DNA from: Squalus acanthias | Lineage: Eukaryota | Length of the DNA stretch: 64,000 nt | NCBI GenBank assembly: GCA_030390025.1 | Contig: CM059441.1 | Location: forward strand, 62,310,001-62,374,000 | Reading direction: 5' to 3' | Shown: positions 1 to 64,000 of the stretch, piece by piece | Layout of the letters: every line of letters begins with the position of its first letter | Numbering within the stretch: the first letter of the stretch is position 1 | Notes under the pieces: generated by a model | What the model was told of the DNA's origin: nothing | Databases searched by the model: none | The model's input: only the letters and a program-made list of their open reading frames with translations | Translations under genes and position numbers: made by a program

Positions 1-745
1 AATGGTAGGACACTAGGAAGGACAGAGGATCAGAGGGACCTTGGTGTGCATGTACATAGATCCCTGAAGGCAGCAGGACAGGTAGATAAGCTGGTTAAAA
101 AGGCATATGGGATACTTGCCTTCATTAGCCGAGGCATAGAATATAAAAGCAGGGAGGTTATGATGGAGCTGTACAAAACGCTGGTTAGGCCACAGCTGGA
201 ATACTGTGTGCAGTTCTGGTCGCCACACTATAGGAAGGATGTGATTGCATTGGAGAAGGTGCAGAGGAGATTCACCAGGATGTTACCTGGGCTGGAGCGC
301 TTCAGCTATGAAGAGAGACTGGACAGACTGGGGTTGTTTTCTTTGGAGCAGAGAAGGCTGAGGGGGGACCTGATTGAGGTGCACAAAATTATGAGGGGCA
401 TAGATAGGGTAGATAGAAACAAACTTTTCCCCTTAGTAGAGGGATCAATAACCAGTGGGCATAGCTTCAAGGTAAGGGGCAGGAGGTTTAGAGGGGATTT
501 GAGGAAAAACTTGTTCACCCAGAGGGTGGTTGGAATCTGGAACTCACTGCCTGAAAGGATGGTAGAGGCAGGAACCCTCACAACGTTCAAGAAGCATTTA
601 GATGAGCACTTGAAACGCCATAGCATACAAGGCTACGGACCAAGTGCTGGAAAATGGGATTAGAATAGACAGGGCTTGATGGCCGGTGCGGACACGATGG
701 GCTGAAGGGCCTCTTTCTGTGCTGTATAACTCTATGACTCTATGA
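1..745 (+). mobile_element. CR1 LINE 3' end (ORF2 C-terminus, 3' UTR, CTATGACT tail)
   Basis: ORF 46-663 has LVRPQLEYCVQFWSP...RRLRGDLIEV; tail ctatgactctatga. Confidence 0.93.
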
Positions 746-1297
746 CGCTAATGGAAGGGGAGGACTTCTGGATGCAGGAGGTTACTGCCTTTACACTTAC
801 CTCCTGGATCCAGTGTCCCTGCCTCATCCAACCCCGGCGATAGGAGACCCCTCCACAAGGCATCCTTTCCCCCCCATGAGGCCTTCGATCACTTTCCCGG
901 ACTCCCCCGACAGCCGATGATCTTCAGGCTGGCCCCCAATGTGCTCCACCTCCGCTCCCCCCGATGCTCGAGTCCTGCCCCCACCCACCCACCGGCCACC
1001 TCCTGATACCTCCCTCCCTCTGCCGTAAAAATGCCGGAAATAGGGAGCGCATCGGGAACATAAGAACATAAGAACATAAATAGGAGCAGGAGTAGGCCAA
1101 TCGGCCCCTCGAGCCCGCTCCGCCATTCAATAAGATCATGGCTGATCTGCTCCTAACCGCCAATCTACTATCTACTATCACAGAACCATCTCCTGCATCT
1201 AACAGAATTGCACACACGAAATAGGAGCAGAATCAGGCTACACGGTCCCTGGGCCCGCTCCACTACCCACAGGGCCATGACCGATCCGAACCTAGAC

Positions 1298-4248
1298 TCA
1301 TGTCCAAATTCCTGCCCGCTCCCCGTAACCCTTAATGCCCTTTACTTCTAGGAAACTGTCTATTTCTGTTTTAAATTTATTTAATGATGTAGCTTCTACA
1401 GCTTTTTGTGGCAGCATATTCCATGGACCTACCACCCTCTGAGTGAAGTAGTTCCTCCTCATCTCAGTTTTGAAAGAGCAGCCCCTTATTCTAAGACTAT
1501 GTCCCCTAGTTCTAGTCTCACCTGTCATCGGGAACATCCTCCCCGCATCCACCCGATCCAACCCCTTCACAATCTTATATGTTTCAATAAGATCGCCTCT
1601 CATTCTTCTGAACTCCAATGAGTAGAGTCCCAATCTACACAACCTCTCCTCATATGACCACCCCCTCATCCCCGGGATTAACCGAGTGAACCTTTTTTGC
1701 ACTGCCTCGAGAGCAAGGATGTCTTTCCTTAAGTAAGGACACCAAAACTGTATGCAGTATTCCAGGTGCGGTCTCACCAATACCTTGTACAACTGAACCA
1801 ATACCTCCCTATTTTTATATTCTATCCCCCTAGCAATGAAAGCCAACATTCCATTTGAATTCTTAATCACTTGCTGCACCTGCATACTAACCTTTTGAGT
1901 TTTGTGCACTAGGACCCCCAGATCCCTTTGCACTTCAGTACTCTCCAGTTTCTTCCCATTAAGATAATAAATTGCTCTAGGATTTTTCCTGCCAAAGTGC
2001 ATCACCTCACACTTTCCAGTGTTGTATTCCATCTGCCAAATCTCTGCCCACTTACTTAGCCTGTCTATGTCCCCTTGCAGGTTTTTTATGTCCTCCTCAC
2101 TCACTACTTTCCCTCCCATCTTAGTATCATCTGCAAATTTTGATATGTTACACTTGGTCCCTTCCTCCAAATTGTTAATATAGATTGTAAAGAGTTGGGG
2201 ACCCAGCACTGACCCCTGTGGAACACCACTAGTTACTGATTGCCAGTCTGAGAATGAACCATTTATCCCAACTCTTTGCTTTCTGTTAGATAGCCAATCC
2301 TCTATCCATGCCAGAATATTACCCCCAATCCCGTGATTTTTTACCTTAAGCAATAATCTTTTGTGTGGCACCTTGTCAAATGCCTTTTGGAAGTCTAAAT
2401 ACACTACGTCTACTGGTTCCCCTTTATCCACTCTATATGTTACTTCCTCAAAGAACTCCAGCAAATTTGTCAAACATGACTTCCCCTTCGTAAAACCATG
2501 CTGACTTTGTCCTATTAAATTATGATTATCCAAATGTCCTGTTACTGTTTCCTTAATAATGGACTCCAAAATTTTACCTACCACAGATGTTGGGCTAACC
2601 GGTCTATAGTTACCAGCCTTCTGTCTACTGCCCTTTTTAAATAAGGGTGTTACATTAGCAGTTTTCCAGTCTGCCGGGACCTTAGCGGAATCCAGGGAGT
2701 TTTGAAAAATTATTACCAATGCATCTACAATCCCTACCGCCACTTCCTTCAAGACTCTAGGATGTAAGCCATCAGGTCCAGGTGATTTATCCGCCTTGAG
2801 TCCCATTATTTTACCGAGTACCACTTCCTTAGTGATTTTGATCGTGTTTAGCTCCTCTCCCCCTATAGCCCCCTGTTTGTCCAGTGTTGGGATATTCTTA
2901 GTGTCCTCTACTGTAAAGACTGATACAAAATATTCATTCAGTGTTTTTGCCATCTCCATATTTCCCACCATTAATTTCCCGGTCTCATCCTCTAAGGGAC
3001 CAACATTTACTTTAGCCACCCTTTTTCTTTTTATATAACTATAAAAACTCTTACTATCTGTTTTTATATTTTTTGCTAATTTACTTTCATAATCTATCTT
3101 CCCTTTCTTAATCAATCTTTTTGTTATTTTTTGCTGCCTTTTAAAGTTTTCCCAATCCTCTGTCCTCCCACTAGATTTCGCTACCTTATATGCCCTTGTT
3201 TTTAGTCGAATACTATCCTTAATTTCTTTACTTAGCCACGGATGACTGTCCTTTCTTTTACACCCTTTTCTTTTCAGTGGAATATATTTTTTTGGAAGTT
3301 GTAAAATAACTCCTTGAATGTACACCACTGATCATGTGTCGTCTTACCCTTTAATCTATTTTCCCAATCCACTCTACTCAATTCCGCTCGCATACCTTCA
3401 TAGTCTCCTTTATTCAAGCTTAGCACGCTTGTTTGAGATCCAACCTTCTCACCCTCTAATTGAATATGGAATTCAACCATGTTATGGTCACTCATTCCAA
3501 GGGGATCCTTTACTAGGACATTTTTAATTAATCCTGTCTCGTTACACAGGACCAGATCTAAGGTTGCTTGCCCCCTGGTCGGTTCAGTTACATACTGCTC
3601 AAGAAACCCATCCCTAATACACTCAATGAACTCATCCTCAAGGCAGCCCTGCCCCATTTGATTTGTCCAATTAATATGATAGTTAAAATCCCCCATAATT
3701 ATAGATGTTCCCTTATTACATGCCTCAACTATTTGCTGATTGATACTCCGTCCAACAGAATTGCAACTGTTCGGAGGCCTATAGACTACGCCCACTAGTG
3801 TTTTTTTCCCCTTATTATTCCTTATCTCCACCCAAACTGTTTCATTATCATGATTTTTTGACCCAATATCATTACTCTGTATTACAGTGATTCCTTCCTT
3901 TATTAACATAGCCACCCCACCTCCCCTTCCTTCCTGCCTGTCCTTCCTGATCGTTAAATAACCTGGTATGTTTAATTCCCAGGCATTGTCACCCTGCAGC
4001 CATGTTTCTGTAATGGCCACAATATCATAACCATATGTAGTTATTTGTGCCATTAACTCGTCTATTTTGTTACGAATGCTACGTGCATTCAGATAGAGAA
4101 CTTTCAAATATGCTTTGTGGCACTTAGTTCCTGCTTTTTCACTTTTTACCACTTTACCTTTTACTCCACACACTCTGTCCCTTCCTGCCACGCTCTGATT
4201 TGTGATTCCCCTACTGCTACCTATGTCTATGACCCTCTCTGTTGTCAT
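1298..4248 (-). pseudogene. CR1 ORF2p (APE endonuclease plus reverse transcriptase), single frameshift at ~3290
   Basis: NARS, TETW, GDFN, SDH (endonuclease); QHGF, GVPQGSVLGP, FADD (RT). Split into 324 aa and 676 aa ORFs at a T7 run. Confidence 0.93.
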
Positions 4249-4286
4249 TTTTATTTTTTGCTCTCTTGAAACCTCCCCCCCACTAA

Positions 4287-5243
4287 TTAGTTTAAAGCCC
4301 TCTCCACAGCCCTAGTTATTCGATTCGCCAGGACACTAGTCCCAGCACTGGCCAAGTGAAGTCCGTCCCAACGGAACAGCTCTCTCCTGCCCCAGTACTG
4401 GTGCCAGTGTCCCAAGAAGCAAAACCCATTTTTCCCACACCCGTCTTTGAGCCACGCATTCAACTCCCTGATTTTATTTACCCTAGCCAAATTTGCTCGT
4501 GGCTCAGGTAGTGATCCAGAGATTATTACCCTCGAGGTTCTGCTTTTTAATTTGGCCCCTAGCTGCTCAAACTCCCTCAGCAGAACCTCTTTCCTTGTCC
4601 TATCTATGTCATTGGTACCAACATGGACCACGACAACTGGATCCTCCCCCTCCCACTCCAAGTTTCTCTCCAGCCCAGAGGAGATGTCCTTAACCCTGGC
4701 ACCAGGCAGGCAACACAGCCTTCGGGACTCTCGCTCTTGGCTGCAAAGAACCCTATCTATCCCCCTAATGATACTATCCCCTACCACTACAACATTTCTT
4801 TTTACTCCCCCCACTTGAATGGCCCCCACTACCACGGTGCTGTGGCCAGGTTGCTCATCCTCCCTGCAGTCCCCGCTCCTATCCACACAGGGAGTAAGAG
4901 CCTCGAACCTGTTGGACAAGAGCAAAGGCTGCGGCTCCTCCAACACTACCTCCTGGATCCCTGTACCTGCCTCACTCGTAGTCACACCTTCCTGTCCCTG
5001 ACCACGGGCTACTTCTGAATTAGTTACTCTAATTGGTGTGACTACCTCCTGAAACACGGAGTCCAGGTAACTCTCCCCCTCCCTGATGTGTCGCAGTGTT
5101 TGAAGCTCGGACTCCAGCTCATCAACACGGAGCCGGAGTTCCTCGAGCAGCCAACACTTACTGCAAATGTGTTCACCGTGAACATCAATGGTGTCCACCA
5201 GCTCCCACATATTGCAGCAGTAACACATCACCTGCTCTCCCAT
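4287..5243 (-). CDS. CR1 ORF1p (CxxC zinc finger, coiled coil, SGNH/GDSL esterase-like domain)
   Basis: CYCC...CSKC, LEELRLRVDELESEL, VVGDS, HVGTND and DGLHL motifs; 318 aa open. Confidence 0.92.
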   Translation of the reverse strand: MGEQVMCYCCNMWELVDTIDVHGEHICSKCWLLEELRLRVDELESELQTLRHIREGESYLDSVFQEVVTPIRVTNSEVARGQGQEGVTTSEAGTGIQEVVLEEPQPLLLSNRFEALTPCVDRSGDCREDEQPGHSTVVVGAIQVGGVKRNVVVVGDSIIRGIDRVLCSQERESRRLCCLPGARVKDISSGLERNLEWEGEDPVVVVHVGTNDIDRTRKEVLLREFEQLGAKLKSRTSRVIISGSLPEPRANLARVNKIRELNAWLKDGCGKNGFCFLGHWHQYWGRRELFRWDGLHLASAGTSVLANRITRAVERALN

Positions 5244-5608
5244 TCTATGTAATTAATTAAAAATGTATTATTTTCCCTTCAGTTAATTTATGCCAGCAGT
5301 CTCCGCTACACCACAGATATCCGAGAAACTATAAACTATGGAATTGAAGTTTTGTATAAAAAAAGAGAAATACTCACCAACCAATCACTTACCTGCTTTC
5401 TGGTGACGTCACACTTCGATTATTTTTTACCTCTCTCCTGCTCTCGGCTTGGTGAAAGCCTACCTGGTCGCTGCCGCCTTTTACCGCCGCCGCCTCGCCG
5501 CTGTTGCTCCACCCAGGTCCGCCGCCTCTGTGGGCCTACCTGGTCGCTGCCGCCTTTTACCGCCGCCGCCTCGCCGCTGTTGCTCCACCCAGGTCCGCCG
5601 CCTCTGTG

Positions 5609-6552
5609 AACCCGCCATCATCCTGCCGCATCGAGCATTTAACTGGGGCGGCTTTGAAGGTGCGACACGGACCTGATCCGCAGAGGCGGGCGACCTCATT
5701 GAAATCATTAAATGCTTGTTTACAGACCCTTTAGAGTGATTTTAATGCCAGCTTCTGAGTTGAAATGCAAGAGCACAGGATTCACGGAGGTCGGGTGCCT
5801 TGCCTGCGAAGGGGAGAATGGAAGCTCAGTGGCCATTGGCGATTTCATTCATTGATAGCTGGGAAAAGCTCATAAATGCTGCAACATTACACCTCATTAC
5901 TTGCCTCATGGAAAGGCCCTTGCTCACTCCATTTTGTCCACAGATTGAGGTGTCAGCAGTTTGCAGGTCAGTTTTGAAACCTCGGAAGCCACTCTCACCA
6001 CATTGCTACTCAGTATCAGAACATTGAGGAATTGGCCCTCTCAGCTCCACTTTAGCTGCCATCTACTACATCAGCATGGGCGCCGCTTATACTGTCTCAT
6101 CTTGGTTCCTCAAAATCGGACCAAGATGAGCCCCACCATCAGCAGCAGCCGAACCAGCAGCAGCAGCAACAGCAAGCACAACAGCAGGCTTCTCCTCAAC
6201 GACCTGATGTTCTACAGGAGAGAGGGGGCACCACAGGGCTGCAGCGTACCGCAGGCGATACCCCCAACACAGGGTATACAGGCAGAGGATGAGCTTCCTC
6301 AACATGACTGAGCAACAGTGCTTCAGGAGGCTCAAGCTATCGTGCCAGGTTGTCGCAGACATTTGTAGCTTGCTGGAACAAGACCTGCTGCCCAGAGGTC
6401 CTGGTGGGCAGTCCTTACCAGTGCCGGTCAAAGTCACCACCGCCCTCAACTTCTTCGTCTCAGGCTCCTTCCAGGGATCTGCAGCAGTCATTTGCGGAAT
6501 CTTGCCGTCGGCCGCTCACAGATGCATCACCCAGGTGACCGATGCCATTTTT
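5609..6552 (+). mobile_element. PIF/Harbinger remnant with transposase N-terminal fragment (left part probably 746-1056)
   Basis: [23 protein letters not shown]...[20 protein letters not shown]...CITQVTDA, homologous to the transposase at 55110-56343. Confidence 0.85.
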
Positions 6553-9500
6553 CACATCCCCTCTGAACTTTCTATATTCAGCCTGGTTCACACTTGTATT
6601 CTCAATGTGACATCTGTCATACGCACGCTTTTTCTGCTTCATCTTACTCTCTATCTCTTTTGTCATCCAGGGAGCTCTCACTTTGGTTGCCCTACCTTTC
6701 CCCCTCGTGGGAATGAACCTCGACTGTACCCGAACCATCTCCTCTTTAAAGGCAGCCCATTGTTCAATTACAGTTTTGCCTGCAAATCTTTGATTCCAAT
6801 TTACCCGGGCCATATCCGTTCTCAACCCACTAAAATTGGCCTTCCTCCAATTAAGTATTTTTACTCTAGATTGCACCCTGTCCTTGTTCATAGCTAATCT
6901 AAACCTAATGATACTATGCTCACTGTTCCCTAAATGTTCTCCTACTGACACTTGCTCCTCTTGACTCACCTCATTCCCCAGAACGAGATCCAGCAATGCC
7001 TCCTTCCTGTTTGGGCCAGAAACGTACTGATCAAGAAAGTTCTCCTGAACACACTTCAGAAATTCTTCCCCTTCTCTGCTCTTTATATTATTACTATCCC
7101 AATCTCTATTAGGATAGCTGAAGTCCCCCATTATCACTACTCTATAGTTCTGCGCCTGCAGCTCTCCAACCTTATTTACCATGCTTCGTGCATTCATACA
7201 CATGCACTGTAAACCTGTCTTAGAACTTATTGTGTTCTCTCTTAGTCTGACCCCACCAAAACCGTACTATTTCTTAGTCTAGTGCTATCTGTCTCTCCCA
7301 ATCCTTTGTGCACCTTGTTTCTCCTTTCTGATGCTACATCCTGGTGCCCAACCCCCTGCCAAATTAGTTTAAACCTTCCCCAACAGCACTAGCAAATTCC
7401 CGCACCACCCCCCCCCCCGCCCCGCCGCCCTCCCACCACCCCCCCCGCCGCCCACCCCACGAGGACATTGCTCCAAGATCTGTTGAGGTGCAACCCGTCC
7501 TTCCTGTAAAGGTCCCACCTCCCCCAGAACCGGTCCCAATGTTCCAGGAATCTAAAGCCCTCCCTCCTGCATCATAACTCCAGCCACGCATTCATCTGCT
7601 CTATCCTCCTATTTCTATACTCACTAGCTCGTGGCACAGGGAGTAATCCAGAGATTACATCCTTTGAGGTGCTGATTTTTAATCTCTTTCCTAGCTCCCT
7701 AAAATCTGCTTGCAGGACCTCATCACTCTTTCTACCTATGTCAGTGATACCGATATGGACCACCACCTCTGGCTGTTCACCCTCCGCCCTCAGAATGTTC
7801 TGCAGCTACTCAGTTACATCCTTGACCCAGGCACGAGGGAGGCAACATACCATCCTGGAATCACTTTTGCGGCCAAAGAAACGCTTGTCTGTTCCACTAA
7901 CTATTGAAGCTCCTATCATTTTCCCAATCTTCCTCCTCACTACCACCACCCCCCCATACAGCTGAGCCACCCGTGGTGCCGTGGACTTGGCTCTGGCTGT
8001 GCTCCCTAGAGGAACCATCGCCCTCACCAGAATACGGGTTGGAGAGTGAGATGTGTAGGGGGTGGTGTGGTAGGGTCAGCTTCACCTCTGACTTCAGTGA
8101 GCGGTTCGAATCGCTCCCACGCCCCTGGTTCTAGATCTTGGACATATTTGGGGGTCGTGAACAAAATTGCAGTAGACAACAGGTTTTGATGAAAGAACTT
8201 TAACTTTTATTCAAGAAAAAGGTAAATACAACACAAACAATCTTAAAACATACTTAATACTTAAACACAGGTTGGGGAACACACGGTGCAGGCGAGGGAG
8301 AATTACAGTTTACAATACCCCTTATCCCTCCCAATCCCACTACCTAGCTAGGTTTGATTTCAGAGGACCAGGGATAATGCTCACCACTCCTTGACAGTTC
8401 TTGACAGTCGAGGTATTTCACGATTTCGGGGTTCACTGGGGTTTTAGGTTGTTGGGGCCTGCCGTACCCCGGACGTGGTGGAAGACTTCAGCTGCACTCC
8501 AGGTCAGTTTGGGTCTGTCCGCTGATGCGGTAAGGTGCGTATTGGATTGTACCCAATTTTCTTCCGTTAGAGGTAGGGTTTAGAGTTTTTTAAAGGAAAA
8601 TCTTACCCAGGGGTAAGTCAGGAATAGTTTGTAGCGTGGAAACTTGCATGTCTTCGGTTTTTCCTGGTGTTAGTCTTTCGGTGGTCGCGGCAGCCTGGTT
8701 CGCACCTGGTTGGTCAGTGTCGTTGTGTTGGTTGCTTCGTGGGGCCTTCGTTGCTGCGAGGCGTTTGGGAACCTTTTTCCCAGTCGGGTCCATTGATGAC
8801 CCCCCCTTACTGTGGCGTGTTGTCCTTGCGTGCCTCGGTACTGTTACTAACTTAAACTGCATCTCTGGACAGCCTTGAACTAACTTTAAGTATAGTGTTG
8901 TAACAAATCGCACAGCTTGAACAGACACCACCACAGTGTCTCTCGGGTTCCTCGTGTCTTCTTGCCCGTGGCTTTAGGCCTGCCTGCCTTCCGAAGGTTC
9001 TTCTTGTGACTCGTTCCTTGTTGCGTGTGTGTTGAACCTGTGTGGCTCTCTTTCTTCGCTTTAGGCCTGCCTCTCCTTGCTTCTTGGGGGAATAGGCCCC
9101 CAATTATACTGTTCAGGTCTATTGTGTTTTTCGCGCCAAAACTGCTTTACTAATCGATTTCACGTTAAAGTGATTTAGATTTCAGTTGAGGCCTGTTTAT
9201 CTTCGCGCCAAATCTCGTTTCTTTCGTCTTAGGTTTTGGCGGGCTCGTTAAGTCTGATGACTTTAACTTAGTGTTAACTTGTCCTGATGGCTACCGATGT
9301 CTTCCATTGAGACAGGGCCTCTATCTACCCGCCAAATCTCGCTTCTTTTGTCTTAGGTTTTGGCGGGCTTGTTAAACTGTTCCTGTCGATACTTGGCTAA
9401 TCGGTTTTTGATGGGATGTTGGGCTATGAAACTGTGTACTCGAAGTTTTATTGTTAGGAAATGTTTTCAGACTTCCAGTATCCTGTCTGGACCTGGGATT

Positions 9501-10330
9501 TCAACAGGAGTCTTGGTTTATTCATTTTTGAATGTGTTTGTGATGAGCCCTCTTCCTCCTTGGTTGGATTGCAGTGCAAACATCTCCCAGACAGCTTGAC
9601 TTGGTCCCAATAGCCAAAAGCTGTCCACTGCCTCACCACACCCCTTGCCGCAACCTGTGATTCTGTGACTGCAGGTTTACCAAATGGCCCTTTTTAAAAA
9701 GGTATCTTCTCATCCAAAAGTCATTTTCCTCAGGTTTTGTATTTTCCTTCCTTAATTCTTGTCAAAATGTCTTAAAAACTGAGGCTTTGACCTCAAATTC
9801 CTTCATCACCCCCTTTAGGGTTCTATTCGAGTTTCTGGGGGATTTTGCGAAGCCTACAGATGCACTCAAGAGACTCCTGCACTGCCTGCCTGGTCCACCT
9901 TGTCTGTCTGACGGTCACCCATTCCCTCTCTGCCTGCACACTCTTACGCTGCAGGGTGACCACCTCCTGAAACGTGCTATCCACGTATCTCTCAGCCTCA
10001 CGGATGCACAGCAGTGATGCCAGCTGCTGCTCAATCTCCAAAACCCGGAGCTTGAATTCCTACAGCTGACGACACTTCCTGCACATGTGGATGTCCAGGA
10101 CACGGGAAGCGTCCTGGAGTTCCCACATGGCACAAGATGTGCATTCCACGGGACTGAGGTGCCCTGCCATGTCTCTACTTAATAGACTATCAATTAACTT
10201 AACAGAAATAAACTCAAGACTTTAAAAAAAAAGAATCACCGGCTACTCACAAATCAGCTCCTTCCCTTGCGCTGACGTCACTTTACATATTTGACCTCGC
10301 TCCCTGACGCTCGCACTCCGGGCTCTTGGG
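6553..10330 (-). mobile_element. Degraded CR1 (5' UTR, ORF1, internally deleted ORF2 start), interrupted by a solo LTR
   Basis: ORF1 pieces at 9860-10172 and 7364-8050 (VVHIG.TD); ORF2 piece 6553-7203 (NARS, GDF). Confidence 0.85.
8054..9858 (-). mobile_element. Solo LTR, 1805 bp (Gypsy- or ERV-type)
   Basis: Termini TGTAGG...CCTACA with a perfect 4-bp TSD GATG (8050-8053 / 9859-9862); removing it restores the CR1 ORF1. AATAAA on the minus strand at ~8206-8211. Confidence 0.88.
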
Positions 10331-10844
10331 CCTACCTTTATCTGCGGCCGCTCCTCTCGCTCTCCCGCAGGTCCACTCGCGTGCCTATGAACTTGGAGTC
10401 CTTGGGTTCTGTGGCTCCACTCCTCCTTTTCAGTTAGACGTCTCAACCGCCTTCCTCCTCTCCACCGAATTCCTGCTCTCACCAAATTCTTTCACTCTGC
10501 AGCTGATAGCTGTTAACTGCGAACTGCCACTGACAATGCAGTTTCTTGTATGTTTCAAGACAAAGCCAAATTCCAATCTGATGATTATTTACCTAACTTA
10601 CCTGATACCTGCCAGTAAATTTCTCCTCTCCACCGATTCTTGCTCTCACCAAATTCTTCCAGTCTGCTTGCGATCCACTCCGATTGCATTCTCCCAGCTC
10701 TGTCTCCAAGCTCTGTGTTCAAGCTCTGCAACCAAGTCTCATAATGGCTATTAGATCAAACCCATTTATTTCTACCTGTGCTATTAATTCATCTATTATG
10801 TTGCAAATGCTTCGTGCATTCAGATATAGTCCCTTTGGCACCCC

Positions 10845-11240
10845 ATTCACCACCTTCAACATTCACTCCCTCCACCACTGGCGCACCGTGTCTGCAGTGT
10901 GTACCATCTACAAGATGCACTGCAGCAACTCATCAAGGCTTCTTTGACAACATCTCCCAAACCCGTGACCTCCACCACCTAGAAGGACAAGGGCAGCAGA
11001 TGCACGGGAACATTATCAGCTCCAAATACCCCGCCAATTCAGACACTATCCTTACTTGGAAATATATCGCCGTTCCTTCATCGTCACTGGGTCAAAATCC
11101 TGGAACTCCTTCCCCAATAGCACTGTGGGCATACCTTCTCCTCAGGGACTGCAGCGGTTCATCACCTTCTCGAGGGCAGTTAGGGAATGCAATAAATGTT
11201 GGCCTTGCCAACGATGCCCACATCCCATGAATGAATAAAT
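10845..11240 (+). mobile_element. 3' end of a second LINE family (CR1/L2 group)
   Basis: HSLHHWRTVSAVCTIYKMHC coding remnant; tail cccacatcccatgaatgaataaa shared with 22830, 42130-42310 and 47300. Confidence 0.75.
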
Positions 11241-11244
11241 TTGA

Positions 11245-11791
11245 TTGAGGGATAAATATTGGCCCACGACACTGGGGAGAACTCCCCTGCTGTTCTTCAA
11301 AATACTGGCCATAGGATCTTTCACGTCCACCTCAGAGGGCAGACAGGGACTTGGTTTAAAGTCTCATCTGAAAGACAGCACCTCCGACTGTGCAGCACTC
11401 CCTCAGTACTTTCAGGGGCGATTTTCTCAGCCACGAGGAGGAGGTATGGAGGCGGTATGGAGGCAAGACCTCATCAAACTACACAGAATGTCAGTGTTTG
11501 TCAGCTTCACAGAGCTGTCGAACGATGACATTTCTTCTTTCAAAAATTCTTGACAGATGACACGTCATACGTTGACGTGCTCTGCCACCGGCTTTGCCCT
11601 AATTGGCCTGCTGAGCCCGCCGGGCGGGCTTAACAAGGTCAATCAGGGGAAAATCCCGCTAATTGGCCAGAAGCTGATGGAGGCGGGACTGAAACCCGAC
11701 AAGTGGGAGTCCCGCCTCCAAAAGCTTCCCATTGAGAAAATCACCCCCGAAGTGTCGGCCTGGATTACGGGGCTCAAGTCTCTGGAGTGGG

Positions 11792-11826
<35 letters not shown>

Positions 11827-11853
11827 TGTCAGTGCACAACCCACTGAGCCACG
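11245..11853 (-). mobile_element. Deu-type tRNA-derived SINE (SacSINE1/AmnSINE1-like), split by a MITE
   Basis: tRNA-like head (GTGGCTCAGTGG...GGTTCAAATCCC) and Deu core gagggagtgctgcac..aaagatcc.atggc. Confidence 0.8.
11415..11747. mobile_element. Harbinger-type MITE
   Basis: TIRs GGGGCGATTTTCTC / GAGAAAATCACCCC; subterminal sequence shared with 19026-19859 and 16900-17066. Confidence 0.75.
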
Positions 11854-11977
11854 GTAGAAACTCCATGTCAACGGCGGCCCAGCTTTGAGCAGAAATATCG
11901 TCACAGTGTCAGGACACAAAGGGTTAACGGTTTACCAAGAACGCAAGAAAAAGTGATGTTTTCTCACTAGTTCTCTG

Positions 11978-12017
11978 TTTCCTCATTTGACTCACAGTCA
12001 ACACTTTCTTTATAAAT
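11978..12017 (+). promoter_or_regulatory. Candidate core promoter of the Siglec-like gene: ETS/PU.1-like site, AP-1 site and TATA box
   Basis: TTTCCTCATTT (reverse complement AAATGAGGAAA) 11978-11988, TGACTCA 11988-11994 and TATAAAT 12011-12017. They sit in non-repeat sequence ~90 bp upstream of a strong donor (CTGG|GTAAGT), and the block is conserved in the inverted paralogue at ~60900-61000. Confidence 0.55.
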
Positions 12018-12039
12018 ACACAGAGCAGCACAGGAAGAG

Positions 12040-12104
12040 GTCATTGGTGCCCAGCACTGCGTGTCAGCAATTACTCTCCAGGCGAGCAGTCGGACAGGCC
12101 CTGG
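12040..12104 (+). other. Siglec-like gene exon 1 (5' UTR, non-coding; start approximate)
   Basis: Consensus donor GTAAGT at 12105-12110; TATA box ~25-30 bp upstream of the inferred start; homologous to paralogue 60825-60890. Confidence 0.55.
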
Positions 12105-12327
12105 GTAAGTAACGGAACGATTGTAATTCACTTCCATGACCAACGTCTTCCTTTTTTGGTGTTGTGAGTTTATAAAGACAGATTCCAATGATTGATGCCT
12201 TCTCAAGATTTCTACTTATTACTGAGATCTGGGCTTAGGGCTGAAGTCTGTTGTGCAGGACATCTTTCTAGTTCAAGGAACAAGGGAAGTCCAGAGACTT
12301 GAGCACAAGGCCGAAGCACCCAGGGCT

Positions 12328-13312
12328 TGTACTGAGGGAGCGCTGCACTCTCGGAGGGGCAGTACTGAGGGAGCGCTGCACTGTCGGAGGGGCAGTACTG
12401 AGGGAGTGCTGCCCTGTCGGAGGGGCTGTACTGAGGGAGCGCTGCACTGTCGGAGGGGCAGTACTGAGGGAGTGTTGCACTGTCGGAGGGGCAGTACTGA
12501 GGGAGTGCTGCCCTGTTGGAGAGGCAGTACTGAGGGAGTGCTGCACTGTCAAAGGGGCAGTACTGAGGGAGCGCTGCACTGTCGGAGGGGCTGCACTGAG
12601 GGAGTGCTGCACTGTCAAAGGGGCAGTACTGAGGGAGCGCTGCACTGTCGGAGGGGCAGTACTGAGGGAGTGCTGCACTGTTGGAGGGGCTGTACTGAGG
12701 GAGTGCTGCACTGTCGGAGGGGCAGTACTGAGGAAGTGCTGCCCTGTCGGACAGGCAGTACTGAGGGAGTGCTGTACTGTCGGAGGGGCAGTACTGAGGG
12801 AGTGCTGCCCTGTCGGAGAGGCAGTACTGAGGGAGTGCTGCTCTGTCAGAGGGGCAGTACTAAGGGAGCGCTGCACTGTCGGAGGGGCAGTACTGAGGGA
12901 GTGCTGCACTGTCGGAGGGGCTGTACTGAGGGAGTGCTGCACTGTCAGAGGGGCAGTACTGAGGGAGCGCTGCACTGTAGGAGGGGCAGTATTGAGGGAG
13001 CACTGCACTGTGGGATGGGCAGTACTGAGAGAGTGCTAAACTGACAGATGGGCAGTAATGAGGGAGCGCTGCACTGTCGGAGGGGCAGTACTGAGGGAGT
13101 ACTGCACTGTTGGAGGGGCTGTACTGAGAGAGTGCTGCACTGTTGGAGGGGCAGTACTGAGGGAGTGCTGCACTGTTGGAGGGGCAGTACTGAGGGAGTG
13201 CTGCACTGTCGGAGGGGCTGTACTGAGAGAGTGCTGCACTGTCGGAGGGGCTGTACTGAGAGAGTGCTGCACTGTTGGAGGGGCAGTACTGAGGGATGCT
13301 GCACTGTCGGAG
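12328..13312 (+). repeat. 33-bp minisatellite (~30 units, AGTACTGAGGGAGTGCTGCACTGTCGGAGGGGC) expanded inside a Deu-SINE (12290-13635) in Siglec intron 1
   Basis: Unit read directly; the array runs straight into the SINE body GGTGCCGTCTTTCGGATG. Confidence 0.95.
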
Positions 13313-13828
13313 GTGCCGTCTTTCGGATGGGAAGTTAAAGTGAGGCCCTGTTTGCCCTCTTAGCTGAACCTAAAAGGTCCCATGGCACTAATTGGAAGAA
13401 AAGCAGGGGAGTTCTCCCCGATGCCCTGGGGCCAATATTTATCCCTCAACCAGCATCACTGAAAACCAGACGACCTGGTCATGATCACATTATATTTGTG
13501 GGAGCTTGCTGTGCGCAAAATGGCTGACACCTTTCCTACATTACAACAGTGACGACACTTCAAAAAGTACTTCATTGGCTGTAAAGCGCTTTGGGACGTC
13601 CTGAGGTAGTGAAAGCCGCTATAGAAATGCAAGTTTTTCTTTCTTAAAGCCTTGTAACTCACTGCAGAGCACCTATCATCCCACGTTGAATCAATTTGTC
13701 CGTGAAGACATTGTCTGAAAGCAATTTTGATCTCTCGAGCGCTATTGGGCAAGAGGTGAGGTCTCATTAACTCCTTTCTGTTTCAGGTATTGAGAGTGAG
13801 AAGTTGATGAAATATCTGAGAGCGGACA

Positions 13829-13868
13829 ATGATCAGGATATCTTACTGCCTCCTGTCACTTTTCCACG
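13829..13868 (+). CDS. Siglec-like gene exon 2 coding part: signal peptide MIRISYCLLSLFH (exon spans 13787-13868)
   Basis: Acceptor ctcctttctgtttcag ends at 13786. ATG in ACAATG context. Donor G|GTAATA, phase 1, joins in frame to the V-set exon (..FH-A-VLSEEW). Confidence 0.8.
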
Positions 13869-14619
13869 GTAATATCATCGTCTGCTTGGACATATTTATG
13901 GTTAATAGACTTTGCTCAAGATCATTCTTATTGAGCTATGATTGGGGACCACATTCAGCAGTGACCCAGCGTAGTAACTCGCACCAAGTCCCGTTCACCC
14001 ATCACCCCACTGCCTGCTGACATACATTTTCCAGTCTGGCAACAATTGGAGGAGCACAGACATCTTGGAGGGTTGCAGGGCTGGAGGAGGTTACAGAGAT
14101 GGGGAGTGGAGGTAGGCCACGGGGCGATTTGAAATCGAGGATGAGGATTTTAAATTCGAAGTGTTGCCGGCCCGGGAGCCAATGTAGGTCACCGAGCACA
14201 GGGGGAAACGGGTCGAGGAGAGAAGGGGGATAAAAACTGAGGGAAGAAATCTCTCCCGATGCTAGAATTCCGATAGCAAAGTCCTGAAATTTGTGTCTTT
14301 TGCTGATTTTAGTGAGAAGTCGCCCTGAAGGCAACACAGCAGCACTTAGAATAGACAGGCAGTTCAGCTTCCTGCCCATTCTCACCATGATAGCAACCAC
14401 TATAAGGGTGCAAAATAACTGAAAGATAGAAAGAAGGCATACCAGGAAATGTATAAAGGTCTCAAATATGCTGAGTTTCTCTGTTTGCCTCTGGTCTGCT
14501 CTGCAGTAAAATTTCACAGAATCATAGAATCTTATAATACAGAAAGAGTTCATTCAGCCCATCATGCCTGTGCTGTCTCTTTGGTGGAGAAATTCAACTA
14601 TAGCCCTACAGTGATGATT

Positions 14620-14890
14620 ACAATCCAAGCCAAGGGGAGGTGAGGAGGATTATTTTTACGCAGCGAGTTGTTGTGATCTGGAATGCACTGCCTGAAAGGG
14701 CGGTGGAAGCAGATTCAATCGTAACTTTCAAAAGGGAACTGGATAAAAACTTGAAGTGAGAAAAATTTCAGGGCTATGAGGAAAGAGCACGGGGGTGAGA
14801 GTAATTGGATCGCTCCTTCAAAGAGCCGACACAGGCACGATGGGCTGATTGACCTCCTTCTGTGTTTTAAGATTCCGTGATTCCATGATT
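14620..14890 (+). mobile_element. CR1 3' fragment
   Basis: tggaatgcactgcctgaaagggcggtggaagcagattcaat...gatgggctga..tail. Confidence 0.8.
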
Positions 14891-15214
14891 TAAGTTCCTT
14901 ATCAGCAACTCATTGTCTTTCCTGTTAGAATCATGAATATTGCAGAAGAACAGGGAACAAGAGGTGTTTGCCATCATTGTTTAAGGTGGGGCCCAGTTCA
15001 GTTTTAACAAACACGCACTGAGTCCATCTGTGAAAGTCATGAACCCAACACAGCTGCACCTCCGACACATTCAGAGCTCAGGCTAGAGGCGCTTTGCTAC
15101 TGTGCTTCCAAGTGTCTGCTGGAGTCGGGCCAGTGCTGAGCCTGGGGACAAGTCAGTCTACAATACTGTATTGGAATCAACCTACAACAACATTGGTTTT
15201 GTGTCTAAAATAAT

Positions 15215-15349
15215 CCCTTAGACAATGAGGATCCAAAGTGATTCCTTAGACAATGAGGATACAAAGAGATTCCTTAGACAATGAGGATACAAAGAGATTC
15301 CTTAGACAATGAGGATACAAAGTGATTCCTTAGACAATGAAGACACAAA
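15215..15349 (+). repeat. 28-bp tandem repeat, ~4.8 copies (CCTTAGACAATGAGGATACAAAGTGATT)
   Basis: Read directly. Confidence 0.9.
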
Positions 15350-17066
15350 GTGGGGAATTTTCTGGGGGGGTCAGCAGGCACGATCGGTGGCGGGTCGGGT
15401 GGGAAAGTGTGTTTTTTGACAGCAGATCGGGACCCTGCTGTCAACCCGCTGCCACACACCTTTATCAAATATCAGGTCTGTCAGCGCTGAGCAGACCCGA
15501 CACGTAGCGGCGGGGGAGGCAATTCAGGTCAGTATGACCTTGTTACCAGAGGATTAACAACAATTTTGAGCTCACCTTTAGAATTTACCAGCTCGCCAGT
15601 GGGGTCCACGCTGCTCGTGGAATCATCTCATTACTTGACAGCTTGAAATGTGCTATAATAGCTCCCATCTCACAGCTGTTTAATTTCCAAGCTCAGCAGC
15701 TGTTGCTTACTGCATTTGGAAGACAAATTCAGCTTTTTGCAGGTTGCAAGTGTTTGGAGCAAACTCTCTCACCATTGACAGATTGCTTCTGTCATCTCAA
15801 CTTCACCTGCCATCTATTCCATGAACATGCTAGCCCTTCATACTGTCTCACCTTGGTCCTCAGCATCCGACCACAATCAACCGCAACACCAGCAGCACCA
15901 GGCACACCAGTAGCACGAACAAACACACCAACATTCTCCTCAATCACCTGATGCTGCACAGGACAGAGGGCTTCAGCACCCAACCACATTGCTGCCCGGG
16001 ACACCAGGGATGGCCTCACCATCGCCACATTTACTTCACTTGATGCTGTACACCCTGGCTGTCACATGATGCGCCAAGGTTGTCACCACCACACACCAAC
16101 ACCATAAAGCATCCCTACAATGTCCAAGCCATTCCTTTCACACTCATCAGTGTTGCAGGGGGGTGCTATTATGTCTCACCATTCACTGCAACTCACTAAG
16201 CCACTTCCAAAGGTGTACACAAATCTGTCCAAGAACGCAAAGTGTTGAAAATAAAGATTTCAATGTTTGACAGCACATTAACAGAAACTTCACATGAAAA
16301 TTGGCTAAAACACACAAGTGCCTACCCTTGTGTGTTGTTAGTTGGTATGATTGGACTAGGATGAGGGTGAGTGTGAGGGGTGGCTAGTGAGATGGGGAAG
16401 TGATAATGTAGATAGAGAGGGATGGGTGGAGGTGCAAGGTAAGTTGGTGTGAGTCAGGATGTGCAGGAGTAGGGTAAGGAAGGCAGAGTAATAGGATGTG
16501 ATGAGAGGCACAGCAGGATGAGGTTGAGTGTGGCTTGGCAGTAATGTTTCGTCATCTATTGAGATCATTGGAAGGTTTGAGCCACTGCAGCCTGGTCCTC
16601 CTGATGACATCCCTACTTGTCCCCTCCTGTGCAATGTGCAACCAGGCTGCGTTGGTCTCCTGGGGAAGTCTCTTCCGCCCATTCGAAGGGAAGAGAACCA
16701 CCCTGTGTGTTGTGACTCCCTCCATAAGCATATGAAGGGAGTCATAGGTGAGCCTGGGTGCAGCCGTTCACCTCTGTGCAGTGCTTGTCAGTGTTTGCAG
16801 CACCTCAATGCACTAGAACACTGACAGTACAGATGCCAAAGTAAATTTGCGTATGATCCCTTTAAGGAAACCGGCTGATAAGGAAACTCATCAAATAATG
16901 TCATCAGACCCGCTTCCTTCAACTGGCCGGCAAACGCACAGGGCGGGCGTAACATGCCCAATCAGGGGAAAGTCATGTCGGAGGCTGGTTGAAGCCAGCA
17001 GCGAGGTCATGACCTGCCACCGACCTCGCCCGCCAGGGACCCGCCGAGGTAGGGGAAATCGCGGCC
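15349..17066. mobile_element. Internally deleted, old Harbinger derivative
   Basis: Degenerate termini, possible AAA TSD. 15600-16030 resembles 5700-6270; 16530-16760 is a decayed Myb/SANT exon; right subterminus shared with MITEs. Confidence 0.65.
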
Positions 17067-17493
17067 AAAGTGTGCCAAGCAGACTGAATCAGCCTAGCCA
17101 ATCAGATGGGTTGCAGACCAAACAAGAAGGTTTTAAATAGTGATTCATAATGGAGAAAATGGCGTGAGTTCTGATGGTTTCCAATCCATTGTTCCTGCAT
17201 TGTAATTCAGCGCAGAATATATCTCCATTGGTGGGTCTTTTAGGCTTTGTGTTGGGTTGAAGACTTGCTTCACTAAACAGGGTCCTGAGGTCCTTGAGTC
17301 AATATAGAACATACTTTTCCACTCCCATGTCCAGGATTCCCTTTCATCTGTTGAGTAACCTTGGTGAGTTCCTTGTTTGTCCTGTAGATGGTACACACTG
17401 CAGCCACAGTGCGCCAATTGCAGAGGGGCTGAAGATCGAGTCTAGTGGAGCGAAAAGCCATCCAGTGCTAAATATTGATATTTTTCTCCTCAG

Positions 17494-17859
17494 CTGTATT
17501 GTCAGAAGAGTGGAAAGGCAACACTCCACGAGATGTGAAAGCACAGGAAGGTTTGTGTGCACAGATTCCATGTCATTACAGTTATCCATCGAGTCTGGCA
17601 AACCAAACACGAGTTGGAATCTGGTATAAAAATGAGAGACGGATATTATGGTCTGTAGCCTTTCACTCCAAGTATCACAATCAGTCGCCACAGTTACGAC
17701 ATCGGATCCGGCTGTCTGGAGACCTGAAAGATGGCGACTGTTCACTGATTATAAACAACATCACACAGCAAGATGCAGGTCCTTATTATTTCAGGATAGA
17801 ATTTTCTGATAACAAGGGTAGCTACAGCTACAAACCTGACACACTGCTTCAAGTTTCTG
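17494..17859 (+). CDS. Siglec-like gene exon 3: N-terminal V-set sialic-acid-binding Ig domain
   Basis: 366 nt, phase 1-1, tttttctcctcag / GTAAGT. EEW..AQEGLCAQIPCHYSYP...GDCSLII...DAGPYYFRIE...YSYK shows the Siglec GLC/PC/CSL cysteines and the F-strand Arg (AGG 17793-17795). Confidence 0.93.
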
Positions 17860-18141
17860 GTAAGTGCTGTGTTATAATTACTCAATAATTCACGTTCAAC
17901 AGTCAATGGGAAATAACATCAACTGTGGCGGTTACATATTAACACAAAACACAGCTTATTATAATGCAGCGTCTGATTATCAATATCCTGGTGATATCTT
18001 CCACTTCAGTCCTAAAGCATCCTCTAATACTCACTTTATTATAATGATTGAATGTCTTGACTGTGTCCATCAATGTTATCAGGTTATCAACTCCCATCTA
18101 TCTCTCTAATCGTGTTTAAATTCTGACATATAGACAAAGTA

Positions 18142-21100
18142 AAGAACATAAGAACATAAGAAATAAGAGCAGGAGTAGGCCATACGGCCCCTCGAGCCTG
18201 CTCCGCCACTCAATAAGATCATGGCTGATCATCGACCTCAACTCCACTTTCCCGCCCGATCTCCATATCCCTCGATCCCATGGAGTCCAAAAATCTATCT
18301 ATCTCAGCCTTGAATATACTCAAAGTCTCAGCATTCACAGCCCTCTGGGGTGGAGAATTCCAAAGATTCACAATCCTCTGAGTGAAGAAATTCCTCCTCA
18401 TCTCAGGCTTAAATGGCCGACCCCTTATCCTGAGACTATACCCGCTAGTTCTAGACACTCCAGCCAGGGGAAACAGCTACTCAGCATTTACCCTGTAAAT
18501 CCCCTTCAGAATCTTGTATGTTTCAATGAGATCACCTGTCATTCTTCTAAACTCCAGAGAGCATAGGCCCATTCTACACAATCTCTCATCATAGGACAGC
18601 CCTCTCATCCCAGGAATCAATCTAGTGAACCTTCGTTGCACTGCCTCCAAGACAAGTTAATCCTTCCTCAGATAAGGAGACCAAAACTGTGCACAGTACT
18701 CCAGGTGTGGACTCACCAAGGCCCTGTACAATTGTAGCAAGATTCCTTACTCTTATACTCCAACCCCTTTGCAATAAAGGCCAACATGCCATTTGCCTTC
18801 CTTAGTGCTTGCTGTACCTGCACGCTAGCTTTCTGTGTTTCTTGCACGAGGACACCCAAATCTCTCTGAACACCAACATTTGAAAGTTTCTCACCATTTA
18901 AAAATTATTCTGTTTTTCTATTCTTCCTACCAAAGTGAATAACCTCACATTTCCCTACATTATGCTCCATCTGTGACCTTACTGCCCACTCACTTAGTCT
19001 ATCTACAGCCCTTTGCAGACTCTTAGGGCTGGATTTTAACAGCCCTGAGGAGGCGGGTTTGGAGGCGGAACTGCTGGCAAAATCAAAAAGAACGGGAGCG
19101 GGTCCCGAACCCACTCCCAACCCGCCTCCAAACAATTTTCCCGGGAGTCGGGTCCCCAATTTGCGCCTGGGACTCGACTCCTAGTGGCAGGAAGTGGATT
19201 ATAGCCACTTAACTGCCTGTTAACAGTGGCTTTTTCCCATTTTGAGACTTCTGCTGCGGGCTTCCCGATGTCAGGGAATCCCGCCAGGGTACGTGAGGCG
19301 TGCTGTGGGTCTGTTGTAATGTTTGCGTATAGATGACAGATGCAGAAGTGGTATGCAGGATCCAATGGGACACTGGTGAGTATCAGAGGAAAGGAGATGT
19401 TGGGAAAGTCATTTTTAATGTGTTAAGATTTTTCTGTAGTTGACAAGTTTTGAAGTGTTTGTGTGGCCTCACCTCATTGGGAGAAGTGACAGATCGCTTC
19501 TGTAAACTCATCTGTAGCTGCCATCTGTTTTATCCTGAGGAGAGCCTGGGTACAAGGGCTTACCTTTGTACAGTGATTGCCAGTGTTTGACAGCACCTCA
19601 TGCTGTCAAACACTGACATATCCTCTGTCAAAAATAAGTGCTACATGTCCCTTTAAGAAAACCGGCAGATGAAGTGTCATCAACTGACTTCATCTAACAC
19701 CGGCTTTCCCTTAATCGGCCAGCAAGCCCGCAGGGCGGGCTTAACAAGGCCAATCAGGGGAAAATAACGTCTGTGCGTCAGGCATCGCTGGGGGCGGGAC
19801 TAGAACCCGGACGGCAGCAGTCCCGCCCCCAACTTGTCTCGGCAGGTAAAATCCAGCCCTTTGTGTTCTCCTCATAGCTTCCTGTCCCAACTAGCTTTGT
19901 ATCATCAGCAAACTTGGATACATTACACTCGGTCCCTTCATCTAGGCCATCAATATAGATTGTAAATAGCTGAGGCCCCAACACTGATCCTTGCGACACC
20001 CCACTAGTTACAGCCTGCCAACCTGAAAAAGATCCTTTTACACCTACTCTCTCTTTTCTGTCGGCTAACCAATCTTTTATCCATGCTACTATATTACCCC
20101 CAACCCCATGAGCCCTAAACTTGTGTAATAACCCTTTATGTGGCACCTTGTCGAATACCTTTTGGAAATTCAAATATATTAAATCTACTGGTTCCCCTTT
20201 ATCTACCCTGCTAGTTACATCCTCAAAAAACTCTAAAATATTTGTCAAACACGATTTCCCTTTCATAAAACCATGTTGACTCAGTCTAATCATGTTATGT
20301 TTTTCTAAGTGCCCTGATACCACTTCCTTAACAATGGAGTCCAGCATTTTCCCGACGACTGATATCAGGCTAACTGGCCTGTAGTTCCCTGTTTTTTTTC
20401 TCCCTCCTTTCTTGAATAGCAGTGTTACATTTGCTACCTTCCAATCGATTGGGACCTTTCTAGAATCTAGGGAATTTTGAAAGATCAAAACCAATGCATC
20501 CACTATCTCTTCAACCACCTCTTTTAGAACCCTAGGATGCAGGCCATCAGGTCCAGGGGATTTGTCGGCTTTTAGTCCCATTAATTTGTCTAATACTTGT
20601 TCTCTACTTATATTAATTATGTTAAGTACCTCACCCTCATTAGAACCTTGGTTCCCCACTATTTTTGGTATGCTTTTTGTGTCTTCTACTGTGAAGACAG
20701 ATACAAAAAATTTGTTTAACGTTTCTGCTATTTCCTTATTTCCCATAATAATTCCTCCTGTCTCAGCCTCTAAGTGACCAATGTTTACTTTTGCTACTCT
20801 CTTCCTTTTTACATACTTATAGAAGCTCTTACAGTCTGCTTTTATATTTCTTGTTAGTTTTCTCTCATTCTATTTTCCCCTTTATATAAAATTTTTGGTC
20901 AACCTTTGCTGGTTTCTGAAAGTCTCCCAATCCTCAGGCTTACTATTATTCTTTGCCACATTATGAGCTTCTTTCAATCCAATGCTTTCCTTAACATCTT
21001 TAGTTAGCCATGGTTGGATCACTTTGGCTGTGGAGTTTTTGTTTCACAAAATTAAAGCAAAACTCTATCATATTATGATCACTCTGCCCCAGAGGATCCT

Positions 21101-21465
21101 TTACTATGATATTGCTAATTAACCCTGACTTATTACACAATACAATATCTAAAATAACCTGTTCCCTGGTTGGTTCCATGACATATTGTTCTAGGAAACT
21201 GCCCCGAATGCATTCCATGACCTCGTCCTCCAGACTACCTTTGCCAATTTGATTTGTCCAGTCTATATGAAGATTAAAGTCCCCCAAGATTATTGCATTA
21301 CCTTTGTTGCAAGCTCCTACTATTTCTTGATTAATATTCTGCCCAACAGTATAGCTACTGTTGGGGGACCTATATACTACCCCTACCAGTGTTTTCTGAC
21401 CCTTGTTATTCCTTATCTCCACCCATACTGATTCTACTTCCTGATCTTCTGAGCTGAGATCCTTG
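18142..21465 (-). mobile_element. 5'-truncated, degraded CR1 split by a MITE
   Basis: Tail aagaacataagaacataag at 18142; RT ORF 19860-20746 (FADD); endonuclease piece 21060-21422. Confidence 0.9.
19026..19859. mobile_element. Harbinger-type MITE
   Basis: Perfect 13-bp TIR GGGCTGGATTTTA; 3-bp TSD TTA/TTT; interrupts the CR1 RT. Confidence 0.88.
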
Positions 21466-22450
21466 CATTTCTATAGTGTTCTTCATGACCGCAGGATGTC
21501 CCGATGCGCTTAACAGCCAAAGAAGTACATTTCAAGTGTAGTCACTCTTGCAATGTAGGAATCGCAGCAGCCAAATTGTGCACAGCAAGCTCCCACAAAC
21601 ATCAGTGAGGTAAATGACCAGATCATCTGTTTTAGTAGTCGGTTGAGGGATAAATGCAAATTGTTTTGGTCCTGCTGAGTACAGGATATAATTTAACAAA
21701 GGCAGAGATCGTTGAGAAAGTGAGGTTCCGAGGTGTGACTTGCTCCTCCACCCCCTCCCATTATTGGCAATTCAAGGGTCTCGGAGTGAAAGTGCTTTAA
21801 GCACAATGACAGACACTCAGCCAAGCCTGAAAATAGGAAAGTACTTTCTCTAACATCGTTACAGGGAGTAACACAGATTAACACAGATTAACACAGAGTT
21901 ACATCGAGAGTTACAAACAGGCCATTCGGCACAACTGGTCGATGCTGGTGTGTATTCTCCACACGAGCCTCCTCCCACCGCCCTTCATCTCACCCTATCA
22001 GCATATCCTTCTATTGCTTTTTCCCTCATGCACCTCTCTAGCTTCCCCTTCAATGCATCAGTGCTATTAGCCTCAATCACTCCCTGTGGGAGCAAGTTTC
22101 ACATTCTCACCACTCTCTTGGTAAAGAAGTTTCTCCTGAATTCCATGATGGATTTATTAGTGACTATATTATATTGATGACCCCTAGTTCTGGTCTCCCC
22201 CAACAAGTGGAAACATCTTCTCTACGTCTACTCTATCAAACACCTTCATCATTTTAAAGACCTCTGTTAGGCCACCCCTCAGCCATCACTTTTCACGAGA
22301 AAAGACCCCCAGCCTGTTCAGTCTTTCCTGATCATTATAACCTTGGCTATCATCTTTGTAAAAATAGTTTCGCTTGCGGGACGATGATTTCTATTTGAAC
22401 TGATGCTTCATGTTATATTTATCTAAAAGGATCCATTCTCTGTGTGTTAG

Positions 22451-22744
22451 TTTTCACAGATAAACCCACGATATTCCCTGCTGAAATTATTGAAGGAAAG
22501 CATGTGGACGTAAGCTGCACCTTCAACACCACGTGCAAGGGAACAGCACCTGTCTTAACCTGGGTCAAACCCGCTGACATACCCGGGTCAGTCTCAAACA
22601 GTGTAACTCAGCATGGCATCACTCTGACATATACTGCTGTTCTGACCCTGATCCCATCAGTAAAACACCACGGGAAAACTCTTACCTGCAGAGTCAGATA
22701 TCCATCTGTTTCATCTGAGCGGACCCTAGCACTAACTGTGCAAC
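22451..22744 (+). CDS. Siglec-like gene exon 4: C2-set Ig domain 2
   Basis: 294 nt, phase 1-1, donor C|GTAAGT. FTDKPTIFP..SCTFNTTCKGTAPVLTW...HHGKTLTCRV has the extra Cys that pairs with the V domain in Siglecs. Alternative in-frame start at 22460. Confidence 0.92.
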
Positions 22745-22829
22745 GTAAGTACGGACATCCTTTATTCTACATTACACATAATAGTCTACATTGCGCAAAG
22801 CAAGATCCCACAAACAGCAATTTTAAAAA

Positions 22830-25165
22830 ATTTGTTCCTGTGATGTGGGCAACGCTGGCAAGGCCAGCATTTATTGCCCATCTCTAATTACCCTTGAGAA
22901 GGTGATCATGAGCGACCTTCTTGAACCGCTGCAGTCTGTGCGGTGAAGGTACTCGCACAGTGTTCTTAGGGAGGGAGTTCCAGGATTTTGACCCAGCGAT
23001 GATGAAGGAACGGTGATATATTTCCAAGTCAGGATGGTGTGTGACTTGGAGGGGAACTTGGAGGTGGTGGTGTTCCCATAGCCTGCAGCCCTTGTCCTGA
23101 ATGTCGTCCAGGTCTTGCTGCATGTGGGCATGGACTGCTTCATTATCTGAGGAATTGCGAATGGAACTGAACACTGTGCAGTCATCAGTGAACATCCCCA
23201 CTTCTGACCTTATGATGGAGGGAAGGTCATTGATGAAGCAGCTGAAGAATGTTGGGCCTAGGACACTGTCGTGAGGAACTCCTGCAGCAATGTCCTGGGG
23301 CTGAGATGATTGACCTCCAACAATCACAACCATCTTCCTTTGTGCTAGGTATGATTCCAGCCAGTGGAGCGTTTATCCCCTGATTCCCATTGACTTCAAT
23401 TTTACTGGGGCTCCTTGTTGCCACACTTGGCCAAAGGCTGCCTTAATGTCAAGGGCAGTCACTCTCACCTCAGCTCTGGAATTCAGATCTTTTGTCCATG
23501 TTTGTACCAAATCTGTAATGAAGTCTGGAGCTGAGTGGTCCGAGTGGAACGTGAACTGAGCATCTGTAAGCAGGTTATTGGTGAGTGCCGCTTGATAGCA
23601 CTGTCGATGACACCTTCCATCACTTTACTGACGATTGAGAGTAGACTGATGGGGCGGTAATTGGCCGGATTGGATTTGTCCTGCTTTGTGTGGACAGGAC
23701 ATACCTGGGCAGTTTTCCACATTGTCAGGTAGATGCCAGTGTTGTAGCTGTACTGAAACAGCTTGGCTAGAGGCGCGGCTAGTTCTGGAGCACAAGTCTT
23801 CAGCACAACAGCCAGGATGTTTGTGGGCCCATAGACTTTGCTGTATCCAGTGCGCTCAGCCATTTCTTGATGTCATGTGGAGTGAACCGAATTGGCTGAA
23901 GACTGGCTTCTGTGATGGTGGGGACCTCAGGAAGAGGACGAAATGGATCATCCACTCGGCACTTCTGGCTGAAGATGTTTGCAAACGCTTCAGCCTTGTC
24001 TTTTGCACTCGCATGCTGGGCTCAGCCATCTTTGAGGATGGGAATATTCATGGAACCACCTTCTCCCGTTAGTTGTTTAATTGTCCACCGCCATTCACGA
24101 CTGGATGTGGCAGGACTACAGAGCTTTGATCAGATCCATTGGTTGTGGGATCGCTTAGCTCTGTCTATAGCATGTCGTTTCCGTTGTTTAGCATGCATGT
24201 AATCCTGTGTTGCAGCTTCCCCAGGTTGGCACCTCAGTTTTAGGAACGGCTGGTGCTGCTCCTAGCATGCTCTTCTGCACTGCTCATTGAACCAGGGTTG
24301 GTCCCCTGGCTTGATGGTAGTGGTAGAGTGAGGGATATGGTGTGCCATGAGGTTACAGATTGTGGTGGAATACAATTCTGCTGCTGCTGATGGCCCATAA
24401 CCCCTCATGGATGTCCAGTTTTGAGCTGCTAGATCTGTTCCGAATCTATCCCATTTAGCATGATGGTAGTGCCACACAACACAATGGAGGGTGTCCTCAG
24501 TATGAAGACGGGATTTTTTCTACACAAGGACTGTGTGGTGGTCACTCTTACCAATACTGTCATGGAGAGATGCATCTGCGATAGGTGGACTGGTAAGGAC
24601 AAGGTCAATTAGGTTTTTCCCTTATGTTGGTTCACTCACCACCTGCTACAGGCCCAGTCTGGCAGCTATGTCCTTCAGGACTCGACCAGCTCGTTCAGTA
24701 GTGGTGCTTCCGAGTCACTCTTGGTGATGGACATTGAATTCCCCCACCCAGAGTACATTCTGTGCCCTAGTGACCCTCAATTCTTCTTCAAAGTGGTGTT
24801 CAACATGGAGGAGTACTGATTCATCAGCTGAGGGAGGGCGGTGGGTGGTAATCAGCAGGAAGTTTCCTTGCCCATGTTTGACCTGAAGCCATGAGACTTC
24901 ATGAGGTCCGGAGTCAATGTTGAGGACTGCCAGGGACACTCCCTCCCGACTGTATACCACTGTGCCGCCACCTCTGGTGGGTCTGTCCTGTTGCTGGGAT
25001 AGGACATACCCAAGGATGGTGATGGAGGAGTCTGGGACATTGGCTGAAAGATAAGATTCTGTGAGTATGACTATGTCAGCTGTTGCTTGACAAGTCTGTT
25101 GGGCAGGTCTCCCAATTTTGGCACAAGGCCCCAGATCATAGTGAGGAGGACTTTGCAGGGTCCAG
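22830..25165 (-). mobile_element. Degraded LINE (CR1/L2 group, second family), endonuclease plus RT
   Basis: LTESYL, NYRPISLLSI, GVP.DSVLGP and FTDD remnants with frameshifts. Confidence 0.85.
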
Positions 25166-25516
25166 ATCACATGTTTTTATTGATAAATGTTGATCAGGAC
25201 ACTGGGGAGAACACTTCTTTGAATAGTGTCACGGGAACGTTTATGTCCATCTGAGAGCGCAGACGGGGCCTCGGTTTAACATGTTATGCAAAAGACGGAA
25301 CCTCCAAACAGTGCAGCACTCCCCTAGTACTGCCACCCCGACAGTGCAGCACTTCCTCAGTACTGCCCACCGGCAGTGCAGCATTTCCCTGGTACGACCC
25401 CTCCGGCAGGTCAGTGCTCCCTTAGTACTGCAGTAAATTGTCTGCCTGGATTACGTGCTTTGTGACGAAGAAAGTTGCATTGATATAACAGTTAACTGAT
25501 CTTTATTTTTTTTTAG

Positions 25517-25798
25517 ACGCACCACGGAATCTCTCAATTACTTCCCTTGATACGATTAAAGATTCATCGATCAATATAAAAGAAGGGAATTCTGCAGTGA
25601 TACTCTGCTCTGTCACAAGCTTCCCAGCTTCTAACCTGACATGGCGACATCTTGGTCTCACAATGAACAGAACAACATCCAACAATGAGCTGTGGTTGGA
25701 GTTTGCTAATGTTACATCCAGGATCACTGGAGACTATCAGTGTGTGGCTGAGAATGAACATGGAGCAGTGGGGAGGACCATAACCATCACTGTGGAAC
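25517..25798 (+). CDS. Siglec-like gene exon 5a: C2-set Ig domain 3 (copy 1)
   Basis: 282 nt, phase 1-1, poly-T tract then AG / GTGAGT. HAPRNLSI...ILCSVTSFPASNLTW...GDYQCVAENEHG. Confidence 0.9.
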
Positions 25799-25846
25799 GT
25801 GAGTGTACAGATACTTTCACATCTCTCTAAATGCAAAAAAAATAAT

Positions 25847-26593
25847 GGCCCGTAATTTCCGACAGGAGACTTCCTGCGTGCGGATGCCTCCTATCGGAAA
25901 AAATCTACGCTCTTACCTGAGGGCTCCCGAGGTCCAGACACTTCCAATCCTGGGCCTGTCCACAGTCGAAATGTGCAGGGCCCACGTATCCCAGGAGCGC
26001 AGGCGGTTCGCAAGCGTCCCTGGGATCACGTGGGCCAGGCCAGCCAATAGGAGAAGGGAATCTCCCTTCATACTTTTGACAGATAGACCCGTCAAAAGTA
26101 TGAATGGGGATCACTGAAAAAAGACACTGAAACATTAAATAAATTTTAAAAAAACAATCATGTTTTTAAAATGAGTTAAAATTACATTAAATTAAATATT
26201 TTAAAGAAAAATTTCAACTTTTTGAAAAAAAATAATTAACGTTTTTTACGGGGCTAAAAATAAACTTACCTTTTTTTAAAAGTATTTTAAAATTATAAAT
26301 GAGTGAAAAAAACTTTTTTTAAAACCTTTTTTTCAACTCTTATGCTGCTAAAAGCAGGCCTTACGCTTTTTCCAGGCGTAAGATTTCTAAGGGTTTTCTG
26401 CGGGCGGAGGTTCTCCAGAAAGCGGAACTCTCCCCCCACAGAGGACCTTCTCTAGGGCAGGTGTCCGATCTGTCAAGCGCATTCTTGATAGATCGGAAAT
26501 GCCGGTTTTCAGCGCATGCGCTTCACATTTCCGATGTCCCTACGGGTGTGAACACAGTGCGTAAACACCCATAGGAATTGGAAACTATGGGCC
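25847..26593. mobile_element. Harbinger-type MITE (duplicated at ~28839-29593)
   Basis: TIR GGCCCGTAATTTCC / GGAAACTATGGGCC, TSD AAT; same family as 59385-60123. Confidence 0.8.
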
Positions 26594-27009
26594 AATATCT
26601 ATGGGAGACTGTGGAATTTACCAAGCCTATGACACACACTCACACGCACATAAACACACACATACACGCTCTTTCTCTCCTCTCTCTCCTTCTTTAAGAC
26701 GACCTTTGAAACCTACCTCTTTAACCAAGTTTTGGTCACCTGTCTTAATATCTCCTTATGTGGCTCAGTGTCAATTTTTGACTGAGCATCTTAAAGGAGG
26801 AGGGAGAGGCGGAGAGGCTTAGGGAGGGAATTCCAGAGCTTAAGGCCTAGTCGGCTGAAGCCACAGCAATCAATGGTGGAGCGAAGGGAATCGGGGATGC
26901 ACAACAGGCCAGAATTGGAGGAATGCAGAGATCTCAGAAGTTTGTCAGGCCGGAGGAGATTAAAGAGATAGAAAGGGGGTGAGGGCCATGGAGGGAACTG
27001 AACACGAGG

Positions 27010-27737
27010 GACTTTATGTGGGACTTATGTGGGACTTTATCAAAGGCCTTCTGAAAATCCAAATACACCACATCTACTGGTTCTCCCTTATCTATTCTAA
27101 CAGTTACATCCTCAAAAAACTCCAGTAGGTTTGTCAAACACGATTTCCCTTTCATAAATCCATGTTGACTTTGTCTAATCCCGTTGATATTTTCTAAGTG
27201 TCCTGTTATCACATCCTTTATAATAGACTCTAGCATTTTCCCTACTACTGATGTTAGTCTGTAGTTCCTTGTTTTCTCTCTCCCTCCTTTTTAAATAGTG
27301 TGGTTACATTTGCCACCCTCCAATCTGCAGGAACTGTTCCATAATCTATAGAATTTTGGAAGATGACAAACAATGCATCCACTATTTCCATGGCTACCTC
27401 TTTTAGTACTCTGGGATGTGGATTATCCGGCCCTGGGGATTTATCAGCTTGCAGTTTCATTAATTTCTCCAGCACTATTTTTTTACTAATACTAATTTCC
27501 TATAATTCCTCCTTCTCATTAGACCCTTGTTTCCCTAGCATTTCTGGGAAGTTATTTGTGTCCTCTTCCGTGAAGACAGAACCAAAGTATTTGTTTAATT
27601 GCTCCGCCATTTCCTTGTTCCCCATTATAAATTCTCCCACAACTGACTGTAAGGGTCCTACATTTGTCTTCACTAATCTTTTTTTTTTTACATGTAGAAG
27701 CTTTTACATTCCGCTTTTATGTCCCTTGCAACTACCT
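27010..27737 (-). mobile_element. Internal CR1 ORF2 fragment at the duplication junction
   Basis: KSPGPD...QHGF...AFDKVPHK; lacks both the 5' end and the 3' tail. Confidence 0.9.
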
Positions 27738-30009
27738 CACCCAGAGTACATTCTGTGCCCTAGTGACCCTCAATTCTTCTTCAAAGTGGTGTTCAACATG
27801 GAGGAGTACTGATTCATCAGCTGAGGGAGGGCTGTAGGTGGTAATCAGCAGGAAGTTTCCTTGCCCATGTTTGACCTGAAGCCATGAGACTTCATGAGGT
27901 CCGGAGTCAATGTTGAGGACTGCCAGGGACACTCCCTCCCGACTGTATACCACTGTGCCGCCACCTCTGGTGGGTCTGTCCTGTTGCTGGGATAGGACAT
28001 ACCCAAGGATGGTGATGGAGGAGTCTGGGACATTGGCTGAAAGATATGATTCTGTGAGTATGACTATGTCAGCTGTTGCTTGACAAGTCTGTGGGACAGG
28101 TCTCCCAATTTTGGCACAAGGCCCCAGATCTTAGTGAGGAGGACTTTGCAGGGTCCAGATCACATGTTTTTATTGATAAATGTTGATCAGGACACTGGGG
28201 AGAACACTTCTTTGAATAGTGTCACGGGATCGTTTATGTCCATCTGAGAGCGGAGACGGGGCCTCAGTTTAACATGTCATGCGAAAGTTGGCACCTCCAA
28301 ACAGTGCAGCACTCCCTTAGTACTGCCCCCCGACACTGCAGCACTTCCTCAGTACTGCCCCCCGACATTGCAGCATTTCCCCGGTACTACCCCTCCGACA
28401 GGTCAGCGCTCCCTCAGTACTGCAGTAAATTGTCTGCCTGGATTACGTGCTTTGTGATGAAGAAAGTTGCATTGATATAACAGTTAGCTGATCTTTATTT
28501 TTTTTTAGATGCACCACGGAATCTCTCAATTACTTCCCTTGATACGATTAAAGATTCATCGATCAATATAAAAGAAGGGAATTCTGCAGTGATACTCTGC
28601 TCGGTCAGAAGCATCCCAGCTTCGAACCTGACATGGCGACATCTTGGTCTCACAATGAACAGAACAACATCCAACAATGAGCTGTGGTTGGAGTTTGCTA
28701 ATGTTACATCCAGGATCACTGGAGACTATCAGTGTGTGGCTGAGAATGAACATGGAGCAGTGGAGAGGACCATAACCATCACTGTGGAACGTGAGTGTAC
28801 AGATACTTCCACATCTCTCTAAATACAAAAAAAATAATGGCCCGTAATTTCCGACAGGAAGCTTCCTGCGTGCGGATGCCTCCTATCGGAAAAAAATCTA
28901 CGCTCTTACCTGAGGGCTCCCGAAGTCGGGACACTTCCGATCCTGGGCCTGTCCACAGTCGAAATGCGCAGGGCCCACGTATCCCAGGGGCACAGGCGGT
29001 TCGCAAGCGTCCCTGGGATCACGTGGGCCAGGGCAGCCAATAGGAGAAGGGAATCTCCCTTCATACATTTGACAGATAGACCCGTCAAAAGTATGAATGG
29101 AGATCACCCCAAAAGACACTAAAACATTAAATACATTTTTAAAAAACCATCACGTTTTTAAAATGAGTTAAAATTACATTAAATTAAATATTTTAAACAA
29201 AAATTTAATTTTTTGAAAAAAATAATTTAAGTTTTTTACGGGGCTAAAACTAAACTTACCTTTTTTAAAAGTATTTTAAAATTATAAATGAGTGAAAAAA
29301 TTTTTTTTAACTTCTTTTCAACTCTTATGCTGGTAAAAGCAGGCCTTACACTTTTTTCACGCATAAGATTTCTAAGGGTTTTCTGTGGGCGGAGTTTCTG
29401 CAGAAAGCGGAACTCTCCCCCCGCAGAGGCCCTTCTCCAGGGCAGGCGTCCGATCTGTCTAGAGCATTCTTGACAGATCGGAAATGCTGATTTTCAGTGC
29501 ATCCGCTTCGCATGCCTGAAACCGGCATTTCCGATGTCCCTGCGGGTGTGTACACAGCACATACACACCCTTAGGCGACGGAAAATACGGGCCAATATCT
29601 AATGGAGACTGTGCAATTTACCAAGCCTATGACACACACTCACACGCATATAAACACACTCATACACTCTCTGTCTCTCCTCTCTCTCCATCTTTAAGAT
29701 GACCTTTGAAACCTACCTCTTTTACCAAGCTTTCGGTCACCTGTCTGAATATCTCCTTATGTGGCTCGGTGTCAATTTTTGACTGAGCGTCTTAAAGGAG
29801 GAGAGAGAGGCGGAGAGGCTTAGGGAGGGAATTCCAGAGTTAAGGCCTAGACAGCTGAAGGCACAGCCGTCAATGGTGGAGCGAAGGGAATCGGAGATGC
29901 ACAACAGGCCAGAATTGGAGGAATGCAGAGATCTCGGAAGGTTGTCGGACCGGAGGAGATTAAAGAGATAGGAAGGGGGCGAGGGCCATGGAGGGAACTG
30001 AACACGAGG
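27738..30009 (+). repeat. Segmental tandem duplication, copy 2 (contains exon 5b)
   Basis: Starts CACCCAGAGTACATTC and ends AACACGAGG, as does copy 1. Confidence 0.95.
28509..28790 (+). CDS. Siglec-like gene exon 5b: C2-set Ig domain 4 (tandem duplicate of exon 5a)
   Basis: 282 nt, intact splice sites, open frame; 6 nt differences from exon 5a. Confidence 0.85.
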
Positions 30010-30211
30010 ATGAGAAATTTAAATTCGAAGTGTTTCCGGACTGGGAGCCAATGTAGGTCAGCGAGCAACAGGGGGTAATGGGTGAGCGGAACTTAGGACA
30101 TGTGGCAGCAGGGTTTTCAGATTAATTGTAGTTTACAGAGGGTTGAAGATGGGAGAGCCGTCCAGGAGAGAGTTGGACTTACCTGCTGACTCTCCTCTGG
30201 TCTTGTTCCAG

Positions 30212-30487
30212 ATCCACCCAAGGAGACGACAGTGGCCATCAGCGGAGCCACGGGCGGAATAAGAGAGGGAGACAACATCATGTTAACCTGCTCCAGTGAA
30301 AGCGTCCCTCCGGCATCTAGTTACGCCTGGTTCAGGGTCGACGGAAACACGACCACTCAGTTAAACACAAGTGCTCGGTCCATCTACTCCGGTCACCTAA
30401 CACGGGCGAATGATGCCGGTTTCTATTGCACAGCGAGGAACCCATTGGGTAACGGCACGTCCACCATTGTACACCTGAGTGTGGAAT
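30212..30487 (+). CDS. Siglec-like gene exon 6: C2-set Ig domain
   Basis: 276 nt, phase 1-1, ttgttccag / GTAAGT. HPPKETTVAI...MLTCSSESVPPASSYAWF...DAGFYCTARNPLG. Confidence 0.92.
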
Positions 30488-30684
30488 GTAAGTAGTTTAC
30501 TCTATCTGACTCTTATTTAAACTCAGGCACTTCCTGTCTGTGAAAAGCTTACTTCTTGTCGTCACATTTCCAGTGTGCACTTTTCTCGTTATGTCCGGTG
30601 TCCACAGTTATAATGGTAACTGCCTATGTTAATGTCACACTTAATTCTTGCGTGCTGGACCGGTTCCTGATTGGGCCAGGGATC

Positions 30685-31880
30685 CTAGAATCATAAAATG
30701 ATACAGCACAATCGGAAGCCATTCTTTGAAAGAGCTATCCAATTAGTTCCACTCTCTTTCCTCATAGCCCTGCAAAATTTTGCCACTTCTAATACTTATC
30801 CAATTATCTTTGGAAAGTTACAATTGGATCTGCTTTCACTGCCTTTCGAGATCTTAACAACTGCCGAAAAAAAAATTCTTCTCATCTCACCACTGGTTCT
30901 TTTGCCAACTACCTTAAATCTCTGTCCTTTGGTTAAAACCCTTCTGCCATTGGAAACAGTTTCTCCTTATTTACTCTGTTAAAACCCTTCATGATTTAAA
31001 CACCTCTATTAAATCTCCCCTTAACCGTCTCTGCTGTAAGGGGAACAACCCCAGCTTCTCCAGTTTCTCCACGTAACGGAACTCCCTCATCCCTGGTACC
31101 ATAGAGTCATAGAATCATAGAAATTTACGGCAGAGAGGAGGCCATTCGGCCTATACTGTCTGCGCCGGCCTAAAAAGAGCTATCTAGTCTAATCCCACTT
31201 TCTAGCTCTGGGTCCGTAGCCTTGTAGGTTACAGCAGTTCAGGTGCATATCCAAGTTCTTTTTAAATGTGATGAGGGGTTCTGCCTCTACCATCCTTTCA
31301 GTCAGTGAGTTCCAGACCCCCACCACCCTCTAGGTGAAAAGAATTCTCCTCAACTCCCCTCTATTACTTTAAATCTATGCCCCATGTTTATTGACCTTGC
31401 TGCTAAGGGAAATAAGTCCTTCCTATCCACTCTATCTGGGCCCCTCATAATTTTATACACTACAATTAAATCTCCCCTCAGCTTTCTCTGTTCCAAAGAT
31501 AACAACCCCAGCCTATCCAATCTTTCCTCATAGCTAAAATTCTCCAGTTCTGGCAACATCCTCTTCAATTTCCTCTGTACCTTCTGTAGTGTAATCACAT
31601 TGTTCCTGTATTGTGGTGACCAGAACTGTACGCAGTACTCTAGCTGTGGCCTAACTCGTGTTTTATACGTTTCTAGCATAACCTCCCTGCTCTTATATTC
31701 GATGCCTCTGTTAGTAAATCTCTTCTGCACCCTCTCTAAGGCCTTCCTAAAGCATGTGGTGACCAGAATTGGACACAATATTCTAGCTGAGGCCGAACCA
31801 ATGATTTACCAGAGGTTTAGCAATAATGTCCTTGCTTCTGTACTTTCTGCCTCTATTTATAAAGCCAAGGATCTCATCAT
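30685..31880 (-). mobile_element. Nested CR1 3' fragments
   Basis: VRPQLEYCVQFWSP remnants and two tagaatca-type tails. Confidence 0.8.
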
Positions 31881-32234
31881 ATAGAGATGAAGTGGATTAA
31901 CAGATAATGCACGGTCCTTGCGATCTCCTGTACTGGCTTTCGATCGCCTGAGGGTGTTAGAGAGGAGTTTCCCAGCGTATTTTCTTTCCCTTATTGGCCC
32001 TGGGATTTTATCTCTGAATTTTAAGTCTCTCCCAGGAGATTACATGTCTGTGGGGGGAACGAGGAGGATGAAGTGTCTAGGCATGAGGCTCCAGACATCA
32101 TGAGCGTCTGGGGGTGGGGGTCGGTGGGGTGGGGGGAACTGATGGACCAGCTGGGGTCTCGCTGCCCACCCCACCTCCCCGGTCATTATCGTACGAAACG
32201 CGCTGATGCTGGGTGAGGTGCCCGCATCGTTACA

Positions 32235-32820
32235 ACAGCAACAACTTGCATTTATATAGCGCCTTTAACATACTAAAATGTCCCACGGCACTTCACAGAA
32301 GCGTTATCAGACAAATTTGATAGCAAACCACATAAGGGGATATTAGGGCAGATGACCAAAAGCTTGGTCAAAGAGATAGGTTTTAAGGAGCGTCTAAAGG
32401 AAAGAGAGAAAGACGCAGAGAGGTTTAGGGAGGGAATTCCAGAGCTTAGTGCCTAGGTAGCTGAAGGCACAGCCGCCAATGGTGGAGCGGTTAAAATCGG
32501 GGATGAGCAGAAGGCCAGAATTGGAGGAGCGCAGAGATCTCGGAGAGTTGTAGAACTGGATGATGTTACAGAGATAGGGAGGGGCGAGGCCATGGAGGGA
32601 TTTGAAAACAAGATTGAGAATTTTAATATCGAGGCGGAGGTGGACCGGGAGCCAATGTAGGGCAGCAAGCACAGGGGTGATGGGTGAATGAGACTTGGTG
32701 CGAGTTAGGATACAGGGCAGCAGAATTTTGGATGAGCTCAAGTTTACGGAGGGTGGAAGATATGAGGCCGGCCAGGATTGCATTGGAATAGTCAAGTCTA
32801 GAGGTAAGAAGAGGGTTTCA
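32235..32820 (-). mobile_element. L2-clade LINE 3' fragment
   Basis: ITPVLAALHWLPV...SLHGLAPPYL...LWNSLP; tail ending tatataaatgcaagttgttg. Confidence 0.85.
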
Positions 32821-32890
32821 GTGTTAGGATTCTATCTTACGGTCTAACAGTGCTACGACATTGCCTAATTTGTTGTTCTTACTCCCTCAG

Positions 32891-33184
32891 ATAAGCCAGA
32901 GATTTCCCGGGAGTCGGAATGCACACGGACGGCCAAGGGTGTCACCTGCCTCTGCGTGGCCAGATCCAACCCGCCCGGAGACCTCACCTGGCACCTTCCC
33001 CTCGCTAACGTCAGCGCCAAGCAAACAAGCGGCCATTTCGTGACGTGGCGGGTCAGCGACGGGCAGCTGGTGAATGGCTCCCTGACCTTGACGGGTCGCG
33101 AGGGTGAGGAGGAAGCGACGGTCTTCTGCTCAGTTAGAAACCAGCATGGAGAAGCCATGTTCAAGGTGTACCTGTGGGCCAAAG
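32891..33184 (+). CDS. Siglec-like gene exon 7: membrane-proximal Ig domain (MAG Ig5/CD33-related type, CxC motif)
   Basis: 294 nt, phase 1-1, actccctcag / GTGAGA. YKPEISRESECTRTAKGVTCLCVARSNPPGDLTW...FCSVRNQHG. Confidence 0.92.
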
Positions 33185-33349
33185 GTGAGAGCAGTTTTCA
33201 CGATCGCTCTCAATTCAGGTGCCTAGATCCTTAAGTTCTGGAATTCCCTCCCTCAACCTCTCCGCCTCTCTCTCTCCACTTCCTTTAAGACGCTCCTTTA
33301 AAGCTATCTCTTTGACCAAGGTTTTGGTCATCTGTCCTAATGTGATATG

Positions 33350-35300
33350 TGATAAGGGCATCTTCATAAAGGTTGACAGGGTAGATAGAGAGAAACCATT
33401 TACCCTGTTGGGGGGAGTCCAGAACTAGGGGGCATAACCTTAAAATTAGAGCTAGGCCGTTCATGGGTGATGTCAGAAGCACTTCTTCACACAAAGGTTA
33501 GTGGAAATCTGGAACGCTCTCCCCCAAAGAGATATTGATCTCGGGGGTCAATTGAAAATGAAAATAGGCTGCACAAACTCGGGTTATATTGAAGTACTGT
33601 GTTCAGTTCTGAGCACCACAATTTAGGAAGGATATATTGGCCTTGGAGGGATTGCAGTGTAGATTTACCAGAATGAAACCTGGAATCAAAGGGTTATCTT
33701 ACGAGGATAGGTTACACAAACTAGGGTTGTATTCCCTGGAATTTAGATGGTTAGGGGTAATTTGATTGAAGTTTTCAAGATATTCTGTGGAACAGACAGG
33801 GTAGATAGAGAGAAACTATTTCCGCTGGTTGGGGAGTCCAGGACTAGAGGACATAGCCTAAAAATTAGAGCCAGGCCTTCAAGGAGTGAAGTTAGGAAAC
33901 ACTTTAACACACACAAAGGGTGGTCGAAGTTTGGAACTCTCTTCTGCAAATGGTCAATTGTTATTTTTAAATCTGAGATTGATAGAATTTTGTTAACCCA
34001 AGGTATTAAAGATATAGGGCAAGGCAGGTATATGGAGGTAGGGCACAGATCAGCCATGATCTCGTTGAATGGCAAAAAAAGCTCAAGGGGATGAATGACC
34101 TGCTCCTGTTCCTATGTTCCTTCCTATGGTCCTATGTGGCTCGGTGTCAAATTTTGTCTGATTTATGCTCCTGTGAAGCACCTTGGGAAGTTTTACTATG
34201 TTAAAGGTGCTATATAAATGCAAGTTGTTGTTGTCTGATACAAATCAGCTGATTGTTGCATCACTTAGAGCAGAATTGTCCCAGGGATGAGGGATTTCAG
34301 TTACAGGGAGAGACTGGAGAAGATGGGGTTGTTCTCTTTAGAGCAGAGAAGATTAGGGGAGATTTAATAGAGGTGTTCAAAATCATGAAGGGTTTTGATA
34401 GAGTAGATAGGGAGAAACTGGAGGCTGACTAATATTACATCTTTAGATATTACATATATAGTTATTACATAAATTGATTTTATACATAAATGTTTCACAG
34501 TAAAGGAAGACTTACATTTATATAATGCTTATATAGTCCCAAAACACTTTACAGCCAATGAAGTACTTTTGAAGTATAGTCACTGTTGTAGTGTAGGAAA
34601 CATGATCGCAAATTTGCGCACAGCAAGATCCCACAAACAGCAACGTGATAATCACCAAATAATCTGTTATTTTAGTAATGTTATATATATAAACATATAT
34701 AGATATTACATATATAAAATGGTTCACTAATATTTCTTTAGAGAATGTACCTTGCTGTCATTACCCCGTCTGGGCCTATATGTGACTCCAGTCCCACACC
34801 AACGTGGTTGACGCTTAACTACCCTCTGAAGTGGCCACTCAGTTTGTATCAAACCAACTACCAGCACCTCATGGAATCATAGAATCATAGAATCGTTACA
34901 GCACAGTAAGAGGTCATTCGGCCCATCGAGCCAGTGTCTGCTCTCTGCAAGAGCACTTCAGCTAGTCCCCATCCTCCGTCCTCTCCCGTAGCTCTGCAAA
35001 TTTTTTTCATTCATTTACTTACCTAATTCCCTTTTGAAAACCATGATTGAATTTGCTTCCACCACCCTTTCAGGCAGTGCATTCCAGATCATAACCACTC
35101 ACTGCGTAAAAAAGTTTTTTCTCATGTCGCCTTTGGATCTTCTGCCAATCGCCTTAAATCTATGTCCTCTGGTTCTCGACCCTTCTGCCAATGGGAACAG
35201 TTTCTGTCTATCTACTCTGTCCCACCCCCTCATGATTTTGAACACCTCTATCAAACTCCTCTCAACCTTCTCTGCTCTAAGGAGAGCAACCCCAGCTTCA
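33350..35300. mobile_element. Cluster of CR1, L2 and SINE fragments in both orientations
   Basis: Repeated RGDLIEVFKIM.G.DRVDREKLFPL remnants at 33747, 34340 and 35099. Confidence 0.75.
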
Positions 35301-35484
35301 AGAAGATGTCCCACCACCACCTTCTCAAGGGACAGCTAGGGTAGGGCAATAAATGTCGGCCTTGCCAGCGGTGACCACATCCCGAGAATGAATTGCCAAA
35401 AATTGAGCGAGTGCTTCACTTCTCGAGGTACATCGGAGCATTGTTCTAAAACTGTACTGCAGTAATTAATGGCTGTTTTTACAG

Positions 35485-35581
35485 GTAGAGACTCCAATAA
35501 ATGGCAAGTAGGATTGCTTGTAGCTGGGATCATGTTGAGTGTTGAACTGGCTGGATTCTTAACCTTCAAGTGCATGAGAAA
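35485..35581 (+). CDS. Siglec-like gene exon 8: transmembrane segment GRDSNKWQVGLLVAGIMLSVELAGFLTFKCMRK
   Basis: 97 nt, phase 1-2, gtttttacag / GTAAGT. Hydrophobic stretch followed by basic stop-transfer residues. Too short for the ORF track; translated by hand. Confidence 0.85.
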
Positions 35582-35949
35582 GTAAGTGCGAAGGTTTAAC
35601 TTTTTTTTTTATCAAAGTCTTTACTTCAATCTTCCCTCCTTAAGTCAGTGATTGGTTAAGCACCAGACGCCACTCCCATAAGTGATCCCTGTGTCCCCTA
35701 CAATCTGGAGTGTGTCTTTCACGGCCCAGTATCCAGGTGAACGCTAACGAGACCCAGAGATCCCTCACTATGCACGCTGGCTGCTGGATTGTATCAGGTC
35801 ATCTTGTGATTCGACAACACCACAGGGACCACATTTCGATAAACAATTGATTGTCTGTGGAGCACTGTGGGATGTCCTGAGGATGTGAATAAATTCCTGC
35901 ACATTCGTATGTTCTATTTCTCTCTGATTTAGATTCACAAGTATGATAC

Positions 35950-36750
35950 CAGTACTGAGAGGTTATAACGATCAGGAAAGACTGAACAGGCTGGGGCACT
36001 TTTCTTTAAAAAAGAGAAGACTGAGGGGCGACCTGATCGAGGTCTTTATGATTATGAAGGGGTTTGATAGGGTAGATGTAGAGAAGATGTTTCCACTTGT
36101 GGGGTAGACTAAAACTAGGGGTCATCAATAGTCGCTAATAAATCCAATCGGGAATTCAGGAGAAACTCTTTACCTAGAGAGTGGTGAGAATGTGGAACAC
36201 ATGGAGTGGTTGAGGCTAATAGCGTAGATGCATTTAAGGGGAAGCTAGATAAGTACATGAGGGAAACATGAATAGAAGGATATGTTGATAGGGTTAAATG
36301 AAGAGGGATGGGAGGAGGCTCTTGTGGAGGATAAATCCGGCATGGACCAGTTGAGCCAGTTAAGGGGAGATTCAACAGAGGCGTTCAAAATCATGAGGGG
36401 TTTTGATAGAGTAAATAAGGAGAAACTGTTTCCACTGGCAGGAGGGTCGGTAACCAGAGGACACAGATTTACCGTCACTGGCAAAAAAGCCAGAGAGGTA
36501 GATGAGGAAAAATATTTTTACACAGCGAGTTGTTCTGATCGGGAATGCACTGCCTGAAAGGGCGGTGGACGCAGATTCAATAGCAACTTTCAAAAAGGGA
36601 TTTGGATAAATACTTGAAAAGGAAACATTTTCTGGGCTATGGGGAAAGAGCAGGGGGCAGTGGGATTAATTGGAGAGCTCCTTCAAAGACCCAGCACAGG
36701 CACGATGGGCCGAATGGCCTCTTTCTGTGCTGTGTGATTCTATGATTCAA
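35950..36750 (+). mobile_element. Two tandem CR1 3' fragments
   Basis: ORF2 C-terminal remnants; tail gattctatgatt at ~36740. Confidence 0.8.
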
Positions 36751-36878
36751 TGTATGTGGACAGAAGCGATTTAAAGAAACAGCCCAGTAGTTGCTGTAAT
36801 GTTACAGTGGGGTCTGGGTCTGTCCTGCACTGACACGCTGATATATGATAACCACAGTGCGATATTCTGCTATTTCAG

Positions 36879-36957
36879 GAGAAAGGCAGCGACTGAGAGA
36901 GATTCACAGACCAGTGACATTGCAATGACCGACTGTCCACTCTCCGCACAGCACCAG
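36879..36957 (+). CDS. Siglec-like gene exon 9: juxtamembrane cytoplasmic exon (RKAATERDSQTSDIAMTDCPLSAQHQ)
   Basis: 79 nt, phase 2-0, tatttcag / CAG|GTACAG; phase bridges the TM exon and the last exon exactly. Confidence 0.8.
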
Positions 36958-37140
36958 GTACAGGAATTGTTTCCGTTTAGACCGAAGCCTCAATCTCAGC
37001 GTGTAGACAACACGTGTCGGAGATTCCCAGTTGGGTTGTCCATTAATTTCTGCCTATGGTGTCAGCCGTGGCTCAGTGGGTTTAGCACTCTCTCTCTCGC
37101 CTCTGAGTCAGAAGGTCGTGGGTTCGAAGTCCCACTCATT

Positions 37141-39104
37141 AGAAATTAAGAACGTAAGAATTAGGAGCAGGAGTTGGCCATTCGGCCCCTCGTTCCTGCA
37201 CTGCCATTCAATAAGACCATGGCTCATCTTCGACCTCAACTCCAGTTCCCCACCCGATCCCCATATCCCTTGTTTCCCTAGAGTCCAAAAATCTATCTCT
37301 CTCAGCCTTGAATATACTCAATGACTCAGCATCCACAGCCCTTTGGGTTAGAGAATTCCAAAGATTCACAACCCTCTGAATGAACAAATTCCTCCTCATT
37401 TCTGTCTTAAATAGCCGACCCCTTATACTGAGACTATGCCCCCTAGTTCTAGACTCTCCAGCCAGGGGAAACAACCTCTCAGCATCTATCCTGTCAATCC
37501 CCCTCAGAATCTTATATGTTTCAATGAGATCACCTCTCATTCTTCTCAGCTCCAGAGAGTATAGGCCCAATCTACTCAATCTCTCCTCATAAGACAACCC
37601 TCTCATCCCAGGGATCAATCTAGTGAACCTACGCTGCATCACCTCTAAGGCATTTGTGTATGTCCTTTCTCAGATAAGGAGACCAAATTGTGCACAGTAC
37701 TCCAGGTGTGGTCTCACCAAAGCCCTGTACAATTGTACTAAGACTTCCTTACTCTTGTACTCCAACTCCCTTGCAATAAAGGCCAAAATGCCATTTGCCT
37801 TCCTAATTGCTTGCTGGAACTGCATGCTAACTTTCTGTGTTTCCTGTACGACAACACCTAAATCTCTCTGAACACCAACATTTAATAGTTTCTCACCATT
37901 AAAAAAAATTCTGTTTTTCTATTCTTCCTACCAAAGTGAATAACCCAACATTTCCACACATTATACTCCATCTGCCAACTTATTGCCCACTCACTTAAAC
38001 TGTCTATACCCCTTTGCAGGCTCTTTGTGTCCTCCTCACTCTTACTTTCCCACCTAGCTTTGTATCATCAGCAAACTTGGATACATTGCACTTGGTCCCT
38101 TCGTCTAAGTCATTAATATAGATTGTAAATAGCTGAGGCCCAAGCACTGATCCTTGCAGCACACCACCAGTTACAGCCTGCCAACCTGAAAATGACCCAT
38201 TTATCCCTACTCTCTGTTTTCTGTCCTTTCACCAATCCTCTATGCTTACTAATATATTATCTCCAACTGCATGAGCCCTTATCTTGCATAGCAACCTTTT
38301 ATGTGGCACCTTATTGAATGCTTTTTGGAAATTCAAATATACTACATCCACTGGTTCCCATTTATCTACCCTGCTAGTTACATCCTCAAAAAACTCTAAT
38401 AAACTTGTTAAACACAATTTCCCTTTCATAAAACCATGTTGACTCTGCCTAATCATATTATGATTTTCTATGTGCCCTGTTACCACATCCTTAATAATGG
38501 ATTCCAGCATTTTCCCGACGACTGATGTCAGGCTAAGTGGCCTATAATTCCCTGATTTTTCTTTCCCTCCTTTCTTGAATAGCAGGGTTTCATTTTCTAC
38601 TTTCAAATCCGCTGGGACCGTTCTAGAATCTAGGGAATTTTGGAAGATCACAAGCAATGCATCCACTATCTCTGCAACCACCTCTTTTAGAACCCTTGCA
38701 TGTAGGCCATCAGGTCCATGGGATTTGGTGGCTTTCAGTCCCATTAGTTTCTCAAGTACCTTTTCTTAGCTACGTTAAGATCCTCACTCTTATTAGCCCC
38801 TTGGTTCCCCACTATTTTTGGTAAGCTTTTTGTGTTTTCTACTGTGAAGACAGATACAAAATATTTGTTCAAAGTCTCTGCCATTTTCTTATTCCCCATT
38901 ATAATTTCACCTGTCTCACTCACTAAGAGAACAACGCTTACTTTTGCTACTCTCTTCCTTTTTACATACTTGTAGAAGCTCTTGGAGTCTGTTTTTATAT
39001 TTCTTGCTAGTTTACTCGCATATTCTATTTTCTCCCTTTTAATCAAATTTTTGGCCATCCCTTGCTGGTTTCCCAAGCTTTCCCAATCCTCAGGCTTACT
39101 ATTA
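37141..39104 (-). mobile_element. 5'-truncated CR1 (RT region)
   Basis: ORFs 38229-38744 and 37208-37642 with CR1 RT motifs. Confidence 0.9.
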
Positions 39105-39409
39105 CTGGTTGAGCGTCCCGAATCCGGCAACCTCGGGACTGAGGCCGAGCTGGTTTTCATGTTTTTCCGGACTTCGGAACACGTTTCTGATGTCCAAAGT
39201 CTGGAAATATCGCAACCTGGGCTCGGGCATTTCCGGACTTCGGACGTCAGAAACATGTTCCGAGTCCGGAAATGCCTGGGCCCGGCTGGCGGCGGAAACA
39301 GGGTGTCCGGATTCTGGAACATTTTACGGATTCCAGACGACCCTGCCACCAATCGTCCCAGAGTCCGGAGTCCGGATTCCGGAACTCCGGATTTTGGGCT
39401 CTCAACCTG
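39105..39409. mobile_element. Tc1/mariner (Tigger/pogo-like) MITE
   Basis: TIRs C(T/A)GGTTGAG.G.CC..AATCCGG; flanks TA and CA (decayed TA TSD); internally rich in TCCGGA. Confidence 0.7.
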
Positions 39410-39456
39410 CATTCCAAAGACTTGAGCCCCATAAGCCAGGCCGACACTCTCAGTGC

Positions 39457-40642
39457 CAGTACTGAGGGAGTGCTGCCCTGTCGTAGGGGCTGTACTGAGG
39501 GAGCGCTGCCCTGTCGTAGGGGCTGTACTGAGGGAGCGCTGCCCTGTCGTAGGGGCTGTACTGAGGGACTGCTGTCCTGTCATAGGAGCTGTACTGAGGG
39601 AGTGCTGTCCTGTCGTAGGAGCTGTACTGAGGGAGTGCTGCCCTGTCGTAGGAGCTGTACTGAGGGAGTGCTGTCCTGTCGTAGGGGCTGTACTGAGGGA
39701 GTGCTGCACTGTCGGAGGGGCAGTACTGAGGGAGTGCTGCACTGTCGGAGGGGCAGTACTGAGGGAGTGCTGTACTGTCGGAGGGGCAGTACTGAGGGAG
39801 CGCCGCACTATTGGAGGGGCAGTACTGAGGGAGTGCTGCTCTGTCGGAGGGGCAGTACTGAGGGAGTGCTGCACTGTCGGAGGGGCAGTACTGAGGGAGT
39901 GCTGCACTGTCGGAGGGGCAGTACTGAGGGAGCGCCGCACTGTCGGAGGGGCAGTACTGAGGGAGCGCTGCACTGTCGGAGGGGCAGTACTGAGGGAGCG
40001 CCGCACTGTCGGAGGGGCAGTACTGAGGGAGTGCTGCACTGTCGGAGGGGCAGTACTGAGGGAGTGCTGCACTGTCGGAGGGGCAGTACTGAGGGAGTGC
40101 TGCACTGTCGGAGGGGCAGTACTGAGGGAGTGCTGCACTGTCGGAGGGGCAATACTGAGGGAGTGCTGCGCTGTTGGAGGGGCAGTAATGAGTGAACGCT
40201 GCAGTGTTTTAGGGGCAGTACTGGGGGACCACTGCACGGTTGGAGGGGCAGTACTGAGTGCGCGCTGCAGTGTTAGCGAGGCTGTATTAAGGGAGTGCTG
40301 CACTGTCGGAGGGGCAATACTGAGGGAGTGCTGCGCTGTTGGAGGGGCAGTACTGAGGGAATGCTGCACTGTCAGAGGGGCAATACTGAGGGAGTGCTTC
40401 GCTGTTGGAGGGGCAGTAATGAGTGAACGCTGCAGTGTTTTAGGGGCAGAACTGGGGGAGCACTGCAGTTTTGTAGGGGCAGTACTGGGGGAGCACTGCA
40501 CAGTTGGAGGGGCAGTACTGGGGGACCACTGCACGGTTGGAGGGGCAGTACTGAGTGAGCGCTGCAGTGTTGGCGAGGCTGTATTAAGGGAGTGCTGCAC
40601 TGTTGGAGGGGCTGTAGTAAGGGAGTGCTGCACTGTCAGAGG
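39457..40642 (+). repeat. 33-bp SINE-derived minisatellite (~36 units) within a Deu-SINE (39410-40925)
   Basis: Same unit as 12328-13312, with locally clustered variants. Confidence 0.95.
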
Positions 40643-40968
40643 TGCCTTGTTCACATGAGACGTTAAACCGAGGGCTTCATCTGCCCTATCAGATGGATGC
40701 AAAAGGTGCCACGGCCACTATTTCAAAGAAGAGCAGGGGAGTTCTCCCCGATGTCCTATGGCAAATATTTTTCCCTGAAACAAGATCAGTTAAAAAAAAA
40801 CAAATGATCTGGTCATCATCACATTGCTGTTTTTGAGAACTTGCTGTGCGCAAATTTTCTGCCATGTTTCCTCAATTACAACAGTGACTACACTTCAAAA
40901 GTGCTTTGGTACGTCTTGAGGGTGTGAATTATGGGTCTCAAGTCTCTGGAGTTGGACTCGAATCCATC

Positions 40969-42022
40969 GGCTGGAATTTCCCCCCAGAATAACGGGTGGG
41001 TTCGGAGCGTGGGTGCAGTTAAAAATGGGATTCCAGACCTGATCTGGCCTCCATCCGCCCACTTCCGGTTTTGACGGAGGCGGGAAGGGGGTGGGACGGG
41101 CTGCGGGTGACCAATCTGCTCCCAGGGGGTGGTACGTCAATTTAAATATTATAATGAGGCTGGAAGCCTCTTTTTTAACCGCCATTTTGTGTTCAACTGC
41201 TTGTGGATGGGTGAAACCCGGCAGTAAAACCAAGGCGGGGACTGCTGCATCCAGGAAGTAAGCGGCTTTATACCGACCTCCTGAATCCAAGGTCCCTACC
41301 TACCCCACCCAGCACGATCGGAGACCCCCTCACGAGGCCTCTGATCGCCTTCCCAGGCCTCCGATCCCCACCCCCACTGGCGATGCTGAGGCCGGCCCCG
41401 ATCCTCTCTCCCACCCTGCCGAACCCCCTTTCCCCCACCGACTGCCGATCCCTGACACCAGCCCCTCCACCCCGCGATTCCTGCCCTGCATCTGAGGCCT
41501 ACCCGCCGGCTACCGATCCCCAATCCCCCGCCCCCCGTCGACCCCTCGGCCCCCCTCCCGCCAATCCACGATCCCTGACTGCCGCCCGCCCCCTCAATCC
41601 CTGACCATGCCAATCCCCGACAATCCTCCCGCAATCCCCGACCATGCTGATCCCCGACCCCCCATCCCCCCCCACCCGCGATCCCCGATTGCAGACTGCT
41701 GACCCCCCGCTCCCCTCGCGATCCCCGACTACGGACCCCCCCTGCCCCCACCGATTCCCGACTGCAGATTCCCCGACCGCCCCCGGACAATTCTACCCCA
41801 GGACCAACCGCTCGCTCCTTCTCTGCATCTGAGGCCTACCCGCCCGCAGCCAGCCAGTCTCTCAAGCTGGCTGGCTGCGGGCGGGATTCCAAGGCCTCAC
41901 ATGCAAATCAGGCCCTGCCATTAAAGTCGGCAGAGCCTGTGGGAAACCCAGGCCTCCTGGGTGTCCCGCCCACCTCGGAGGTCCCCCGCCCCCAACACGC
42001 CTACCTGGAGAAATTTCCGGCC
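40969..42022. mobile_element. Harbinger-type non-autonomous element with C-rich low-complexity core, inserted in a SINE head
   Basis: TIR GGCTGGAATTTC / GAAATTTCCGGCC, TSD ATC/ATG; the flanks rejoin to the SINE B-box region. Confidence 0.75.
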
Positions 42023-42355
42023 ATGATCTTCTGGCTCAGAAGTGAGAGAGAGAGAGAGAAAGTGCTGCCCACTGATCCATGGCTAACACTAGTGAGACAC
42101 TGGAATAATTTAACCCTCTCAGCCCCGTTCTTTCATCGCCGCTGGTTCAAAATCCTGGAACTCCCTCCCTACCAGCACTGTGGGAGTACCTTCACCACAG
42201 GGACTGCAGCGGTTCAAGAAGGCAGCTCACCACCACCTTCTCGAGGGCAATTAGGGATGGGCAATAAATGCTGGCCTTGCCAGCGACGCCCACATCCCAT
42301 GAACAAATAAAAAAAATTGATGTGAGACTATCTTGTGCTTCCATTTTCTTTGTAG

Positions 42356-42598
42356 GGTACGCAGAGCGCTGTGGTTGTTGACCCCTGGAATACAACCAGT
42401 GACGCAACTAGCGAGGCGAAGAAACCAGCTCCCCAAGATTTCTCTGAAGGTCCGGCGGGAAAAGATGCTGGACATGGACAACCAGATAAGCACGAGGACC
42501 TTCTGTATGCCAACATCAACTTCTTGAAGCTGCCCAGTGGTGACGGGACAGTCCACCGGGGCGAAGTCACGGAATACGCACGGATCAGATTCCAGTGA
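42356..42598 (+). CDS. Siglec-like gene exon 10: cytoplasmic tail with ITIM (LLYANI) and ITSM-like motif (TEYARI), stop TGA
   Basis: Acceptor ttttctttgtag ends at 42355, phase 0. EDLLYANINF and TEYARIRFQ* match the two-tyrosine tail of CD33-related Siglecs. Confidence 0.9.
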   Translation, partial: GTQSAVVVDPWNTTSDATSEAKKPAPQDFSEGPAGKDAGHGQPDKHEDLLYANINFLKLPSGDGTVHRGEVTEYARIRFQ

Positions 42599-42613
42599 AA
42601 CTGAGCACGAAAC

Positions 42614-42702
42614 GGGGTGAGGGGTGAGGGGTGAGGGGTGAGGGGTGAGGGGTGAGGGGGGAGGGGTGAGGGGTGAGGGGTGAGACGTGAGGGTTAGGGT
42701 TC
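42614..42702 (+). repeat. (GGGGTGA)n heptamer repeat, ~10 copies, immediately 3' of the Siglec stop
   Basis: Read directly; ends in GGGTTAGGGTT. Confidence 0.92.
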
Positions 42703-42835
42703 GTAGAGTTTGATATTCCTGGTAACACCAGACAACCTGCTGGGGGAGATATTGGGCACGGGGAAGTGTCAACCGTGGCTCAGTTGGTAGCACTCTCGCT
42801 TCTGAGTCAGGAGGTTGTGGGTTCATATTCCAACA

Positions 42836-45800
42836 ATGTTGTAATCTCTGGTTTGTTGCCGGTGCCACGTGCTAGCGAGTTGAGGAACAGGGAGAGAGTG
42901 CAGATAAACACGTGGCTGCAGGGATGGTGTAGGGGGGAGGGTTTCAGTTATGTGGATAATTGGAGCACATTCTGGGGAAGGTGGGACCTGTACAAACAGG
43001 ACGGTTTGCACCTGAACCAGAGGGGCACCAATATCCTGGGAGGGAAATTTGCTACGGCTCTTCGGGGGGGTTTAAACTAATTTGTCAGGGGGATGGGAAA
43101 AAGGGCTGTAGTCCAGGAGCCAGTGGTGAGTGTAGGGAGGTACTGAAGAGGGTATCAAGGTCGCAGGAATGTACCGGCAGACAGGAAGATGGCTTGAAGT
43201 GTGTCTACTTCAATGCAAGGAGCATCCGGAATAAGGTAGGAGAACTTGGAGCGTGGATTGGTACTTGGGACTACGATGTGGTGGCCATTACGGAGACATG
43301 GTTAGAACAGGGACATGAATGGTTGTTGGAAGTTCCGGGGTATAGATGTTTCAGTAAGAGTAGGGAAGGTGGTAAGAAAGGTGGAGGAGTAGCATTGTTA
43401 ATCAAGGATAGTTTAACAGCGGCAGAAAGGCAGTTCGAGGGGGATCTGCCGTCTGAGGTAATATGGGCTGAAGTTAGAAATAGGAAAGGAGCGGTCACGT
43501 TGTTAGGAGTTTTCTACAGGCCCCCAAAAAGTAATAGAGATGTGGAGGAAGAAATTGCAAAGCAGATTATGAATAGGTGTGGAGGTCACAGAGTAGTTGT
43601 CATGGATGACTTCAACTTTCCAAATATTGATTGGAACCTTTATAGGTCAAACAGTTCGGATGGGATAGTTTTTACACAGTGTGTGCAGGAGGGTTTCCTG
43701 ACACAATATGTGGATAGGCCGACAAGAGGTAGGGCCACGTTGGATTTGGTACTGGGTAATGAACCGGGCCAAGTGTTTGATTTGCATGTGGGAGAGCACT
43801 TTGGAGATAGCGACCACAATTCGGTGACTTTCACTATTGCAATGGAGAGGGATAGGGCCATACGGCAGGGCAGGGTTTATAATTGGGGGAGGGGTAATTA
43901 TGATGTGATTAGGCAAGAATTAGGGAGCATAAGATGGGAACAGAAACTATCAGGGAAAGGCACAAACGAAAAGTGGAGCTTTTTCATGGAGCAATTACTG
44001 CGTGTCCTTGATAGGTATGTCCCTGTCAGGCAGGGAGGAAATGGCCGAGGGAGAGAACCATGGTTCACAAAAGAGGTTGAATGTCTAGTCAAGAGGAAAA
44101 AGGAAGCGTATGTAAGGATGAGAAAACAAGGTTCAGTTGGGTCGATTGAGGGGTACAAGGTAGCAAGGAATGAGCTAAAAACAGAGCTTAGGAGAGCTAG
44201 GAGGGGGCATGAGAAGTCCTTGGCGGGTCGGATCAAGGAAAACCCCAAGGCTTTTTACTCTCATGTGAGAAATAAAAGAATGACCAGGGTGAGGGTTGGG
44301 CCGGTCAAGGACAGTAGTGGGAACTTGTGCATGGAGTCAGAAGAGATAGGAGAGGTGATGAATGAATACTTTTCGTCAGTGTTCACCGAGGAGAGGGGCC
44401 ATGTTTTTGAGGATGAGAGTGTGATAAAGGTGGATAGGCTGGAGGAGGTAGATGTTCTGAGGGAAGATGTTTTAGCAATTTTGAAGAACCTGAGGGTCGA
44501 TAAGTCCCCTGGGCCAGATGGGATATATCCTAGGATTCTTTGGGAGGCAAGGGAGGAGATTGCAGAGCCTTTGGCTTTGATCTTTGGGTCCTCACTGTCC
44601 ACGGGGATGGTGCCAGAGGACTGGAGAGTGGCGAATGTTGTTCCTCTCTTCAAGAAAGGAAATAGGAATGACCCTGGTAATTATAGGCCGGTTAGTCTTA
44701 CTTCGGTGGTTGGTAAGATAATGGAAAAGGTCCTGAGGGATAGGATTTATGACCATTTGGAAAGAGGCAACTTAATCAGGGATAGTCAACACGGATTCGT
44801 GAAGGGTAAGTCTTGCCTAACAAATTTGATTGAATTCTTTGAGGAGGTAACTAAGTGTGTAGATGAAGGTAGAGCAGTTGATGTCGTATACATGGATTTT
44901 AGTAAGGTGTTTGATAAGGTTCCCCATGGTCGGCTCATGAAGAAAGTAAGGAGTTGTGGGATAGAGGAAAATTTGGCCGATTGGATAAGTAACTGGCTAT
45001 CTCATAGAAGGCAGAGGGTGGTGGTGGATGGAAAATTTTCGGACTGGAGACCAGTTACCAGCGGTGTGCCACAGGGGTAGGTGCTGGGTCCTCTGCTGTT
45101 TGTGATTTTTATCAATGACTTGGAGGAGGGGACTGAAGGGTGGATCAGTAAATTTGCTGATGACACCAAGATTGGTGGAGTAGTGGATGAGGTGGAGGGC
45201 TGTTGTAGGCTGCAAAGAGACATTGATAGGATGCAGAGCTGGGCCGAAAAATGGCAGATGGAATTTAACCCTGATAAGTGCGAGGTGATTCATTTTGGTA
45301 GGGCAAATTTGAATAAGGATTACAGGGTCAACGGCAGGGTTCTGAGGAACGTGGAGGAGCAGAGGGATCTGGGGGTTCATATCCACAGATCTCTGAAGGT
45401 TGCCACTCAAGTGGATAGAGCAGTAAAGAAGGCCTATGGTGTGTTGGCGTTTATTAACAGGGGGTTTGAGTTTAAGAACCGTGAGGTTATGCTGCAACTG
45501 TACAGGACCTTGGTGAGACCACATTTGGAATATTGTGTGCAGTTCTGGTCACCTCACTATAGGAAGGACGTGGAAGCATTGGAAAGAGTGCAAAGGAGAT
45601 TTACCAGGATGCTGCCTGGTTTGCGGGGGAGGTCTGATGAGGAAAGATTGAGGGAGTTAGGGCTTTTCTCTTTAGAGCGGAGGAGGATGAGAGGCGACTT
45701 AATAGAGGTTTATAAGATGATGAGGGGGATAGATAGAGTGGATGTTCAGAGACTATTTCCTCGGGTGGAGGTAGCTGTTACAAGGGGGCATAACTATAAG

Positions 45801-46046
45801 GTGCATGGGGGGAGATATAGAAGGGATGTCCGAGGTAGATTCTTTACTCAGAGAGTGGTTGGGGTGTGGAATGGACTGCCTGCTGTGATAGTGGAGTCGG
45901 ACACTTTAGGAACTTTCAAGCGGTTATTGGATAAGCACATGGAGCACACCAGAATGATAGGGAGTGGGATAGCTTGATCTTGGTTTCGGACAATGCTCGG
46001 CACAACATCGAGGGCCGAAGGGCCTGTACTATGCTGTACTGTTCTA
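42836..46046 (+). mobile_element. Young 5'-truncated CR1 (ORF1 C-terminus plus ORF2 with one nonsense codon), inserted in a Deu-SINE (head 42773-42826, body 46056-46430)
   Basis: ORF2 open to 45977 except TAG at 45078-45080 (GVPQG*VLGP); tail ctatgctgtactgttcta followed by an A run. Confidence 0.94.
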
Positions 46047-47299
46047 AAAAAAAACTCCAGAGACTTGAACACGTAATCCAGGCTAATATTCCACTGCAGT
46101 ACTGAGGGAGTGCTGCACTGTCAGAGGTGGCGTCTTTAGGATGAGATGTTAAACGAAAGCCCAGTCTGCCCTCTCAGTTGGACAGAAAATATCCAATGGC
46201 AGTATTTTGAAGAAGAGCAGGGGAGTTAGCCGCAGTGTCCTGTCCAATATTTATCCCTCAAACAACATCACAAAAACACATTATCTGGTCATTATCACAT
46301 TGCTGTTTGTGGGAGCTTGATGTGTGCAAATTGGCTGCCGGGTTTCCTACATTACAACAGTGACTTCATTGGCTGTAAAGCGCCTTGGGACCTCCTGAGG
46401 TTGTGAACAGCGCTGTATAAATGCAAGTCTTTCTTTTTCTTGACTGAAAGCTTTTGTACTTGGCGTGATTGGGATGAAATGCTTGACCACGGACAACTTG
46501 ATGCTGACCCATTGGGACAAGAGATTAGAAGATACGCCTCTCTCTGCACAAACACTTCTCAGGGAATTCTATAACACAGGAGGAGGCCATTTGGCCCATC
46601 AAGCCTGGAAGAGCTGTCCCCTTAATTCAGTTCCCCCACCCTTTCCCCCATTTGCCCATCGCCCCCGTGCTAGCTCTCTGAAAGAAATCTCCCCGTAGTC
46701 CCAATCCCGTGCCCTATCCCCATACTTTTAAAAAAGTTTCCTATTTCAAATATTTCTCCACTTCCCTTTTTAAATCTATTCTGGATTCTGCTTCCCCCAG
46801 TGTTCCTGGCCGGACATTCCATGACTCAACAAAAGACAGTCTCTCTGAACATCTGGACAGTGTGCATTCCACAAAGGGAAGAACAGCTGAGAGAGGCCAT
46901 TCGACCCATCGAGCTAAACATTCCACATAACCCCGGGACTCTCCGTCACACCATCCCTCCGCCTCGTGCACGAGGCCAAGGTTTTTGACCCCACTCCCCG
47001 ACCTGGATCCAATCCCAGGTTTCGATCGCTCTCCGTGAATTACTTCAGTCCTGAACTCCACGTTTTCCTTCGCCCCACCATTGATGGCCGTGCCTTCAGG
47101 TGCCTAGGTCCTGTGTTCAGGAATTCCCTCCCTAAACCACTCCACCACTCTCTCCCCTCCTTTAAGACGCTCCTTAAAACCTAACTCTTTGACCAAGCTT
47201 TTGGTCACCTGTCCGGACATCTCCTTCCGTGCTCGGTGTCAATTTTTTTCTGGTTGTGCTCCTGAAAAGTGCCTTGGGACATTTTACTACATTTTTAAA

Positions 47300-48948
47300 A
47301 ATTTGTTTTATGGGATGTGGGCGTCGCTGGCAAGGCCAGCATTTACTGCCCATCCCTAGTTGCCCTTGAGAAGGTGGTGGTGAGCCGCCTTCTTGAACCG
47401 CTACAGTCCGTGTGGTGAAGGTACTCCCACAGTGCTGTTAGGGAGGGAGTTCCAGGATTTTGACCCAGCGACGATGAAGGATCGGCCGATATACTTCTAA
47501 GTCAGGATGCTGTCTGACTTGGAGGGGAACTTGGAGGTGGTGGTGTTCCCATGTGCCTGCTGCCCTTGTCCTTCTAGGTGGAAGATGTCGCGGGTTTGGG
47601 AGGTGCTGCCGAAGTAGCCTTGGCGAGTTGCTGCTGTGCATCTTGTAGATGGTGCACACTGCAGCCACAGTACGTCAGTGGTGAATGTTTAAGGTGGTGG
47701 ATGGGGTGCCAATCAAGTGAGCTGCTTTGTCCTGGATGGTGTTGAGCTTCTTGAGTGTTGTTGGAGCTGCATTCATCCAGGAAAGTGGAGAGTTTTCCAT
47801 CACACTCCTGACTTGTGCCTTGTAGATGGTGGAAAGGCTTTGGGGAGTCAGGAGGTGAGACACTCGCCACAGAATAACCAGCCTCTGACCTGCTCGTGTT
47901 GCCACAGTATTTATGTGGCTGATCCAGTTCAGTTTCTCGTCAGTGGTGACCCCCAGAATGTTGATGGTGGGGGATTCAGCGATGGTAATACCATTGAATG
48001 TCAAGGGGAGGTGGTTAGACTCTCACTTGTTGGAGATAGTCATTGCCTGGCACTTCTGTGGCGTGACTGTTACCTGCCACTTATCAGCCCAAGCCTGAAT
48101 GTCGTCCAGGTCTTGTTGCATTTGGGCATGGACTGCTTCATCATCTGTGGAGCTGTGAATTGCGCTGAACACTGTGCAGTCATCAGCAAACATCCCCATT
48201 TCTGACCTTATGTTGGAGGGAAGGTCATTGATGAAGCAGCTGAAGATGGTTGGGCCTAGGACAGTGCCCTGAGGAACTCCTGCAGCGATGTCCTGGGGCT
48301 GTGATGATTGACCTTCAACCACCACAACCATCTTCCTTTGTGCTAGGTATGACTCCAGCCAGTGGAGAGTTTTCCCCCCAGTTCTCATTGACTTCAGTTT
48401 TACTAGGGCTGCTTGATGCCACACTTGCTCAACTGCTGCCTTGATGTCAAGGGCAGTCACTCTCACCTCACCTCTGGAATTCAGCTCCTTTGTCCATGTT
48501 TGGACCAAGGCTGCAATGAGGTCGGGAGCTGAGTGGTCTTGGCGGAACCCAAACTGGGCATCAGTGAGCAGATTATTGGTGAGTAAGTGCCACTTGATAG
48601 CACTTTCGATGACACCTTCCATCACTTTGCTGATGATTGAGATTAGACTGATGGGGTGGTAATTGGCTGGGTTGGATTTGTCCTGCTTTTTTGGACAGGA
48701 CATACCTGGGCAGTTTTCCACATTGTCGGATAGATGCCAGTGTTGTTGCTGTACCGGAACAGCTTGACTAGAGGCATGGCTAGTTCTGGAGCACAAGTCT
48801 TCAGCACGATAGCTGGGATGTTTTCGGGACCCATAGCCTATGCTGTATCCAGTGCACTCAGCCGTTTCTTGATATCACGTAGAGTGAATTGAATTGGCTG
48901 AAGACTGGCTTCTGTGATGGTGGGGACCTCAGGAGGAGGCCGATATGG
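47300..48948 (-). mobile_element. LINE (CR1/L2 group, second family), RT and 3' end
   Basis: QFGFRQ, ALDIKAA, GVPQGTVLGP and FADD. Confidence 0.88.
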
Positions 48949-49874
48949 GAGGCGCTATATAAATACAGGTTGTTGTTGTTGTAACATTGATTTGTGCAGT
49001 GTCCTAATGGAACCAAGAGGGTCTTTCATCAAGGCGTGCAGTGTGTGGGCAATAAATGCGTTGCATGCCAACAAATAAACATGCCCTTTGAACCTGGTAC
49101 ACCCCACCCCTTCTGTGTTGCCACATCATAACTGAGGTACTGCCTTACTGCGTGCAGCTAACATGGTAGAAAAGTAATGAACAGACATGTAGCGCCACTC
49201 AACTTTGATATCAGATCTGAACGTTCTTTTTGATTGTTGCACCTTTTTTATGCTGTGAAAGTTTGCAAGAAGCATATGGGTTATGCATAATATTACATTT
49301 ATTAACACAAGGGATTAAAATGCTCAAACTGTTATGTACATTTATATCTATATTAAACATCTTACATCTGTGCACAATTCGTGTCTTCATAACCTTATTT
49401 CCTGTTGTCGCATTTCCCCACATTGTGTAAATTCTTGTGGCCACATTTATAATGGAAACGCCTATGTAAACATGTCACACTGTATTTACACCGTACTGCC
49501 AGAGGTGGCGCTGTAGTGTCGCAGTTTTGTATCTGAGAGGAAATCTTCCCACTGTGTTTATGATATTATTAGCACACAGGGAGTGGGGGAATCTTCCCAC
49601 TCTGTTTACGCTGCTGTTAAGACAGGTACCAGGGGACTCTTTCTGTTGTGTTTACATGGTTGTTAAGACAGAGGACTGGGGAAATCTTCCCTCCTCCTCT
49701 CAACTTGAGGGCAGGGCCAGGCCTAGCGGTGAGGGCAACCCCCGCTCCCCCCCGCCCCCCGCCCCCCGTTCGTTTGGCCGGCCCTGCTCAAACTTACCGG
49801 TCTTACACATAAAGAGTGGACACATAGCACAACTATCGAAGGGCTGCCCAGTGTCGTTCGAACAGAAAACCCCC

Positions 49875-51390
49875 TGATTATCAATAACCTGGTGAAACCT
49901 TTCAGTTCAATCCTAAAGCCAACATCTAATATTCACTTTATTATAAATGATTAGATGTCTTGACTGTGTCCATCAACGTTATCAGGTTATCGACTCCTAT
50001 CTATCTCGTGAATCGTATTTAAAAGTCTTACATACAGAAAAAAAAGAGTGAAAGTGCATTAAGCGCAGTGACAGACATTTCGCCAAGCTTGAAAATAGGA
50101 AAGTACTTTCTCTTACATAGTTAAGTAGATTTACACAGGGTTACACAGAGTTACATAGTGTTACACAGAGTTACATTGAGTTACACAGACTGACATAGTG
50201 TTACACAGAGTTACATTGAGTTACACAGAGTTACATTGAGTTACATGGAACCTACAGCACAGAAACAGGCCATTCAGCTCAACTGATCACTGTCGGTGTT
50301 TATGCTCCACACGAGCCTTCTCCCACCACTCTTCATCTCACCCGATCAGCATAACCTTCTAACCTTTTCTCCCTCATGTGTTTATCTAGCTTCCCCTGAA
50401 ATGTATCAGTGCCATTTGCCTCAACCACTCCACATTCTCACCACTCTCTGGGTAAAGAAGTTTCTCCTGAATTCCCTATTGGATTTATTAAAGATTATGG
50501 GCTAGAAATTTGGCTCCTTTGCGCCTGCCGGTAGCGCCTCTGGGGGGCGCTAACAGGGCGCAAAAGGCTTATCCCCCGGTGGGGGGGGGGGGGGGGGGGG
50601 GGGCGGGGGAGGCGAAAAAAGCGCCTCCTGTGAAATTCGGGGAATGTTGCTGAGGCGCTGCCCAATAGCGCTGCGCCAATGCCGTTAGCGCCCCAGGCCG
50701 ACGTGCGGCCGGCAATGACGTAATCGCCGTGTGAGGCTACCTCTTTGCGCCCTGCCGTGTCCACTCACCGCCCCGCAGCAGGAATTTGACTGCCCCGCGA
50801 GGCTGTCACAGGCGATGTCAGCACCAGCCTCACGGGTGGCGAACAGGGCCGACCTCCGCTGGCGGGGTGGTATTTAAAGGGAGGTTGCAGCCGCGACCCG
50901 CGTCGCCTTTTTTTTGGGCCGACATCCGGGTCGGCCCTCCGTGGTGGGCTGTGGCGTGCTCCTGGCCACGGGGCTGCAGCCGCGGCACCATGCCACCCTG
51001 GTGGCCTAGTGTGGGCCATCGGAGGCCCTGCAGAGTGCGCAGCGTCCCTCCCCTTTAAATGAAGTGGAGGGGCGTTGAAACACAGAGCCTCTGCGGAGCA
51101 CTGTCGATCGCGCCCCGACATCGCCTTGGTTACCGCCCCACCAGAAAGTGGAGCGCCCAGGATTGGGCTCCACTACCTGTGCAGGCGGTAAACCGAATTT
51201 AGTGGCCGGGGCGGTACTTCCTTGCCAGGCGCCAAACGGGGCGTAACTGAATTTCGCGCCCTATTTTATAATCATGGCCATTGGATTTGGACTCCACCAC
51301 AAGTGGAAACATCTTCTCTATGTCTATTGTATCGAACTCTTCCATAATTTTGGAGACATCTATCAGGTCATCCCTCAGCCTTCTCTTTTC
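49875..51390 (+). pseudogene. Exon-less paralogous copy of Siglec intron 3 (V-to-C2 intron)
   Basis: 49875-50040 matches 17973-18140. 50046-50495 and 51262-51390 match ~21784-22300 (split by a MITE). The 3.6-kb TE block present in the functional gene is absent. Confidence 0.75.
50499..51261. mobile_element. GC-rich Harbinger-type MITE
   Basis: TIR GGGCTAGAAATT / AATTTCGCGCCC, TSD TAT; absent from the paralogous site at ~22165. Confidence 0.82.
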
Positions 51391-51554
51391 TGCGTTTCCT
51401 ACATTACAACAGTGACTACACTTCAAAAAATAGTACTTCATTGGCTGTAAAGCGCTTTGGGACGTCCGGTGGTTGTGAAAGGTGCTATATAGATGCAAGT
51501 CTTTATTTTAAAGATTAAATTTGGGTCATGTAGAGCGGAGCATCAGAGAGTTCT

Positions 51555-53445
51555 CTTTCAACAACAACTACTTACATTTATATCATGACTTTAATGTAGT
51601 AAAATGTCCCAAGGCACTTTATAGGTGCGTTATCAATACAAATTTTGACACCGAGCCATATAAGGAGATGTTAGGGCAGATGACCAAAAGCTTGGTCAAA
51701 GAGGTAAGTTTTAAGGAGAGTCTTAAAGGAGGAAAGAGAAATGGAGAGGCAGAGAGGTTTAGGGGGGCAATTCCAGAGCTTAGGACCTAGGCAGCTGAAG
51801 GCACGGCCACCAATGGTGGAGCAATTAAAATCGGGGATGTTCAAGAGGCCAGAATTGGCGGAGCGCAGGGATCTCGGGGGGTTTGTGGGGCTGGAGGAGA
51901 TTACACAGCTAGGGAGGGGCGTGGCCATGGAGGGATTTGAAAACAAGGAAGAGAATTTTGAAATCGAGGTCTTGCTTAACTGGGAGCCAATGTAGGTCAG
52001 CGAGCACAGGGGTGATGGGCGAACGGGACATGGTGCGAGTTAGGACACAGGCGGCAGAGTTTTGGATGACCTCAAGTTTATGTAGGGTAGAACTAGGGAG
52101 GCCAGCCAGGAGTGCATTAGAATAGTCAAGTCTAGAGGTAACAAAGGCATGGATGAGGCTTTCAGCAGCAGATGAGCTGAGGCAAGGGCGGAGACGGGCG
52201 ATGTTATGGAGGTGGAAACGGGCGGTCTTAGTGATGGAGCGGATATGAGGTAGGAAGCTCAACTCGTGCTCAAATATGACACCAAGGTTGCGAACGGACT
52301 GGGACAGCCTCAGACAGCTGCCAGGGAGAGGGATGGAATCGGTGACCGAAGACAATGGTTTTGGTCTTCCCGATGTTTAATTGGAGGAAATTGCCGCTCA
52401 TCCAGTGCTGGATGTCGGACAAGCAGTCTGACAGTATAGAGGTAGCGGAGGGTTCGAGAGAGGTGGAGGAGAGGTAGAGCTGGGTATCATCAGCGTACGT
52501 GTGAAAACTCCAGCTGTGTCATCGGATGATGTCACCGAGGGGCAGCATGTAGATGAGAAATAGGAGAGGGCTACGGATAGATCCTCGGGGGACACCAGAG
52601 GTGACGGTGCGGGAGCGGGAAGAGAAGCTGTTGCAGGTGATTCTATGGCTATAACTGGATAGATAAGAATGGAACCAAGCGAGGGCAGTCCCATCCAGCT
52701 GGACAACGGTGGAGAGGCATTGGAGCAGAATATTGTGGTCAACTGTGTCAAAGGCTGCAGTCAGGTTGAGAAGGACCAGGAGCGATAGTTTACCATTGTC
52801 ACCGTCAATTAAGATGTCATTTGTGACCTTGGTAAGAGCTGTTTTGGTACCGTGGCAGGGGCAGAAACCTGATTGTAGTGATTCAAACAAAGAGCTCCGG
52901 GAAAGACGGGTATGGATATGGGGGGTGACAACACGTTCAAGAACGAACTTTGGAGAGGAAAGGGAGGTTGGGGATAGGGAGGTTGGAGATGGGGCGGTAG
53001 TTTGCAAGGACAGAGGGGTCAAGGGTTGGCTTTTTGAGGAGAGGGGTGATGATGGCAGATTTGAAGGAGAGGGGGACAGTACCTGAGGAGAGAGAACCAT
53101 TAACAATATCAACTAACATGGGAGCCAGGAAGGGAAGTTGGGTGGTCAGCAATTTAATAGGAATAGGGTCGAGAGAGCAGGAGGCCGGTCTCATTGACAA
53201 GATGAGCTTTGAGAGGGCATGAGGGGAGATAGGAGAGAAACCCAGTGGGCTAGGGGAAGGGAGGGAATTAGCAGAGGCAGTTGAATGGATATTCTCGATC
53301 ATTTTGACAAAGAAGTCCATGAGCTCCTCGCATTTATTGTTGGAGGGGAGGGAGGTGGAAGCAGGGGAGGGTGGTTTGAGAAAAAGGTTTGTGGTGGAGG
53401 AGAGAAGCCGGGTGTTATCTTTGTCTACCCGGATGATCTTAGAAC
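51555..53445 (-). mobile_element. L2-clade LINE, RT and 3' end, degraded
   Basis: SCSLDPIP, LQSGF, AFDTVDH, LIHAFVTSRLDY and LHWLPV. Confidence 0.9.
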
Positions 53446-53449
53446 TATC

Positions 53450-54491
53450 TGTTCTTCCCTTAGGACTGTCTGTTCAAAGGTTCGAAGCTGACTCCATTTT
53501 GGTAACAGTTACGATTTTATTTAAGCATAAGTGAGATTCAATGCACTCAGTATTTGAGCAGCAGTTTACAAAGTACAATTAAGAATCATATTACCCACTG
53601 TAACCGTCCTAGCTGTCCTTTGGGTAGAAGGCGTGGCCCATTCCTCGTTCCTTCTACCCACATACGCATTTGCACCAGTCAGGATCAGTGCCCTTCCTGA
53701 CCCTTCTAACTGAGAATGACCCAAACCTGCTAGGATATACCCCAAGAACTGGAACTACAGAAAGCTCTATCCAATCATGTATCTCCCATACCCCCCATTC
53801 GACCCAATCAGGAGCTGGTAAATTCTGTGGCCAGCACAGGCCTTAGGCATCCTTTGTCAGAGCCTTAGTGCAATCTTTTTCTGTTTCCATGGTGATGACA
53901 TAACCCAGGACCTTGCTTTAACCTAATTCTAACAGGAAAAAGACCAAATTAATACTAACTTAACAAAAACTATAAACTGGCAATCTTAGAATTAAACTAC
54001 GGTCTAGCTCAATACTAAAAATTAGTAAAAGGAATTTAGCTGGTTATGTTCCTATTGCTCACTTTCCCACATACAAGAACCAGATAAGAGATAAGGCTGA
54101 GACAGATCGGAGCCTCCCTCTTCTCTTCCCGAGCATTTCTAGCAAAATCAAGGGCAATTCAGCCATAAACACGGCCATCCATGACACAACCCAGAATTTG
54201 AAAGTGGTGGATTTTTCAGAATATCTGTTCTAACAAAAAGCTTTGGGGTCATTGAACACTTTGCAATGCCTGATCCCGCAAAATACCATATTCTTACAGT
54301 CGCCGCCTTGAGGGGGAGGAGCTATCTCTGACCCCTCACTCAATCTTATTTCCCATCCTTCTGCAGGAGGGCAGCCAATTCTAAGTTATTAGCATGTCGG
54401 CTAAGTACATATATTTCAAGCAACAGATCATGGTAAAGAAAAAGAAAATCATAATACATTGTACAGAAAGCTACAGTTTACCATAAGATCA
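53450..54491 (-). mobile_element. Probable LTR (solo, no matching TSD)
   Basis: TGTTCTT...AAGATCA termini, AATAAA on the minus strand at ~53516-53521, two CCAAT boxes (53771, 53805); lies between an L2 and a CR1. Confidence 0.5.
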
Positions 54492-55109
54492 ATAAATCTA
54501 GGGAATATAGACCTAGTCTACTCAATCTCTCCCCATAGGGCAATCCCCTCATCCCAAGAACCAGTCCAGTGAACCTTCCTTGCACTCCCTTTAAGGCAAG
54601 TATGTCTTTCCTTCGGTAAGGAGACCAGAACTGTACTGAGTACTCCAGGTGTGGCCTCACCATTGTCCTGTATAATTGTAGTAAGACTTCTTGGGGGGAA
54701 AATTCTGTTGGTTTGCGCCTCCTGTTAGCGCCCTAAGTAATGGGGCGCAAAGCAACTAGCGCCCGGGCGCGGCAATGTTTGTGCCGCTCCCGAAATTGAC
54801 TAGATTTTGCGGCAGCGCAAAAGTTTACCGCCCCGATCTCCTGCGCCCGCAGATCGTGAAGTCAGTCAAGCGTGCAACGCCCTGGTGGCGCCCCGGACTG
54901 GATATTGAGTGGCGCCCCCCTCCTTTCCGCCTGGTGCAAGCAACGACAGGGAGACTGGAACGTTTCCCAGTCGGTGAGGGGCTGGGGGGACACTATTTAA
55001 AGGCACCCTCTTCCTGGCTTTTTCTGTGGTAGACATTTTTGCACCTCTCATTCTGACAGAGAGAGAGATTCTGAGAGAGAGAGAGAGAGAGAGACTTCTG
55101 CATAGAGGC

Positions 55110-56343
55110 AATACTGTCTGAAGTAGTTTTGGCTACTGAGCATCACTTTGCAGGTACTTTTGGATTTGACCTTCATTACTTCGATTGCCAAGAGACTTTG
55201 GGGGCTGCACTGATTCGGGGCATCGTCCTGCACCTGCAGAATCGGAGGCAACAGAGACTCAGAGAGAGAGTGGCAATCATGGCCAGACAGAGGAGGGCCA
55301 ACAGGCCTCTGTACAGGAGACCTTACCCTCCCAGGGTATTCCGGGAACAATTCTCCAACATTAATTTGTCTGCGGAGCAGTGTTTGCTCAGGCTGCACTT
55401 CAGCAAGGAGGTGGCCACTGAGCTCTGTCACCTGCTGCAGCCAGATCTGCAGCCTCTACTGAGGAGCAGGACGTCTCTGTCGGTGGCAGTGAAGGTCACA
55501 GTGGCTCTGAATTTTTAAGCCACTGGCTCCTTTCAAGCAGCTACTTGGGACATCGCCAATATCTCCCAGTTCGCGGTCCATTGCTGCATCCGTCAGGTCA
55601 CAAATGCCCTCTATAAAAGGAGACGCCAGTACATCTCTTTCCTGATGACCCGGGCCAAACAGCATGAACGCGCATTGGGCTTTGCGAGGATAGCGGGCTT
55701 CTCCATGGTGCAGAGCGCCATTGACTGCACGCATGTGGCATTGCGGGCACCGCATGAGAATGCAGAGGTTTTCTGAAACCACAAGGGGTTCCACTCCTTA
55801 AACGTCCAGTTAGTCTGTGACCACAGACAGCTGATACTCGCTGTCAATGCCTGCTATCCTGGCAGCAGCCACGATGCTTTCATCCTGTGCTAGACTGGTG
55901 TGCCAGAACTTTTCCAGGCACCGCATCAGCCAAGTGGTTGGCTCCTCGGGGACAAGGGTTATCCATTCTGCACCTGGCTGATGTCACCGCTCCGTAACCC
56001 CAACACCCCTGCTGAGCTGCGGTACAATGAGAGCCATCTTGCCACCAGGAACATTATTGAGCAGATGATCGACGTGCTCAAGCAACGGTTCCGCTGTCTG
56101 GACCACTCAGGAGGAGCCCTGCAGTACTCGCCTGAGCGAGTCTCCCTCTTCATAGTTGTGTGCTGCATTCTTCATAACCTGGCAATCCTCAGGACCCAGC
56201 CAATGCCACCAGGCCTTGGAGCACCACTGGAGGAGGAGGAAGAGGAGGAGGATGATCAGCAGCAGCACCAAGGTGGGAGGGAGGCCCACAATGTTGAAAC
56301 TGGAAGGGCTGTCCGTCAACGTCTGATAGCAAGCTGCTTCTAG
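55110..56343 (+). pseudogene. Harbinger DDE transposase (HARBI1-like) with in-frame stops
   Basis: [59 protein letters not shown]; stops at 55516, 55774 and 55890. Confidence 0.92.
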
Positions 56344-56652
56344 GCCCCTACTGAGGAAATGGCTTCTGGCATGGAGAACAACATGAATGAAAGCAACCCG
56401 CAACCCCAAAGCCAGCCAAGACAGCAATGATTCCAAAGGCCAAACCTGTACATTTTGAATACAAAAACTTTTTTATTTTACAAACTCTGTGTGTCATTTC
56501 TTCATGACAAACTAATAGAAACAAACACAAAAAATCATTAATTAACATAACTGGTTCTCACAACCTGGAGATAATGTCCAAAACACTAAACAAAAGTTTG
56601 AACACGAACCTCGGCCTTTAATAAAAAAATTCCCAACATTTCATCACACCTC

Positions 56653-58356
56653 CTACTTTTTGCCCTTCGAGGGTGATCTCCATCTCTTGCCCACTTGCCC
56701 CTTTTCCACCCTACTGCTCCTCCGTAATGGGGCCCCGGTGGCTGCAGCAAGGCTGGTAGAAGGCTGCTGATTGTCAGAACCTGAGACTGCAGATGCCCTT
56801 GAAGGACGGCCTCGACCAGCTCTGGGCCTGGAAGGCCCGGCTGCAGACTGCACCAACTCTGCATGGGCGGCAGCAGTCTGGGCCACAGGTGGTGGCAAGT
56901 GCAATGGGGAAGTGACATTGGTGGCAGCAGGAATGCTGTCATCTTGAGAGAGGACAGCAACTCCCTGCTCGACCGACACACTGGCATTCCCACGAGGCAG
57001 CACCTCAGCATCCAGAGCAATCTGCTGGAGCACAGATTGCTGTCCAATAGAGCGACAATGGCAGCAGTCAGTGCTTGCGTGGCCTCAATCTGAGTCTGCA
57101 TGAGACCAGTCTGAGATTGGATCACGGCAGCCAGTAACTGAATTGCAGCACTAAGTATTTGCGTGGCATCCGCCTGTGCTACAGCGTAGTGCTCCACACT
57201 CCTTGCCAGTGCATCAATGCATTCGGGCACCCTTCCGACTGCACCCATGAGCTGAGTGTTCATTTCAGCGATGAGCCGCTCCTCCTCTGCATCCAGTGCA
57301 GCAGGACTTGCTGGCATACTCTCCCTCCGGGGAGAAGGCCCCCGAGCTTCCCTAGCCACATCGCGTTGCTGCAGCCCGCTGGGTCCCGGAGCTTCACCCT
57401 CATCAGACCCTTCCCCCCTGCTCCCCTCCAGGGAAGGCGTGTTCCCAGTGTGGGCATGGGCTTCCTCGGGAGAGGGTGGCGCTGATGCTCCGGCTTCCTC
57501 TTCCTCCTCGCCTGCGGCTTCGCTCCCACTGGCAGCTTGAGGGCCCGTCTCCTCAGCTGGTGAATCACCATCTGAAAGCAGGGAGGTACAAGAGTGGCTT
57601 TAGCATCAGGACAGGGGGGCAGTAAGGGAGGAATGAGTGCAGCGATTTAGTAAGTTGGATTGAAAGTGTCAAAGGCTGGTGTTGTGAGGGACAAGTGGAA
57701 TGAGAGAGAGAAAGCTGATGACCTTACCATTGCTGTCCCGAACGGGGTCGACCTCTCCAGGGGCGACGGGACCGATCACCTGGCTTGCCACAATCCTGTG
57801 GACACGCGCCTCAAGATCGCTGAGGTGTTGCAGCTGAGTCCGACCTCCACCCGTCCGTTGCTGCTGTCTCCTGTTATGAGATAGCTTGGCCTGCAAGAAA
57901 AAGGATGGTGTCTGAGTAAATATACAGCCATGGTCTTGCCTGATGTGCCTCCCATAGTTGAATAGCCCTTACTGTATGCAAAGTGTGGAATGTGTGTGTG
58001 TCTTTCATGAGAGGGCCAAAGGTGTTGGATGAGTGTTGGGCATTGGGGTTTTATGACCCTCTGGCCATAGAGTGAGGTTGAAATGGAGGGTTGGAGAGGT
58101 ATTGAAAAAAAGCCACTCACCCTGACGACCCGAGTGAGGTCGTTGAACTTTTTGCGACATTAAGTAGGGTCCTGGGCACCATGCTCCTGGAGGAGACGTG
58201 CTGAGCCACCTCCCTCCACATTCTTCTGTACGCACGTGGCAAAGGCCTCCTGCCACTCTCAGGGTAGAGTATAGATCTTCTGCGCTCCACCACGCCAACC
58301 AAAGCCTACAAGGCCCGCTCGCTGAAGCGCTGAGCTCGTTCTCTCACCCTCTCCAT
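56653..58356 (-). pseudogene. Harbinger Myb/SANT (trihelix, NAIF1/MSANTD-like) gene, 3 exons: 58356-58121, 57890-57728, 57571-~56653
   Basis: RAQRFSE.AL*ALV..VERRRSILY...WREVA...CRKKFNDL (frameshifted) and RTGGG motif; GT-AG introns (GTGAGT, GTAAGG). Confidence 0.8.
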
Positions 58357-58964
58357 AGTCCTTGGCTGGAAAATGTAGTCACAGGTCTCTCCAGGCCGAG
58401 ATTCAAGGCTCCAATGAGCAGGGTGTGGCTGGAGAGCAAGATCGACCCTCCCCTTTAAGAACTGGCCGGCGCCTGTGTGTATGTGTTCCATCGCTAACTG
58501 ACATCACCTGCGCTGCGCCCGCGCTCTGAGTTAGCGCCTTGCTCCTCGGCCTTTGCGTCTTAAGACAGGTGTGCAGCACCTGATTTAGCGCTCCAATCAC
58601 CTCCAGGGGCAATAAAAGCCAAGTTTGCAGTCGGAGGTGATAATTAGCGCCAGGCTCTAAACTTTGCGCCCGGCCGATAATTGCGCCCCAAACGGGGTGA
58701 TACCGAATTTCTCCCCCAAGCTTTACTCTAATATTCTAATCCCTTTGTAACAAAAGCTAACATACCATTTGCTTTCCTAATTGCTTGCTGTACCTGCATG
58801 TTAACTTTCTGTGATTCATGTACAAGGACACCCAGGTCCCTCTGAATGCAAACATTTCCCAGTCTCTCATCATTCAAAAAATATTCTGCTTTTTTGTTTT
58901 TCCTACCAAAGTGGATAGCTTCACACCTCTCCACATTGTATTCCATTTGCCATGTTCTTGTCCA

Positions 58965-61146
58965 ATCTTGGAGGGTTGTAGAGCTGGAGGAGGTTACAGG
59001 GAGGTGCACTCGGCCACAGAGGCATTTGAACACAAAGATGTGGATTTTTAATTTGAGATGCTGCCAGACCGGGAACCAATATAAGTCAGTGAGCACTGAG
59101 GTGATGGGTGAACGGGACTTGGTGCGAGTTAGTACACTGGGTCACTGCTGAATTTGGTCCCCAATCATAGCTCAATAAGAATGATCGTCTGCAAAGACTA
59201 TTAACCATGGATATGTCTGAGCTGATGATGATATTTCCTTGGAGAAGTGACAGAAGAAGTAAGATTTGCTGCTCCTAAATATTTCATCAACTTCTCACTC
59301 TCAAGCTCTGAAAGAGAAAGGAGTTAATGAGACCTCACTTCTTGCCCGACAACTCTCGAGAGATCAAAACGGCTTTTACACAATGGGCCAGAAGTTCGGC
59401 TCTTGTCGGGTGAGTACGCACTGTGTACTCACCCGTAAGGCCACCTGAAGTGCCGGTTTCACGCATGCACTGCGCATGCGCGGGAAACTGGAACTTCCGT
59501 TCCCCTGAAGGAAGGGGTTCAGAAGTCGAACGCGTGCGTGGGAGAGGCTGTGCGCACGCAGCGAACTTCGGGTTTTTTTTATCAGCTTTCTCCGTGAGGG
59601 TAAGTACGGAGAAGCTGCATTTTTAAAAAGGAGGCGCAAGGCCTGTTTTTAACAAGGTAAGTGGTTAATTAATTACAATTTAAACATTTTTTCAACAGGT
59701 TTATCTTTTTTAGATACATTAAAGAAAGATAAGTTTATTTTTAGCACCGTTAAAAAGTATAATTAATTTTTTCAAAAATTAAAATTTTTGTTTAAATTAG
59801 TTAATTTATGTAACTTATAGGTATTTTAAAAATGTGATATAAAAAAAAAAATTATTTGAAGTTTTAGTGTGGTTTTGGGGCCGATCTCTATTCATAGATT
59901 TGACAGGTCTTCTGCTAGGATTGGCTCTCCATGGCCCACGTGATCCCAGGGGATGCTTCGAACTAACTATGCCCCTGGGATACACAAGCACTGCGGGCCA
60001 GCAGCTGCAGGAGGCCCAGGACCCGAAGTCCTCGTGGGCCCAAAGCACAACTGCAGGCGCGATAGGTAAGTACGCGCGCGATGCTTGCACCCGCAGGAAG
60101 CTGGAAAACCGAATTTCTGGCCCAATGTCTTCATGCTCCAATTTGATTCTCTGTGGGATGATAGGTGCTCTGCAGTGAGTTACAAAGCTTTAAGAAAGAA
60201 AGGAAATACTTGTATTTTTATTGTGTCTTTCACAACCTCAGGATGTCCCACACCGTTTTACAGCCAATGAAGCACTTTTGAAGTGTAGACAATGTTGTAA
60301 TGTAGGAAACGCGGCAGCCTATTTGTACACAGCAAACTCCCACAAACAGCAATGTGTCAATGACCAGGGATAAATATTAGCCCTAGGACACAGGTGAGAA
60401 CTCCCCTGCTCTTCTGCCAATAGTGGCCGTGGGAACTTTTACTTCTAACTGAGAGGGCAGACAGGGCCTCGTTTTAACATCTCATCTGAAAGAAGGCACC
60501 TCCAAAAGTGAAGCAACTCTCTCAGTACTGCCCCTCCGTCAGTGCAGCAACTCTCTCAGTACTGCCCCTCCGACAGTGCAGCCCTCCCTCAGTACTGGCA
60601 CTGGGAGCGTGCGCCTGGATTACAGGCTCAAGTTCTTGGACTTCCCTTGTCCCTTGAACGAGAAAGATGCCCTGTATGACAGACTTGAGCCCTAAGCCCA
60701 GATCTCAATAATATGTAGAAATCTTTAGAAGGTATGAATCACTGGAATCTGTCTTTATAAAGTCAGAACACCAACAAAGGACGACGTTGGTCGTGGAAGT
60801 GAATTACAATCGTTCCATTACTTTCCCAGGGCCTGTCCAACTGTTCGCCTGGAGAGTAATTGCTGACACGCAGTGCTGGGCACCAATGGCCTTTTCCTGT
60901 GCTGCTTCCTCTGTGTATTTACTTAGAATCGGTTGAAGTGTCACTGTGAGTTAAATCAGGAAATGGGGAACTAGTGAGAAAACATCACTTTGTCCTGCCT
61001 TGTTGGCAAATTATTAACTCTTTGAATCCTGAAACTGTGATGATATTTCTGGGCAAAGCACAGTTTCGAGCATGGCTCAGTGGTTTTAGCAATCTCTCTC
61101 TTGCCTCTGAGGGAGAAGGTCATGGGTTCAAGTCCCCACTCCAGAG
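58965..61146 (-). pseudogene. Inverted, 5'-only paralogue of the Siglec-like gene (promoter, exon 1, intron 1, exon 2), disabled
   Basis: Reverse complement aligns with ~11780-14040. The exon 2 homologue (59238-59307) has lost 12 nt including the ATG, both donors are GT>GA, and no Ig exons follow. Confidence 0.85.
59385..60123. mobile_element. Harbinger-type MITE in intron 1 of the inverted pseudogene
   Basis: TIR GGGCCAGAA(G/A)TTCGG, TSD AAT; the empty site GAAGACATTGTC is at ~13704-13715. Confidence 0.88.
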
Positions 61147-61149
61147 AAG

Positions 61150-61640
61150 TTTGATTGATGTTGGTTGGGGCATAAATATTTGCCCCAGGACACCGCAGAG
61201 AACTCCCCTGCTCTTCTTTGAAATAGTGGCCGTGGGATATTTTATGTCCACATGAGAGGGCAGATGGCCACTCGGGTTTAACGTCTCATCTGAAAGACAA
61301 CACCCCCGACAGTGCAGCACTCCCTCAGTAGTGACCCTCCGACAGTGCAGCGCTCCCTCAGTACTGCCCCTCCTACAGTGCAGCGCTCCCTCAGTACTGC
61401 CCCTCCGACAGTGCAGCGCTCCCTCAGTACTGCCCCTCGACAGTGCAGCGCTCCCTCAGTACTGTCCCTCTGACAGTGCAGCGGAGCCTCACTCAGTAAT
61501 GCCCCGCTGATAGTGCATCGCTCCCTCAGTACTGCCACTGGGGAGTGTCGGGCTAGATTATCGGTTCAAGTCTCTGGAGTAGGAGTTGAACCCACAACCT
61601 TCTGGCTCAGAGACGAGAGACAGAGTGCTAAATCCATGAA
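61150..61640 (-). mobile_element. Deu-SINE with ~7 copies of the 33-bp unit (61305-61535)
   Basis: SINE head at ~61570-61640, array, then Deu core. Confidence 0.85.
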
Positions 61641-61776
61641 CCACAACTGCCGCAGCACTGATTGACGGTTAAGTTGACAAAGGGAAGTCTTTCAATTATA
61701 GTTGATTTTTAACTACGGGAAATATCTAAAATGGAATATTTTATAATTTATATTTACATTTATATTTATATTCCTT

Positions 61777-64000
61777 TGTAACAGTCTCGAGGGGCTGAAT
61801 AGGCCTCCTCCTCGTCCTATATAAAAGGCTCGAGGGGCTGAATGACCTCACACTGTTCCTATGTTACAGGCTCAAGGCACTGAGTGGCTTCCTCCTGTTC
61901 CTTTTTAACAGTCTCGAAGGAGCTGGATGGGCCTCCTCCTGTTCCTATGCAACAGGCTCGATGGGCTGAATGCCCTTCTTCTGTTCCAATATAAAAGGCT
62001 CGAGTTGGCTGACTGACCACCTCCTGATCTTATGCAACCGGCTCGAGGGACTGAACAACTGCCTCCTGTTCCTATGTTACAGGCTTGAGGAGCTGAATGG
62101 TCCTCCTTCTGTTCTTATGCAACAGGTTCGAGAGGGCTGAATGGCCTTCTCCTGTTTCTATGTAATGGGTTCGAGGGGCTGAATGGACCTACTCCTCTTC
62201 CTATACAACTGGCTCGATGGGCTGAATACCCTCCTCCTGTTCCTATACAACTGGCTCAATGGGCTGAATACACTCCTCCTGTTCCGATGTAAAAGGCACA
62301 AGGGGACTGAATGGCCTCCTCCTGTTTCTATTTAACCAGCTCGAGGAACTGAATGGGCTTAACTCCTGATCCTATGGAACCGGATCAAGGGACTGAATGG
62401 CCTCCTCCTATTCATTTGTAACAGCCTCGTGGGGCTGAAGGGGTCTCCTCCTGTTCTTATGCAGCAGGCTCGAGGGGCTGATTGGCCTCCTCCTGTTCCT
62501 ATGTAACAGGCTCGAGGTGGCTGAATGGCCTCCTCCTGTTCCTATGTAACAGGCTCGAGGTGGCTGAATGGCCTCCTCCTGTTTCTATGTAACGGGGTTG
62601 AGGGGCTGAATGGCCTCCTCCTGTTCCTATGTAACAGCCTCAAGGAGCTGAATGGCCTCCCCCTGTTCCTATGTAACAGCCTCAAGGGGCTGAATGGCCT
62701 CCTCCTGTTCCTTTGTAACAGACTCAAGGGGCTGAATGGCCGCCTCCTGTTCCTTTGTAACAGACTCAAGGGGCTGAATGGCCTCCTCCTGTTCCTTTGT
62801 AACAGACTCAAGGGGCTGAATGGCCTCCTCCTGTTCCTATGTAACAGCCTCAAGGGGCTGAATGTGGCGCCTCCTGGTCTTATGCAACAGGCTGGAAGTT
62901 CTGATACACCTCCTCCTGTTCCTATGTAATAAGCTCGAGGGGCTGAATGGCCTCCTCCTGTTGCTATGCAACAGGCTCGCGGGTGAATTGGCCTCCTCCA
63001 GTTCCTATGTAACAAGCTCAAGGGGCTGAATGGCCTCCTCCTGTTCCTATGTAACAGGCTCAAGATGGTGAATGGCCTCCTCCTTTTCATCTGTAGCAGA
63101 CTCAAGGGGGCGGAAAGGGCCTCCTCCTGTTCCTATGCAACAGGCTCGAGGGGCTGAATGGCCTCCTCCTGTTCCTATGTAGCAGACTCAAGGGGCTAAA
63201 TGACCTTTTTGTTCCTATTAAACAGAATCGAGGGGCTGAATGCCTAATCATGTTCCTTTGCAACATTCTTGAGATGCTTATTGGGCCTCCTCTTGTTCCT
63301 TTGTAATAGTTTCGAGTTGCTGAATGGTCTCCTGTTCCTATGTAACAGGCTTGAGGGGCTGTATGTGGCCTCCTCCCCTTCCTTTGTAACATTCTCGAGG
63401 GGTTGAATTGGCCTCCCCCTGTACATATGCAACAGGCCCAAAGGGCTGAATGGCCTGTGTAACATGCTCAATTGCATAAATGGCCACCTCCTGTTCCTAT
63501 GTAAAAGGCTCAAGGGGCTGAATGGCCTCCTCCTGTTCTTCTGTAACAGTCTCAAGGGGCTGAATGGCCTTTTCCTGTTCCTATGCAACAGCCTCGAGGG
63601 GCTGAATGGCCTAATCATGGGCCTACTCCTGATCCTATGCAACCGGCTCGAGGGACTGAACAACCGCCTTCTGTTCCTATGTTACAAGCTCAATGAGATG
63701 AATGGTCCTTCTCCTGTTCCTATGCAACAGGCTCAAGGGGCTGAATGGCCTCCTCCTGTTCCTATGCAACAGGTTTGGGTGTCTGAATGGCCTCTTCTTG
63801 TTCCTATGTAGTAAGTTCAAGGGGTTAAATGGCCTCCTCCTGTTCCTATGCAACAGGTTCGAAGGGCTGAATGGGCCTGCTCCAGTTCCTATGCAGTAGG
63901 CTCAAGAGGCTGAATGACATCCTGTTCCTATGTAACACGCTCAAGATGGCTGAATGGCCTCCTCCTGTTTCTACGTAACGTGCTTGAGGGGCTGAAAGGC
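61777..64000 (+). repeat. 42-bp satellite (GGCTCGAGGGGCTGAATGGCCTCCTCCTGTTCCTATGTAACA), >50 units, runs off the window
   Basis: Unit read directly; matches the CR1 3' tail (reverse complement of 1080-1115 and 18165-18200). Confidence 0.95.

What the first reader, a model, noticed from the sequence alone, without database searches (positions are those of the whole stretch)
11978..42598. Complete 750-aa Siglec-type receptor with a CD33-related binding site and tail on a MAG-like ectodomain, in a probable shark genome
Seen: ten phase-consistent coding exons (40+366+294+282+282+276+294+97+79+243 = 2253 nt) buried in ~30 kb of mostly transposon-derived sequence. The V-set has the A-strand Trp, GLC/PC/CSL cysteines, essential Arg (YYFR) and a G-strand YSYK as in CD33. 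The last Ig domain has the C..CxC pattern of MAG Ig5, and the tail has ITIM plus TxYxxI. Known: this tail defines inhibitory CD33-related Siglecs, whereas MAG lacks an ITIM. Inference: a chondrichthyan inhibitory sialic-acid receptor that may link MAG and CD33-related Siglecs and is likely auto-annotated as MAG-like or CD22-like.
Basis: partly seen in the sequence, partly recalled or inferred. Interest (0 to 1): 0.78.

Follow-up and report, generated by a model that had tools for sequence, protein, structure and literature searches.

The report
Shark inhibitory Siglec from expanded family
This is an intact shark gene for a sialic-acid-sensing immune brake receptor, one of many similar copies across sharks and rays, some of which look like its activating twins, which hints that the fast-evolving paired Siglec system known from mammals is much older.

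Summary
The gene model holds: ten GT-AG coding exons give a 750-aa Siglec (V + C2 + four Ig, TM, ITIM LLYANI, TEYARI), 77.5% identical end to end to a sawshark RefSeq-type protein. It is not a lone MAG/CD33 chimera. It belongs to an elasmobranch multigene family (17 species held) with ITIM, YxNV and short-tailed Arg-TM members, a variable C-C' loop and variable stalk length. Two premises fail: fish and coelacanth MAG do have ITIMs, and the C..CxC domain also occurs in Siglec-10-type and teleost Siglecs. V+C2 trees put the family beside tetrapod CD33-related Siglecs and away from CD22, but no MAG, Siglec-1 or Siglec-15 sequence could be included, so its place relative to MAG is open. Most likely a leukocyte inhibitory lectin in a paired-receptor cluster; binding, signalling and tissue are inferred, not shown.

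The parts
11978..12104 (+). Probable promoter (TTCCTC at 11979, TGACTCA at 11988, TATAAA at 12011) and non-coding first exon; donor GTAAGT at 12105
   Evidence: Sequence; 14 relatives' models match this stretch; 85% identical inverted copy at 61059-60671. Reading the motifs as ETS/AP-1/TATA is recalled, untested
13787..13868 (+). Signal-peptide exon; main ATG 13829 (A at -3); out-of-frame upstream ATG at 13807 opens a 65-codon overlapping uORF
   Evidence: the same out-of-frame start is translated in models P0079 and P0084
17494..17859 (+). V-set Siglec domain: W20, C35, C40-C96, essential R114 (codon 17793-17795), Y124/Y126
   Evidence: Pfam V-set 48.5 bits, Ig_CD22 35.9; top 17 PDB rows all Siglecs; AF2 pLDDT 87.5, best folds sialoadhesin, MAG, CD33, Siglec-7
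22451..22744 (+). C2-set domain 2 with C158-C215 and extra C164 (inferred partner of C35)
   Evidence: C2-set_2; MAG and CD33 best in PDB
25517..25798 (+). Ig3, first copy, inside duplicated block 24742-27009
28509..28790 (+). Ig3', second copy, inside block 27735-30009; 3 synonymous and 3 non-synonymous differences from the first
30212..30487 (+). Fifth Ig domain (MAG Ig4-like position)
   Evidence: paralog-to-MAG alignment
32891..33184 (+). Membrane-proximal Ig with C524, C533, C535, C593 (C..CxC)
   Evidence: Best PDB hit MAG Ig5, E 2.6e-12; motif widespread in Siglecs
35485..35581 (+). Transmembrane exon with mid-helix Glu632 (35544-35546)
36879..36957 (+). First cytoplasmic exon
42356..42598 (+). 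Last exon: ITIM LLYANI (42500-42517), TEYARI (42569-42586), stop TGA
59059..61147 (-). Decayed inverted 5' end of a paralog: promoter and non-coding exon (donor GT>GA) and signal exon (deletion removes the main ATG, donor GT>GA); no Ig exon for it in the window
   Evidence: blastn 81.6% over 669 nt and 82.3% over 339 nt; no other exon hits

Best explanation
An intact type I membrane Siglec that acts as an inhibitory leukocyte receptor in an elasmobranch-expanded, birth-and-death, paired-receptor gene cluster. Inferred mechanism: R114 pairs with the sialic-acid carboxylate, W20 and the G-strand Tyr pack against the sugar, and the variable C-C' and F-G loops set linkage preference. On clustering, Src-family kinases phosphorylate Y721 (ITIM) and Y744, which recruit SHP-1/SHP-2 and dampen activation. 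Short-tailed Arg-TM paralogs with near-identical binding domains give the opposite signal. The stalk was recently lengthened by duplication of one Ig exon. Shown: gene structure, motifs, family, duplication, fold. Inferred: binding, signalling, tissue.
For: Intact ORF, 77.5% to P0033. 79 of 149 candidates were hits, all named from sharks or rays. Among 100 of 279 held proteins with V >=47% identical (query included; isoforms and fused models not removed): 24 ITIM+TEY tails, 14 C-terminal YxN[VIL], 8 short-tail Arg-TM; Arg column R in 128 of 143 V domains; C-C' loop up to 3.5 bits. 4 of 8 Arg-TM proteins compared are 84-88% identical in V+C2 to an ITIM paralog. 13 of 25 proteins with a motif-matched Ig3 have 2-8 copies. 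Decayed inverted paralog head. Family clade 100/98 and 100/96; with two other shark subfamilies, tetrapod CD33r-like proteins and two teleost proteins it forms a branch apart from CD22 (99/94; 98/95 under the mixture model). RNA-guessed contigs start or stop at predicted exon edges (table 8: X22 records 20, 21; X18 record 8).
Against: No binding, signalling or tissue data. The 15 joints listed are all repeat joints, none at a predicted junction (2957 not shown); the runs are only guessed RNA and the contigs may be paralogs. MAG, Siglec-1 and Siglec-15 are absent from the trees. The V model's best folds are sialoadhesin and MAG (TM 0.72-0.76) ahead of CD33 (0.69-0.71); V-only chains tie (sialoadhesin 73.4, CD33 73.0 bits); whole-protein searches with paralogs rank MAG first. 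A mid-TM Glu is unusual for a plain inhibitory receptor.
Confidence: 0.72

Rival explanations
1. The family is the shark branch of MAG itself: an ITIM-bearing MAG was amplified in elasmobranchs, and this copy is a MAG co-ortholog working in glia or in blood cells.
For: MAG is the best PDB hit for whole paralogs (206.5 bits) and for the last Ig; teleost MAG has an ITIM and is expressed in blood cells (PMC7226832); family members share a contig length with CD22-like genes in 4 of 5 species where both were held, and mammalian MAG neighbours CD22 (recalled); no clear shark MAG turned up.
Against: Of six MAG residues conserved from fish to human, W22, R118 and Y127 have counterparts; Y65, N125 and T128 do not (read from the paralog-MAG alignment). 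V identity to MAG is 26-28%. The V+C2 profile prefers CD33 by 31 bits. A second five-Ig shark subfamily (P0238, P0224) keeps the MAG-like F-G spacing, though it is no clearer an ortholog (MAG 78, Siglec-5 80.5 bits). My lists could not reach MAG-level scores (list ends at 138 bits), so its absence says nothing.
Confidence: 0.15
2. The family split off before MAG and CD33-related Siglecs separated, so it is the sister of both and its paired-receptor layout arose independently in elasmobranchs. Function is as in the best explanation; only the ancestry differs.
For: Split affinities: V+C2 to CD33r, last Ig to MAG. The same layout (C..CxC last Ig, ITIM plus xEYxEI) occurs in teleost P0242 and hamster Siglec-10. 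Three shark subfamilies group together (92/84, 89/80).
Against: MAG evolves slowly (recalled), which alone would make its Ig5 the closer match. The branching sharks / teleosts / amphibians / turtles / mammals follows the species tree as one lineage.
Confidence: 0.3
3. A silent or decaying copy, or a model inflated by a false duplication of Ig3.
For: Repeat-dense locus; a LINE starts about 360 nt after the stop and the first AATAAA/ATTAAA is at 44271; a dead paralog head lies nearby; best DNA holders share only 0.58 of sampled words.
Against: No stop or frameshift in 750 codons; canonical splice sites; the two blocks differ by 6.5% overall but 2.1% in the exon; P0033 has the same six-domain layout.
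Confidence: 0.08

Closest known systems
Elasmobranch RefSeq/UniRef models named 'myelin-associated glycoprotein-like' or 'Siglec-10/12/13-like' (e.g. Pristiophorus P0033, P0044; Stegostoma P0081)
   Same: Same six-Ig layout in P0033, same tail motifs, 62-78% identity; P0033 and P0044 share the TM Glu
   Different: Only automatic names; this copy has its own recent Ig3 duplication (97% within, 85% to the nearest other copy)
Mammalian CD33-related Siglecs, especially Siglec-10/11 type and the Siglec-5/14 pair
   Same: QEGLC..PC V-set, essential Arg, C..CxC last Ig in the Siglec-10 type, ITIM plus TxYxxI-type tail, multigene paired layout, tree neighbour
   Different: About 31-34% V+C2 identity; six Ig domains; TM Glu; last Ig closer to MAG
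MAG / Siglec-4
   Same: Domain order once the duplicate is removed; Ig5 cysteine pattern; ITIM as in teleost MAG
   Different: Multi-copy and variable; lacks counterparts of Y65, N125, T128; V identity 26-28%
CD22
   Same: Siglec with ITIMs; probably the same chromosome in several rays
   Different: Sharks and rays have separate CD22-like genes (P0126, P0152); separated by a starred branch; 52 bits against the family profile

Membership tests
Siglec | N-terminal V-set with Siglec fold followed by a C2-set domain | tested here: met
Siglec | Essential F-strand Arg | tested here: met
   R114 aligns with the Arg of Siglec-5, -7, -10; R in 128 of 143 family V domains
Siglec | B-E intra-sheet Cys pair and V/D2 inter-domain Cys pair | tested here: met
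   C40/C96 and C35/C164 present and aligned; the bonds themselves are inferred
Siglec | Arg-dependent sialic-acid binding | not testable with these tools
   Needs a glycan array
CD33-related Siglec | ITIM plus distal ITIM-like motif | tested here: met
   LLYANI and TEYARI; not diagnostic, teleost MAG has an ITIM
CD33-related Siglec | Rapidly evolving multigene family with paired activating members | tested here: met
   (from predicted proteins only)
CD33-related Siglec | Monophyly with mammalian CD33r to the exclusion of MAG, Siglec-1, CD22 and Siglec-15 | tested here: inconclusive
   Excludes CD22; MAG, Siglec-1 and Siglec-15 not in the trees
CD33-related Siglec | Leukocyte expression; SHP-1/2 recruitment | not testable with these tools
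   Run tissues not on record
MAG (Siglec-4) ortholog | W22, R118, Y65, N125, Y127, T128 conserved from fish to human (PMC7226832) | tested here: not met
   3 of 6 have counterparts, read by eye
MAG (Siglec-4) ortholog | Five Ig domains; single conserved gene | tested here: not met
   Six Ig; up to 11 models per species
MAG (Siglec-4) ortholog | Conserved synteny | tested here: inconclusive
   No neighbouring non-Siglec gene seen in the window; no genome held; only contig-length co-occurrence with CD22-like genes
CD22 ortholog | Groups with CD22 | tested here: not met

The most novel reading that the evidence does not exclude
The shark family is the cartilaginous-fish branch of the CD33-related Siglecs. 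A fast-evolving, paired inhibitory/activating sialic-acid receptor cluster would then date to the last common ancestor of jawed vertebrates, against the published statement that fish lack CD33-related Siglecs. In its boldest form, the TM Glu of this sub-lineage lets an ITIM receptor pair in the membrane with an Arg-TM activating paralog, a coupling I do not know from other Siglecs (that step alone about 0.1).
Probability: 0.45. Interest if true: 0.62.

Novelty: new member of a known kind. Interest (0 to 1): 0.42.

Why it matters
The gene itself is one more Siglec whose close relatives are already in RefSeq under misleading automatic names. The value is at family level: sharks and rays appear to hold an expanded cluster with inhibitory, YxNV-tailed and Arg-TM members, variable ligand loops and variable stalk length. 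If the CD33-related placement survives adding MAG, it moves the origin of the paired 'self-sialic-acid' checkpoint to the base of jawed vertebrates and gives a clear set of proteins for testing it. It also shows that 'MAG-like' labels in shark genomes should not be read as myelin genes.

Tried and rejected
No whole genome was held, so synteny and copy number in this species are untested. Getting a MAG sequence for the trees failed three ways: the representative search listed only the best 150 of 2758 hits, a search with P0224 and a region search with P0115 returned none. Single-sequence AlphaFold failed (pLDDT 38.6). The run search listed no holder on record as RNA; laying four runs was swamped by repeats. 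Atlas search with the last Ig exon gave only generic Ig clusters. Alignment A4 included a non-V fragment and was dropped. No alternative Arg-TM exon and no further V or Ig exon was found in the window. No Rfam match. No earlier scan findings. Ten literature searches showed no paper describing a shark Siglec family; two key reviews were not held and subscription papers are not covered, so absence from print is not established. The 747-aa model with the 22460 acceptor was rejected on homology. No complex prediction was run.
Full report
Observation. The product aligns to a sawshark protein (P0033, 751 aa) at 583 of 752 columns with 3 gap columns, so the model is not chance. The start at 11978 is a promoter and non-coding exon whose donor follows 12104. 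At least 65% of the span is repeat-derived; the long neighbouring ORFs carry RT and endonuclease domains.

Anatomy. Signal peptide; V-set (W20, C35, C40, C96, R114, Y124, Y126); C2 with an extra C164; four more Ig domains, the last with C524, C533, C535, C593; 17 N-glycosylation sequons; a TM with Glu632; a tail whose only tyrosines are in LLYANI and TEYARI. The V exon's top 17 PDB rows are all Siglecs within 51-42 bits. An alignment-based AlphaFold model (pLDDT 87.5) matches sialoadhesin, MAG, CD33 and Siglec-7. Exons 4 and 5 sit in a tandem block (24742-27009 and 27735-30009, 93.5% identical) and differ at 6 of 282 nt, three of them synonymous. Without the duplicate the ectodomain has five domains. 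At 59059-61147 on the minus strand lies a decayed inverted copy of the gene's 5' end, both donors changed to GA and the main ATG deleted, with no Ig exon in the window.

Family. The V exon found 79 proteins among 149 candidates, all named from sharks or rays (16 species; Pristis added), with automatic names Siglec-10/12/13, MAG-like, CD33-like, CD22-like or sialoadhesin-like. Closest are Pristiophorus proteins (75-79%), which share the TM Glu; a squalomorph shark is a fair inference. Of 279 proteins held, 100 (query included; isoforms and fused models not removed, so these are not gene counts) have a V domain at least 47% identical: 24 have ITIM plus TEY-type tails, 14 end in YxN[VIL], 8 have a short tail and an Arg in the TM, 7 have the TM Glu. 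Four of eight Arg-TM proteins compared are 84-88% identical in V+C2 to an ITIM paralog, two 78%, one 68%, one gave no value. The essential Arg is kept in 128 of 143 V domains while the C-C' and F-G loops are the most variable parts. Ig3 copy number runs from 1 to 8 among 25 motif-matched proteins. This is the pattern described for paired receptors (PMC13358205, passages).

Placement. From 217 V+C2 segments I chose 55 rows (LG+G4) and 44 rows (mixture model); five mammal rows and two shark rows were labelled by motif or similarity, not by name. The family is a clade (100/98; 100/96). With two other shark subfamilies, tetrapod CD33r-like proteins and two teleost proteins it forms a starred branch apart from mammalian CD22 and shark CD22-like genes (99/94; 98/95). 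One search warned of long branches meeting in the CD22 side; one search gave no such warning. MAG, Siglec-1 and Siglec-15 are missing because no search returned them. Indirect scores are split: the V+C2 profile gives CD33 125.6, Siglec-5 106.3, Siglec-10 102.1, MAG 94.8, CD22 52.0, Siglec-15 48.1 bits; the last Ig gives MAG 37.3 versus Siglec-10 21.2 (PDB holds that domain only for MAG among the hits); fold search and Atlas features rank sialoadhesin or MAG first. A second shark subfamily leans more to MAG as a whole but not clearly in V+C2. Family members and CD22-like genes share a longest-contig length in Pristis, both Mobula species and Hemitrygon, not in Carcharodon; this is a weak proxy for linkage.

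Literature. PMC7226832 (passages and section 3.3.3) reports ITIMs in teleost and coelacanth MAG, calls the ITIM ancestral, lists six conserved MAG residues and states that fish genomes lack CD33-related Siglecs; 'shark' and 'cartilaginous' do not occur in its main text. Its supplementary MAG alignment was not read. bioRxiv 10.64898/2026.08.25.746757 (passages) names a macrophage-expressed zebrafish Siglec-like gene as a Siglec-10 analogue. PMC8455134 (one passage) dates Siglec families to the jawed-vertebrate ancestor. PMC7916940 and PMC9630641 (passages) added nothing on shark MAG. Lehmann 2004 and Bornhofft 2018 were seen only as cited. Ten searches listed no paper on a shark Siglec family; two reviews were not held. 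I recall, unchecked, earlier proposals that all Siglecs share one ancestral region and that CD33r genes derive from a MAG-like gene.

Expression. No holder is on record as RNA. Four of 24 listed runs were laid on 17400-37000. Repeats dominate and none of the 15 listed joints is a predicted junction. In the pieces table, RNA-guessed contigs stop at exon edges with unmatched letters beyond: 22606-22743 and 25517-25651 (X22), 32891-33182 (X18); another starts at 22452, inside the longer exon 3. One X18 piece runs into intron 5. This is a hint of splicing in this gene or close paralogs, with no tissue information.

Mechanism and verdict. Shown: intact gene, Siglec fold and residues, inhibitory motifs, multigene family with activating-type twins, recent stalk duplication, dead paralog head. 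Inferred from established Siglec biology (recalled): R114-dependent sialoside binding, Src-kinase phosphorylation of Y721/Y744, SHP-1/2 recruitment, leukocyte expression. Unexplained: Glu632. It works like an inhibitory CD33-related Siglec; membership of that clade is favoured but not proven; it fails the MAG and CD22 ortholog tests. New member of a known kind; interest 0.42.

Noticed in passing
window 59059-61147 (-): Decayed inverted 5' end of a Siglec paralog (promoter, non-coding exon, signal exon with broken donors and lost ATG), facing the intact gene; no downstream exons in the window.
   Followed up: yes
window 35544-35546: Glu in the middle of the TM helix, shared with five Pristiophorus proteins and one Mustelus protein; function unexplained.
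   Followed up: partly
P0002, P0025, P0027, P0048, P0058, P0061, P0086, P0089, P0092: Family members with an Arg-containing TM and almost no tail, candidate activating Siglecs in catsharks, white shark and bamboo shark.
   Followed up: partly
P0001, P0002, P0003, P0080: Models with 4-7 tandem V-set domains; may be real multi-V Siglecs or fused gene models.
   Followed up: no
window 13807: Out-of-frame upstream ATG giving a 65-codon uORF over the signal and V exons; in frame in some paralogs (P0003, P0007, P0086), out of frame in others (P0079, P0084).
   Followed up: partly
P0238, P0224, P0144; P0151, P0241: Two further shark Siglec subfamilies; the first has five Ig domains and, in Carcharodon, the same scaffold length as a CD22-like gene. 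A candidate divergent MAG, not confirmed.
   Followed up: partly
window 42960-45974 (+), 1301-5252 (-), 19781-20869 (-): LINE elements with endonuclease and RT; the one at 4290-5252 has a GDSL-esterase ORF1 (CR1-type by recall); one starts about 360 nt after the Siglec stop codon.
   Followed up: partly
window 55075-58159: Fragmented DDE_Tnp_4 (Harbinger-type) transposase on + with a possible partner gene on -.
   Followed up: partly
window 12329-13313, 39457-40642, 61306-61536; 61771-64000: 33-bp tandem arrays (30, 36 and 7 copies) in introns 1 and 9 and beside the relic; a 42-bp array of at least 53 copies at the window end.
   Followed up: no
P0128, P0106: Two teleost proteins (Scatophagus, Menidia) group with tetrapod CD33-related-like Siglecs (99/94 in both trees), also at odds with the statement that fish lack them.
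   Followed up: partly

Follow-up and report, generated by a model that had tools for sequence, protein, structure and literature searches.

Does a glutamate lying inside the membrane helix of an inhibitory Siglec-type receptor mark a site of assembly with other receptors, or is it an optional residue of an otherwise ordinary protein? In single-pass immune receptors, an acidic residue buried in the membrane usually marks an assembly site, and for Siglecs only neutral or basic transmembrane (TM) segments are described in excerpts of two reviews (PMC13358205, PMC7226832). The question is raised by a stretch of 64,000 nucleotides of the Squalus acanthias genome (C17, 62310001-62374000), hereafter the window, in which a first, sequence-only reading had recognised an ITIM-bearing Siglec with such a residue. 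It had proposed that this receptor could pair in the membrane with a Lys/Arg-bearing activating receptor, acting as an inhibitory or decoy adaptor, or could have a dual function.

A Siglec-type receptor gene with an ITIM-bearing tail

The ten + strand exons of Table 1 make up one intact gene in the window sequence, with AG/GT ends and matching phases throughout. Splicing all of them in frame gave 733 residues beyond the signal exon without a single stop codon, the precursor being 747 residues long.

Table 1. Positions, in the window, of the exons and motifs of the receptor gene.
Feature	Position	Strand	Remarks
Likely signal-peptide exon	13829..13868	+	MIRISYCLLSLFH; phase-1 donor, in-frame junction to V exon; relatives start with MIKKSYLLLSLLQAV
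V-set Ig exon, Siglec type	17494..17859	+	Pfam V-set and Ig_CD22 above cut-off; best PDB matches Siglec-5, -7, -10, sialoadhesin, MAG
Arg codon in YYFRIE motif	17793..17795	+	aligns with YFFR Arg of Siglec-5 and -7
C2-set exon 1	22460..22744	+	carries extra Cys as in MAG
Ig exon 2a	25517..25798	+	Pfam/exon structure
Ig exon 2b	28509..28790	+	recent tandem copy of 2a, 93.5% over 2.3 kb including introns
Ig exon 3	30212..30487	+	exon structure
Ig exon 4, membrane-proximal	32891..33184	+	contig of run X1 sits exactly on exon
Transmembrane exon	35485..35581	+	AG/GT ends, phases 1/2; translation reads ...WQVGLLVAGIMLSVELAGFLTFKCMRK
Buried Glu codon GAA	35544..35546	+	residue 629 of 747-residue precursor; 8 residues ahead of first cytoplasmic Lys
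First cytoplasmic exon	36879..36957	+	exon structure
Last exon including stop codon	42356..42598	+	exon structure
ITIM-type motif LLYANI	42500..42517	+	shared by most shark relatives
ITSM-like distal motif TEYARI (TxYxxI)	42569..42586	+	ITSM consensus from an excerpt of PMC13358205

The V domain scored 47-51 bits against Siglec-5, -7, -10, sialoadhesin and MAG alike (PDB matches), and the best matches of domain 2 were MAG and CD33. The protein has the Siglec layout of an N-terminal V-set followed by C2-set domains in a type I single-pass chain. The essential F-strand arginine is present, YYFRIE being aligned to YFFRVE and YFFRME of Siglec-5 and -7, and we take it to be the sialic-acid-binding residue. 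It was retained in 29 of the 30 V exons fetched (27 identified with a search pattern and 2 by inspection). The Siglec cysteine pattern, with two B-strand and one E-strand Cys in the V domain and the extra Cys in domain 2, was also evident when the protein was aligned with Siglec-5, -7 and MAG. The tail, of about 110 residues, retains both tyrosine motifs, as the sequence-only reading had stated: a proximal ITIM (LLYANI) and a distal ITIM-like motif (TEYARI), the arrangement of inhibitory Siglecs. Both have Ile at +3, versus Leu or Val in the strict consensus given in part of PMC7226832. Judged by its sequence, the gene encodes a Siglec-type ITIM receptor, and the first assignment of the locus stands.

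Several other features of the locus were recorded. One Ig exon and its introns have recently been duplicated in tandem (24742-27009 and 27735-30009, 93.5% identical over 2.3 kb), which makes the ectodomain one domain longer; a similar duplication is seen in the Pristiophorus protein P0009. Retention of the intron that follows the TM exon (35580-35585) would lead to an immediate Lys-stop, and to a tail-less, Glu-bearing form resembling CD300c; the same holds for most paralogues. A contig of sequencing run X1, which can only be guessed to be RNA, coincides with the proximal Ig exon (32891-33182); it has 9 differences there, and its sequence no longer matches on either flank. It resembles a spliced transcript of a close relative, and gives a weak hint of expression for the gene lineage, not for the window gene.

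The surroundings include apparent mobile elements and repeats. Reading frames at 55048-57599 resemble a Harbinger-type DNA transposon, with putative pieces of a DDE transposase and a Myb/SANT-like partner. Long reading frames (endonuclease and reverse transcriptase), which we take to belong to LINEs of the CR1/L2 type, occupy 1298-5252 and 42691-45977, the second beginning some 100 bases past the stop codon of the gene. Long tandem repeats with 33-base and ~43-base units are found at 12300-13370, 39450-40660 and 61770-64000, one of them inside the last intron of the gene.

The glutamate lies within the only hydrophobic segment

The GAA codon falls in the gene's only hydrophobic stretch, with 14 residues from the Trp up to the Glu and 7 between the Glu and the first Lys. 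Since 14 residues precede it and 7 follow, no full-length helix avoids the Glu; a helix ending ahead of it, which would have just 14 residues, was rejected. The best 19-residue Kyte-Doolittle window (mean 2.01) includes it as well, which bears out the placement of this acid inside the helix. A sequencing error or a private variant was also rejected, given that GAA is present in 20 of the 30 exons of this type in the same genome and that proteins of Pristiophorus, Mustelus and Rhinoraja have Glu at this column too. When four sequencing runs were compared with 32700-37100, a region swamped by intron repeats, the TM exon was covered in all four (one entry falls at 35563), and among the 40 entries listed, beside 1184 more, none was at 35544-35546, so that this comparison has no bearing on the codon.

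In human single-pass proteins the count is 0.042 Glu per membrane helix (excerpt of PMC5525207), and a Glu within such a helix is rarer than average. The face of the helix shared with the Glu is made of A(-7), L(-3), G(+3), F(+4) and F(+7), and L(-3), G(+3) and F(+4) are identical in all nine Glu-bearing database rows. The local context reads LxxE(L/M/V)xGF; the acid belongs to the lower half of the helix and, in 8 of these 9 rows, is 8 residues away from the basic residue on the cytoplasmic side. Mean hydrophobicity was 2.13 for Glu-bearing helices, compared to 2.07 for Gly-bearing and 1.98 for Thr-bearing ones.

Copies of the transmembrane exon in the Squalus genome

Thirty matches to the TM exon were found in the genome, 20 with GAA, 9 with GCA and one with GGA at the codon of interest. 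Several of these exons have near-identical pairs on contig C3426, which is probably a second haplotype or a recent duplicate. At least 8 of the 30 lie in genes that are visibly broken, by a frameshift (L087, L090), by upstream stops (L040, L047) or by a defective Ig exon ahead of the TM exon (L041, L043, L044, L045). Close to seven Glu exons (L031-L035, L037 and L038), the proximal Ig exon is intact and the two tail exons are present. The same two tail exons, hence the ITIM tail, are kept next to the Ala exons L081, L083 and L085. A second type of tail, ending in YxNC...VYxNV, is found on the same TM exon, with Glu in L036, L039 and L047, and with Ala in L086. Tails of this second type, whose two YxN motifs lie at a distance of ten residues (for example DIYENC...VYGNV), occur across sharks (L104:2488-2598, L106:3663-3776, L107:3519-3629, L112:5933-6043); we presume that they could provide a Grb2-binding or ITAM-like output.

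The TM exon of L040 is 92% identical to that of the window, compared to only 23% and 57% for its flanks, which points to gene conversion. Glu is common among the copies of this genome because the TM exon has been duplicated and exchanged between them. The helices of L041-L044, mostly within broken genes, combine the Glu with an Arg at their outer end.

Glutamate at the same position in other elasmobranchs

We examined 130 database proteins, of which 87 have a helix of this type (69 distinct segments); the Rhinoraja proteins stand outside these 87. The composition of the Glu column in the 87 segments was F29 L25 G15 E6 T4 A3 V3 C2, and it is the most variable of the 22 helix columns (2.52 bits over the 69 distinct segments). 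The six database Glu come from 5 of 8 Pristiophorus (sawshark) segments and from one of Mustelus (smooth-hound). In the skate Rhinoraja, all three TM-bearing members of the cluster read ELAGF(L/I)IYK, and the two that were checked have tails with tyrosine motifs. No Glu stood at this column in the segments sampled from Heptranchias, Heterodontus, Scyliorhinus, Carcharodon, Cetorhinus, Stegostoma, Hemiscyllium, Chiloscyllium, Pristis, Hypanus, Hemitrygon and Mobula. A profile search over 1.84 billion representatives returned 14 matches: 13 shark proteins, all without Glu, and one unrelated repeat protein. Conservation of the residue is partial: it recurs in three other genera, but is missing from many sister genes and from the other elasmobranchs sampled.

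A tree built from the proximal Ig exon contains two groups that unite Glu genes of Squalus with those of Pristiophorus (supports 92/77 and 98/91). Its alignment has only 97 columns, 26 of its 53 inner branches are open and its outgroup is not monophyletic, so that one and several origins of Glu fit this tree alike. As Glu genes of the two species group together, the Glu is older than their split. Its codon is one base away from Gly, Ala and Val codons.

Two further observations concern the same helices. Stray Asp or Glu residues were noted at other Ala/Gly positions in P0011-P0013, P0034 and P0089 (catshark, white shark and basking shark). Columns 15 and 19 also vary together, Phe at the Glu column tending to pair with Ile four residues on, and Glu, Gly, Ala or Leu with Phe there; this could reflect either compensation in packing or simply common descent.

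Constraint on the site

On a tree of the 30 own-genome exons built without the codon in question, the Glu codon underwent 4 changes, more than 14 of the 18 other core codons, a count that takes in broken copies and relies on a tree assumption violated by gene conversion, so that the freedom of the site may be overstated. The neutral expectation, from 90 intron columns, was 2.4-3.1 changes, and the observed number is not below it. Around the Glu, the residues G, I, L, G, F and F showed zero changes in the same genome, and L(-3), G(+3), F(+4) and F(+7), on its own face of the helix, are among the unchanged positions. No strong purifying selection on the Glu was seen among these 30 exons, a result which does not by itself prove neutrality. 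Of the nine acids found in the helix cores of the 69 distinct segments, six are in the Glu column; this concentration, together with the constant depth, counts against neutrality. The Glu is an optional site, at which Ala, Gly and hydrophobic replacements have occurred repeatedly.

Candidate partners in the genome

TM exons of CD3-zeta (L101) and FcR-gamma (L102) were both found, with their Asp and the YxxxT motif, the Asp being placed 16 residues from the cytoplasmic edge. A Pfam search of the genome for DAP10 gave nothing over the cut-off, and 1 weak match. Ten short-tailed TM exons of the same subfamily (L119-L128), located at C17 54.1-54.4 Mb, on C26 and on C3542, have an Arg in the outer part of the helix (LGIRAAIF), and likely belong to activating genes coupled to FcR-gamma. 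There are Arg-bearing sister genes whose ectodomains are near-identical. Six of these ten exons are on C3542 among Ala-type genes, and none is within the C17 62-64 Mb cluster; the set as a whole lies mostly beside inhibitory genes of the Ala type, not of the Glu type. A large second cluster of related Ig genes is present at G000:C30 6.0-8.0 Mb (L094-L099), where one TM codon is either Gly, with Tyr-motif tails, or Arg, with no such tail within 10 kb; four of the six exons sampled in this family were Arg-bearing.

The Arg of L119-L128 is 20-21 residues from the cytoplasmic edge, and that of the C30 family 17-23. A salt bridge between the Glu and the Arg of these sister activating genes was rejected as out of register, the Arg being 9-15 residues further out. 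With a depth of 17-23, the Arg is in keeping with the FcR-gamma and zeta Asp (16) and not with the Glu (8), so that the two residues of the proposed pair are too far apart.

The signatures of known assemblies are also missing. Lys-type assembly requires a Ser or Thr one turn below the acid, and CD16-type assembly requires FxxDT (sections 9 and 12 of PMC13107469, respectively). Neither DxxxT nor FxxDT/FxxNT was present in the window gene or in the 9 database rows, all of which have Gly at +3 and Phe at +4. A conserved Cys outside the helix, as for a covalent dimer, was likewise absent.

Comparison with known receptors

The shark receptor shares with CD33-related Siglecs (Siglec-5, -7, -10) and with the ITIM-bearing MAG of fish the FR motif and Cys pattern of the V-set domain, the stack of C2-set domains, a single TM segment, and a proximal ITIM followed by a distal TxYxxI motif (described in portions of PMC13358205 and PMC7226832). 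Activating sister genes within the family are another point in common. The differences are the buried Glu of the shark helix and a separate, elasmobranch expansion of the genes. In CD300c, an Ig-family immune receptor which also has a Glu within its helix, this residue lies near the outer end. The sequence-only reading had cited CD300c as a case of TM Glu. The residue in question is E191, and the tail of CD300c is short and motif-free (excerpt of PMC12447643), whereas the shark protein combines six Ig domains with an ITIM tail. FCRL1 combines a TM Glu with a tyrosine-motif tail, and its partner is given as unknown in the portion of PMC12250417 consulted; its motifs are ITAM-like, unlike those of the shark, and its ectodomain is unrelated.

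CD16A, CD64 and Fc-epsilon-RI alpha (FxxDT/FxxNT) likewise place an acid or a polar residue in the lower half of their helices, whereas the shark protein has no Phe at -3, no Thr at +1, and a signalling tail of its own. An acidic TM residue is also found in the adaptors DAP12, CD3 and FcR-gamma, from which the shark receptor differs by its large ectodomain (six Ig exons) and by having no ITAM, no DxxxT and no conserved outer Cys. The depth of its acid is 8 residues from the edge, versus 16 in FcR-gamma and zeta. The attributes of an acidic adaptor (D/E-xxx-T/S, short ectodomain, disulfide dimer and ITAM) are therefore not found; the short, ITIM-free tail of the CD300c type is not found either, and of the CD16A type the lower-half acid is present without the motif.

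What the glutamate may do

The reading that we favour, and to which we give about an even chance, is that this is an ordinary inhibitory receptor in which an old, optional Glu promotes clustering with itself or with siblings, rather than coupling to adaptors. By analogy with known Siglecs, the receptor would bind sialylated glycans, and phosphorylation of its ITIMs followed by recruitment of SHP phosphatases would likely dampen immune cells, as inhibitory Siglecs do (part of PMC13358205). The buried carboxyl is probably protonated and screened by another helix; a hydrogen bond to the helix of a second copy or of a sibling is likely, and would lead to clusters. N, D, Q and E drive the oligomerisation of helices in model peptides, most strongly at mid-helix (PMC9523718, section 36, first part). 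Clustering suits an optional residue, because no matching partner motif is needed. Against it, the presence of Glu in a skate, a sawshark and the shark of the window may mean a specific partner instead, and the apparent freedom of the site may be inflated by broken copies and conversion.

It is rather unlikely that the Glu is a pure passenger without effect, arisen at a weakly constrained codon and spread by duplication and conversion. The variability of its column, the coexistence of GAA, GCA and GGA in one genome, the stray acids that other sharks have in three more columns of small residues, and the number of exons in broken genes all speak for such a drift; yet the rarity of Glu in single-pass helices, the gathering of most core acids in one column, and its occurrence in every TM-bearing member of the skate cluster do not fit it well. 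A control of dosage is the least probable of the readings considered: quality control in the endoplasmic reticulum (ER) would read the unshielded Glu, less receptor would reach the surface unless paired, and Glu and Ala copies would differ in this respect. For subunits of TCR/CD3 it is established that single helices containing a buried charge are retained in the ER, and the window helix is only moderately hydrophobic; Glu helices, however, are on average no less hydrophobic than their Gly and Thr counterparts.

Two further readings, akin to the proposals made from the sequence alone, involve a partner. In one, the Glu would couple to FcR-gamma or CD3-zeta dimers, as in CD16A and CD300c, and add an ITAM output to the ITIM tail. 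LMIR3 is said to be an ITIM receptor that associates with FcR-gamma, and exons for both adaptors exist in the genome; CD300c signals via FcR-gamma through its Glu (excerpt of PMC12447643). We nevertheless consider such a dual function unlikely, as the motif is LxxE(L/M/V) and not FxxDT/FxxNT in all nine database rows, and dedicated activating sister genes of the Arg type are already there. In the other, a pair of Glu from two copies would capture the Lys or Arg of an activating receptor, wiring it to ITIMs and not to ITAMs. Acid pairs do bind basic residues in TCR, FcR and DAP12 complexes (part of PMC13107469), and the near-identical ectodomains of the Arg genes and the constant depth of the Glu would suit this arrangement. 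It is made very unlikely, though, by the depth of the Arg in the 14 partner exons examined, by G(+3) and F(+4) in place of a Ser or Thr one turn below the acid, by the lack of a conserved outer Cys, and by the location of the Arg exons, none of the ten being in the C17 62-64 Mb cluster. What remains of the proposed pairing is the presence of the Arg sister genes, FcR-gamma and CD3-zeta; the register and the signatures disagree with it, and copies with an ITIM tail and Ala exist. A broader version, an elasmobranch ITIM-bearing mirror image of DAP12, in which an acid pair buried since before the skate-shark split captures activating receptors with a basic residue or joins FcR-gamma, so as to flip or mix the signal, Glu and Ala copies being its coupled and uncoupled forms, is decidedly unlikely as well. 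A modest tuning of an ordinary inhibitory receptor is more likely than coupling to activating receptors.

Significance

No report of elasmobranch Siglec clusters or of an acidic Siglec helix was found in the literature searched, mostly non-subscription papers, and the portions of PMC1193534, PMC3022915 and PMC3031540 that we consulted have nothing on acidic TM segments of receptors. Receptors with a TM Glu are already known, and FCRL1 combines one with a tyrosine tail; the association of a Siglec ectodomain, ITIMs and a TM Glu was not found in print in the sources consulted. If the shark receptors were coupled to activating ones, they would represent an inhibitory adaptor design, not described in the portions of the literature examined. 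Whichever role applies, a family in which one helix naturally carries Glu, Ala, Gly or Phe ahead of a common ITIM tail makes up a ready set for analysing the effects of a lone TM Glu on clustering, trafficking and adaptor choice.
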